From positions 23,560,001 to 23,624,000 of the forward strand of contig OZ116710.1 of the NCBI GenBank assembly GCA_964199315.1: 64,000 nt of DNA. The letters are read 5' to 3'. Positions 1-64,000 of this stretch are shown here, piece by piece. Numbering within the stretch: the stretch's first letter is position 1; every line of letters begins with the position of its first letter. The position numbers were made by a program, and so were the translations under genes. Under the pieces are notes generated by a model. It was not told the origin of the DNA and did not search any database. It saw only the letters and a program-made list of their open reading frames with translations. The stretch comes from Orbicella franksi. Its lineage: Eukaryota.

Positions 1-497
1 AAGATTTATTATTAAGATTTAATAAATGCTATTTTCATTCTAACACTTAGTAGTTTGTAGTCCATTGTATTAGTTTTAATATTAGCTTTAATGTTTCAGT
101 TTTAATATCCTACTATATTTTTTTTCTGAGATTTTTACAGTTGGTGTGATATCACAGGATTTTTACCGACTTAACTAAGTGCAGATGTAGTTATATTCTA
201 TTTTGCCAATTTTGACATCATAAATTATGGTTTTTCATATATAACCTCTATCAGTAACATCAGGCTGTCCATAATAGCAGGGGGTCTGCAAGGCAAGAGT
301 TGTCTGTAGTGTGCTACCAGTTATTGCAAAAGAAAGGCTGCAAACTAGAAAGGGAAGATCTCTCGCCTTATTGTAAAAGCCTTGCCAACTTATTACCACT
401 AAGGCAATGGATCAACACCGTACGCTACACAAAATGACAGCAGCTGCCAACAATTTTTCTCTTAAAAACATGAAAGATGACTGATTGATACTTTCAG

Positions 498-666
498 CAG
501 GGCTCGACTTTCAGGAAAAAACCTCGTGGCCAGCTGGCCCCTTAGTTTTCATATTAATTTTAGTACCAGCAAAAGTATTTCAGTCAGCAAAAAGCATGGA
601 AAGGTAGTTGCCAGTGAAAAAATTGGGTTGCATTGGTGACCCCAGCAGTCACAACGTTGAGCTCTG
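498..666. mobile_element. Short hAT-type MITE (CAGGGCTCGAC termini)
   Basis: Starts cagggctcgac (498) and ends gttgagctctg (666), an imperfect TIR. The same terminus occurs at 9959, 10022, 11094 and 12994. No clean TSD seen. Confidence 0.5.
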
Positions 667-3344
667 ATCAGCTTACAAGCACCAATCCTCGCCCATGCCA
701 AAATCTTGGGAAGTTCTCTGTCTGATGTTGCTGAGGAAGGAAGGTTTCAAGAGCTAATCAGAGAAACTTCTCCAAGCTAAATGCAATGCCACATGGCCAG
801 GGCAAAGGCCACAAAAAGACTGCAAGTCAGATGAAAATGATGACCAGTCTCCACAATGCCCTGTACCCTACAGGGCATGATGAGTCCATTGTTGCTAAGA
901 CATGTTTTCTTTGTTTCTTCTTTTAGTCTTCGACCACAATTTGGATGCATTTTGTGTTTAAAAAAAATCAGTTCATAGGCCATCATCCTGTTCAATATAA
1001 CTAAACAAAATCCAGTAACAAAATTAATTAAGGACCATGGCACAGGTGTAGCTTATTCATCTTTTTTATTTAAGTTTGCAATAAATTATTTTCATTTGCA
1101 TGAAAATAATTGAGTGATGTTTCTTCTATGCACCTTTTATTATTATATACCGGTAATTTGTCATCATATCATTATTGTGGAAATTATTTCATTTCATTTT
1201 AATTGTTATGTGTACCGGTTTGTACCAACTGATTCCTATAAATGGCTCGTTCTCTTCAGGGTGTTTTCACGAAAGCTGTGAAACAAACTATTTCTTGATG
1301 AATATAACATAATATTGTCTACTGCATACAATATTTCATAAAGACAACTATTTCAGTTTAATTATTACTTTAGCATATTTAGCTTTGTATCATCTCATTA
1401 CACCAGGATCTCTCATTGCCAACAACAATTGTAATCTATTGTCAGTGTTTAAAACAGCTATTTCATCTACCAAAGGTAGCCCTAAAAGCTGATTACTGAA
1501 TAACATTCCCTAACAGTCCCTGGTGCAGTTGCAATTTTAAGATCCACTGGACAACGTTTTATGTCCAAAGTCAAGCTGGCTTCACCTCTTGACTGCAAGA
1601 GAGGAATTATGCACACATTAGTGCAACAGACCTTTGACTTGGGCATGGCTGAAAAAGCTGAGGGTGGGCTGATTGCAGGAGATAGATAAATCAGGTACAC
1701 GAATGATGGACCTGAAGGGGAATAAACTTGTATGTTCCAATCAAGCAGCCGTGTAAGGTGCAAGACTTAGCCAAAGTTTCTGTCAACATCAGCCTGTTGA
1801 GAAATATTTTTCACACTTGATTGGCAAAAAAAATGTGACTGTATGTTTCAGCATGCTGCAGTTTGTTGTTTTCTGTTGAAGTCATCTCAACTCAAACGAT
1901 GTTTTTGAATTTAAGTCAACAAAAGCAAATCATTCTGTAAAAGCTGAACGTTGAGGGCAGGAAGGTTAATGTATATAATATTACTCGGCATTCTTTAGCA
2001 GGATAATTGAGTCATAGAACGACCAACCACTTGTCGTTATAGCAGGCAATTTGTCAGCTTTCAAAAATGAACTTGAAGTTCACTTAGGTATTTATATAAT
2101 TTTACTTTTGCAAAACGCTTGCATATGATTTTTACTAACTTACTATTATATTGGTGTTGCTTTTCTTCCCTTCATTCATGTTTGTAATTTCAAGGAAGTT
2201 TTCAATTATGGCCAACCTCACTTACTTCCTTGCAGGGTGCCTATTTACTTCTGTTTGTGACTAATCATTTGTCATTGCTTTGTTTTACTCTTTCATCTTG
2301 TTACTTCTATTAATTTGTATATTTGTATTGTACTCTCTAGTGTTACACGAGCCCTTTAATTGGTGCAAAGTTTACAGATCTAGAACAAGAAGAAGTCCTA
2401 GGTCCACAACCTACAATTACAAAATAAATGTCAAAGAGTTACCTCCAACAGTAATAATAATAGTAATAATCATAATGTCTTTATTCATTTGATAAAAATG
2501 CATATCAAGTGTTACAATTAATAAAAGATAAAATGATTAAAAAGATATCTAAAAAGCAGTTTTGCCTCCAGCAATGTCCCCAACAATATATGCTCTCTTT
2601 CCATGGTCTTCATGAAGCAACCGACTGTTGACATACTACCCACAGTAATCCTGTGCCTGTGCTGCTCTCCTCCAAACCCCAAGCTTCTCAGCTAAACACC
2701 CTGGGTAATCCAACACAGGAGAGCATAACAGAAACAGCCCCTGAACCAATGGCAGCACCATCTCAAAATATATCAGACTGTCCAGTCGACCAACCAAGTC
2801 CAATGTTATATAGTAAAGGGAAAGTGACTTACCCTCAGTCTGGATCAAATACCCAATAAGGCATGAAACAAAACAACCTAACCGAGATTAGATCAGGCTG
2901 TATGTCCAAACCACTTGTGTGCGTAGACCAGTGCACTACCATTTCAGCCATCAGTATGGTGGCATGAAATGGTGATATCCCAACATTACAATGGACACGG
3001 TGTGCAGTATGCATAGTGGTGAGGCAGAGACTGGCCGTTCTCTTAATACTGGAATCTTGAAAGCCAATAACTAATATCTCATGATTAAACTTTCACACAG
3101 GTCCTCAAATTCACAGGATTCTGCCAGCTGGCCCACTCACATCATAATCAATCAATAACCTCATGTTCAGTTTGATTGTTGAATTCATCAAAACTTCAGG
3201 ACAACTCGGATTAATATTAATCCATGGATTATAATAATAATAGATTATTATAATTCAGTAATAGATTAAGGCAAGGCAAAAAAATTGGAAGGATTAGATT
3301 ATTAATATCATTTGGATTAATATTAATCTCAGAAATTAAAAAGT

Positions 3345-3750
3345 TGCGACAGGCCTGCACAACTCCCATTGTACCTAAATGTATATTTTTTGCCTTTAGC
3401 GTTTGTCATGTACTTACGCATTGTTTAGACTCATCTTTATTGCAAGATTTGTTTGAAGTCTCTACATGCTTGCTTTCAAGGGACAAAATATGAAGCTTTC
3501 CGTGAACATTTTACTTACTTGCATTATATATTATGATGCCGGGCCAGGCTGTGATAAGAACTGTTTGCAAGCAGTAGGTACATCCTTATCACAGAAATCA
3601 TACTATTTGTCCTCGAATGGTTTTCTTCGGAGATGCTGTAGCTTTACTTCAAGAAAGCTATATGTTTCTCTAGATACAAATTTTCTGGATTGTTGAAGCA
3701 GTTGAACAGTTGGCATCATTGTCCCAGGTTAGAAGTGGCAACATTCTCAT
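3345..3750 (-). mobile_element. Degenerate internal copy of the 12063-12980 MITE family
   Basis: ORF-track translations 3466..3696(+) and 12406..12708(-) align (e.g. NILLTCI..DAGPG and SFT.RKLYV), showing DNA homology in the opposite orientation. Termini are not recognisable. Confidence 0.6.
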
Positions 3751-4720
3751 TACAGTGAATAACAAGACATGTATAAAGTATCGTTATCAACCCATACAGG
3801 ATATATTATCAGCAAGGTCACTTGCCAACATAATGCTAGAGTTCTTCCATACAGCTGAGATTGGTGGCAGCTCTTCAGTAAGTCAGACGCCCTCGTGGAC
3901 CTCACCAGCTAACCAACCAGCAACAATAGCCCCTTCTATGACATCAATCCTGAAACCCTGTCCTTCATCACAAACTCCTACTCTAAGTCCAGTATATACG
4001 TAGACGGTCCATTTTATGAAATGCTCCCAAGGAAATGGCAATCTCTATGGATCCAACTCGGAAAGGCTAAGTCTTTCAGCAATAACTGGAAGGGATTCAC
4101 AGATTTCCTTTGATGACGTGCGTACTGACATCCCTTTCACTTTGTTATTTTTTAAGTTACTCAAGATCTTTATTCTATTCTACATTAAGAATCTTCATGG
4201 CCCTGCAAAAAAGTCAGTTGCAACTGTACTGTATTACCAGCAGAGCTGACACAACTGCCAACTTCTGCTACTAAAATATCATAACCATTAATAAAGATTG
4301 CAAAAGTTGACTGAGTGTAACAACATAAAATAGTTTTCTTCACAAACTACTAGCACAAGAAGCATATCCATTGTGGTTGGAATAGAATATTTTCTTTATT
4401 GACAGACTTGTACAAATTTGTGCTGCCAAGTCTGTGTCATATGAACGAAATATTTCCACAGCTTATATAGTTATGTAAAGCGATTGATACCATTATTTAA
4501 CAAATTGCCAAGAGATAGTGATAAGGATGCCTTAGATTGTTAAATGATGTCAATCTTCAGAAGCTTTGGTCAAAGATTAATCCTAGGTAGGAATAATATT
4601 AATGCTACAAAGGATTAATAGGAATCCTACGTAGGATTGATATTTATCAGACTAATATTAATCTTACATAAGATTAATATTAATCCTGATTAATTAAGGC
4701 ATGGCTCGAACCTCAGTAAA

Positions 4721-4797
4721 GGATTATAATAATCTGTTACTGGATTATAATGATCTATTACTGGATTATAATAATCCATTGCTGGATTATAATAATC
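4721..4797. repeat. 21-bp tandem repeat (ggattataataatcyrttrct, about 3.7 copies) in an AT-rich ggattaatattaatc-type region
   Basis: Units start at 4721, 4742, 4763 and 4784. The surrounding 4570-4850 is an inverted relative of 3190-3335. Confidence 0.8.
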
Positions 4798-7117
4798 ATT
4801 AGGATTAACATTAATTCGATCGATATTAATGCGAGTTGTTCTGAAACTTGACCCCTTAAAATAACATGTTTCTGTGGCATAAAATGGTTGCTTAACTGAG
4901 GAATACGGAATCTTTTCAGGGTGTTTCTCATCTGCATCAGTTAAGATAGCAATATTCATAACTTCAAATTCACAGTTCTGGTGCTTTTCAAAGCAAAAAT
5001 TCCTTGATCACACTCTGCTACTAATACACAAATTTCCTGCCTCTCGTCCCTTCTGACACCAGATTGAAGCTTGACATATTCAAGAGGTGAGTGACACTAA
5101 CACAAATAAAACCCAGGAAGCCATAGATATAATTCTGCCCTTTGTTATAGATCCTTTGGGTTAGGATCCTTTGGGTTAAACATGCGATGCTTTATAATCT
5201 TCTTTAATGAAAAGTTGTTCAGACCATAGGATTTGCATAAGAGGGGAGCTGGAGGTCTGCTCATCTACCATGACTAATCTTCAGTAGCATTTTGTTCTTG
5301 CAGAGTAATTTTCAAATTCTTTTTGTCTCAAAATTTCTTTTCTGTTTGGATTTAGGCATGACGTAAGATTGCTGTTTTTCTTAAACGTAATGCCATCCGC
5401 TTAGTTGAAACATACCATTTCTTATATTGAGGCCTTACATTCATGCATTCAAGCATACAATGTGTGGTTATGTGTACGTGTACATCTGTGCACTCTGTGT
5501 GATCCCTGCCTTGCAGAGGACTTTTCACAGCTTTAGACTATTTGGTCTAACCATCCCTGATTGCTCAGAGCGTGAAATGTTAAACTGGATGATAGAGTAT
5601 ATTATTTTCAAATCAATACTCTATCGTCTCTCTATAAAAATTAAAATAAAAAAAAGATTATGGGGAATTTTTATCATCCAATCCTTACAAAGACACTTGT
5701 AAACAGCTGTTTCTGCCTTTTTAAAGCAACAGTTAGCTTTTTGTTGCATGATCAAGTAAAGGGGCAAATTTTAGCACCTGGTGCACTGCAGGTGTTGAAA
5801 TAAACCCCTTAAACCTTCTTACCAAAGAATAAGCAAATGAACAAGACTGACAACATTAACTTCATCATACAATGCACTTTGAATGTACTGTAATCTACCT
5901 CAAGCAACTTAACCCAAACCAAGTATTCACACTCTGCATTCCGACAACATGCAGGGCTGGTGATTCATTTTGCATCAACTTGACACTGTTGTGCTGTCCT
6001 GAAACTCCACAAGCTCCATCACCACTTGCAGTCTTCTAATAACATCATCACTGATCCCATCCTATGCAGTTGAACTTCTCAAGTAGTTTCCCATATAGTT
6101 GTCATGAATCGTGCCTGTTTTAAAATACCTCCAAGAATATTTCATATTAAGTTTCATGTTCCATACTAAAAATGCAAAGTACATTAACATTTGTCACAAT
6201 CACAAATATATTCTGCAATAAAATTAGAGCAGAGGAAGGGGAAGGTGGGGTTATCCATCCTGACTTCTTTCTTCACTTTTTTCATTTCAAAGCTGGACCT
6301 AAACGGGTTGAAAGGCTGGCCATTTTCTTTCGCATGTGTTGGAAGACACTGACAAAATATGTTGACTTCGACATCTTGCTTTTGAGTCTTGCAAAATTCT
6401 GGTTGGTATTAAATTACAAGTCATGAGAGTTACATGAGCTCCTCAAGATCCAGTCATTACAGAGCTCCGATTTCATATTAAACTCCTCACTCTTATCACC
6501 ATTTTAGGTGATCAATCTGATCAAGAACAGACTTAAAATTAATTATGAGTGAAGTATCCACCATACCAATACATGGCAATCTGGATGCACAACTTCAAGT
6601 TTTACTAATTTAGAGGTTTTCTATGTTTCTCATTGCTATCCCAAACTTAAATCCACCCAATGAAGGGAAGTTTGCTTAAAAGTTATTTATAATATAAAAT
6701 TGTAGGTTTGACCAGCAAAGCTGCTTGGAGACTCTTTATTATGTATGGACGTTCCCTTAAAATGGCCTCTGGCAGTCTGGCCAACTTATAAATTTTGTCT
6801 TTTCCATATCTATTAATGCTTCCCAAGCCAAAGTCCCATTACAAGGTATAAACTGTACCAGACAAATTAACTGGAAAACGTGGGAAAGGACTATACTTTA
6901 GCGTTACCTACCAGTAAGTCCTAAGTCAATTCATTGCCAGCTGCTAGCGTCAGTCAACTACATGTTTATGTATCTAGGCAGCTTAAATTTGTATGGTCTG
7001 CCTTTGAGATGTTGAATCAGAATTCTTCATGATTTAAAGTTGACATCACAAGTGTGCACTGTTGACAATAACTTTTTTGCCAATGTTGGGAAGGGGTAGT
7101 GGGAGGTTGTGCGGGGG

Positions 7118-7410
7118 TAGGAGCTGATGGCCTAATGGTAAATCAGTTGGACTCTGGATCAATAGGTCCAAAATGGAGCCCAAGCCAGAGTTGCTGTGTC
7201 ATGTTCTCGAGCAAGACACTTGACTCTCCCAGTACCTCTCCCCTCCAAGGAGTGAAAATGGTACTGACCGATTGTAGGTGCAACCTGACAAAAACAAGGG
7301 GTAACCTGTGATAGACTAGAATCCCATCCAGAAAGAGAGTGGCAATACCCCTGGGCATTTCATGTTGCAGAGACCAAAGGTAAGCACCAGCACTGATGAG
7401 CCATCTGGCT
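7118..7410 (+). mobile_element. tRNA-derived cnidarian-type SINE, degenerate, in left palindrome arm
   Basis: tRNA-like head (tggcctaatggtaa...ggtccaaa...gagccc), then gcaagacacttgactctc...ctctcccctccaaggagtgaaaatggtactg. Same family as 61411-61658. Confidence 0.7.
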
Positions 7411-9304
7411 CATCCATATCCCGAAGGGGTGGAACAGAGTTCCCTGCCCTGCAGCCGGTGAAATAATCACTAGAGTGTTCTCATTCCGAGCCGCAAAGAC
7501 CAGACGAGGGATTTGATTTCCTGTTTAAAGCAAACCTTTTCCCATAAAAGTTTAACCCCCTTGACTGGATGTACCAACAAAACCTTCAAGTGAGGGAGAG
7601 AAAAGGACATTGGTTAATATGCATTTCAAACAGACAGCTACACTGCAGACGGCTGGAAATGTAAAATGACAGCTTGGGACCAGGGCAATGGTGGATCATG
7701 GAATGAGGAGAGGACATTGCAGAGTGATGCTCCTCGAGTGTGGCTGTACAGGCAAGTTGATTCAAGAACCCACAATGAAGGATGATCCCCCAGTGGTGAT
7801 GTGGTTGGCATGTGGTGTTGTGGTAACCAAGGCCACTATTCAGATTTCTGAAGGAGCCATTTTTTATTATAGAAAAAAGACAGGCAGCCTTTGTAACAAC
7901 AGTTATTCCTTTTGATATTTAAATGCCACATCTGATAGGGATGAAACTCAGCTTTTGATATTTGTTGAAAATTGGGAGAATAATGCATTCCATGCCCAGT
8001 AGAAAAAATGTTACATGTTCCAAGCCATAATGGCAGTAGGTGGGGTGGAGAGTGAGACATGGTGGTGGATCTTTCCTTCATGTCAGTGACATTTCTGTCC
8101 TTCAGGCATTCAGTTCAAGATGCTCAAGTGTATATCTTGCAGGAACTACAGTGCAAGGATTTTCTGGCTGTGATGAAGCAAAATCATCCATGCATCCAGA
8201 AAAAGTACCAGGTGATGAAATGACACATCTTGATGAAGAGGTGGCTAACAGCAATCGCATGAACTGAGGAGGATTCAGGTTGTCTGCCCAAAGGTGTCAC
8301 AGCAACAAAGATGCCGCACATGCACCCCTGCCCACGCGCGCCAAACTGTGCCTCCAACCATGCGCTCCAGGGCCGCGCCATCACCACATCTGCATTGCCT
8401 CCACCTTTGCTGCTGTAACACCTTTGTGCAAAAGCATGGTGAATCCTCCCCACCTCATGTGACTGATGTACATGTAAGCTACTTCTTTGTCGAGGTGTGT
8501 CACTTCATTGCTTGAGACTTCTCCTAAATACATGGAAGATAATGCTTCATCACAACTAGAAAATCCCTGCACTGTAGTTCCTGCAAGAACACACTCAAAC
8601 ATCTTGAGCTAAATGCCAAAAGGATGGAGACGTCTCTGAAATGATAAAAGGATCACCAACCATGACTTTCTTTCCACCCCATCTGCTGCTCTGTTATAGT
8701 ATAAAACATGTGACATCATCCCAACCAAGCATGCAATACATCATTTTCCCAATTTTCAACAGCCAATCAGAAGCTGCCCATCATCCAAATAAGGTGTGTC
8801 ATCTGAATATCAAGCACGAATAACTGTTATTTTATAACCTGTCTTTTTCCTATAACAAGAAGACTCATTCAGAGGTCTGAATCCTAACCTTGGTGACCAC
8901 AATAACATGTGCTAACCAAATCACTACTGAGGAATTCTCCTTCACTGTGGACTCCTGAATCAACCTGTCTGTACCACCAGACTCAAGGGGTACCATTCCC
9001 TGATTTCCCACCCCATTACACAATCCACAACTGCCCTGGTCCCAATCTGCCATTCCACATTTCCAGTCGTCTGTTGCATAACTGCTTGCTAAAAGTGCAT
9101 GTTAACAAATGCCCTTTCCCTCCCTTACTTAAACGTTTCATGGTATATCCAGTAAAGGGTGTTGGACTTAAATGGTGAAAGGTTTGTTTCAAACAGGACA
9201 CCAAATCCCCCTGCCAGTCTCTGTGGCTAAGAATGGGTACATTCCAGTGATGTCTTCCCTGGCTACAGGGCTCGAAAGTCTGTTCCATTCCCAAGGGAAC
9301 AGAG

Positions 9305-9595
9305 AAGCCAGATGGATCATCAGCACGGGTGCTCCCCTCCAGTTTCTGTAACATGAAGTGTCTAGGAGTGTTGCTTCTCCCCTTGGATGGGATGCTAGTC
9401 CATTGCAGGTGACCCCCAGCAATTGTCAGGTTGCCCTAACAAATTGGCCAGTACCATTACACTCTTGGGTGGAGAAAGACATTGCAAGGGTAAGGTGTCG
9501 TGCCTGAGAACATGACACAGCAACCCCAGCTTGGGCTCCATGTTGGACGTATTGATCCAAAGTCCAGCTAACTAACCATTAGGCCATCAACTCAC
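9305..9595 (-). mobile_element. tRNA-derived SINE, mirror copy in right palindrome arm
   Basis: Contains gggatgctagtccattgcagg..acccc and ccattaggcca. It is the reverse-complement counterpart of 7118-7410. Confidence 0.7.
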
Positions 9596-10021
9596 CACCC
9601 CAACCTACAACCCCCGGCCAGCCCACCATCCCTTCCCAACATTGCCAAAAAGTAATTGCTGACAGTGCATACTTGTGATAACACCTTTAACTTGAGAAGA
9701 ATTCTGACTAAACATCTCAGTGACATGCCATATATTAAATTGGATAGTCAAGTAGCCAAATTTAGCCTGCCTTGATACATGTAGTTGATTATTAGGAGCA
9801 GTGAGCGAACTTAGGGCTTACCAGTCAGCAATGTATATAGATTGCAATTGTTTCTCTTTTTGCTGCCTGGCTCATTCTCGGTAGAGTAACTAGTGAAATC
9901 TTAATGTATTCTCTTCCTATGGTTAGACGTTTGTTTTGCTTTATCCTGTTAATTTGGTCAGGGCTCGACACTAATGGTAGCCAATTCACCACAGACTAGA
10001 GTAGAAATTTAGTTTTGGCTA

Positions 10022-11094
10022 CAGAGCTCGACACTAACTTTTCAACTTACTGGCCTGGTGGCCAGTGACAACTTTTATGTCACTAAACAAAAAAAAAATT
10101 TACTAGCCAAGTGTTGATGTTGACTGGGTGCAATAACAGCAGAATTACTAGCAAGACCTGAAAACACAATGCAAGCGACTCTCTTTAATACATTATGGAA
10201 TTAATTTTAAAAAAAACACAATGCAATTTTGCATCTGAAACCTCTTGATCAGTTGACATATAGTTGGCACACCTTGTGTCACGCTTGACTGGTAATGTTA
10301 AACACAAGGACGAACCAATTTATCAACAAATTGCACTGGTTTTAATTTTGTTCAATGGCCTCATGTTTTCGTCACTTCAAATCTCTCAAGCCAACAGATC
10401 ACAAAGAAAAATTTAGTGATTTTCTCAAAGAGACTCTCAGGACTCTTTGATACCTCCTTGTAAAAATATCGAGACCCCGAGACATCATTGTAAAAACTGT
10501 CGAGACTTCTTCAGTCTGTTCACAGACAGGAGCTGTAGAGTTCAAACTGTTTCAAAGGTAGCATTAGCAAAATTTGACTGCTAATAAAGGTCGAAGGAAA
10601 TGAATCTTTCTCACGTAATTATTTCTGCAGTGGTAAGTTTTGTCAGTATGGAAACAACAACAAATCACCTATATGCTGTTACGCTAAATGAAGTGTTATC
10701 CCTTTACAGTTCTGCACGATTTTGTGCATGATTTTATCAGGGTGCTCATGTTTTGTGCTACTAATTTGTAACAAGAAAAGAACATTGATGTATGCCTTCA
10801 GAAAATGCTGTCTTGTTTGTCAAATATTTCTTTCAACATAATAACATGCTCAGTTTTTATACCCTTTCAAGTACCATACAACGAAAGGTAAACATGATAA
10901 CACCACAATGAAATTCTGACCTTGTTTCCGAGAAAAGTGTTAGTGTTTGTCTTCATTGAGGAAGACAGCAACTAGTTTGGCCAATTTCATTTTGTTTACT
11001 AGCCAAAGTGGCTAGTGGAAATCAGAAACCTACTGGCCAAAACAAAATTTCTCCTAGTCTGTGGCAAGGTGTCTACTGTTAATGTCGAGCCCTG
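10022..11094. mobile_element. hAT-type non-autonomous element (inner copy, opposite orientation)
   Basis: cagagctcgacactaac at 10022 and ttaatgtcgagccctg ending at 11094. tggcta is repeated on both flanks (10016-10021, 11095-11100), and the outer element's end sequence resumes after 11094. Confidence 0.7.
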
Positions 11095-12062
11095 TGGCTA
11101 GTAGGTTTCTGATTTCCACTAGCTGCTTTGGGTTAGTCTCAAGCAATGAGCTGACACACCTCGACAAAGAAGTAGCTTACACCAGTGACATGAGGTGGAG
11201 AGGATTCACCATGCTTTTGCACAAAGGTGTTACAGCAGCAAAGGTGGAGGCAATGCAGCTGTGGTGATGGTGCAACACTGGAGTGCATGGTTGGAGACAA
11301 AGGTTGGCGTGTGTGGGCAGGGGTGCATGTGTAGCATCTTTGTTGCTGTGACACCTTTGGGCAGACAACCTGAATCCTCCTCAGTTCACGCAATTGCTGT
11401 TAGCCACCTCTTCATCAAGATGTGTCATTTCATCACCTGGTACTTTTCCTGAATGCATGGATAATTTCAGCTTCATCACAGCCAGAAAATCCTTGCACTG
11501 TAGTTCCTGCAAGAGATACACTTGAGCATCTTGAACTGATAAAATCATGCACAAAATCGTACGGAACTGCAAAGGGATAACATTTTATTTAGCATAACAA
11601 CATAAGTGATTTGTCATTGTGTCCACACTAACAAAACTTACCACTGCAGAAATAATTACGTGAGAAAGATTTATTTCCTTTGACATTTATTATCAGTCAA
11701 ATTCCACAAATGCTGCTTTTGAAACAGTTTGAATTCTACAGCTCCTGTCTGTGAAGAGACTGAGGAAGCCTCAACAGTTTTTACAATGACGTCTTGGGGT
11801 CTCGATATTTTTTACAAGGAAGTCTCAAAGAAAAACAGAGTTCTGAAAGTCTTTTTTTGGAACTGGTTAACACACAAAGTAATTACCAACAATATGTATT
11901 AAAGAGAGTCGCTTGCATTGTGCTTTCAAGTCTTACTAGTAATTCTGCTGTTGTTTTACCCAGCGAACGTCAACACTTGGCTAGTTAAATTTTTTTATTT
12001 GACTAGTAACATATAAGTTGTCACTAGCCACTAAGCTAGTAAGTTGAAAATTTAGTGTAGAG

Positions 12063-12980
12063 CAACCTCGTTCCCAGGGTCTCTCATCTTACCGCCCTCT
12101 GGAGCGAGCGACGAGAGACCCTGGCTGGGTCTTGTCACGTGCCACTTTGACAATTGAGAACATCAGGGAGGGGTCCTCTGTAATCAGCAATTTGTTGCGT
12201 TGAGCTTTGTCGAATTCAAAGTATTGCCCTGCGACTGCCATTATCCATGGCGTTTATCAATACTTAGTTTTCAGGCTGAAATTTCGAATAATATCTACTC
12301 CAATATTAACCTAAAGGTTAACCAAGTCTGTCTCAAGGCAATTTAGTGGTCATGATTTTCAGTGTTGCCGTCTTACCCCTGGATTTATGGAAAGTCACTC
12401 ATATTTCAACTGTGGGTGTCGAGCAGCACAATTTCATCCCGCAGTAATTGTTGTTTCCCCTTTGAATGCACACGATCAAATTGATGCAAAAAGAATGTCT
12501 CCTGGAAAACGTATAGCTTTCTCAAAGTAAAGCTACGGCAGTCTCTGAAGAAAAGCTGGACAAAGATAAATATGATATTCCTGTAACACACTTTGCAAAC
12601 AGTTCTAATCAAATAGCCGGGCCCGGCGTCACCTGCGGCGTCACAATATCGAATGCAAGTAAGCAATATGTTCGCAGAATATTTCAATCTTTGTCCCTGG
12701 AGAGCCAATACTTAGAGCCGTAAAACATATCTTGCAATAGAAACGAACCTAAACAAAGTATAAGCATGGCATTGCAAATTACAGAGGTATCAACTCTGAG
12801 AAGCGACATGTACTTAACAGCAGAAATCATGCAGACCTGCGACCTCTAAAAATTTTGTTACATAATCAAACAACTCCGCTCTACTTATAATTTCCATTTC
12901 TTCTTATAACATGGCCAGCTAGGGTCTCTCCTCACTAGCTCCAGGAGGCAGTAACATGAGAGACCCTGGGAACGAGATTG
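12063..12980. mobile_element. 918-bp MITE with 9-bp TSD (Mutator/MULE-like)
   Basis: TIR caacctcgttcccagggtctctc / gagagaccctgggaacgagattg. Perfect 9-bp TSD agtgtagag at 12054-12062 and 12981-12989. Confidence 0.85.
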
Positions 12981-14022
12981 AGTGTAGAGCCCTGTTAGTA
13001 ATTTGTTTCATTCTTTTTCAGAACAAGAGCAAGACAACAAAACACAATTTTGGTATTCCATTTGTGGGAGCTATATAATTTCCTTTCTTCTGGTAACCCT
13101 CTTCATTCACCTTCACCTATCTCTTTTGTGACTAGGTGTCACACAACGCCTCACCCCTCTTTATTGCTGTATCTTATGCACAAAAAATTGTTCGGTTCCA
13201 CGACATATGGTTCTATACATGCTAACTTACAGGCAGCATCCACTACCTGTTAAGTAAACTAATATAATGCAATATCAAACAATCTAACTATCAGTGAGCA
13301 ATGGACAATAAACACGCTCGAGGTAGGAAAGAATATTTTGCAAATCCACCAAAATGCGAGCAACAGCGATGAAATGCTGCAAGAGAACAAGGAACTTTGG
13401 GAAAAAAATCAAGAACCGACCAAACAAATATCTACTTTCCATTGAGGTATGATGGATACTACACTAAGACTAAATTTATAGTTTGTAGTTCGCTCAAGTA
13501 TATACCGAAGGGCCTAGCTCACAAGTTGATCTTGTGACCATAATTTTCAGAGGAATGAAGCAGTGCTTATAAAGCCCATAACCAGATTTTACTTCTTCAT
13601 AACCATAACCTGCACAAGTAAAAACATTTTGTGATCTTACCGTGAAATAGCATGCACAACTTGGGCCTTTCAATTCAAGCTAGGGTTGTAAAACAGCGAC
13701 AGCTACTGTAGTGACCTAGTTAAACATAGATATCAAAGCTAGACTCCCTTCAACTGACCGTAAACTAAACATGAGCAACATTTTTGGTCAAAAACACGAT
13801 GAAATAACTGTAGTTTACTTGATTTAAAAACTCCCGCGTCTTCCCCATATTGAATATTTGAACACATTCGGACTAATCTCCTCAGGAGTAGGCCTACACC
13901 GACCGGAGGTGCACATACAGGAGAAATTTGGACAGCTACAGAGCTTTTTTCAGTTAAAAAGAGCGTATTCGGGATTTATACTGGGAATTTTTCCTATTTA
14001 CGTGAACACGAAAGCAAAGGTC

Positions 14023-17000
14023 ATGGACCGGTTAGTGTTTTTTTTTTTTTGGATAACTTAAATGTGATGTAGCGATTCGTTTTGTTTTGAAATTCAGCTA
14101 ATCCTTTACCTGAGGTTTCTCTTTCTTATGCTTATGACTACCTTCCTTTTTTTTAATTCCTCAGCCGAAGGAAACGTTTTAGGGCAGAAGTGAACGTGAG
14201 GTATCACCAAGAAGATGGTGTCCAAACTAACAGGTTGGAGCGGCTGAACGCTGTTGGCGAGACGAATGGTATAGGGTTTAGTGGTAATGCTGATGCCGAC
14301 GAGCCGGGCCATGAAATTGATTTAAATGCTGCAGCACCGGACATGGAACAATCAGATGAAAGTGATGGAGCAGAGACGTCCACCACCAATCACTACCAGA
14401 GGCTGCAAAGAGCAGAGAATCTTGGTCAAAGCTACGAGAGGGTGTTTTGGCAACAACATTTGAAAACCAAGCGTCTTTATTTGATGAGAGGTGCCACTTC
14501 TGTGAATCAGAAGCTGGTGTCTGTCGTTGTCTTGACTGTGGACCTTCAGTCAGCTTTTGCAAGTCTTGTGCTGTTTCAAGGCACACCAAATATAACATTT
14601 TTCATCACGTTGAAATTTTAACTGTAAGTCTTCTCTTTGGTTTATACTTTGTAGTTGTAAGTTTTGAAAAGTAGAAGTAAGCGTGATACAGTACGTTCAA
14701 ACCTTGCCCTTAATTTTACAAAGACATTTGGTTACTCTTGCCTTTTTTCTATTTGTGTTTTCTTCGTTATGTAAAAGCTTGGTCTTTTAAGGCATCTGCA
14801 GTCCACCCTGTTTTATTGACTATCAGTGAATCAGCCTCAACCCACAAATATAGGTTCACCTAATTTTGTAGTTTGTGTGTAGCTCATTGTTTGTCATTCA
14901 TGAGATTATTGGCATGTGTAAGACCCACCAAGTCAGCTTAGAGATCTTTCCAAGATATGAAGGCCAACTATTTAAAGTTGTGTTCCATAAACAAAGTGGG
15001 GTCTCCTGTTTTCGTAGGAGATCATGGCAAGCTGACGATTTTTATAAGCACATGCATTGAAATGGCTGATTTCTTTATTCAACACACCTGTTGCATTGTA
15101 GGCTGTTGATGTGTGGTGCAATCATATTAGTTTATTCAGTTGTATTACAGATTTATAGTTATGTTGAATGATCTAAATTGTATTTTTAATGTTTCAATTA
15201 AATATGTGTTTTGTTTAGGACTTAAAGATCTATGTCCCCTTAGAAATGGAGCGAATCTTGGTACTTGGCAACCATCATTGTTCTAGTACATCTACTACTG
15301 GTAGCTCTGTCCTTTTCCGTGAAGTAACTGTTGTAGACTCTCGAGGTTAGATATGTCAGCTAGCTTACTATGGTGCCGTGGAGTGTCTAATCTTATGTAG
15401 ACAGCAATTTAATGTTACGTATCAGTCTTCATAAGTACATATAATTTTTATCGTTAAGTCCCAATTTATAAAAAAAAAAAGAGAAAAGGATGTGTCTGCC
15501 ACAGGGCATACAGTAATGTTAAGATCCTGATATAGGCTTCTTCGTAATTACATTTAATTTTAATCTTTCAGCCCCAGTTGGAGAAAATGAGGATGTGTGT
15601 ACTAAAGAGCGAACAGTAATGTTAAGATTCTTCTAGAGGCAAATTGATATTAATAGTTGTAGCGGCCGGCGACTCTCGAGCGAACTAGAGGTGTCATGAG
15701 CCGGTGAAGACGACTTTTAAAGATAGGACTACTTTACGGGCTGACGAAATAAAGCACGCTGATGTGTAGGACAAATTGATTTATTTCCTTGACACCAATT
15801 GCGATAATCGTTGTTTAGCCGTAAACTGAAATTTGATTAAAAATAAAGCATAAGCTACTAAAGAAACAGTTCTTCTTGCGAGCATTGAGGTCCACGTGAT
15901 ACTTATGTACTTAACTTACACTAAACTGCGACGAAACTAGAAAACTAACCTAAACCTTATGACTGCAGGGCAGTAGAAAACAGCAAGTCTATATACGGAA
16001 TTGCAATAACTAATAAGATACGATCGATAAGAAAACTAACTGAGAATTCCGTGGAAACTAACTATTAAAAGGTAAAGACAACACTTACATATCAGTCCTA
16101 CGCTTGCCTCTAAAGGTAGACTGCTTTGGCTTCACTAGGCGGTCACTTTTAACTTCTTCAACTTAGGTGACTTGCGTTCGCGGTGAAAGCGAGGATACAA
16201 CTGACAAATCTAATAGCTACGTGCACGTACAGAAACTATAAGGCTGAATTGTTCCTTTGATTAGAACGGAACTACGTAATACTGCGGTAAGACTACAATA
16301 GATCATTGAGCGTTCATCACAATAGTAGTTGTAAATCTTGTTTGTGGGAGAGGCAATAAACAGTGAGTTGGTATATTGTTAATTTTAGGATTCTGTTCTG
16401 TAAGAACATGCCTTGCTGGTGTGTATATTCATTGACGGTGCACATTTTCTGTAGACAGTTCTTCATATGTATACCTGTATAAATTATGTAATCTATCTAT
16501 ATTTATATTTATGTAGGCTATCAAACAAAAGTGAAGGTGCAGTTTTGTAACTGTGAACCCGATTTTCTGCGGCTGTTACGTTTCAATCTTTGGGGTGCAA
16601 CACCAACAAAGCCTGAGTTGGCATTCACTCTAGATTTGATGAAGCTACTACACACCCTGAGTCTTGAGTGTCAAGTAGCTGTTAAAGACTTCTGTGCTGC
16701 CCTTGAGATCCTGACAGATGATGTTATCGTTTTTTCAGTGAGGACCACCTTTGATTCATATTCTTTCTTGTAATATTATTCTTTATTTTCTGCATCTATT
16801 TCTTTATGCTTCCATGTTTTAAGAGCAAAGTAGGCTGTTTGTGCCTTAAACAATCTTGCTTGTTTTTGAAGTACAACAGTGCTCGTTGCTTATTTCTCAC
16901 AGTATATATAATGATGATACCACATCATTTGTAGGTATTTCTGTTATATTTTTGGAACCCTCCTGTATTTTGATATATCCCACCATTAGTTTTTACCTTA

Positions 17001-20000
17001 GGAATACTTACCTCAAAACACTGCGGGTATGAAATTTAGGTTTAAGATATACTACCAACAAGTTGTGGCTTGTACATTACTTTAGATATGCATGTGTGCC
17101 TTTTCAGACAATTTTTTTCCAAGGATTGCGATGGCTGTCTGTTTACATTGTACCTATAACTGGTTTGTTTTTAGAACCAAAGAAAGCTATATCCAGTGGT
17201 CATAGACAGTCTTGAAGAATTTAGGTTTGTTCTATTTTTATGTCTCCTTACACCTTACTTATTATTGAACTACATTTGTAGTACTAGTTACTATTTATTT
17301 GTATTAAGTGTTGAGCTCTGAACAGTACAATGTTGCTGTTTTTTTGCAGGTTATATTGTCATAAACTATCCACTCTTAAGTTCACAGTTAGTGCTTGTAA
17401 TGCTGTTGAAACTATAGTGTGTCCTGCATGTCCCAAGGTATGGAGAATGGTGAGGTCAATATTGTAAGCACAGTGAATGTCTTAAGTGACAATCTGACAT
17501 CCTTTGATTGAAACAGAAGGAGATGGGAATGGCTGATATTGCCTGAGATTGTATGTTGATGACCTTTGAACACTATACCTTTAGTTCACTGTTGGGACTT
17601 CTAGTTAGCTTGGAATCCCTAGCCTGTTTGAAATTGTTTTGCTGAATGCTCATGAAGTATATCATTATGGGCCATGTTTGGAGACTTCCCTAGCTAGTTG
17701 TATAGACAATCTAGGTCTACCTAGAAAGAGATTGTTCAGTTGTCTAATCACTCTGTGTTAATTAATACACCTTTGCAGACTCAGGGTACCCTTCTTGAAT
17801 CCATGGATGCCTTATTTATTGGCCGAAAAAAGTCAGCAGGCAGAAGTGTGAGAAATCCTCTCTTTGGAACTGTTTTGTTTGATGATGACACAGAGGTGGA
17901 AGAGTTTGTTCAACAACATCCAACAACCAGTAGAGCAAATGGGGTGTGTGGAAACCTGTTTTCTCCAGCACAACTATTTGAGACATTAACTGACTGAAAC
18001 TATGTTGATACAGGGCTGTTAAAATTACATTAGAAAAATGATCTGGTAGTGGGAAAGTGCAATGAAGGGTGGGGAAAGGCAGGTATTTACCTAAGATTAT
18101 TACATTAATTGTATATTGTCTTAACTACAGCAGCGGGAATCGCCCAGCTGCATTGTGAATATCTCTTATTATTATTGCTATTAGTCAATTTAGATTGACT
18201 ATTTAAACCTTAAAAATGACAATGATATTTTTTGTTGTTTCTCCTGTACTTAGACTCACAGAATTGGATCATTTTTTGTTTCATTTAATTATAAGGTGTG
18301 TGGTGACTTTCTTGCTGGTGATGCACTACGTTCAAGATCTCGATATTCTGCCCTCAGTGAAACTGCCATATTTGGGCGGGCCTGTCGTCATGAGTTTCCC
18401 AAAAAATTTGTCAATATGAAACATGGTGAAAGGTAACATTTGTTTATGTTGTACTCCTTTACTGAATTGTCACTGTCAGAATTGCTTTGATTAATTTATT
18501 GATAATTTCTTTATTTCCTACCTTCCTTCCTTCCTTTCTTTCTTTAATTCTTTCTCTCTTTCTCTCTCTCTTGTTATGTAATTTTTGTTAAAGGATATAA
18601 CAACATCAACAACAACAACAATGTCCTCTTTATTACCCTTTTTTCATTAATTAATTAATACAGAAATATATAAAATATTGCTAAAAATTAGGGTTCTGGC
18701 AACCCGAAATAACCACTAGGTTAAAAATGCCGGGTTGCCAGTTTACAAATTGGTTAGTCAATGCTTTAATTTTGTGTCTAATTTTTAATTCTATGTTTTA
18801 ATTTTGTTTCTAATAGGCTTGCATACCCAGTTTGGATGTTGCAGAATCTGCTTGAGGAAATTGGTGATCAGTCCACAGATGTATGCATGCTTTATGATAT
18901 TGCTTGTCACCTGGAAACTCATTTACAGGTTCTGTTATCATTTTTTCATTTACTATTTTCATGAAAGGTCATGTAGATCTTATAACAAAGTCTTTTAAGC
19001 ACCAGTTAAGCAATGAAGTTTTTAATTTTGCTTTGATACAATATTACCACTGTAGGCCCAAGGACAGCATCACATCCTACAGTCTGTCAAGTTTGCCATT
19101 CCCATTTTCCATAGCTATGGACACAAAGCAAAATGCCAGGTCTGCTTAAATTATTCAGTTGACATCTGCTCATGTGTGTACCTGTGTGTTTTTGTTTGTT
19201 TGCCACACTGTATATCATGTTTTCTGTCAGAAAATTTGTCACAAAATTTCTTGGTGATTATTATTGAAATGTCCACTTATTTGAAACTAACTGTATGTCA
19301 AAAAAGTAGTATTTTAAGAAAGATGAGCATGTATGGCCACCCTGTGTTATGGGGTCAATGTTTGTGTTACTGGGATTGAACAGCATTTCTACTGTGTATT
19401 TAGTTCTGTTTTGATGAATTGTACTGATTTTCTAGATCAAATACAGTCCCAGGAGAGTTCCTGGCTTTGGTCTCACAGATGGTGAAGTCATGGAGAGACT
19501 TTGGTCCTTTTTACGGAGATTTGGAAAAATGACCAAGGAAATGAGGCCAAACCACCGGGTGGATGTTCTATCTGATGCTCTTTTCTTTTACGCCAAGAAA
19601 AGATCAGCAAGTTTAGGTTAGCTGAATGAACTTTTCATTCGTTCAATGTCAGTAGCAGCTTAATTAAGAAATTGTTGTCTAGGAAGGATTTCTTTGCATG
19701 GTTCCTGTGAACTTCTTTTTTACAAAACTATATGCCTCTTTGTTGTATGCTTTACAAGCAAATTTTCCCCCCTCTAGTCTTCTCCTTTTCCTTTTGAAAC
19801 CCTTGGATGGCAAGAAAATGCTGCAATTCTCATTTAAAGAATAGTTGTTTAAGAACCATCAGCTTTAACTAATATTTTATTTTTAAGGGAATTTTATTTT
19901 CATTCCATTTGTTTCCCCCAGGGAAACTTTTGTGTGTTCGCATGAAGAAAGCACATTTGGTAATTAAAGATGCAGAGGAAGAATTGTCAAAATTGCAGGA

Positions 20001-23000
20001 TAGCCTTACAGGTCAGATTGTTTTGCTTCCTCCTGATAATGTTGACTGCTGAATTCATCTGTGCCTGTTGCAGTTGGAGTCATGTACCTAACAGATTCAT
20101 TTCAGTCTTTTGAGAATTATGTCACTTTTCCTTTCAGAAACACCCGCACGAAACGAGCAGATCTGTTTATAGTCTGTTACAGATCTGCTGGTACATCTGT
20201 AGCAGATCTGCAGATAATCTACAGATGATCTACAGATTATCTGCAGATCATCTGCAGAATGTCTGCAGAATGTCTGCAGAATATCTGCAGAATGTCTGCA
20301 GAGCGTCTGCAGCGATGATCTGCAACAAGTCTGCAAATTTGCAGACGCTCTGCAGACGAAATCAGCCTATCATGTTAAACAAAAAGCCCACAAAATGCAC
20401 CAATCAAACAACGTTTATTTAAAAGATAGACAGGGGAGGTTGGTTTGTTATTCATCAAAAGTAAACAATTACTGTTGACAGATAAAGCAAATAATATCAC
20501 TAGCAGGAATTTAAAGTATTTTCTTAGCGTGACATTTTCCACATATTCCAAATGAATAAAAAAAACCTCGGGTAGCAACTACTCCTTTCAAAAAATCTAG
20601 GCTTCACGTAGCCTGCGAGCAACAAGGGAGCTTGCTCAGCTCGCAGGCTAGGCTTCGCGTGCTTATTTTGGTTCGCTTGGCAGGTTATTTACAGAAACGA
20701 GATCGAGTAAACTGGATACTAAGTGAGATTCATTTCCTTCTCGTCTGTGCTCGGCACCTGCTTGACATGAAGCCAGTTTAAAGGAACGAAAGAGGTAAGT
20801 CATAGAGTACATAAATAATGCACAACAGCCAACCTTCTTGTGTAAGTTGACTACATAACTAAAGTGCCACTCAGTCCTACTCCAGTTTGTTTCCAGAAAT
20901 TTTATATTTTGTACATAAATATCTATAGGAAGCAACAGATAAAAGCTCACAGGCTTCATAAAGTCACATTTATCTCTATTTTGCGCTCCAAAATTAATTT
21001 ATTCTACTTAAGAAATTGCATGGCTGGATTGCCTGTTCATTTCAAAAACTACCCATTTAAATGTTCCAAGCCTCCTGAACTGGTCTTTAAATGTTACTAT
21101 TAAGTACAGCTACGTATGTGCAATGTGCACGTAAATCTGCTCAAACAGTAAAAATCTGTAAATCGCGTCACCGTTACTCCAGACTTAGTTAATATGATTT
21201 CGGCAAGAATGCTGTGAATAAAATTGTTTCTCGATTTGCTGTTCACCTCTGATAATTACCCTGTTTTTTGAACGATCATCAGAGTTTAGTTAAACTGGAA
21301 TGTTACATTAAAAGATGTCTTAAAACAGTTGAAAAACCACCAACCTCCAGTCTTAATAATTTTCCCTGGGTAGGGAGTATTTTTACTGGTCTTCCTTCCT
21401 TTCTTTCCCTCCTCCCAGTCAACCATGGCGTCTAAGCCCTTGAGGATTTCTCCGGCATAATATACTTGCGAAGCACTTGCGACGCTATATAAATCTTCTT
21501 CCGTCCAAAGAACTATAGCAAAAGCCATCTTTTTATGTCAAAAAGCAATTTCTTACAGACTGTCTTGTTTGCGCGCAAAATTTGAATGTGACACTTTAAC
21601 TGAAAGGAATATCAGTGTCAGCAACATCTCCTACTCTTATTGGACGGTTCAAGTGTGACAGGTGTCGGGTATCAGCCAGGAGAATCTGTCATATTCGCAG
21701 CGGCCGATGAGATTTCACTTGTGGTTTTCTCTCTTTGTCGAGAACAGCAAATAAAGGTAAAGATAATTTGTACATTTATTTCATTTTCTTCATTACTGCG
21801 ATATACTTACATGTTTATACCCCCAAATTGAGGCATCACATTTCTTGTCACTAACAAACATGCCACTTAGGTCACCCGGTTATGCAAATCAGGGTCTGCG
21901 TTACTGACTCATTCTTGTAAGATAATGATGGTTTGAAACGTGATGTATTTCACCTCTGCCATTTCCGGGGCGTAGAAGACATCAAGATTTTAAGAACGTC
22001 TCCTTATGTTTTGAAGCTGTTGTAGGTATAAGAAAAATAATCATAGCACAGAGATTTAACCATCTTGTTCCACTTTTCATTATTCATTCACGTGTTGACT
22101 TCAACTTTCGTATCGTTGTTCTATCAACACTGATATGTCGATCGATGAAATGTTTTTCCCTGAGCATTTGGAACTGGGAATTTAACACCAATGTGCCCTG
22201 CAGTGTTCTTAAATTTTATTGAAAGGATGCGTTAGGCATATGTGTCTAATCCCTATATAATAAGAATAAATTAAGGTCGAAAGTGTATTTATCATTTAAT
22301 TTAAGTGTTCAATTGACGTATAACATTTGATTTACTAGCACGTTGTACGTAAGTGGCTGACCATTTATGCCTCTTATTTACGCATTTTCAATGTTCGACT
22401 ATCTTTTTATTCGTAGAATCGAACTATTTTATGCATCTCAAAACGAACCAGTCATGACTGATCCAACTAAGGTTAATATACCCAAGTGACGATACAATGA
22501 ATGGTCTATCGATCCGGTTTTTGGACTTCAACGTGTTGCAGATCATCTGCAGATGCTGCAGATATTCTGCAGATCTGTTGTTCGTCTGTTTTTGTCTGCA
22601 GTCTTAAAATCGGGAAGAGTTTTCAAGCTCAACGTCTGCAGCAGACTGAAAACAGACTCTGCAGACGATAAATTAGTCTGCAGTTGATCTGTTTTTGTCA
22701 AAACAGATCTGTTGCAGATCTACTGCAGATCTGCTCGTTTCGTACGGGCAGGCGATTTTTTTTTCTGTATTCCATTTCCTTTCCTTTTGCAATGTCCATG
22801 CAAATTAGACTTGTTTATATTATAACTACAGTATGTTCACAAGAAAATATCAACACGGTTTTATACATGTAAGCTGTCGAAAAGGTTTGAATTGCTTTAC
22901 ACTGGTACTAATATTATAAAATATTCATTTTGCAGTACCGGTTCGAAGGGAAGATGTTGCTGAATGGGCAAAGCAGGAAGCAGAATGGACAGGAGGATTA

Positions 23001-24783
23001 CATAACCCAGTTGAAGAACCCTGTTGGAGACATGGCTATGTAATCTACCTTAAAATGTTCTATGAAATCCACTCAAAATGGGAGCAAGCATCTGACCCTG
23101 ATAAACTTCAGCAACTTTATGGACAGTTGACCAAGTATGTATTTTTTGCGGGGATTTAGCCTATAATTTTTAATGCTTGTTTGCTTGCTTTTAGTAGTAA
23201 ATGCATTTTTTGGCTATATTTTGGTATGTAACATTGTTGCTGCATCATTTAATCAAAAGTGCTTTGTTAGGGTTGGGCCTCTTCAGAGTGTTTGATAGAG
23301 AAAAAGCCTATCATGCCACATACATTACGTGACTTTTTACCCTCGGGCACAGATTCTTTTTCAAATCTCCTCTATTCCTTTGTCAAAATCACTTTATACC
23401 GTGTAGCACAATTTTCAGCAGCATTGGATGAAAATAAGTGTGTATAAAATATTTTGTTGGATTTTATTAGATTAGAAGGAGTTTTGTCAGATTTGGAGCA
23501 CAGAAATGGCATTACTCAGCATTGCACTACTGCTTGTGAAGAATATCGGATGGCTCGAGATGCTGCCTATGACCGAAGCAAAAGGGTTGCTTTAGTGAAA
23601 CTGCATACAAAGGTTGTAGAACGGTGGTTCTTGTTGTGCTTGAAGGCGAAATATGCTGGCAAGTATTTTACCCAAATTTATGTATTTAAAAAGCTGGAGC
23701 GATTTGAGAGTCATGAAAACTGGTATCCGGTGTGATTGTTTGTGTGCAAGGAGATACGTGAAGTAAGAGCGGACCTGCCTCTTTTGCTAATCTCAAGAAG
23801 TTCCTGTGAAACGTATGTTAAACTCACAAACTTTAATTATCAACATGTATTTTCAGGGCCGTAATGAAAACCGCCGTTGGCGAGGGGGTTCCCTGGTTAA
23901 AAATTGCTGTTACTATTATTGTTANNNNNNNNNNNNNNNNNNNNNNNNNNNNNNNNNNNNNNNNNNNNNNNNNNNNNNNNNNNNNNNNNNNNNNNNNNNN
24001 NNNNNNNNNNNNNNNNNNNNNNNNNNNNNNNNNNNNNNNNNNNNNNNNNNNNNNNNNNNNNNNNNNNNNNNNNNNNNNNNNNNNNNNTTAATTGTGCTAC
24101 TCTGTTTACTTCTCTTAGATGGTCATGCTCTTGCCAAACGGCTCTCCAAACAAATTTCGCAAGCAACGAAGGCCATGGTAACTTCTCTCAATGAATTCAA
24201 CAGACTTGAGTGCAGCAGTGATTGGCCATTGCCTCGCTCGTTCGAGGTCGATGAAGTGAAAAATCCGGAAACAGAAGTCTGGATACGTAGCGAGTTCATG
24301 GGCTCAACATCACCAGTCCCCATTTCCGTAAAAAGAAAAGCAATTGACCTTTACAACTTGGTTGATCTTGCTAAAGAGGAAGTCACTTTACTTCAAAGTG
24401 ACATGAAAAACGTTATTGCCCACTTTACCGGAGAGCACGCGGTTTTTTCTTCATCACTGGCGAAGTCTTCCAGTATGTCCACTGAGGCTGAAGGGAGAGA
24501 TGTTTATATAAAAATGAAATTACTATCCCTAGAATCGCAACTTCTAGAGTTGAAAAATTTGTTTCTCTCGCACATTCACGAGATTGCTCTGCCAAGCTTT
24601 TTTTTTGAGCCGACAGACATCCCTTTAAAGAACAACTTTGAAACGGAAGAGGATGAACGAACTTTTCTTAGCCTTCCGGAAAGTGCTGATGGACAAGTCA
24701 GTGACAGTGACAGTGATGATGACACGGAATATGAAACTGAAGTCACTGATGATGCTGATAGTGGTTTCAACAGTTTGACCTAA
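14023..24783 (+). CDS. KDZ (Kyakuja-Dileera-Zisupton) DDE transposase with N-terminal Cys cluster, 15 exons, about 924 aa, one -1 frameshift in exon 2
   Basis: Exons: 14023-14030, 14165-14623, 15219-15345, 16517-16737, 17175-17224, 17350-17437, 17779-17943, 18296-18432, 18817-18928, 19056-19139, 19436-19616, 19922-20011, 22936-23134, 23471-23658, 24119-24783. All junctions are GT-AG (intron 14 GC-AG) and phase-compatible. The sum is 2774 nt, 1 nt short of 925 codons, with the frameshift near 14415. Motifs: CHFC..CRCLDCG..FCKSC..H...HH, CNC..GATPTKPELAF, CPACP, SMDALF, CRH..N..HGE, YDIAC, FHSYGH..CQ, GFGLTDGEVMERLWS, acidic tail. Confidence 0.9.
15658..16297. mobile_element. Probable solo LTR in KDZ intron 3
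   Basis: 640 bp bounded by TGTAG...CTACA, with a near-TSD atagt/ataga and AATAAA motifs. No internal ORF. Confidence 0.5.
20143..22748. mobile_element. 2.6-kb non-autonomous CMC/EnSpm(CACTA)-like element in KDZ intron 12
   Basis: TIR cccgcacgaaacgagcagatctg / cagatctgctcgtttcgtacggg, 2-bp TSD CA, and dense subterminal ctgcaga repeats at both ends. An internal ORF remnant lies at 21286-21528(-). Confidence 0.75.
23925..24087. other. Assembly gap (163 N) in KDZ intron 14
   Basis: Run of n. Confidence 1.
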
Positions 24784-25043
24784 TTAATACAATTTGCAAT
24801 GTTTGGATTTCTTGTACGAGGAATTTATCATGTTACAAATCTTGCGTTAAATTTATGATTCCACGATCACTGTACAATTAAAGTGCAATTCGTCCACCCT
24901 CCAAAGAAGTCTTTTTTATTGTGAAATGAACTATGCCGTTCCAGACGGTTGAGTGACATGGGAACGAATTAGTCAGAAATTAATATTCTGACGACACGTT
25001 GGAGAGATTGGCGCAGCATGATGGGTTAACCGGGAGTATTTAA

Positions 25044-25827
25044 GGGCCCATTAACCGATTTATGTGCGCGTTCGCGTGCGTTATTAAGGGGGGGAAATTT
25101 CACTTTCGGTTACTTACGTCAGCCTGAGCGCGGAAAATAAAAACAACTCAATAACTTGCAAATTCGCTTACATTTTGGATGTTTTCCTTTGTTTTTCACA
25201 AAATGCAAAGTAAAAAAAGTACAAGCAAAGACAAAATAAGAGAAAGACAGAAAAACAAGAGCAATAGAAAGAGAAAAACTAGCTCCGGTTGTTTTTGTTT
25301 GATCTTACCAAAGTGCACTAGTAATGTAAATAGCGCACGCGCTAATAGAGTAACTTCCAGTATATTTCGGGCGCACTTCCGGTTTCTTTAAATGTTAAAG
25401 GAAACGCGGTTTTTCATTAAATCCAGCCTTTTTTGACGGATTTCGATTAAAGCCAACGGTGGAAACATAGCTATGTATTCCTTTTTCGAAATCATGCTAT
25501 TTTCTGAAAATTGAGAATTTTTTAATATTTTGAAATTCTCTAAAAAATCTGACCTTTCAGAAATCAAACAAAATCTATGCATAACGATATGAGGATTTAA
25601 ATTAAAATATTAAATCAATGACAAAAAAATCCCGATAAAGTAATTTGCCTGGGAACCTTGGCGTTTTTCCAGTATTAGTCACATGACCATGGGCGTAGCC
25701 TGATGACGCCATCACTAGTGCTGCTGAGCATGAAAAACTTAACACACATAAACTAACTAAAAGTGATGAGGTTATACGAGAATAAATTTTTCTTAGCAAC
25801 GGCTCGAAAAGATCGGTTAATGAACCC
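25044..25827. mobile_element. 784-bp Kolobok-like MITE
   Basis: TIR gggcccattaaccgat / atcggttaatgaaccc, flanked by TTAA (25040-25043) and TTGA (25828-25831). GG termini after TTAA fit Kolobok. Confidence 0.6.
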
Positions 25828-26957
25828 TTGAGGTCGCCGCGGGAAAACTACTTTATTCTAGGTCGCTTAGTGCCTTGGTTAACCTTGTTAGTGAATTTTT
25901 TTTCTGAGAATTTTCAACTTCGATTGAACTTCTCTAGCTGCATTGTGTTGTTAGCCTTTTATTGTATTTCGTTTCAACGGACTTTTGTGAAGTTTTGTCG
26001 CTTGATTAGTTGTACCCTTTCCCCGGGGTATTGTGCTGCTGCATTAGACGAGGAATACGTTTCCACTTTCTTTTTGCCAAATCTGCAGGGTGGGTTTTTT
26101 AGTGGTTGTTCGTATCTGGCGTAGTATACACGTTACTCTTGCTGTATATACGTGAGGACGCTCTGTCGCTATCAGGACTTTCGTGCATCAGAAGACTGAC
26201 TGACATGTCTGAAATAAACTTTTCACATTGAATGTCTCGTGTGAGTGTAGTCAGAATGAAACATTTTGGTGCTTTAGCAGCTGCTCACAGTTTCTTTTAT
26301 TCCTTTCAAATGCCATGCTTGCCAAATGGTGGTGACGTGTTATCGTCATATTTATTTATTTATTTATTAAGCTTCGGCCTACTATTACACATAAAGAAAA
26401 AAAACAAAAAACAAAATGGCCAGGGGAGCCGCTACAGCTTAGCCAATTACAGCGGCCCCCGGCGATTTTTTGGGAATTCGAGTAAGGAAGTGAAGGCGCT
26501 TATTTGTCTTTAACTTTATCTTTATCTTTTTTTCATTTAACATTATGTCAACCGGTTTTGTTCACTTCCCTGTTGGAACTTATAACGGAGATGTGAAAAG
26601 CTAAAATATTTGAAAAACAAATGTAGCTCGTAGATATCCTCTAGATGGGGGACATTAACCATTGACAGCTTTTAGTCTCTTTCCTCACCTCCCTCTCTTT
26701 CTTTCCTTTCCTATGTTTGTTATCACCTTGGAAAGTACACAGTGTTTCCCTTCCCGCCGCCTCAAGCCCCACCCCTTCCACACACATCCCCCGAATAGTG
26801 GTAATTGCAAGATTGTTTATCGGGCCGGGTGTCCGTTTCTAAATTTGCGATTTTGAACGGGCAATCTATGACCGATTTCTTTGACATTTTAGAGTCCAAT
26901 AGAAGAATACTTGAGAAACAAAACGGTCTAATCTTCATAGCAATCACACAATCGATT

Positions 26958-27515
26958 CAGCGTTTATCCTCGAACTAGCGCCCGGGGCGCTTATTTAGAC
27001 ATTTAGGAGAAGGTGGAAGGCGCTTATTCGAGGGGAGTGGGGGGGTGGGGGCTTATTTAATTTTTCCTAAATCGTGGTCAGATATGATCAGGGTTTTTTC
27101 GTAATATATTTATATGTCAGTCCCTCAGAAGTCTCTCAGAAGGGTCTTGTCTCTCTTAGAGAACTACGTAATATAACCCCTTTGGTCGGTTTAAGCATGC
27201 TACACGCACAAGGTTGGCTGGGCTTTAGGCAGTGAATCATCAGATCTTCGTTACCGTCCGGTGCGACGGTCAATTTGCAGTGCTTGAATGAGTCAACGAT
27301 CACTTGCTGTGGTGATTGGGCACGACCAACACGACCAAAACTATACATCCTGTGCTGTCTCAGTACTCTTCGATAAAACAAGGGGAGTAGAGGGGGCGCT
27401 TGTTCGAAGGGAGGCGCTTTTTTAAATTTTGGCCGATGGGAAGGGCGCTTATTCGAAGGGGGCGCTTATTTAAGAGGGGGAGGAGGAGGAGGTCCTAGTT
27501 GGAGGATTTACGGTA
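26958..27515 (-). mobile_element. Internally deleted pogo/Tigger-type DNA transposon
   Basis: TIR cagcgtttatcctcgaactag / ctagttggaggatttacggta, with ggcgcttatt subterminal repeats. The minus-strand peptide VIVDSFKHCKLTVAPDGNEDLMIHCLKPSQPC matches the pogo transposase C-terminus. Confidence 0.7.
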
Positions 27516-28234
27516 TCTATGTAGGAAAAGTTTTCCAAAGCCTTATATTTCAAGAAAATGCAATTAATTTATTTGTTAAACACCGCAAAGAAGCTGGTAA
27601 AAAGTGACAGTTTACTCAAAGCTAGTTCAACAAGAATCCGAATCGTAGAGTTCCTAAATCAGCGACTTTTTACCTTTGCTCTCAAGAAGATTCTACCTTC
27701 GCGTCTGAGTTAAATGTCCTGTAAACGTCGAACTCATGACGCAGCGCAACATTTTCAGGTTGCGAGATCATTAGTATTTTTGAACTAGAAATTATTTCTC
27801 GAATCCGTCCCAGCGGTCGATGACCCAATCTCAAACTTTCAGGGTTTTAAAAACTGACTAAAACCAAGAATAATGACAATCTGTCAGGCAGGCATTTCAC
27901 CATAATGGGAAAAAGTCGAATTTTGACTTCCTTTAAGGTAACAGAAACGCAGACCTCCTTGAATTTACGGTCTCTGTCAGAAAATAAATTCTGAATTTTT
28001 CATTGTAGGTTATATGGTCATTTTTCGCGTTATTTGAGATTGCATTGGTCGACCGCCAATCTTATTTATTCTCCCACATTAGTGTTCGCCCTGTTCGAGC
28101 GCGTGACATAATTTGCAAAGTGATTATAAGAAGGCTAACAAAGAAATGAAAGAATAAGATGGAAAAAGGAAAGAAAAAAGCGAATAGGTACGGTTCGCAA
28201 AACAAGGATAGCCCAAATTTCTAGTTGTAATTAC

Positions 28235-28910
28235 TACATATCCAGCACAAAGACATCGATTTCTGATCCCAATTTCACGCCTGTACTTCCAAATGACTAG
28301 AAAAAGGGGATTGACCTTGGGAGTTTCTTGTAATTACCTATATACCCCGCACCAAGACATCGATGACCCCGATTTTCGTTTTCATACGTTATTTTCCAAA
28401 TCTCCAGAAAAAGCGGGGTTGACTTCGCGAGTTTCTCAGTTGTGATTAGCTACATATACCGCACCAAGACATCAATTTCTGACCCCAGTTTCGCGCATAC
28501 ACTTCCAAATGACTAGAAAAACGGAGTTGACTTTGCGAGTTTCTTGTAATTACCTACATACCCCGCACCAAGACATCGATTTCTGACCCCAATTTCGCGC
28601 ATACTCTTCCAAATGACTAGAAAAACGGAGTTGACTTTGCGAGTTTCTTGTAATTACCTACATACCCCGCACCAAGACATTGATTTCTGACCCCGATTTT
28701 CGTTTTCATACATTATTTACCAAATCACCAAACAAAGCGGAGTTCCCTTTGCGAGTTTCTCAGTTGTAATTACCTACGGATCCCGCACTGAGACATCGAT
28801 GTCTGACCCCAATTTCACGCATGCACTTCCAAATAACTAGAAAAACGGGATTGACTTTGCGAGTTTCTTGCAATCACCTATATACCCCGCACCAAGACAT
28901 CGATTTGTGA
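28235..28910. repeat. Minisatellite, about 104-117-bp unit, about 6.5 copies
   Basis: The unit ccccgcaccaagacatcgatttctgaccccaatttcgcgc...gttgactttgcgagtttcttgtaattacctacata recurs at about 28240, 28345, 28458, 28561, 28665, 28782 and 28885. Confidence 0.9.
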
Positions 28911-30479
28911 TTTCGAAAGATGGACATGTAGTCAAAATGCCCCGTTTCTGTGTAGTTAAAATTCAGGGATTTAAGGGTTGAATAATTGAGTGGAATCACC
29001 GTGAAAAAAAGTATCGACCTTCGGGATGGGGAGCGGTAGCAGAGGGGGGGTTTAGAGATAATTGTACGTAGCGAAAAGGGACAGTCTGAAGAAAAGGAAG
29101 CTTGGTATGCTTAGTTTTGCATTAGCCTCCCTCCCCACCCTCTGAATAATGACCGGTCTCCAAAGTATTGTAATGTACCTGTGAAATCCTAAAAATATAC
29201 AGAACGCTAAAAATTTCCGTGTATCAAGCTATAACACTCAGACCGTCAAATCATTCTCACTCCTTTAAATCCACAAGGCGTTGCGAGGCAGTCGCATTTC
29301 CGCTTACAAAACCGTCAACGGGAACGAGAAGTTTCGTTTCTGTGTGTTTATGGTGATATCTTCAGGCAATATTGCTATGCTTATTATTTAAAACCAAGAA
29401 AAATTTCCCGCGATCCTTTCTGATAAAAAGGTTAAATACTGCGTGGTGCTCGTTGTGATTCCAGTGTCCATAATAAGAATTCAACTGACTAGCCTAACCG
29501 GCCTAACAACGCAACTTGTTCTGATCCGTCGAAATGTTAGAAATTGGTCATGATCAGATCGACAAACCACGTTCTTTAAATAGCCAATGTGATCCGCCCG
29601 GAATAGGCTCACTACCCTCCGGGGGAAGGCACTCCCTCTAAACAGGGTTTATAACTTTGTATTTAGCTTCTCGGACAATTGAACAGGGTGTGTTTCTGCA
29701 CCGGAAGCCTTGATGCCAACAATTTTTTTTAATACAATTCTGTGATGTGAGTTGTAAATAAAAACAGTTATTGTACGTTAACTGGAAAGCAAATCCGGGT
29801 CACGAATAAAGGTCTCTTTTCTTAAACAGGATATCGAAATGAACGGATACTTTGTTAAAAAGTGTCAGGCTTTGAGGGCCTCGCCTAACTTGACCCCACC
29901 AAACTTTCCTTGAGTGCCCCTCTCCCTCCGAGCCAACCTATATGCACAGATAGGTTGGACCACTATAGTTGTTCAGATCAGTTAGGGTTATTGAGGTGTT
30001 TTTCAGTTTGTGCAAACTCAGACACAAGAAAAACTGAAAACATCAATTGCGTCGGTCTGCATAGTTATTAAAGCCCATGGAGACATAGAAGGTATTTCAT
30101 TTCTCTGACATCAATCTGTTTACAATGCCTTTCCCGCTAGCGTATTGCATCGTAGTTATTTTTCACCAATATAAAATTTCGGACAGGCAACGCACATGAA
30201 AGGGCGCATTACAGGATCTCCTTCTTCGGACTCATATTATACTAGGGGTATATGCTCTACACCGTTATTCTTCGTGGAAGTAAGTCTAAGAAATAAATTT
30301 CAGAGTTCTGTGTTGGGGTATGGCTACCTTTATTTGCAAGTTTCCTCTTGAAAAACCAAAATCGTTTGCAAGTTAAAATAAGAAGAAAACGTGTACCGTT
30401 TAAAGTTACATTTTCATCTCTTTAATGTTCAATCATAACAGACAGCAAAGTGCAATGGAGTGACAAACATTTCCTGACA

Positions 30480-33400
30480 TTATTCCGAATCAGTCTCCTC
30501 GCTTCGATTCTTGTCTTGTCCTGCATCTGCTGCATTTCGATTTACTGCAAATAACTTCTCCGCGGTTTGTCTTGAGCAACCTTCTTTAATCGTAACCATA
30601 TAAATCAATGCCTATGGTAATCAAAAATAATAACAAAGAAAAATAGTGAAACTGCAATATGGTGTTCATAAGAATTACCGACGTTTGCCTTATATAATAT
30701 ATCACAAACAAATAAACATTTCACAAAAGTACATCAGGGAATAGGTAGAGGGTAACTACAGGAAATCTCTAATAACGAAAACAGCTCTAGGTAGGTGAGA
30801 CATTAGGCTGGTAAGGCGAGTAGGAGAGCAGGTATTGAAAAGTTGAGAGATAAGCAGCATCTGGTAAAGAAAGGAAGGACTAACTTACCTCAGGAACTAA
30901 GACGGACATGAGGTAGCTCATCATCCTGGTGTTGGTTGGCTTAAAGTCTGACCAAATGCTCGGCAAAAATGACTTTATTTCATTAGTAAATCTTCTGATC
31001 TGTCCGAGGAAAAAGAATTACAACACTTTTTAAGAAGTGCTTGAATTACAATCACAACTGTAATCATAATCATTAACACGATAATAAGCGAAACACTCTA
31101 CGAATGAATAAATTAACTGATAACAAAAAAAGACAGCTACTATCAACAATTTTGCACATACCTTTGACCCGGTGAAATAACTGGTACAGTCACAACTGTG
31201 TATCAGAACTTCGTGTTCCTTTCTGGCGTTAAAAAGGCCATGCCTAGCGCTGGCGGTGTTCCCGTAAAGGATATTCTTAAGGTGGTCCTGTAAATAGATT
31301 TTAATATTATACAATTTTTAGAACCCCTTAAAAGCCATAACCGAGATAGGAAATAATTGATGCCAACTATTTCATGCATTCAATGAATTATAACTATTGA
31401 CGATTTGGAAGGAATCAAGGCTTCTTTTTGTTTCTATTTGAAAAAGACAGGGGAAGTCTGCTAATATCACCCTAATTGGATTGTGGATACTACCTTCAAA
31501 CCTGCGAGTTCCGGAGACTGAAAAAGTGACATTCCGGATGGATAATTCCTGATTGACGAGAAAAAGAAATACAAGTTGGTTACGAAAGCAGAGCTATCAT
31601 CTGACAACTCGCAAAAGATGTGAAACGTTCAGTGGGCGATAAGAAAAAAGTATCACACACTCACGACGGGTTAAGTTCTTTCGTCTTGCAACCGCAGAAG
31701 TACGGTCCATCCGGAACTCTCTCTATTCCGACACATTCAAAATGAAACCATTTAAAGCAGTCCTCGCAGTAAACCCAATTTTGCTGGTTTTCAGCCCGTT
31801 CACCTCTCCTCTTTTTTCTTTCAGGAACCTGCTGGCAAAGAGCCGCTTCACAGTTTTCATCTTCTGTACCATATTTACCCTTCTCCAACCTCTGCGTCGC
31901 TTTCCTCTTTCTAGTGGAACGTCTGGTATTGGTAGTGGCTATGGTGGATACGATGGTGGTGTTATCCGATATTGTGATGCTTGATGATGGTGTGGTGTTT
32001 GATGGTGTGGTGCTTGAAGGTGTGGTGCTCGGTGGTGCGGTACTTTGTAGTGTGTTGCCTGATGGTGCGGTGCCTGGTGCTGCGGTGACTAGCAGTGTGG
32101 TGCTTGGAAGTGTGGTGCTTGATGGTGTAGTGCTTGGTAGTATGGCACTTACAGATGTGGTGCTTGGAGGTGTGGTGCCTGGCAGTGTGATGCCTGGTAG
32201 TGTGATGCCTGGTGGTGTGGTGCTTGGAAGTGTGCTGCTTGATGGTGTGGTGCTTGGAAGTGTGCTGCTTGATGGTGTGGTGCTCAGTGGTGTGGTGCTT
32301 GGAAGTGTGCTGCTTGATGGTGTGGTGCTCGGTGGTGTGGTGCTTGGCTGTGCGGTGCTAGCTGCTGGAGTACTAGTGTTGTTTTCCTGTAGTGTATTGT
32401 TGATGATGGCTGGTGATGTGGTGGAGGATTGTAGTGTGTTTGCAGCTATGTTGATAGGGTTAGCTGATGTTGTCCTGTTGGATGGTTGACCGTTGGTGGT
32501 TATGATTGTGGTATCGGCGCTTATTGCAGGTGTCACAGTGTTATGCGTTAACGGTATCGTGGAACTAATCGTCTGTGGTGGTATGGGCGTGTTTGGAGCG
32601 GTAAGTTTGAAGATAATGTCGTTTTTAGCCGCAATTATTTTCTTCAAATTACCCACTCCATAACCCGATGGATGTTTTAAGGGCAGTGAGCCCATGTTTT
32701 CCACCAAAAGAGAAATTTTATTGCACTTAATGTCCTTATATGGGACTCTCATGCCACTCTTTCCGCATGCCTCACCTGGAAAATACAAGCGGAGTGAAAG
32801 ACTTTTAACCTTACATCCTTGCCGCGGACAAAGGCTGCCAGGCAAGGTTAAAAACCCCATTAACCCTATCGTGATTTGGCTTTTTCGGTCTCACTTAGAG
32901 TAACTGGCGCTTAAACATCCCTAAAGATATGTAATTATTTACCATATGTACGGTTGAATTGTAATAAATAAATAAACAAAATAAATAAACAATTAAATGA
33001 TAAACAAAAAGAATGAATGCATTAATGAGCGAAAGAACGAATAAACGAAAGAAGTAAAGAAAGAAAGAGAGTAGGAAAGAAAAAAAAGAAACACCAACTT
33101 TCCATCCATAAATTTAAACAAATCTAACGCTAAAATTTTCTCATGATGTAAACGACTACGTGCCGATAACTTTTCCACGAAAAATATACGGAAACGTTTG
33201 TTTAACGTAAGACATTCTTCATCAAGTACAGCTCACCGTTGTACTTGATATTTATACTTGGGTTTGGTAACGATGGAACACATACCGAGCAGAGAGCTTT
33301 AAGGAAAAGTAACTTACTGTATTTCCTGTTGAAGAGGTCAATTACTTGGCGACGCAAGTCTTCCTTTTCCGATCGGGAGGACGTCGTTATCCTTTCTCCT

Positions 33401-34382
33401 CCGGATGCTCCTGACAAAACCGAAATAACAGGTGACAAAATTATGACTGTTAAACATTGCGACATTTCGTAGATTGATCAGAGATCTCAAATCACGTTGA
33501 AATGAACTGAACTGAACTGACCTTCGCCATTGACAAACGAGTAAAACTTTGGAGCCAGCCGGAAATTCTCTACGAATTGTATTGCCCTTGGATGGCCAAG
33601 AACGTCCATACTTCCGTTGCCAGTGTCGCAAATAAAAAGACACTTAACACCTAAATCCTTTAGGTTTTGACACTGAAAAATAAAAAGACAAGGAACAGAA
33701 GAAATTTTAACAAGTTTATTGGTGAATTTATGAAACATTTTAAAATTGCTTTACCTCCCGTTTAACTTTCTTGAGTGTCCTATTTATTTGCTCTTTATCA
33801 GAAACAACTTCATCTGAGAGAAAATCCTCCTTTTCGTCCTCTGGAAGCTCACGCCACCTCTCAGCAAGAAAAGAATTCCTCTCTTCAAAGGTCATGTCTT
33901 TTATTTGTTCTGTAAAAAATCGTTCAAAGAAAAATTACAATTTTGTCCAAAAATCGCAAACCTCTTCTCAATAACGAATTTTCGCTACCAAACACGCCGT
34001 TTTAACATCGTCGACTCGGGGCACGACAGAGTTGCTATTCATGTTTTATTATAAGTGACCAAGATTCCAGCATAAGAACGTAAGAAAACGAACCCACCGT
34101 CTACTCTAGCGATCTCTTTGCAGAAAAGGTTAAAACCGTTCAAGTGTGACTTGTTTTGTCTGAAAAAGCAAAAAAAAATGTATGTAAAATGTTTACCAAA
34201 CGAAAACAAATAAATTCGTATGTAGATGTACGGATAACTGCATATCAACAACAATGGGAATAGGCTCGCTCAAGGGTGGCTGGAGGTTTAAGTTTAAAAA
34301 TATATTAAAAGACCGGTAAGGAGCAAGTTGCACCCTTTGTGCTATAGAAAATTTTAGGTGCTCACCTGACACGTTTAGGCAT
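30480..34382 (-). CDS. Uncharacterised 670-aa HMG-box + S/T/P-repeat + PHD-finger protein, 10 exons, intact; probable KDZ-transposon accessory gene
   Basis: Exons (minus): 34366-34382, 34098-34159, 33755-33909, 33522-33672, 33318-33410, 31665-32775, 31494-31548, 31162-31287, 30889-30999, 30480-30611. All are GT-AG and phase-compatible, 2013 nt with no internal stop. HMG box: KSHLNGFNLFCKE...LAERWRELPEDEKEDF. PHD: C-x4-C...WVYCEDCFKWFHFECVGI...YFCGC. Confidence 0.85.
31960..32360 (-). repeat. Coding 15/30-bp tandem repeat (STTPS/STLPS/GITLP units)
   Basis: ggtgtggtgctt-type units on the + strand encode the Thr/Ser/Pro-rich linker in exon 6. Confidence 0.85.
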
Positions 34383-34629
34383 GGTACAATAGAGAAATTG
34401 CAAGACTCAGAAACTTGGTTAGATGTGATATGGAGAGGAAGACAATAGCACTTTGATTGCAAAATCTTTGTTCAGTTATTAGCTATGTTACGCAACAAAG
34501 GTCAATGCGATTTCAATCATCACTTAGAAAAATGTCACGCAGTCAATACAGCAAAGTTGGACCAAGCTCTTATGCATGCTAAACTAGCATCGAATTAATA
34601 GCCCAAACATGGGATCTCGTAGCACATGA

Positions 34630-37600
34630 CAGGATTCCAAAATTATTACTGCACTTGTCGCTTTTGTCTGAACTGCGTGGCATTAAAAAAATCAAATAGT
34701 AGCTGCTTTATTTCAGTCATGTTCAGTCAGGGCTACCCGCCATTACATCGCCCGGCCGTAGGATCCTACAGCCTCTACATGACGCGATCAGGAGCGCAAT
34801 GTCATTCGTTTCATGGCTTGTTGTCCCCACTGTACGGTACCACAATCCTTATTGAGGTTTTTTATAGCAGAAGTTTAAATTAAATGCCAGTGGCCTTGAT
34901 TTGGGACGACTCTAAATTGTGAACTGAACTAATCCTTAGAGTTCCCTCACCCGGCCATACCCATACTATAGTACACAGCCAGGAGTCCAATTTCATTCCC
35001 TTCACAGCTTTCAATCTCCGATCGGCGACACTCACAGTTTTTCATCGGTTATTTCCATTGAAGCAACTTAGATGAAAGGAGAAATTTCCCTATTTGAGGC
35101 GACTTCAGAAGTTTACTTTTCACCGAGGGTTACCCATCATTAAATCGCCGACCCTTGGATCCTACAGATGCTTACACGACGCGGCCATGAGCGCAATTTC
35201 ATTCCTTTCATGGCTTGTCGTGCCCATTGCACGGTATAACAAGCCCTATTTACGTTTATTTTTATAACAGAAGCTTAAATTAAAAGCCAATAATGGTCTT
35301 GATTTGAGACGGCTGTAGAATGGGACTTCAACAGTTAAAATTACCCGGCAGGAACTCACCCGATCGTAACCATAATATAGTACACAGCCCAGCTTTCTAT
35401 CTTCGATTATCGGCGTTAGCGAATATTTTTTATTCAAGAAGAGTGGATGAAACGAAAAATGGCCTTACTTGAGGCGGCTTTAGAATTTATTTTTCACTGA
35501 GAGCTACCCATCATTAAATCGCCCGGTCGTAGGATCCTATAGTACGGCATCGGAGGAGCCTAAAATCATTCCATTTGCGGAATTTTATCGGCAAACAGCG
35601 ACATAAAACATTGTTTTCCGTATTTCGCGCTTTTGTCTGAACTGCGTGGGACTAAAAAATCAAATGGTTAGCTGCTTTTTTCAGATCATGTTCAGTTAGG
35701 GCTACCCGGCATTAAATCGCCCGGCCGTAGGATCCTACAGACTCTACATGACGCGGCCAGGAGCGCAATTTAATTCGTTTTCTGACTTGTTGTCCCTAAT
35801 GTTAGGTTTAACAATCCTTAATGACGTTTTTCTTTGCAGCAGAAGCTTAAATAAATGACAATGGTCTTGATTTGATACGGCTATAAATTGTCAAATAAAT
35901 CACCCTCAGAGTTCCTGTGCTATAGTACACAGCCAGGAGTCCAATTTCATTCCTTTCATAGCTTTCTATCTCCGATCGGCGGCGCTCACAGTTTTTTATC
36001 GGATATTTCCATCGTTCTGTCGAAGTAACTTAGATGAAAGGAGAAATTCCCTTATTTGAGGCGACTTCAGAAGTTTACTTTTCAGCAAGGGATACCCATC
36101 ATTAAATCGCCCGGCCGTAGGATCCTATAGTACATGCCCGGAGTACATGACACCAGAGGAGCAAAAAATCATTCCATTTGCGGCATTTTTATCGGCAGAC
36201 AGCGACATGAGACGTTGTAACTGTATTTTGCACTTTTGTCTGAAATGTGTGGCATTAAAAAATCAAATGGTAAGCGGCTATATGTCAGATTAAGTTCAGT
36301 TAGGGCTGCCTGCCATTAAATCGCCCGGCCGTAGGATCCTACAGCTAGCCTCTACATGACGCGACCAGGAGCGCAATTTAATTCCTTTTAGGGTTTGGTG
36401 TCCCCAATGTACGGTACAACAATCCTTATTGAGGTTTTTTTATAGCAGAAGCTTAAATTAAACGACAGTGGCCTTGATTTGAGACGGCTGTAAATTGTGA
36501 ACTGAACTAACCCTTAGAGTTCCCTCACCCGGCCATACCCATACTATAGTACACAGCCAGGAGTCCAATTTCATTTCCTTCACAGCTTTCAATCTCCGAT
36601 CGGCGACACTCACAGTTTTTCATCGGTTATTTCCATTGAAGCAACTTAGATGAAAGGAGAAATTTCCCTATTTGAGGCGACTTCAGAAGTTTAATTTTCA
36701 CCGAGGACTACCCATCATTAAATCGCCCGGCCCCAGGATCCTACAGACGCTACACGACGCGGCCACGAGCGCAATTTCATTCCTTTCGTGACTTGCCGTG
36801 CCCAATGCACGGTATAACAAGCCCTATTTACGTTTATTTTTATAACAGAAGCTTAAATTAAACGCCAATAATGGTCTTGATTTGAGACGGCTGTAGAATG
36901 GGACTTCAACAGTTAGAATTACCCGGCAGAAACTCACCCGATCGTAACCATATTATAGTACACAGCCCAGCTTTCTATCTCCGATTATCGGCGTTAGCGA
37001 ATATTTTTCATTCAAGAAGAGTAAATGAAATGAGAAATGGCCTTTTTTGAGACGACTTTTGAATTTTAATTTTTCGCTGAGGGCTACCCATCATTAAATC
37101 GCCCGGCCGTAGCATCCTATAGTACGACACCGGAGGAGTCCAAAATCATTCCATTTGCGGAATTTTATCGGCAAACAGTGACATAAAACATTATTGCTGT
37201 ATTTCGCGCTTTTGTCTGAACTGCGTGGGAGTAAAAAATCAAATGGTACGTTGTTAGAGTTCAGATCATGTTCAGTCAGGGCTACCCAGCTTTTAATCAC
37301 CCGGCCGTAGGATCCTACAGACTCTACACGACGCGGTCAGGAGTGCAATATTACTCGATTCATGGTTTGTAGTCCCCAGTTTACAGTATAACAATCCTTA
37401 ATGAAGCTAAATTGAATTAAATGACAATGGTCTTGATTTTAGACGGCTGTATTGTGACATGACCCTTAAAGTTCCCTCACCCGGCCATACCCATACTATA
37501 GTACACAGCCAGGAGTTCAATTTCATTCCCTTCGCAGCTTTCCATCTCCGATCTGCGGAGCTAACAGTTTTTCATCGGTTATTTCCATTGAAGTAGCTTA

Positions 37601-37900
37601 GATGAAAGGAGAAATTTCCTTATCAGAGGCGACTTCGGAAGTTTACTTTTCACCGAGAGCTACCCATAATTTTAAACGCTCGGATGTAAGATCCTACAGA
37701 CTCTGTGAGTCCACTCGCCAGTCGTTTTATAGCTTGTTGTCATCAATTCACGGTATAAACAGTCATTTTTCCAGCTTTTGTTATTTTTTCATAGCAGAAG
37801 TTTGAATAAAACGACAAATGGTTTTGATATGACGGGTTTGTAAAATGTGACTTCACCCTTAGAGTCAGCCGGCATAAAATCGCCCGGTTGTAGTATCCTA
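34630..37900. repeat. Complex tandem array with about 200/400-bp periodicity and a 1.57-kb higher-order duplication
   Basis: The core cattaaatcgcccggccgtaggatcctaca occurs at about 34742, 35138, 35512, 35710, 36100, 36313, 36716, 37091, 37293, 37665 and 37875. tttgtctgaactgcgtgg occurs at about 34662, 35632, 36234 and 37211. Confidence 0.9.
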
Positions 37901-38120
37901 CCATACTAGGCTCGTACTATAGTACGTACTATGACGGGTGACGCCCGCGTAATTTGGTGCACTTTCAGCGGGCATCACCCACAGGAGTCATGTGAACCGG
38001 GTGACACAGAGTGGTGGCGAGTACAGTCTCGTTTGACAGCGGTTTTTCACAATGGAAAGGTTAGTACTAGAAATCTGACCAATCCTCGTTTAGCTTAAAA
38101 TTTCCCAATCTAAATCCAAC

Positions 38121-38516
38121 ATGGCGGACGAATTGATACTTATGCGGTAGTTTGTTCCCATAATCCTGAAGCGTTTAAAGGCTGTTTCTTTCAAAGCTAC
38201 TTTCCTTGACAGAAGGGGTTCAAGAAGGCAAGCTACTTCTTTGTCCTTAGGCCGTCAGAGTAGTGGAGGAGCGTTTACTACTCATGAAAATCGCCGAATA
38301 CAGCAAGAGGTAAAGTGGACTAAGATCAGAGATCGTCTTGGTTATGTTGCCATTAAGAAATCTTCCCTTCCAACTGGGGCAGTTTGTATTTGGTGCCTGG
38401 AAACTTCAACTGCAATAAGATACCGTTACTGTGGGCCTCAAACGTTTTTGTGTTCCGAATGCGCTGGGAAACTTCATTCCAGTATCACCACATACCATGT
38501 TTTAGAGTTGTAGAAG
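38121..38516 (+). pseudogene. 5' fragment (exons 1-2) of a second, diverged KDZ transposase gene
   Basis: Exon 1 38121-38146 (MADELILM-R, in an AACATGGCGG context) and exon 2 38213-38516 with W..R and CIWC..IRYRYCGP..LCSEC..H....HVLEL*K. Same Cys cluster and intron phases as the 14023 gene. It has a premature TAG and one Cys->Tyr change; no later exons found. Confidence 0.75.
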
Positions 38517-39569
38517 GTACAGCAATGACCCGATTATCACTTTATTTAAAAAAAATTAACTCACTTTACTTAAATGTACATGTATACGTACATGTAGTTG
38601 TTGCAAAGTATTAGCTCTAATATATAAGCTTACACCGTGTGTAAAACATGTGCATGCTGTGAAGTAAATTACACTTTATCCAAGAACAATCACACAGAAA
38701 TTAATCTTAACCCCACCTAGTTCAGAAGTAAACTTATCTGAAAGCACTATTAATTCAAACTTCAGTCTGCCATCTGCTAATGACTGGCACCGATGTAGCA
38801 GGATACATCCTGCTACATTGTGATAGTTTACATGTAAGCTGGTTTAAGGCCGTTGATGGTACATGTTAGCCAATGCTATAAAACTAACAAATTGTACTAG
38901 TGTACTAATTATAACTAGAAACAACCAGAAACAACAGATCAGTTATAATTGCTAGCGCTATATTTTTTGCGTTGCCACTATAACTTTTGAATGTTTCATC
39001 ATAATCTATATACCCTTGTTTAATCATATGTATTTTTATTTAGCCTAGTATATTACTTACTTCCGATATAGTTGTATGCACTTAGGAGCCTGCCTGATTT
39101 CTTGCTAGGTTAGTGAGGTGCCCCAAATTACAGTTGAGCTCAGATATATGCGAACTACGCATATGCATATTATACGAGCATATTTTGCGTATACATGTAT
39201 GTCAATATGCACACATACAATGTATGTGCGTATATATACGCACATATGCATGTGTATACGCGCATATATGTCTCTTTGTTATGCATTCCCATAGGTTTCT
39301 TTATGTGAAGCATTGTTAGTCAAACAAAGGACATTATATTTCTGGGAATGAAAATGCTTCAAAGCGAAATTTGCCTATTGTTAAAACATCGTGCCGATCA
39401 ATGAAAGCTATTATATTTTGAGTTTGCGATCACTTCGCAAATTCGCCGACAAACTACCGTTTATTAACACTTGCTTGATCTTTAGCTACCAAAAATGGGA
39501 AGAAAATTGAAACAGTCTCTTGAACTCCCTATTTTAACACGTGAACTCTATGTTTTTACATGTAAAGAT

Positions 39570-40400
39570 CTGTGTTTCGGCACATGTCGGCAAGTCGTTT
39601 GCAAAATGCTTATTTGTCTCAATTAAGCATTCTGAAGATCCTAGTCGAAAAAATGAAATCTCTCGGTTATATTTGACACAGATCATTCATTCAAATGGTA
39701 AAATACTCTTTCCTTGACGAAAAAATTGTTTATCAAAAATTTCTATGGTGAGCTGCTCACGTTTAGTTATTGTTTCTTCAAGAAAAAGTTCTGTGTTTCG
39801 ACATGTGTTGGCAAGTCATTTGCAAAATGTTTATTGTCTGAACCGTTCTGAGGATCCTCTTTGAAAAAATGATATCTCTAGTTTTATTTGACACAAATGG
39901 TTCATTTAAACTGTGAAATAATCCTTCTTTAGCCAAAGAATTGTTTACCAAAGTTGCTATGGTGGGCTGCTCACGTCTAGTTATTTTTTCTTCAAGGAAA
40001 AGTTCTGTGTTTTGGCATGCGTTGGCAAGTTGCTTGCGAGATGTTTACTGTTTGAAGGCTACTTTGAAGCATTCCGAAGACCTTGTGGAAAAATGATATC
40101 TCCCGTTATACATGTGCATGTATCTGACACAAACCATTCATTCAAATGGTAAAATACTCTTTCCCTGATGAAAGAATTGTTTATCGAAGTTTCTACGATG
40201 CGCTGCTCACATTTTGTTATTTTTAATTTTCTTCAAGGAAAAGTTGTGTTTTTCAGCACGCGTTTCCAAGTTGCTTGCTTGGACCGTGTTTACTTTGTGT
40301 CAAAAAAATGTTATCTTTCGGTTGTGTTTGCTCCATGAAGATGAAATTGTTGAAGCGTGTATCCCTAGTTCTATTTGACAAAAAAACAGTAAATTTATGA
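39570..40400. repeat. About 220-240-bp tandem repeat, about 3.5 copies
   Basis: tgtgttt..cac.tgt.ggcaagt..tttgcaaaatg and ttcttcaag.aaaagtt recur at about 39570, 39790, 40005 and 40245. Confidence 0.8.
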
Positions 40401-40719
40401 TTTAACGGCAAAATACTCTCTCTTTTAATTAATATTCAGTCAGTTAATTTTGTGTCAAGTGCCTAATTGCAAGATGTTAGTTTCAGCTTACATTTTGCTA
40501 ATAAGTCGTCTGAAGGCATACGCGCATATACTGTATACATGTATTCAAAATAAAGAAAACTCTTTCTTGCTCTGGGGCAAGCTGTCAAGCCATTGAAAAC
40601 AACAATTACCTGTTAAGAAAAGAAAAAAACAATAGGTTAGCTCATACATACATGTACTAATCAGGCATATGCGTATATACTGTATATGTTTATATGCATA
40701 CGCGTATGTGCGTATACAT

Positions 40720-42290
40720 TTGTCTTAAGCACAATAATTCGTTTTTTGAAGATGACAACTTTCTTCAGATTCATGGTACGGCTATGGGTCCCAAAAACGC
40801 ATGCAGTTATGCTGATCTAGCCATAGGAATTATTGATAAGAAAGCCAAATCAGGGGAAATTAAACCCAACCTGTGGTGGAGGTATAGGGATGACATTTTT
40901 GATCTTTGGACCCAAGGGCCTGCTAAACTCGATGAGTTTACGCATTATATTAATTCTTTGTACCCCACCATTAAATTTACTCTAGTTTCTTCTCCCAATT
41001 CACTTAACATACTAGATCTTACTCTCAATCTGGTGGACGGTTTCATCCAGACTGATATCTACTCCAAACCTATGGATAACCATATTTACTTGCTACGGAA
41101 TAGCGCACACCCTGCCCATGTTACCAGGGCCATTCCCTATGGAGTAGCTACCAGGATCCAAAGGAATTGTTCTACTGATGAGGCATTTAGTAAACGCTCT
41201 TCTGAGTATAAGGGTTATCTATATAACCGGGGTTATAACCCTAATTTGGTTTCACAACAGTTTGAGAAAGCCCAGTCTATTCCTAGACAAACATTACTTC
41301 AACCCCAGCCTAAGAAGTCCAAACAAATTTTTCCGCTTGTGCTTGATTTCAACCCTCGCTTACCCAGTATTGGTAGAATTATTAGGAAATACAAGCGCCT
41401 TATTTATGATTCACCATCTCTTAAAAAGATTTTTCCGGTAGGGTCCATCATTCCTGCTTTTCGTAGAACTAAAAACATCAAAGAAATCTTGAGCAGTAAG
41501 CCTCGTGAGCAACATCGCACGCCCAATAATCAGCGGAGTTGCTTTAAATGCACAGCCAAATGTGATCTATGTCACAATTATTTAAAGGAATCTAATTGCT
41601 TTACTAGCACTAGTACTAGCAGGACGTATCCTATTACGCAGATTCTTAATTGTATATCTAAAAATGTCATCTACTTGGTTACGTGCAAGAAATGCAATGT
41701 GCAATATGTTGGTTCCACAAGTAACAAATTTAAAATTCGTTTCCGCAACCACAAGTCTTCTATGATCACCAAAAAACGTACTTGTGAAGTTGCTATTTAT
41801 TTTAACAAAGAGCCTCATGCTCCGGCAGATTTTGAATTTTGAATTATTGAACAGCTGTGTAATCTTAGTGTCAATAATAATAGTCTTGATGACCGTAATT
41901 GCTCACAAGAGAGGCCTTTTGGTGTGCTCAATTATGCACCCTCACACCTCATGGACTCAACAGAAGGTGTTAGTTTAATTCCAGGAATAGGATTCGCTAC
42001 AATTAACACCACCTTGCTGCTGTAAATTTTACTTGATTTTATTTGCTTTTTAGCGGGCATTTTGCTATTTTTATTATTACGTAATTCTTATGTAATCTTA
42101 TGTGAAAAAATTTTCTATTTCTTTGTTCCCTTTGTAAGTTATTGTTTTGTAACTTATTTAAGGCTTTTTCACTTTTTGTAAATTTTATTCCGAGTATTGA
42201 TATTCTTAGTGTTGAAGAAGCCCGAAACGTCCACTTGAATTAAAGACCTCCTACGAGAAAAGTTCGCATCTTCTTCTGTTTATTCAACCT
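40720..42290 (+). mobile_element. 5'-truncated Penelope-like retroelement (RT + GIY-YIG endonuclease), decayed at the C-terminus
   Basis: ORF 40694..41842: QIHGTAMG, WWRYRDDIF, LNILDL, TDIYSKP.D.H.YL, then CDLC and NVIYLVTCKKCNVQYVGST..RFRNHKS. A stop and frameshift follow 41840; the frame-shifted tail reads REAFWCAQLCTLTPHGLN. Confidence 0.92.
42208..42235 (+). ncRNA. Degenerate minimal hammerhead ribozyme motif in the Penelope 3' repeat
   Basis: agtg-ttgaaga-agccc-gaaac-gtc-cact: stem I, a UGAAGA core, GAAA and a GUC site. Stem II is collapsed. Confidence 0.4.
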
Positions 42291-42489
42291 ATAATTATAA
42301 GTTTTGTTATTAGTATGTTAAAGTTGCATAACTGCAACATGGATAATTATTTACCAGTTTATCAATTACACGATTTTGCATGTAGGTAACCATCATTCCA
42401 AGAGAATTGCATTCTCAGTTTCAGGTGTAGTGCATCAAGTATTTTGTACTTGTAATGGATTGTTTCTTTTTGAAATGTACGTTCCAGGG

Positions 42490-45261
42490 TTTTTTCAAGA
42501 ATAGCAGTTATTCCTATCAGTAAAGTTGGTGGGAAACAAAGGTTGGAACACTGCCTTAGTTTAAAAGCTGAATCACAGACATTCCTTGAAAGGACATTTC
42601 TCAGTGTAGGGACACTGATAGAGCTGGGATCCTCCTTTGCAACAATGAGAGAAGATGACCTTTTTAAAGAGATGTATGTAACATCATGGGAGAAACAAGA
42701 CTGGATATGAGGAGCCAAATGAATTATGCTCTTGTTTTGTTTGCAACTGGAAAGGTAAGTATATAGGCAGGTAATGCAACAAAATTCTGACAATCTTGAT
42801 TTTTTTTGCGGTTCTCTGAAAATACTTTAGAGAATCAGTAAGAGAAATTTCCTTTTTTTTTTCAGAGTTTGATCTGTACTCCAATTTTCAATTTAGTTGA
42901 ACCTAAGGAGTAGAGTTTATTGTCTGTGTTATGAAAATGTCAGTAATATTATAGAAGTGGAAGTTATTTGAATTCTGGTTTCCATGGGGCAAAGTATGTG
43001 AATCCATACCATACTTTTAAAAATATGTGATATTTATGAATGTGGGTCTTATAAAAGTTGTGAAATTAAATTAACAAATTGACACTGGTTTTTTAAGTAT
43101 CTGTCCTCTTATTGATGGTAAATTGCATCATAAAGTTTATTGTCAAAGTACCCTGCAGATCCACTTGCCTTCATACAACTTTGACAATGTAATATTTATG
43201 ACCAAATTTATCATCAATAAAAACACACAGATGCATAAAAATCTACTTGCTGTGTTTTTTATTTTCATTACAGTGAAACCTGTATTAGGCGGATACCCTG
43301 CTAGTGATTGCTAGGTAGACACCCTTACTTGTGTCGGCTTAACACAGGCTGTCCGCTCAAAACAGGTTCCAGTATGTTGTGCAATAAAAGTCAATTATTA
43401 ACCGTTTTGTAACACAGCTTAGCACGTAAGATCAAAGACTAGCTAAGACTGCTCATAGCACAATGTCCAGTCGATCACTACATCAATCTGGAATAATCAC
43501 TCAGCTTTAAAACGATATTGCTTAACAATGTACAGGAGTCTCAGCTGAAACTTTAGAAGTAAAATGAGCCCTTTAAGTGTCCGCTTATTGCAGGTTTTGT
43601 GCAACAAAATGTCTTAATATTGGTGTGTGCATCTGTTTAATAGAGGTGTCTGCTGAATGCCGGTTGATTTTTAATTACTGTAAATGTGGGGAAAAAATTT
43701 TGGGACTTATTAAAGCTGGTGTCGACTTAAAAGAGGGTGTCCGCTTAATATGGGGTCTGCCTAATACAGGTTTCACTGTTAACAAAATCCAAAATTGTCA
43801 AATGGAGGCTTCACTAGAGGAAAACACTGGTTAAAAGTTAAATTGGATTGAGCCAAAATGATCCATAGAATCACGGTCTTTATTCATTGGGAAATTCCTG
43901 AAAACATACCGAATTATTCCCAAGTTTAGTTTATTTTCATGAAATACTCGAACACAGCAAAAAAAGGCTTCTACTGTATTGCGGTAAATTTTCATGCCAA
44001 AACTACAATAATTTACACTATCTTTTTCACTTAACAGTTGAATTCATTATATTTGCAAGCTGATCTTCAGGCTAACTGTCTGTAGAGATTGCTGGTGTTT
44101 TTTCTCTTAAAATAAAGAAATCCTGTTTAGATGCAATTTTTGGCTATATTGAGAAAAGAAAATCATATGCTAAATGTTGTTGAAACTGTTCACGATGATG
44201 TCAGCTGTGAGTCTGTACTCCTATTGATGATACAAATACACGTAAGCCAGTGATCGTATGAGAAATTAGGCAGTCATTATAAACAATTAAATGTACTTGT
44301 AAAATTGAATCTCTCTATAACCACTGACAACAGATGAAGATGGGCTACAAACACAAGACTATATATTTGTGATTGTGACTTGATCTGTGTACAGACAGTT
44401 TTGTTGAACAGACATACATTGCTATGGAGATTAAGAATGAGATCGATGGTAGCAATATAGAATGAAATTTATGAAACCTGGGTTTCAAAACTCCCTAGAC
44501 TGTTAGCTGGGAAACAGTTATATGTTACAGATGTGGTCATGGTATTTAAGAATTGAGTCATAGAGGGTTATTCATTAACAGCAAGAAAATAAAAAAATAT
44601 TACAACATGTACTTTTGGCAAATTATTTGTAATAGCTTTACCTTAGACTGACATCAATAAAATACCACAAGGGAGCTTAATTTTGAAATTTGTTTCTTTG
44701 TAGATATTAGAGAAACTCCAAATGAAAGAAGCCTATCTTAATATAGTAGAGAGCCTCTTCTCTGAGAAAGTAGTGCCCAGGCACATACAGCTTCTTGATC
44801 AAGATGAAGGGAGGGCAGACAGTGCTGTTGATTATAATGAGGAGGAAGTGGCAGAGATGATGGCAGTGGTCAACAGGATTGTTCAAAGCTGTTTCGTTGA
44901 TCCTGAAAAGGTCTTGCTTAATTTCGTTTTGGTTTATTATATACTTCTGGATAACATGTGAAATACAATAACTTATAATTTGCTTGAGTGAAAAATAATG
45001 TACAAATGACACAATCCTGAGTTACATGTAAGTCAGGCTGCAGGAATTAATCACACATACATGTAAGACACATTGCTCATTATACAACCAATCTTATTTT
45101 GGCTATGTAATTGTATTTTCTTTTTCAGACAAAGCATTTCTTTATCCCAAAAACATCTTTAACCAAATGTAAGTGTGGCAATGTCTTGGGATTTAAATTA
45201 GATGAGGCACTTGTTTTCACTGGTGAAAAGGGAAAAGAACAGGCCCTGAAGAGACTTATAA
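42490..45261 (+). pseudogene. Exons of an unidentified spliced gene, partly disrupted
   Basis: Clean phase-compatible exons 44704-44910 (ILEKLQMKEAY...FVDPEK) and 45129-45261 (TKHFFIPK..KCKCGNVLGF...KRLI). Upstream exon-like blocks at ~42490-42753 and ~44130-44241 each need a frameshift. No family recognised. Confidence 0.45.
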
Positions 45262-45389
45262 GTAAGACGGGAAGAGGATGTGTGGGATGACTGACTTTGC
45301 CAGGAAGAGGGCAGTTGTCAGGATTGGTTAGAAATCGTGTTCCTATAACTTGATAGAAACACATAACTAGCACGAGCCATTGACATAAT

Positions 45390-45660
45390 GATGGTGCTAG
45401 CAAAAAGAATTTACATTTTGATAATCAAAGTTAACAAGTTGTTTTCCTTTTTTTCGTCACAGTGTTGTCTAAAAGAAATAGAAAACATGTTCTCTGTGTT
45501 TCTATCGAGTTATAGAAACACTGGTGAACGATTGGGAGACCTCGAAAAAGCTGTGGAAACACTCACCTGCAGCTTGTGTTCTCACAGCATTCCTTGTTCT
45601 CCCAAACTTCCACTCTTGTTTCTGTAACTCGATAGAAACACGGTGCATGTTTTCTAATTC
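45390..45660. repeat. Dispersed MITE-like repeat (second copy ~59650-59990)
   Basis: Both loci contain aaagaaatagaaaacatgtt and gtgtttctatc.agtta.agaaacac, in opposite orientations. Confidence 0.6.
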
Positions 45661-45717
45661 TTAGATATTTCAGGTTTGAATGGCAAGTTAAAGTCATTTT
45701 TTTGTTGACTGTTGCTA

Positions 45718-45865
45718 TGGGAGGAGCAGTGGTCAGTGGTCAGTGGTTAGAGTACTGGATTTTGGATTGTTCTAGGTCTAGTGGTCTAGTGTACTTGTCA
45801 ATGTGTATGTTTCTTGGTAAAAACTCCAGCAGTGCCTCTTTTCACCCAGAGCTCAGTACTGGAAG
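45718..45865 (+). mobile_element. Degenerate 5' part of the tRNA-derived SINE
   Basis: ggcagtggt...agtggttagagtactgga head and cagtgcctcttttcacccag body motif. Confidence 0.5.
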
Positions 45866-46906
45866 AATTGTTATCCATTGTGATTCATTGGTTTCGACTA
45901 AACAAACTGTGTTTGTAACCCACTCACTACCATTGCCGCCCTTACCACCTCTACCACCCCCACCACCCCTGTCAACCCCGTTATCCTCACCACCCTTGCC
46001 TCCCTTGCCACCCCGTCATGCCCGTTCCCCTCACCAGCCCCTCCACCCTTGCTACTCTGGCAACTCTGGCAACTCTGGCCAGCCTCACCACCCTTACCAC
46101 CCTGGCCACCATGGCTACTCTGACCACCCTGCCCACTGTGGCTGTTTTGGCAGCACGAAGGAAAATGTTATCTCTGCTTCACTCGAGAGGTTCATTATGT
46201 TAATTTTTTGTTCCTGCATGAATTAAAATTCTACTGTTAGCTCCTGTAGTTCATCTGCAGCTGTAGTATATTTGTGACATACGTGAATAAATCAAATGCT
46301 CAATTATTCAACCTGTGTTTGTTTGTGTTAGATATTTGTTTTTCACTTTTAGGTTGAACGTATGTGTACATGTATGTACAGTGATAATGATGTGGTTTAA
46401 ATTTATCTTTGGCATAAAAGTTTTTAAACCAGGTTGATTTCATAATTATAATTGATAAATGAAATTGAAATGGTTGGAAAAATGTGAACAAACATAAATT
46501 CTAACTGCCAGCATGTACATGAACATGTGATACTAAAGTCAATTGATGCAATTTCTCATATAATCCTTTTATTTGTCAGCAGTGTTCATTATAATTCGTG
46601 ATTTCTTTCCACTAAAATGTCAAAATGGTTAGTGAAAGCCCAAAATCTACTAGCCAAAACTGCAGTTTTGGTAGCCTGTCCCTTTTTGGCTAGCATTACT
46701 CTCCAGCCCTGGTCAGTATTGTCATGTATTGAAATTAATAAACTTGATCAAATTAATCTCTGAACTTTCTGTAATGAAAAAAAATTACTAAAATTCAAAC
46801 CAACAGGCTAGAAAAAAAGTTTCAAAGTCTATAAAGTTCTGGCAGAGCTTTCTTGAGGTTTTTTTTTTTTTCAGAACTTTATTCTGACCACTATTTCATC
46901 ATGCAG

Positions 46907-48296
46907 GCAAGAGAGAATGTTATAGAAGACCTGGTAGTTATTGGAAAAGATGATTCTGTGCTGGCAGGATTTTCAGCAATTATAAATGCCTGTGATGATG
47001 GTAAACACAAGAGCGTGCAGTTTTGAATAATCTTTTCTCTCTTTTCTTATCTCTCCATTCATTCATTCATTCATTCATTCATTCATTCATTCATTCATTC
47101 ATTCATTCATTCTCTTTAATTTTGCAGATGACAAAGCTTTGAGGAAGCATTTTTTTGTCTTAAGATTCAGTCTAGCAAGACAGCTACTAGTGCTGTTTGT
47201 GATATTGTGTTAATAACCAGAACAAAAGGAGAACAAACGCCTCCTGGATACCACCTAATTGTGTAAGTTCATGTAACATGTACATGTAGAGGGAAATTGT
47301 TGTTTGCAATATTTCTCTCACAAGTGTGAGTGCTTACTTTTCTATGAACTCAAAATGTTATGTACATGTATTGTACACATGTACATGTATGTGCTCACAA
47401 ATGCTTTCGCTATCCAGAAATTATCCTTTAAAATAACCAATAACCAATAAAATAACCAATAATTATACAATCATGTGTGGCATGTTCTTGTAGCCAATAA
47501 ATGCACACTCTGATTGGCTAAGTTTAGGGCATTCTTCTCCTGTAAGGCCCATGGGTTGATTGCGGGCTTGCAAAAACGAAGCAAATAGCTATATAATAAA
47601 CAACTTATTAACCTCAAACATTCGGTGCGGGGGGGTACTCCCAGAAAAATTGGGAGGGGGTGTGCAACCCACTTCCCAAAACCCTTACCCTATTTACTGT
47701 ATGACCAAAATCTGCAATATTCCCTACCCTATTTATGACCTGACCAAAAATTTGAAACCCTATTTATGACCTGACCCTTAAATCAAAACCGTGTTTCAGA
47801 CTTGCATTATAATTAGTTCCCTAGTTCAGACCAAGGCTAAATTACTGAAAACATAATTTGTGAAGGGTTTTTGTTGATTTTTTGATAATGATGAAAAACT
47901 GGCTTTTTCTTAAAAACATACCCATATGAAGGCTAGAGTGCAAAAACCATACCCTATTTATGACTAAAATGGCCAAAATCAGCTAAAATCGATACCCTAT
48001 TGATGACCAAAGCAGCTGAAAAACCATACCCTTTGGAGCCGCACATACCTATATAGCCCATACAAGGGAGTACCCCCCTCCCCCGGGCATTCAGTCTTTA
48101 TGGGAAAAACTCAAACTGAGGTCTCAGTCTGAGAGTTTCCTGTAAAGACCTCATTCTTGGTTAATAAATAGTTAATACTTGTTTCAATATTGAATCATCT
48201 GCTTTTCAAATAAGTGTTGGAAATTGTCTGCAGTAGTGGGTTGTAATCCCGGGGGGGTACTTTGGGAATTTCTGGTGGGGGTGTGCCGCTGGGACC

Positions 48297-48327
<31 letters not shown>

Positions 48328-48451
48328 CAGCTGAATTTTGCTATCCTATACTAGAGTAAACTCCCCAGATCCCCCCCATCTATCAACACTGTGCAGGCTG
48401 ATTTGCGTAAATTTAAACTTGCCGATTTGATTTTTTGATATTTTTGAGTGA

Positions 48452-48488
<37 letters not shown>

Positions 48489-48596
48489 CCAACTAGTCAG
48501 TTTTGTGAAAAATTATACCCTATTCTAGACCCAAACGCTCTAATTTATATACCCTATCCTAGAGTAAACTGCTTGAAAACCACACCCTTCACAGCG

Positions 48597-48627
<31 letters not shown>

Positions 48628-51305
48628 GCCCCCCCCCCCCTGGGGTTGTAATGAACATGAGCCAATTTGTTGGTTATGTAGTGTCACATACTCACTACTG
48701 CTACACTCTTGAGATTCCAGTTTCTTTTCATTTGTAGTACACATTTACTTTGATTCATAATCATATACATGTAAAGTAGGTCAAAATAAGGTAAAAACTA
48801 GTAGACATTCCAAGACTGCAGAATAATTATGTCACATGATACGTATACATGTCTGCTGTAATGGGAGAAGAACAGTAAAAACGTTAGTTTGGTACCAACT
48901 GAAGTGCCTGAAATTCTGTAATAGTGGGAGTCTGTTATAATGGGAGCTGTTTCTATACATTACATTTCTTTGTAGCTTTCAACCAGAGATGCAGCTTCTG
49001 TCTCTAATAGCAGACTGGCATTCTGTTGCATCTCTCTGTTAGACATGCATGTAACTAAATGAGTTTTAAGTTTTTCGCTTATAAGTTTCAAATGCGTTAT
49101 TCTGGACTCTATTGACAACATCACATGTAAGCCTCACTTAGGTATGGTCAGGCTCAGGCTCCAGGACCCTGGCAACCACAGCCAGGTTACCAGGCACCTC
49201 CTCCTGTTACTCCTAAAGTTGCGGCATCTTCAGATACTGTACGTCTATTCATGTGTTTTACAAAATCATTAAAAGTAGTTCGTCTCGTGTGATCTTGTGG
49301 GTGAAGGTAGTTCTGAAAAGAAGTGTTGTTGGTGGCTGACGTTTTGACAACCTGAGAAGAAGTCATCTTCAGAGTCAAGTGAATAGTGTTAGTGAGTCAA
49401 TGAGGTTATAAGTCTGGTCTGTTTAAAGTGATTGGTTAGTTTAGCTCTGATGGTATTGGCTGAAAGACTTGTGTAAAGTTTGTCAGCTGGCATTGGTCGG
49501 TTCTTGTGACTGTAAATGTGATTCTGAATAACCTTATTGCTGTGGGCATGAAGTCTGGAGAAAAGATCTTAAAGTTTGTGGAAATCCTTAATTTTAAGTT
49601 AAAGAAGCCCTGGTTTTTGCTTATTGTAATTTTCCTCTTAAAACAGTAATATTTACATGCATGAGAAGAGTAATTCATGATATTACACAAGGGTTAGCTC
49701 ATATCGATCATCATTTACTGCAAAGTTCACGAGTTTACTCGCAGAGCACTTTGATTATCTTCGTTGTTTGTAGCTATTGAAGGCCTTCCTTTTGAAGTTA
49801 ATTCCAAGTTTGATATGTTATGGAAGAAGTCTGGGGTAAGTTTGATAACCCTGTTTGCACTCAGTTACCAACAAATCAATCATTTGATCGACCAATCAAA
49901 GGGCATGACACTAGTCTGGTTAACCGTACCCTGTCACCCTTTTGCGTGATGCTAGATGGCTTTACTCGCAATCTAGAGTCTAGTCAGGTAATCTGGTGAA
50001 TAATTTTACTGTACTTTTTGTACTGACTCGGGACGTGGTGACCTACCGTGTGGCTTAAACGTTCTGCAGTATCTTTTTGGAATATCAAAATTCTGAGTTT
50101 ACTCCGTGGCTTGTGGGAGCAAGGATATATATGAATTTTCATTTTTTCTCTAAGTCGTGGAGCCAAGTTAGAATTTTAATTTACTATATGGCCTAATGGC
50201 CATAATTACTAATTGTATCAATAACAAAATTCGAGTTTACTAATCTCGACTTAGTGATCCATGATCCATTTCTTAGTCTTAATTTTTTTGCTTATTGACG
50301 ACACGTAGATGTTTCATGTTTCTTTTGCAGCCCGCGATTCCAAATATGCAAAGCTTATCTGTTAGCGACATTAACACAAAGGTACGTTGAATAAAATCAT
50401 TTTCTCAAGAAATCAAGGAGTGTCATTTTTTTTTACTCAAATGAAAATAAAACGATGGTAATCATTTTACGGTGATTCCTCAGAATTGCATTGCGCATCC
50501 CTACCGGGCAGATTTTCGCGTCATTAGCGCGCTCAAACAAGCGCGTGCACATACATGACATCAAGAGATTCTTTTCAAGTTAAGCTCGACTGCGAAATGA
50601 ATGCTAGTTTTCTCTTAAATGGTGACATGTTTTTTATTATATAATTTTGGTGTACAAATTATTCTCCTTACGTTGAAAATTTTTCGGAAGGAAAAAAAGA
50701 TATAGCCAAGGGCACAAAAGAGTTAGTCGAGGAGACAAAGTATGACCTTGAAAACAACGACTCGAGGGACGTTTTGAGTCGATGCTGTTTAAAATGGTGT
50801 TAATTTTTCCATAAATTGTATATTACGTTGTTGCATATGCTTGAGACTTTCTACCTGTCACGCTTTCTTTTTTCAAGTATTTGTTTAAAAAAACTTTGCT
50901 TCCAGCTACCGCATAATGTAACATGATCCTATGAAATAACGCACGTGATAGACAAATGGGGTAAGATTGGCGCATCACTTTATGTGTTTTGCGATCATGG
51001 AGACCTGTCTTGTTTATTGTATTTTTCAACAGTGCTTGATAGGCAACATTCAGGGAAAGCTTCATAAAAATCGTTCAACAAATTTTATTTCTGAGGAATC
51101 GCCTTAAGGTTAGCTCTTCTTTCTACGTGGTAACAAAAGGTGTTTCAAATAGTCATGAGGAGATAAACAGTGCATTGCGGGCTAAACCGTTTTTCTGTTT
51201 CATGTCTTCTCAGCCAAAATGAGTTTATACTTACTTCTTTGTTTTTTTCTCCACTTGTAGTACGACTATGACTTTAGCAAGGAGCGAGCTGTGACTTCAA
51301 GATGA
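46907..51305 (+). CDS. MVB12: MVB12/FAM125-like ESCRT-I subunit, 3' exons (part of MABP domain, Pro-rich linker, UMA domain)
   Basis: Exons 46907-47000 (ENVIEDLVVIGKDDSVLAGFSAI), 47128-47262 (KALRKH..CLKIQ..TATSAVCDIVLITRTKGEQTPPGYHLI; needs +1 nt in the T run at 47150-47156), 49142-49238 (P/Q-rich), 49774-49835 (IEGLPFEVNSKF), 50331-50381 (IPNMQSLSVSDINTK) and 51261-51305 (YDYDFSKERAVTSR*). There is one phase mismatch (49238/49774), and the 5' exons were not found. Confidence 0.75.
47056..47111. repeat. (CATT)14 microsatellite
   Basis: Direct read. Confidence 0.95.
47628..48087. mobile_element. MITE with gggggtactc...gagtacccc termini
   Basis: Inverted termini and internal accctatttatgac repeats. 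A related element lies at 48248-48645. Confidence 0.6.
48248..48645. mobile_element. Related MITE (cccgggggggtac...gtgcccccccc.tgggg)
   Basis: Shares gcacatacctatatagcccata with 47628-48087 and has G/C-run termini. Confidence 0.55.
49255..49480 (-). mobile_element. Penelope-like element 3'/pLTR fragment with an inactivated hammerhead motif (49333-49377)
   Basis: Minus strand reads tgact-ctgaaga-tgacttcttctcaggttgtc-aaaac-gtc-agcca, followed by ccaacaacacttcttttcagaactacc..cac, a typical PLE tail. GAAA is mutated to AAAA. Confidence 0.65.
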
Positions 51306-52064
51306 AAAAGAATCATTTAGTTAGTGTCGGTCACATAATTCCGCCGCCTGTGTCACACGGCCAATTTTCATAAAGAGGGTTGCGTTAGAGTAGAGTAGTT
51401 TGTGGCTGACTTAGATAGTCACAGCGAGCGACCGGTGATAAATTACGTTGCTGGCCGAGTTAAATGGTATTAAAATGGTGTGTAGTCTTTATACGACACC
51501 CTCTCTATTTGCAACAAGACAAGTTGAGAGTACAATGCAGCAGAGAAAGCTTTTCCCGTCCCCAAGTTCTTTGTAAATCTATGCTGAGCATGAGCAGTGC
51601 CCTGTAATCTCATGCTTAGGCGAATGGAAGTGAGCAAAGGTTGCTGCAATGACAGAGGTTGCCTTATGTACACCACATATTGTGTTGAGTTGAATGGGAA
51701 TAAATCCCAGAATTACGTGTATGTGATGCAATGAAGTGAAGTTTGAAGTCGTGACCTGTAAGTCACAACAAACAAGCAAATAAATACAACATTTAAAGGA
51801 GTTATAAAAAAGCTGACAAAATCAGATAAATTATACGGCAAAAATGGTCAAGTAAGATATCAAATGCATTGTAGAAACTAAAAAAAAAGAACTGCCTGCG
51901 AGATTTTTATCTAGTAAAGGTTGATAACAAAACCAGATAATATGCGCATAAGTGCATTAGGAAAGATAAAATAGAGTATAAAGGAAACGTTAGGTAGTTA
52001 TACTCAAGAATTTTATCTCCGCTTGGTTTAAAGTTTGTGGCTTACATTTTTATATTATCGCAAC

Positions 52065-52330
52065 CAAAAAAGCAACGCAGCGCAACCAAAAAACTAACGA
52101 AAAACCAACGCAACCAAAATAACAACGCAGCGAAAAATGCGACGCAACCAAACAAGCAACGAGAAAAGCAACGCAATGCAACCAGAAAAGCAAGCAATAA
52201 AGCTTGCAAAGCAAGCAGAAAGCTGCGAAAATAGCAACGCAACGAAAAAAGCAGCGAAAAAAGCAAGGCAACGCAACCAAAATATCAAGCAAAAAAGCAA
52301 GGCAACGTAACCAAATAGCGAAGCAAGCAA
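52065..52330. repeat. Degenerate low-complexity repeat (gcaacgcaacc/aaagcaa units)
   Basis: Direct read; it produces several spurious overlapping ORFs. Confidence 0.8.
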
Positions 52331-52644
52331 TAGTTCTCTGGTTGGCACAACAACTAAAAAACCAACGAGTTGGAAGCGGTTCTCATTATTGTACTAACAT
52401 GATGTATATATAGTAATTTACTTAATTAACATTAGTTTTACATTTTTATTAAATACATTACATGTAGATCTTTATAGGGAATATAACTATTTACAAACGT
52501 ACAAAAAGCTGCACAAAAGAACTCTTTGTTTCACCAGCCAATACTTCTCTGGTTGGCATATATATTACAATAGGTGACGTCACTGCTTTTTTTGCCATAA
52601 AGCGAATGAGGAAGTAACCCACTGAACATATCCAAACTCAAGCT

Positions 52645-52855
52645 ACTGACAAATTTACTAAACGACCTGGATTGGCCTCCCTTTTCAAAGAGAAGGAAAA
52701 TGGCTCGCCTTTCGTTACTCCACAAAGCTATTCATGGTGAATCAACGTTTGAAATGCCAAGGTACATCAAAAGGCGCAATTGTCAATTACGACACTACCA
52801 CTGAGACAAGTTTATTGAATTAAGACCAAACACTGAAGCATGCAGAAACTCACTT
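52645..52855 (+). mobile_element. 3' remnant of a CR1/L2-group non-LTR retrotransposon ORF2
   Basis: Translates LLNDLDWPPFSKRRKMARLSLLHKAIHG...RHYH*DKFIELRPNTEACRNS, resembling the L.W..L..RR...RL...YK C-terminal motif. Confidence 0.55.
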
Positions 52856-52906
52856 TATTATATGGCTAGCTCCGCGAGCGGGCAAGATGAAACAAATCCT
52901 GCGCCG

Positions 52907-52937
<31 letters not shown>

Positions 52938-53172
52938 TATCTTGCCCGCTCGGGACTACCCGCCGTGTCTCGCAAGAAAAATTTTCCGGAAATCCATATA
53001 ATAAATCCTTTATTGACTAAGCTTGTTCGGTCAAAATGGCTGGATATTGGCCTCGTTCTTTTTTTGCCAGTTTATGGGCCTGGACTCCGTCTCGGTCCAT
53101 AAACTCGCAACAAAAGAACTTTGCCAATATCCAGCCATCTTGACCTCACACTTGGTCAATAACCCAGACATA
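52856..53172. repeat. Dispersed MITE-like repeat (cgagcgggcaagatg family)
   Basis: Internal hairpin cgagcgggcaagatggagctatcttgcccgctcg and paired ctggatattgg/ccaatatccag motifs. Confidence 0.6.
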
Positions 53173-53242
53173 TTGTAGAAGTATCAAAGAATAGAGGTTA
53201 TTGCCCAGGAATGTTTTGGACAGTAAAATTTCCACAAGTTAA

Positions 53243-54506
53243 CCCTTTCGCCTAGGGAGATCACTTGTGCCTGTGGCCTCGCAGTTTGTTATAAAATTGT
53301 GACCCCCCTCCCCCTATACACGATCTAGTTTACACCCTTGGAAGTTTGGAACTTTCTGCAACAATCGTGCGGCCTGTAATGCATCCGTTATTAACCTATT
53401 CATTGAAAGCTGTAAAATAAGGTATAGTTTAGGGGTATGCCTAATATTTACGAAGATTTTGACTTTTTTGAACTTTTTCATTCTCTCCTTTCAAACCATT
53501 GTTAAGCGATGACGTATTGTGTGACGTCATCGCTTTATGCTGGCGTACTTGCATTTCTTTGGATAGTGATTTCTTATAGTTTTGTCGCGCTTATGTCGCG
53601 CACGATTTATCTCTCTGTGGAAGCAAAATATACTCTGGGAGTTAGTAAATGAGACAATTAGGTTCAGTGGAGTGCTTTTAATTGTAGGTTTTAAAATAAG
53701 ATTTAGGGTTTTATTTTGGTTTATACAGTCTGGGATAAATTAGCATTCACGGGCAAACTCATAATAAGAACATATCCTCCATACATACAAGTTTAGGTAG
53801 ACAAGTAATTCGCACAGGCGATAGGTGAAGGGTTTGCGGCTTTCCTTTGCTGTTTGAAGCATCACCGGAGGCCTTAATCGATATGACAAGTATACAGTTA
53901 AAACAACAAATTAATTTCCGGTGAGGTAATTAGCGTTGTCAAATATCTTTAAAGATGGTAAGGTGTCGATTTCAGACAGAGAAACTTGTACTTTGCGGTT
54001 TTCCTTTGCTGTTTGTAGGATCAGTGGAGTGCTTTTAATTTCAGCTTTTAAACGAAGATATGGGGCTGGAAATACACTGTAACTGAAATTCCTTTATTAT
54101 GTATTGGAAAATTTAGTTATTAATCTTTCTTTTGGGTTGGTACATTTCGCTGACCCCTAGCATATAGACCAACACGATGGACCTGCTACATGAACTACTT
54201 GAATGAACTACCAATGGACTACCTTAAATGTAAACCCCTAAAATTTCTGACACAAAAGTTCTACAGTTTAGTTAGGGAATCGGTTTGTCTGCTTATGTTC
54301 CAATCTTCTAGGAACAATTTTTAAAAGCATCACTTCTGCATGGATTGCGTGCCGTTTATTTGTCAAAGCTATCACCTCCTTAGTGGTTGCTGATGCGATT
54401 TTTGGAATACACAGATCAGAAGCTTTCAAATGGTGTACCGTACATGGGTATAGGGGGTGTATTAATTAAATTGCAGAAAATTCCCAGCAATTTAGGGCTA
54501 AAAGGG
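53243..54506. mobile_element. Non-autonomous piggyBac-like element
   Basis: TTAA|ccctttcgcct ... ggctaaaaggg|TTAA (TSDs 53239-53242 and 54507-54510). Confidence 0.6.
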
Positions 54507-54834
54507 TTAAGATTAGAATAATTTAACTTGCCTCTCCCCACTTTTTGTAACCCTTTAGTCTGGCAGCAATGGGTATATCCCTCTGTGGGAAACCCCTTTA
54601 TGCAGATGTAGATAGATCATCTCAAAGAAACGCAACCCCTTTTTTGATGTTTTTTTTTTTCTTTTTTCATCGATCGTTACTCATTCCGCAATGCCATAGC
54701 CCGCGAAAGCTCCTAGGGGCACTAATCCTATTTAAGCCTGAAGTTTTTTCAGGCATTCATTTCACAAGTGACAAAGTTGTTTACCTAACTGCGATGATCA
54801 TTCATGTCTTTACATCTCTCCGCATTTCTATTGC

Positions 54835-55450
54835 ATGATAATGCAGCGTTCGGTTGCGAGAGAGCTTTTGGTTTTCCCATGTTCCACGAGCTAACTGGAT
54901 GTGACACAGTTTCCTTCTTCGCTGGCCGTGGCAAGAAGACAGCCTGGGACATCTGAGGTGTACTCCCCGAGCTTACAGCTACACTGCTGACCCTATCCTC
55001 GTTACCTGAAGTGGTCGACAATGCTTGCTTGACTGTGGTTGAACGTTTAGCCATTCTCCTTTACAACCGCACAAGTACATGTAACCTAACAAAGGTTAAT
55101 GTAGCCAGACAAGAACTCTTCTGTAAGAAGTGTAGGACCCTGGGAAAATTCCTCCAACCTAAGAGGCACTCGTGCAGCACACCAATCATTCAGTGCATTA
55201 AGGTGGGCACGTTTGGGCCCCAACTCTTACGACGCAACTAGTTCCTCTAAGCCCTTCTGAATGGGGATGGCAACATGATGACGTGATGAAGTCTCGGATT
55301 CCAGTACGGATGATACTGCCACAGATGAAGGACACGTGCTACGAACTCATCCGCTGCAGCTGCATGCAAGACTGCATGCGCAAGTCGTTGTAAGTGTGTA
55401 AAGGCGAGCTTGGCTTGCACAGGATTGTGTAACTGCAGAGACGTGTTGAA
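54835..55450 (+). mobile_element. Remnant of an AcademX-like transposon protein C-terminus (XPG-like nuclease + Cys-rich finger)
   Basis: FHELTGCDTVSFFAGRGKKTAW (H3TH-like), ER..ILLY..VN.ARQELF, WGW and ELIRCSC..C..RCKCVKA.LACTGLCNC, with stops and frameshifts. Confidence 0.6.
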
Positions 55451-58400
55451 GACATGTCAGCGTCACTTTTTATTTCTTCTTCGCCATATTTCAACAAACT
55501 TTTTGGTCCATTTTAGAGGACCATTCCACCTTAAGTGGACCTTTCCTTGAAGCCATTGCTTTTCTTTTACTGACTTAACGATGATGAGCCGCGTCCCGCC
55601 CCACCTGAGCAGACTGGGTCTGAGAAATAGAGACACATGACGTAGTAGCCTCGATGTCGATATTTTGTCACAAGAAGTTCGATTGTGCCACGTATCGAGA
55701 GCTTGTAAACGTGTTAGTGGCAAAATATCTTCTAAATAGCTATTTTGGTGGTCAAAGGACATCATTTAAGTCTGGCGATCGGTAACTTGACATGCGGCAT
55801 TCGAAGAACTGAATGTTTGCGGCAGTTCGCGGTTCCAAGAGTGCTTTTAAGCACTAAAAGATCGAAACTTGGTTTGCGACTGTGTCAGGCCAAAACAGAG
55901 CAGGTCTAAAAGCAGGTCACTTCGAAGCGTATAAAAAAACGGTATTTTTGGCAGTTACATGACAAGCAGTAGCCACCGTGTCTATGAAAGTGTGAATGTT
56001 TTGACCTGCTTTTAGACTTGTAAAATGCGTGGATTTGTCGGGAGGTAGCATTCCGTGCCACAACAGTATAGCTACCCATAATGCATTGCAAGATGTATCC
56101 GACAATAAATACTGCTGTTAGCAATGAACCAGAAACACCAAAGTAAAGACTATAGCATATAGCAAATTAAGATGTGTATAGTACGTGCTGATATGCTAGT
56201 TTCCGGTTCCGCTTAGTCTAAGAGTGGGACTGTATTCTGCTAGTTATAGACCTGAGGCTAGAAACTCCAGCGTTATATATTCGTTACCGTCGTCAGCTAG
56301 AATTGCGCATTTTTCAGCCCAAATTGAGGCGTATTCGGACAGGATTCCAAACAGTTAGCAAGCCAAAAGGTAACGGTTGGAAATTTGAAAACAGACATAC
56401 ACTTCAAAACTAATTGTAATTGCTGAGTATCGTTGGCGAATGCTGCTTGTCATTGCGCGCTTATTCAATTCAAAGATATGGCTATGTCTGCCAAGTTAAG
56501 CGGTACCGCACAACTTAAGATTTGCTTACAGTTGGTGGACTCACTGCGAACGAGAACGGGTGTTTTCCTATGCGGTGTTTGCTACAATTTATCCATACAC
56601 GATGTAGCTGAGCTGATCGGCCACTTCTCTCGAGGTCGCATAAAGCCTTCTACATCCTCAATCAACGACATTTCAAGAAAACCAGCCAATATGTATTCTG
56701 CGTAAGCCAGAGGTTGGCCCATGTTAATTGTTTATGTCGCTATTGGCCGCTGGAAAACCGAGTCATGGAATTGCTTCCCACTAACAAATCGTTTAGGCCC
56801 TGAACTGCCTCGGTCTTAAAACTCTTAAAGTTCGGGAAAAGCAAAGCTTAGACTGAAAGCAAACAAGTCTCGATAACGCAGAAAATAACTCTGTTAGATG
56901 GACGGCAATACAGGAAACGTTTACCCGAAACATAAACAACGTAACAACAGCGACAACAAAATACAAACGAATTCGAAAAAATCCAAAACATCCAAAAAAT
57001 CAGTCAATCAGTTTAAGAAAAACAATTGCAACACCAAACAGGTTGGAAAAAAACGAAGAAGACGAAGAAATAAAAAGAAAAAGAAATTTAAAAAAATCAA
57101 TCAATAAATAAATAAATAAATAAGTAAATAAAAAAAATAAACAATAAACCAAAGCGGCAAAAAAAAAACCAAAAAAATTCTAACTATATAAGTCAATCGA
57201 TTAATTCAAGCAACAAAAATGTTCGGCGTGGCTGGGATTTTCTTCCCGGCCCGAGTTCGAATCTCAATCGGGGGAGAAGTTATTCGACCCCCAAGCCGTT
57301 CGGGAATAACCCCTTTAACAACATAAATACTTGAAATGGCGCGCGCTTACGGTTTCCGTCCCCGATTATTGGATGGAGTGTCAACAACCTCGGCAGCCCC
57401 CGCTAAGAAATGTGCAGCAACAAGTGACCTCTTCACTTTCCGAGGTTGAAACTGACTCGCAAAGTAATGTGGTAGATCGAGTTGTCGGTTCAAGCCAGAG
57501 TAGGTTAAGTAACGAATCGTCACCGGAGACTGATTTTATACCAGAACCCCGCGCGGAAACATTACTGCCGTCAAAATATGGACGAAAGCGGGCACTGGTC
57601 GAGAGAGACTATTATGTTAGTTGGGACAAGATAGTTTTTTTGATTTAATATTTCGACACCTGTAAATAATTTAGATTAATCCTGACTGGTAGCTTTGCTT
57701 GTATATACAAGTTTTAAGTTTCTATGCACTTCGCGTGTTTGTTAGCAAATAAGAGTCAACTAAGCGACGTGGAGTAATTTTTTCCTTGCCAAAAAAAACT
57801 GTTACCCTCCCCCGGTTGCGAATAAAACAGGTTTGACCCTTCACAATTTGTGAAAAATTTGCTAATGACCCCCCCTCCGAAGCCCCGGCCCACCCCCCCC
57901 CCCCCCCGCCCAATAAAAAACGTACCTTTCCTTACGGTACATGAAGTTCTTACCGGAATCAGGACTCTTGGTTCTGACCAAAGGTATCCCTGTATCTTCC
58001 TTGACAGTTGACTAGCGCACGAGCCCCGCGATTCCCCGCGATTAATTTCAGAAAAAAACAAGAATATTCGAGTTGGTGGGTAACTCCCTATCCTCACAGA
58101 CTCACAAAAGCGTAAAGGGTATTGTAGGGTTACGTGCAGAGGTACCCAAGGAAGGTGTGGATGTAACCGGAAGCGCGTGGGTCAAGTATTCACAAATGGG
58201 GCTCGGGTTTGTTGGATACGTCACTATTCTGGAATGCACTCAGGAATATGCACAAATCATTTGTGATTTCTTTAAGATTGCTGTTCATCACATATCACCG
58301 ACGAGATACAAGAAAAGGTGATCATTTTGTCAACTGGGCACAAAACTGGTTTTTCAGTGTGCTATAAAAGGTAGATAAACATTATGTGAACGAAAAGGTC

Positions 58401-59024
58401 TTTTGTTTTAACGACAGCGTCGCAATTGACCGTGTCAACAGTTAGCTCCTATGTCTGACTTTTGTGTCGGTGTCATTTCAGTTCCCAACGAGGTTTCGTC
58501 TGTTCCAGTTTGACTTCTTTTAGATTTTCCTCTTAAGTCTACGAATGCAGTAACAAGACCAACTGTAAAGACGAACTTGCGTGGTTAACAGTTAACTGAC
58601 CAGGGTGCTGACATGTCCGCTCCGCCGGTAAGCTTCGATTGACATACCAAGATCATTTCGTGTTTTATATACATTTAAAATAAGCTTACAGATTGTAAAT
58701 TTATAGATGGGCACTGCACAGGCATAGACCACAATGTGGAAGATGGTAATGGTATAAATTATTTTTCTTTTGACGTCGTTATTTTCATTTTGACTTGATA
58801 ATTTATCTTTTTCTGGAATGCCACTTGTCCCAGTAATTATTCCTGACACATTTTGTTTGTCATCTTTTATATAAGCTCACGTACCGAACGTTTCGTTAGT
58901 GTTCCCATGGACCGTCACAGATGGTTCGTACCCAACTTGGACGATTTGTTGCAATTACCAAGTTGGTTTGTTTCAAACGTATGCTGTTTATGGTTGTTGT
59001 GGTGATTGTTAAGCTATAAGCCAG

Positions 59025-60730
59025 GCCTAGTCAATCCATAAACTGATAATCGATTTTAATAGATAACAATCGATATGAATCGAAGATTGATATCAATTGC
59101 CCATAAGTAATGGTAATAGGACAGAGTGGAGTCCAATTTGGTTGGTTATCATATGAGTGATAACAAAATTGGAGGACCGCAGAGGGAGTCCAATTTGTTT
59201 ATCACGAGTATGATTACAGACTGAATTGGAGGAAATGAAGTCTTATTACCAATTAATCATAAAAATTACAATTTCCGAGAAAAGAAGAATAACCAAGTTA
59301 TGAAAGAAAGGAAAAATTTGCATTAAAATACCTACAAAGGAGATGTAAACATTCTAAGGCCACCGCGCCTCCTACCGGCAATTAGGCGCCAAAGATACGA
59401 AAGTGCGCGTATGCACGCAGGCTCATAAGTACAACTTTGATGTGATTGGTTGATTTAACTACAACTTTGAATGTGATTGGCTTATTGAACTGTTTGATAA
59501 CAAACTGTCCAATAGCAACTTGGCAAGTGAATTAGTGGAAAATAGGACTTGTTAAACCAATCACAATCGAGGAAATTGTAATTTTTATGATTATAATTGG
59601 TAAAAATCGAGGAAGAAAAAAAGTTTTGAGTTTGATTGTTTGTGATTGGCGATAGTTAAGAAATAGAACACATGTACTGTGTTTCTGTCGCGTTATAGAT
59701 ACATGAGTGGAAGTTTGGGAGAACGAGGAATGCTGTGGGAACACAAGCCGCAGCTTTATCAAGTTCTCCCAAACTTTCACGAGTGTGTCTATAACTTGAT
59801 AGAAACATGGAAAACATGTTTTCTATTTCTTTTAGAAAACACCGCAACAAAAAAAAGGAATACAACTTGTTAACTTTGATTATCAAAATGTAAATTCACT
59901 TTGCTTGTGTCATCATTACGTCAACAGCTCATGCTAGTTCTGTGTTTCTATCAAGTTACAGAAACACGATTTTTAACTAATCAGTATGCGTATATTCTTA
60001 GGACTGTTTTCTAATAATCAATAATAATTGATTCATTGATTGGTATCGATTATTATCTATTGTTATTGGAAATTATTTTTGTTCTTTTACAAGTTACACT
60101 GATAAAATGTTTGACAAAATTTGTCTGTAATGGTTTTATTGAGTCAATTAATCATAGCCTGCATATCTTTAACAATCATAGACAAAATAACAAGAACAGA
60201 AACAACCAACAGAAACATTTTGGGCTAGGCTACATCTTTCTTTTCTGGTTTACAACACCAGAAGAAGTTCAGGCCAGAGTAGCTAGTGTGAAACCATCCA
60301 GTCTTATTGTAGCATCAGCATTTAAATGAAGCAAAATAAATAGAAGAGTCAGGGTTTAGTGATTTCAATTATTTGGATTAGAAAATAAATGTAATAAAAG
60401 ATCTCAGAGTAGGCCAAAAGGAAAATATAATCTAGTAGCATGCTAAAGATGAATGTCTTGTATTGTTCCAGCTATTACTTCACTCAATAACAAAGCCATC
60501 TTTGAATAGTCTGGCTGCTTATTCAGGAGTTTTTTTTTCAATCAATATTCCAAGACAGGAATTATCGATTGCTATTGATTTTTGCCAATCGATGGCAATC
60601 ATGAAAGAAAATATTTTTCTGTGAGTTTGATTGTTATCAATTGTCAATATCAATTGATAGCAATCGAGGATTGATATTGATTGCATCAATTGATTTCCGA
60701 TATCAATTTTTATTGTCTGACTATGCTTGG
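59025..60730. mobile_element. atcgat/atcaat-rich MITE interrupted by other repeats
   Basis: Ends ccaggcctagtca (~59025) and tgactatgcttgg (~60730) are inverted. The palindromic gagtccaattt repeat (59110-59260) and the 59650-59990 repeat are nested inside. Confidence 0.45.
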
Positions 60731-61410
60731 TATAGGATATAAAACCAGTTTCAAATATCAGGTAACTTGCAATCAAGTACAGTGCTTATAACAAGAAATC
60801 AAAAGTATATTTAAAAAGTATATGTTGCATCAAAAGTATTGAAAATGTATATTTATTGCTGAAGGTTCTATTCCGTGTGTGATTAGCCTAAATGTGTCAT
60901 GTCACTGAATCTGCCTCAGCTACATGTAAAACCGGGGAATATTTGAGTTATATTCCCCAATTTTCAAAACTGTGTGTGCAGCGAAAAATAGTAGAAGGTT
61001 GATTAATTATTACAATCATCTCTATTTGGCACAAATATAGGCTTGGATATTTGTCCTTGGGTATTATCTGTTGCTCATACATTCACAGTTTTCCTTGCGC
61101 TACTCTCTCAGAACAGTTTGCTTCTCGGATGAGATAATGTCCAGGGACAAATATCCAAGCATGTTTTCACGCTAGACAGAGGCTGTTATTTATAATACAA
61201 GAACTAAATCAAAGACCCCCTGAGCCAGCTCATGGATGAATAGTTGACTTTTGCCTCTGTGGCAAAATGAGTCTTTGTGCAAAACTATTCGAATGAAAAT
61301 GCATGTCACCTGTACGTTCATTCTCTTGAAATTCAAGTCATTTCATGTACAATGTTTTGCATGAGCATTCGTTCTCAAAAAGAGGCAAACAGCAACTTCG
61401 AAGTGAAATT

Positions 61411-61658
61411 AAAGTCTGCATATGAGCCAGGTGGCCCATCAGGTCAGCACTTATCCCGGTTTCTGTAGCATGAAGCGATTAGGAGTATTTCTACTACCCG
61501 CAGATGGGATGCTAGTCCATTGCAGGGTTACCCTGCAATATTAAATTTGCCAGTTCTTATTTATACACCTGAGTGGAAAGAAACACTGTGAGAGTTAAGT
61601 GTCTTGCTCAAGAACACAATAAAATGTTCCCAGCCAGGGCTTGAACCCAGACTGTTCG
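61411..61658 (-). mobile_element. tRNA-derived cnidarian-type SINE, best-preserved copy
   Basis: Minus strand reads ctgggttcaagccctggctggg (B-box), gcaagacacttaactctcacagtg, gggtaaccctgcaatggactagcatcccatc, cgcttcatgctacagaaaccgggataag, gatgggccacctggctcatatgcagactt. Confidence 0.85.
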
Positions 61659-63821
61659 AAATAGAAAAGAAATACAAAAATCAAATAACAGGTTGATAAC
61701 ACAGACAGCTTAAAAATTTTAAAATGGATAATAATTAATTTTGATTGGAACTGGAATGTTGATATCATACTAACCTGTACATGATGTAGTGTCAAAGAAT
61801 AACAACAGTCTGTTTCAATATGAAATCATTGAATGAGAGTTCACCATATTTACCAGTCAGTCCAAAATTGAGTCAGTAGTGCATTTTGGGTCAAGGTAAA
61901 TTGGTTATGGTCCTTGTTCAGTTAACATTATGAAACAGCTGTAGAACAATGATTACTATTATGCAAAAATTACAATACATGATTTTGAATTTATTTTGGA
62001 CATCAACTTGAGAATGCCAAGACTGCCAAGATTATGTTGCCCAATTTCACTTAAGTGAGACATGGACATAAGCAAAAACTTGTTTATTTTAAGCTAAGTC
62101 AAACATAAACAATTTGATTGTAGCTTGTCGGTAAACAGGAAATCTATTGAAAAAAAATAAGTATTTCCTTCAATATTATAAGAAAGATTTCAGACAATTT
62201 TGTTTCAATCATGAACCTGAAGTGAAGGGAACGTTTTTATTTACAATTTATAAGGTTTTTTTCTATAGAACTATGTCCATGGAGAAGAGGAAGGGAAGAA
62301 ATAAAGTTTTACACAAGGAGGCTCTGGCCCAACGTCAAAGACCTATCCATTTTACAGTGTTTTTAACACGAAAGGCTTTCATTTCATATACATCTAGCTT
62401 TTAGCCTGAAACCCCTTTCACAAACCTAATGTGGCCCACTAGATCTTATTTCTGGGATAAATAATCAATTAATGTTTGAAATCACTGTCCTGTTAAGTCT
62501 TATAATACCTCCAGCCTAAAAAAAAGTGCACCTTTAGTCAACTGTAGGAAGAAGTCCCCCAGCTTGGTGCAAAACAATAATAAGGGTACTACATATTGTA
62601 GTGCATGCAAATAAAATAACAATAATTTTCTTTCTTGGAAACAAACATCACGGTATTTTATTCCTATATATCTTGGTAATTGTTTGTGCTAGTATCACTA
62701 GCAATGCAGTAATATTCAAAAGGATTGCAGATATGTCTCTGCTGATAGATTTTTGCAACGATTACAGAACATACTTATGTTGACAAGTATCACGCATGCT
62801 CTTCTTCATGATTCAAGTTTTGATGTCAATTTGTTTAAATCTCTCATTTCTAGGAGCAAAAAAAAAAAAAAACTCTACATCACCAGCCACCATGCGTCTG
62901 GCTTTTTGACGCAATTGGACAGCAAAAAAATAGATCTACACAGTCTCTTGGACTTAATTTGTTCATCCATCACTAAAATATTGCAGTGTATATTTACTCA
63001 ATTGTACATGTAGGTTGCCTTGCATATCATCCGTGAAGGAATTTTCACTCTAGTCGAACTGCATGGAATACAAAAGAAATGGAGTGTGAACAACAACAAA
63101 ACTAAAAGATAAGGCAATTCGAATTTTTTTTTTCTCCCAAGTATTTAAAAACAAGCTTACAAATTTCGAGCTAGCGATACTAACAGAGGCAGAATTTCAA
63201 TGTGTGCATACAAAATAAAACAATAAAGAAACAATGACACCAAAACCTAACAAGAATTTAAGCTTACCTTAAACTACACAACGAGAGAAAGCGAGTGGAA
63301 ACCATCAAATTCTCTTGCCAAGGAGAAAGCTAATCACGATCTCACTTTCTGGCTTTGTCTTCCCGGGTGTCTTGTATCAGTTCTTTGACCTCACCGACCA
63401 TGTTGTTGTGAACGATACATGACCACAGTCATAAATACCTCTAACAGCTTTCATCTAGGTGTGAGCAAAAGCCGATAGGCAAAAAACAACATATTTACGA
63501 AAGAAAAGCACATGAAACCAAAATGGCCGACTTCAATCTTCAAGGTGTTCGACAAACTCGTATCCAGGCTCTCAATCATCGGGCAAAAATGTACGCCTTT
63601 CTAGTCCCCCCTCATCAAAGAACCTTCTTTAAGACGACTGAACTCTTGGACAAAAACAATACTTAGCAAGGGAGGTAGGAGAAAATTGTTTAATCCAGGT
63701 TTAATCCAGGTTTAATGAATAAATTAATTAGAATGGAGTGAGTGAGTGAGTGAGTGAACGCCATCCGACTGCCTGCTAAGCTCATGGATGTTATTACATA
63801 ACATCCATGAGCAAAAAGCTA

Positions 63822-63970
63822 CAATCTTGGACAGAATAAAATGGAACAATTATCCCCCATCCCCCCCAAAGCAATGATGAAGGCGCGAAGGAGCAAAAGC
63901 GCGCCATTTTGGCATCATTGAAATGGGGGGAGGGGTGGTCCAGATGTTCCATTTATTTTGTCCAAGATTG
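63822..63970. mobile_element. 149-bp Tc1/mariner-type MITE
   Basis: TA|caatcttggaca.aataaaatggaaca ... tgttccatttattttgtccaagattg|TA. Confidence 0.75.
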
Positions 63971-64000
63971 TATTTAAGGTTTCAACGTGACAAGACAAAG

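Follow-up and report, generated by a model that had tools for sequence, protein, structure and literature searches.

A candidate two-gene KDZ (Zisupton-like) DNA transposon with an HMG-like/I-repeat/PHD accessory gene in the coral Orbicella franksi

To our knowledge, KDZ/Zisupton elements are among the least characterized DNA transposons. Two-protein systems are familiar from other superfamilies: PIF/Harbinger elements encode a transposase and a Myb-like DNA-binding protein, and En/Spm encodes TnpD together with TnpA, which binds subterminal repeats. In the literature that we searched, ends and target duplications were described for Zisupton only, KDZ accessory genes were described in fungi only (TET/JBP), and no link of KDZ elements to HMG/PHD accessory genes or to cnidarians was found; nor did these papers yield confirmation of the relation of HMGXB3 to Zisupton given in the original prediction. 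PMC12730594 attributes terminal inverted repeats (TIRs) and 8-bp target-site duplications (TSDs) to Zisupton, mentions the second protein of Harbinger, and cites Iyer et al. (2014) for fungal KDZ, Plavaka, and other elements that carry a TET/JBP dioxygenase gene.

We analyzed a 64,000-nucleotide stretch of the O. franksi genome (here called the window; contig OZ116710.1, positions 23,560,001 to 23,624,000), in which the sequence between about 14.0 and 38.0 kb is, with a probability that we put at roughly 0.72, one copy of a very large two-gene KDZ (Zisupton-like) DNA transposon. The layout that we propose runs from a TIR of about 90 bp through a 15-exon KDZ gene, a tandem array, a convergent accessory gene, and a long subterminal array to the other TIR, and this full layout is intact in another assembly, on the contig that we call S7. 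Like Zisupton/KDZ elements, the coral element has a KDZ catalytic domain, a CxC cluster, and TIRs (in S7), and its transposase, KDZ1, has its nearest full-length relatives among the multi-copy KDZ proteins found in fish and marine invertebrates. It differs from Zisupton/KDZ elements in being far larger (24 to 31 kb), with 15 exons, a conserved gene beside the transposase, and a pair of tandem arrays, and in being apparently low-copy; no clean 8-bp TSD was found for it, the S7 flanks agreeing at 8/9 or 6/6 positions depending on the placement of the tip. It would resemble the fungal TET/JBP elements in that a KDZ transposase is co-mobilized with a chromatin- or DNA-directed accessory gene in one element, but the coral cargo is a predicted DNA- and histone-binding protein (HMG-like, I-repeat, PHD) rather than an enzyme, and the host is an animal.

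The original prediction of a 15-exon KDZ transposase gene on the forward strand was borne out by Pfam, tblastn, and tblastx against orthologs, which place KDZ1 at positions 14024 to 24780, although with a 1-bp frameshift. Its exons lie at approximately 14024-14031, 14164-14623, 15216-15347, 16531-16735, 17172-17231, 17345-17440, 17776-17958, 18296-18433, 18815-18928, 19059-19142, 19436-19618, 19921-20013, 22929-23141, 23463-23660, and 24119-24780. When exon-sized open reading frame pieces from 14.1 to 24.8 kb were run against Pfam, the KDZ domain (PF18758) was recognized on exon 11 at 43.8 bits (cut-off 26.6), exons 8 to 10 corresponded colinearly to profile positions 53 to 168, and a CxC cysteine cluster (PF18802/PF18803) was found on exon 4, upstream of the core (CxC2, 54 bits; CxC1, 46.3 bits). 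By tblastn, KDZ1 is colinear with full-length KDZ proteins of starfish, scallop, amphioxus, sea cucumber, mussel, and Astyanax, and it keeps the core motifs MDALF.GRKK, YDIAC, FHSYGHK, and GLTDGE..ERLW, which align with DGNFGLVRK, YDI.C, FH.YGH, and GLTDGE..ERLW of the homologs; the acidic and histidine residues of these motifs presumably include the catalytic ones. With catalytic domain, CxC cluster, and acidic/histidine core motifs all present, KDZ1 belongs to the KDZ transposase superfamily. Exon-by-exon tblastx showed the 15 exons to be conserved across three orthologous loci, and exon 1 (ATG G.C CG|GT) is kept in S7 and in locus L006.

The frameshift is a 1-bp deletion in exon 2 at about position 14420 (14418 to 14422, forward strand), seen in the DNA alignment with L006 (GCAGAGAAT-CTTGG against GCAGAGGATGCTTGG); the exon 2 region is in a single open frame in L006, L009, and S7, relative to which KDZ1 of the window is frameshifted. 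Farther along the gene, an assembly gap at 23925 to 24087 falls inside intron 14 (23661 to 24118, a GC-AG intron), as judged from splice sites, homologs, and orthologs. Exon 14 closes at 23660 on the GC donor TATGCTG|GCAAGT, and tcttag immediately precedes exon 15, whose first base is 24119. Spliced together, the two exons read KAKYA-D-GHALAKRL, which agrees with the homologs at every residue, with none missing; exactly that junction occurs in a cDNA-like Logan contig of a relative, and in the orthologs tblastx detected no conserved coding sequence between these two exons. Together, these sequence comparisons indicate that the gap is intronic and hides no coding sequence and that the parts on either side of it are correctly ordered and keep the reading phase. 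Intron 12 houses an unrelated nested TIR element (20143 to 22748), delimited by 23-nt inverted ends that are 96% complementary and accompanied by 11-bp subterminal repeats.

The accessory gene occupies 34382 to 30480 on the reverse strand and is intact, as had been predicted: its spliced model has 10 exons (34382-34366, 34159-34098, 33909-33755, 33672-33522, 33410-33318, 32775-31665, 31548-31494, 31287-31162, 30999-30889, and 30611-30480), its introns are all GT-AG, and its 2,013-nt coding sequence gives 670 amino acids without a stop. The product reads, in order, as an HMG-like box, a conserved middle domain, one GTF2I-type I-repeat, a Pro/Ser/Thr linker, a PHD finger, and a conserved C-domain (residues 549 to 670) spread over three short exons. 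Pfam recognized the I-repeat (PF02946; window 33.1 bits, S7 ortholog 40.9 bits, cut-off 27) and the PHD finger (PF00628; 24.9 and 27.9 bits, cut-off 24), the nearest solved relatives of the latter in a PDB sequence search being the ING4, YNG1, TAF3, NSD, and KDM7 fingers. The HMG box (PF00505) scored 17.2 bits against a cut-off of 25.4 in a scan that covered the exon 3-encoded second half only; its first half (exon 2, ...NKSHLNGFNLFCKE...) is 55 to 75% identical in the orthologs of S7 and L009, the two loci reaching it.

The accessory protein resembles the vertebrate TFII-I proteins (GTF2I, GTF2IRD1) in this Pfam-recognized I-repeat, whose PDB sequence matches were to GTF2I/GTF2IRD1 repeats only; an ESM Atlas look-up of the I-repeat region gave nothing informative (best score, 0.67). 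Because Pfam found one repeat only, and no tandem I-repeats, in the 670-residue product, we leave it outside the TFII-I family, whose proteins have five or six; here the one repeat is joined to an HMG-like box and to a PHD finger in a protein that would be transposon-encoded and cnidarian. Its ortholog in Orbicella faveolata is XP_020632726, the only relative found in protein databases, where one search was swamped by the low-complexity linker. That model carries the database label of a dyrk2-like kinase, a name that is wrong, as the protein is not a kinase of that type. The O. faveolata locus (L001) is colinear with positions 27048 to 34380 of the window and is flanked by runs of N on both sides, so that the comparison covers the accessory-gene part without the KDZ or array sides.

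The gene pair recurs elsewhere. At four other loci, in four different long-read ENA assemblies, a KDZ1 ortholog or paralog of the same exon structure has a convergent accessory-gene homolog 4 to 10 kb downstream: L006 has KDZ exons 1 to 15, followed 7 to 9 kb downstream by exons for the PHD finger and the C-domain in the reverse orientation; S7, one contig read as L013, L007, and L011, has the KDZ gene at 9143 to 20364 and the accessory gene at 34843 to 30040; L009/L012 has the full pair; and L010 has the KDZ gene with accessory C-domain exons. Protein identity across loci is 44 to 95% for KDZ exons and 41 to 75% for accessory-gene exons, and several relatives sit on short contigs with their neighbors out of view. 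In the close pair L009/L010, a crude identity comparison gave about 88% DNA and 85% protein identity for KDZ exon 15 and 75 to 81% for introns, which suggests constraint on the transposase gene. It is very improbable that the two genes are chance neighbors, that is, that an ordinary host gene lies beside transposon debris: such a view would suit an accessory gene that is intact and that the O. faveolata annotation treats as cellular, adjoining a broken KDZ gene, but the convergent pairing is repeated in four other assemblies, the accessory gene lies within inverted repeats in S7, and no homolog without a KDZ neighbor was found, only one homolog being annotated. The original prediction, which held the accessory gene to be cargo of a KDZ element, would have been undone by a single-copy accessory gene that is syntenic across corals with no KDZ neighbor, or by other KDZ copies that never have it nearby; what was found is the opposite, a KDZ gene beside it at all four loci, and the cargo reading is supported.

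Upstream of the accessory gene lies the subterminal tandem array (34639 to 37900, forward strand), delimited by self-BLAST and core scans; it begins 257 bp from the accessory-gene ATG at 34382 and is 3.26 kb long, in agreement with the predicted 3.3-kb array about 250 bp upstream. Self-BLAST resolved it into units of about 400, 570, and 610 bp and a 1,572-bp higher-order repeat present twice. Its core, ATTAAATCGCCCGGCCGTAGGATCC, occurs in nine copies, all on the same strand, with TATAGTAC next in most of them. At the equivalent position S7 has a 216-bp array in which the core ATTAAATCGCCCGGCCGTAGGATCC appears again and L012 has an array of 15 units of 194 bp, so that in both of the other lineages in which this side can be read, the accessory gene is preceded by a tandem array. 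The sequence TATAGTAC is also the core of the palindrome in the terminal repeat described below; it is found 9 times in the window array, 14 times in the S7 array, and once elsewhere in each. Similarity between array and terminal repeat amounts to this one 8-mer, local alignment of the two being no better than that of shuffles, and Rfam found no known RNA in either at an E value of 1 or less. The spacer between the 3' ends of KDZ1 and the accessory gene (24781 to 30479) contains the other array, a 104-bp tandem repeat with a 324-bp higher order (28225 to 28910, by TRF); spacer arrays are also present in S7 (957-bp period), L009/L012 (108 bp), and L010 (96 bp), with dissimilar unit sequences.

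Directly after the subterminal array comes a right terminal repeat of about 90 bp (37913 to 38003, forward strand), conserved in S7, L012, and L014. It starts with the palindrome GTACTATAGTAC, contains an internal 13-bp inverted repeat whose stem shows compensatory changes, and ends ...GAACCGGGTG. It is 80 to 82% identical to the S7 end and 77 to 78% identical to the L012 end, homology stops at the same base (...CGGGTG) in every alignment, and the block occurs only four times in the 245 kb of DNA compared. In S7, the only contig readable end to end, copies at 8596-8689 and 39658-39751 are inverted relative to each other (78% identity over 97 nt; E = 4e-13) and bound a 31.2-kb element, the left copy preceding the KDZ start codon by about 250 bp. 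Terminal inverted repeats of a Zisupton-type transposon are thus present in S7, in one lineage only, and the window has the right repeat alone: three probes on both strands of positions 1 to 14300, and blastn-short across the whole window, returned only noise for a left repeat, and none was found within the 620 bp of upstream sequence in L006. No clean target-site duplication was found at the S7 ends. If the tip is taken as ...CGG, the S7 flanks are GTAGACAAT and GTGGACAAT, identical at 8/9 positions; three further bases, GTG, are common to all four right ends, and counting them leaves S7 with only a 6-bp GACAAT repeat (6/6) and unequal tips. The original prediction had identified neither TIRs nor TSDs, and cross-species comparison recovered the former.

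Beyond the terminal block, which has its outer tip facing it, tblastn located KDZ2 (38122 to 38510, forward strand; a possible 26-nt exon 1 at 38122-38147, then 38213-38510), an isolated exon that encodes an N-terminal zinc finger of a different KDZ family and is 23% identical to KDZ1 exon 2 and 33% identical to an amphioxus KDZ protein. A second KDZ gene had been predicted about 220 bp past the array; there is an ATG 222 bp past the array end, at 38122, but no gene, as 13 KDZ1 pieces and 8 full-length KDZ queries found no more KDZ2 exons from 38.5 to 64 kb. With only one exon, and no others to 64 kb, KDZ2 is a fragment, not a gene, and it is outside the element. Although its ATG points away from the accessory gene at this short distance from the array, as would be expected if the two were arranged head-to-head and shared the array as a promoter region, we consider that arrangement extremely unlikely, because KDZ2 is one stray exon with nothing downstream, lies beyond the base at which the homology of S7, L012, and L014 stops, and has no counterpart after the terminal block in S7 or L012, and because the outer tip of the block is turned towards it. 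The terminal block right after the array, its inverted copy in S7, and the recurring pair therefore support the other model offered in the original prediction, in which the accessory gene is convergent with KDZ1 in an element of about 14 to 38 kb with a subterminal array.

A more serious alternative, although still an unlikely one, is a resident or domesticated locus: an ancient KDZ element fixed in a coral ancestor and vertically inherited as a single-copy two-gene block, its terminal blocks and arrays kept because the host uses them, perhaps in regulation, as boundaries, or in programmed DNA transactions. Copy number looks low, which counts against the transposon and would also fit such a locus: there are few relatives in databases, the last KDZ exon yielding about 17 clusters at 90% identity among 5.8 billion proteins, and one copy is common to the window and the O. 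faveolata assembly. Exon structure is constant at 44 to 95% protein identity while introns are unalignable, the terminal block is better conserved than its surroundings, and the right flanks all start alike (GTG[G]AC). Against a resident locus, S7 keeps its inverted terminal repeats, L005 has a solo last KDZ exon (87.8%), the window transposase is frameshifted, which is unexpected for a gene needed by the host, and no conserved flanking host gene was found, the window flanks sharing only repeats with all loci by tblastx, where little flank was comparable. In addition, the short-read metagenome contig L014 is 98 to 99% identical to positions 36792 to 38003 of the window and has a different flank from base 38004, with an intact RING/B-box/filamin TRIM-like open reading frame past the tip; a 99%-identical right end in a different flank speaks against residence, but this flank may reflect rearrangement at the same locus. 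The terminal repeats of S7, the frameshift in the window, and the existence of a second flank also do not fit a domesticated transposase gene.

We therefore favor the two-gene transposon. Its KDZ protein would be the cut-and-paste enzyme acting on the terminal repeats, and the accessory protein would be the element's own DNA-binding or architectural factor, which may bind the repeated sites of the subterminal array and the terminal palindrome, while its PHD finger may link the complex to methylated histone H3 tails; in this role it would be comparable to the second protein that Harbinger or En/Spm elements encode. By analogy, the element most likely works like these two-protein transposons, with which it shares a transposase plus a separately encoded, here putative, DNA-binding protein and repeated subterminal sites near an end; it differs from them in its unrelated transposase superfamily and accessory domains and in having a subterminal array on one side only. 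The window copy retains the right end, the array, and the intact accessory gene, but given its frameshifted transposase and the lack of a detectable left end, it can probably no longer move by itself.

It is conceivable, but doubtful, that the accessory protein steers the element, its PHD and DNA-binding modules tethering the transposase complex at active promoters and thereby directing insertions to sites just upstream of start codons. The PHD finger resembles H3K4me3-reading fingers, and in the two right-end flanks that are joined to 99%-identical ends the tip lies 45 to 120 bp upstream of an outward-pointing ATG (KDZ2 in the window and the TRIM-like gene in L014); no gene start was seen just past the tip in the S7 or L012 flanks, which leaves the case for promoter steering thin. 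More speculative still is the idea that the vertebrate TFII-I proteins owe their I-repeat DNA-binding domain to a module first encoded by a transposon.

This finding puts a TFII-I-type I-repeat in what is probably a cnidarian mobile element and corrects the database name of the O. faveolata ortholog, labeled as a dyrk2-like kinase. It provides an animal KDZ element that is complete and whose ends are defined, which also carries a long array of repeated sites beside one end and a conserved second gene, the predicted domains of which suggest that its product bends DNA, binds specific sequences, and reads histone tails. With such an element in hand, it becomes testable whether a cut-and-paste transposase needs its own architectural or chromatin-reading partner and whether such a partner chooses the site at which the element lands.

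Using the last exon of the window's KDZ (Zisupton-like) transposase gene (KDZ1, 14024-24780, + strand) as a query, we obtained ~17 close clusters, five of which lay on long contigs whose surroundings were read. Four assemblies carry a complete KDZ gene with the same exons and, convergent with it 4-10 kb downstream, a homolog of the window's accessory gene (34382-30480, - strand). At the protein level, individual exons are 44-95% (KDZ) and 41-75% (accessory gene) identical to those of the window. All accessory domains were covered in ERZ25071797 (S7, one 857-kb contig represented by the overlapping reads L013, L007, and L011) and in ERZ26692694 (L009/L012); the locus in ERZ26858540 (L006) runs out after the C-domain and PHD finger, and that in ERZ26692669 (L010) has C-domain exons followed by a retroelement. 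One further locus, L005, has just the last KDZ exon and another 210 bp (87.8% identity). The contigs are probably derived from other cnidarian hosts. Between the close relatives L009 and L010, introns are 75-81% identical and KDZ exon 15 has ~88% DNA and 85% protein identity, suggesting that the transposase is under moderate constraint.

Immediately past the tandem array upstream of the accessory gene lies a ~90-bp terminal block (37913-38003), with an identity of 80-82% to S7 and 77-78% to L012, all alignments sharing their last base, after ...GAA.CGGGTG. An inverted copy of this block (78% over 97 nt, E 4e-13) was found in S7 at 8596-8689, ~250 bp before the KDZ start codon; the 245 kb of DNA from the loci contains just four occurrences of the block. 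S7 shows a 31.2-kb unit within inverted repeats, with both genes and both arrays inside. The co-occurrence and orientation of the two genes in four other assemblies, together with their position inside the S7 inverted repeats, support the original prediction of the HMG-PHD gene as cargo carried by an animal KDZ element, and the S7 unit favors the model in which that gene is convergent with KDZ1 and the array is subterminal. Locus alignment was also expected to reveal terminal inverted repeats and a target-site duplication; the former were found in S7, and no clean duplication was found at the element ends. Zisupton is reported to have terminal inverted repeats and 8-bp target-site duplications (PMC12730594); the S7 flanks GTAGACAAT and GTGGACAAT agree at 8 of 9 positions if the tip is placed at ...CGG, but the GTG that follows is common to all four right ends, so the S7 repeat may be GACAAT only, with unequal tips. 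No left terminal repeat was found in window 1-14300 or in the 620 bp of upstream sequence of L006.

The terminal block starts with a perfect palindrome, GTACTATAGTAC, whose core TATAGTAC occurs in most array units (9 copies in the window array and 14 in that of S7) and once outside the array in each; since a local alignment of array and terminal block was not better than shuffles, the shared core is no stronger than suggestive of a relationship between them. Within the block is a 13-bp inverted repeat, and changes at 4 of 18 pairs among five sequences suggest that it may have been kept through compensatory changes. A pattern built from three right ends had a single match, a JGI metagenome contig (L014) that is 98-99% identical to window 36792-38003, except that 107 bp of the array are deleted. 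Past ...GAACCGGGTG this contig consists of different DNA from the next base on, and nothing of its flank is present in the window; the breakpoint is the element end set independently by the cross-species alignments. The ATG of a TRIM-like gene (L014 877-3078, - strand), an intact single-exon 734-aa ORF with RING, B-box, filamin repeat, and beta-propeller, lies ~45 nt beyond the tip of this 99%-identical right end. L014 is most simply read as a polymorphic insertion or as a second copy; rearrangement of the window's own locus, or a misjoin, could also account for it.

The array itself (34639-37900) consists of units of ~400, 570, and 610 bp, with a 1572-bp higher-order repeat present twice, and starts 257 bp from the accessory-gene ATG, in agreement with the ~250 bp predicted. 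Upstream of the S7 accessory gene is an array of 216-bp period and ~4.2 kb, which has in common with the window's a ~34-nt core, ATTAAATCGCCCGGCCG.AG.ATC.TATAGTACG (the window has nine copies, all on the same strand, and S7 at least 11); the corresponding place in L012 holds a 194-bp x 15 array of a different unit. In every lineage a second array lies in the spacer that separates the genes' 3' ends, its position kept and its unit sequences unrelated (window 28225-28910, period 104 bp; S7 ~23.2-26.7 kb, 957 bp; L012 14756-15590, 108 bp; L010 11343-13930, 96 bp). The second KDZ gene predicted past the upstream array (KDZ2) proved to be one zinc-finger exon, with an ATG at 38122 and the exon at 38213-38510, 23% identical to KDZ1 exon 2 and 33% identical to an amphioxus KDZ, and no KDZ-like sequence follows it up to 64 kb. 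As this single exon lies beyond the element tip and neither S7 nor L012 has an equivalent, we rejected the competing model of a head-to-head pair of KDZ2 and the accessory gene.

Exon-sized open frames on the + strand at 14.0-24.8 kb matched Pfam CxC2, CxC1, and KDZ in profile order and are colinear with full-length KDZ proteins of starfish, scallop, amphioxus, sea cucumber, mussels, and the fish Astyanax, several of which are members of multi-member clusters. Exon-by-exon comparison with orthologous loci in other assemblies recovered the 15 conserved exons that had been predicted, including a tiny exon 1 (ATG G.C CG/GT) found in two further lineages; exon 2 is frameshifted by a 1-bp deletion at ~14420, where three orthologs have an unbroken frame. 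A GC donor (TG/GCAAGT) closes exon 14, whose last base is 23660, and exon 15 starts at 24119, after tcttag; their joined reading, ...LKAKYA-D-GHALAKRLSKQI..., matches the homologs' ...Y-P-D-GQ.IA.KLSKQL... residue by residue. The junction KAKYADGHAL is present exactly in L002, a cDNA-like Logan contig (SRR26074476) of a relative at 85-93% identity, supporting GC-donor splicing of intron 14, and no conserved coding block was found between exons 14 and 15 in the orthologs. The assembly gap at 23925-24087 is therefore intronic and, judging from these comparisons, its two sides are correct in order, orientation, and phase, with no hidden coding sequence. In L002 (1-1116), KDZ exon 4 also runs straight into sequence that starts 92 nt before exon 14, and 73 nt within exon 15 are missing; the contig represents an alternative transcript or else a copy with internal deletions, in a related coral. 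The first KDZ core motif (17776-17830) reads MDALF-IGRKK in the window and orthologs, one residue shorter than the DGNFGLVRK of other animals, and is kept in all four lineages of the coral clade.

The accessory gene was predicted to be intact, and the rebuilt model has 10 exons, every intron GT-AG, and a 670-aa product with no stops. From the N terminus, the protein comprises an HMG-like box, of which only the exon 3-encoded half gave a Pfam match, below cut-off; a conserved middle domain; a single GTF2I-type I-repeat (33 bits, cut-off 27; the repeat of an ortholog scores 41 bits); a Pro/Ser/Thr-rich linker with a 15-bp repeat by TRF; a PHD finger scoring at or above cut-off; and a 120-residue C-domain of no recognisable family. 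PDB relatives of the I-repeat are GTF2I/GTF2IRD1 repeats only (best E 3.8e-6), and the closest solved structures to the PHD finger are the ING4, YNG1, TAF3, NSD, and KDM7 fingers. Among 5.8 billion protein clusters, the sole annotated relative is an N-truncated model of the Orbicella faveolata ortholog (RefSeq XP_020632726; locus L001 from MZGG01000726, gene at 10001-13891 of the locus), whose name, "probable serine/threonine-protein kinase dyrk2," is wrong; it has no kinase domain.

The window DNA is eukaryotic and TE-rich. Its element copy is common to O. faveolata, a scaffold of which is 91-99% identical to window 27048-34380; with a frameshifted transposase and no left end, this copy is most likely immobilised, its accessory gene still intact. 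The main rival explanation is a resident or domesticated locus, inherited vertically; we consider this unlikely and favor a KDZ element carrying the accessory gene as cargo. Zisupton-derived genes are present in vertebrates (PMC3424704). Within KDZ intron 12 is a nested ~2.6-kb element (20143-22748) with 23-nt inverted ends (96%) and TCTGCAGAAT-type 11-bp subterminal repeats arrayed at both ends. Just upstream of the KDZ element's expected left end are a foldback-like element with long inverted repeats (10026-12063; arms of 211, 116, 76, and 69 nt) and a 0.9-kb stretch (12063-12980) bounded by a second, 66-nt inverted pair. At 40661-41839 (+ strand) a 393-aa ORF encodes a GIY-YIG domain (Pfam E 1.4e-5) together with RT-like motifs and represents part of a Penelope-like retroelement; it is directly preceded by a 214-bp tandem repeat (39564-40056).

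In the most likely mechanism, the KDZ protein would cut and join at the terminal repeats. The accessory protein is predicted to bind subterminal-array sites and the terminal palindrome via its I-repeat and HMG-like modules and to bend the bound DNA, and its PHD finger may contact histone H3 tails. The second proteins of Harbinger and En/Spm bind repeated sites of their elements in a DNA-architectural role, and HMGB1 assists the RAG and Sleeping Beauty enzymes; by analogy, the role proposed for the accessory protein would resemble both. The literature searched yielded no account of a cnidarian KDZ element, or of any KDZ element partnered with an HMG or PHD gene. Fungal KDZ elements carry TET/JBP cargo (PMC12730594), whereas the cargo of this coral KDZ element would be an HMG-like/I-repeat/PHD gene.
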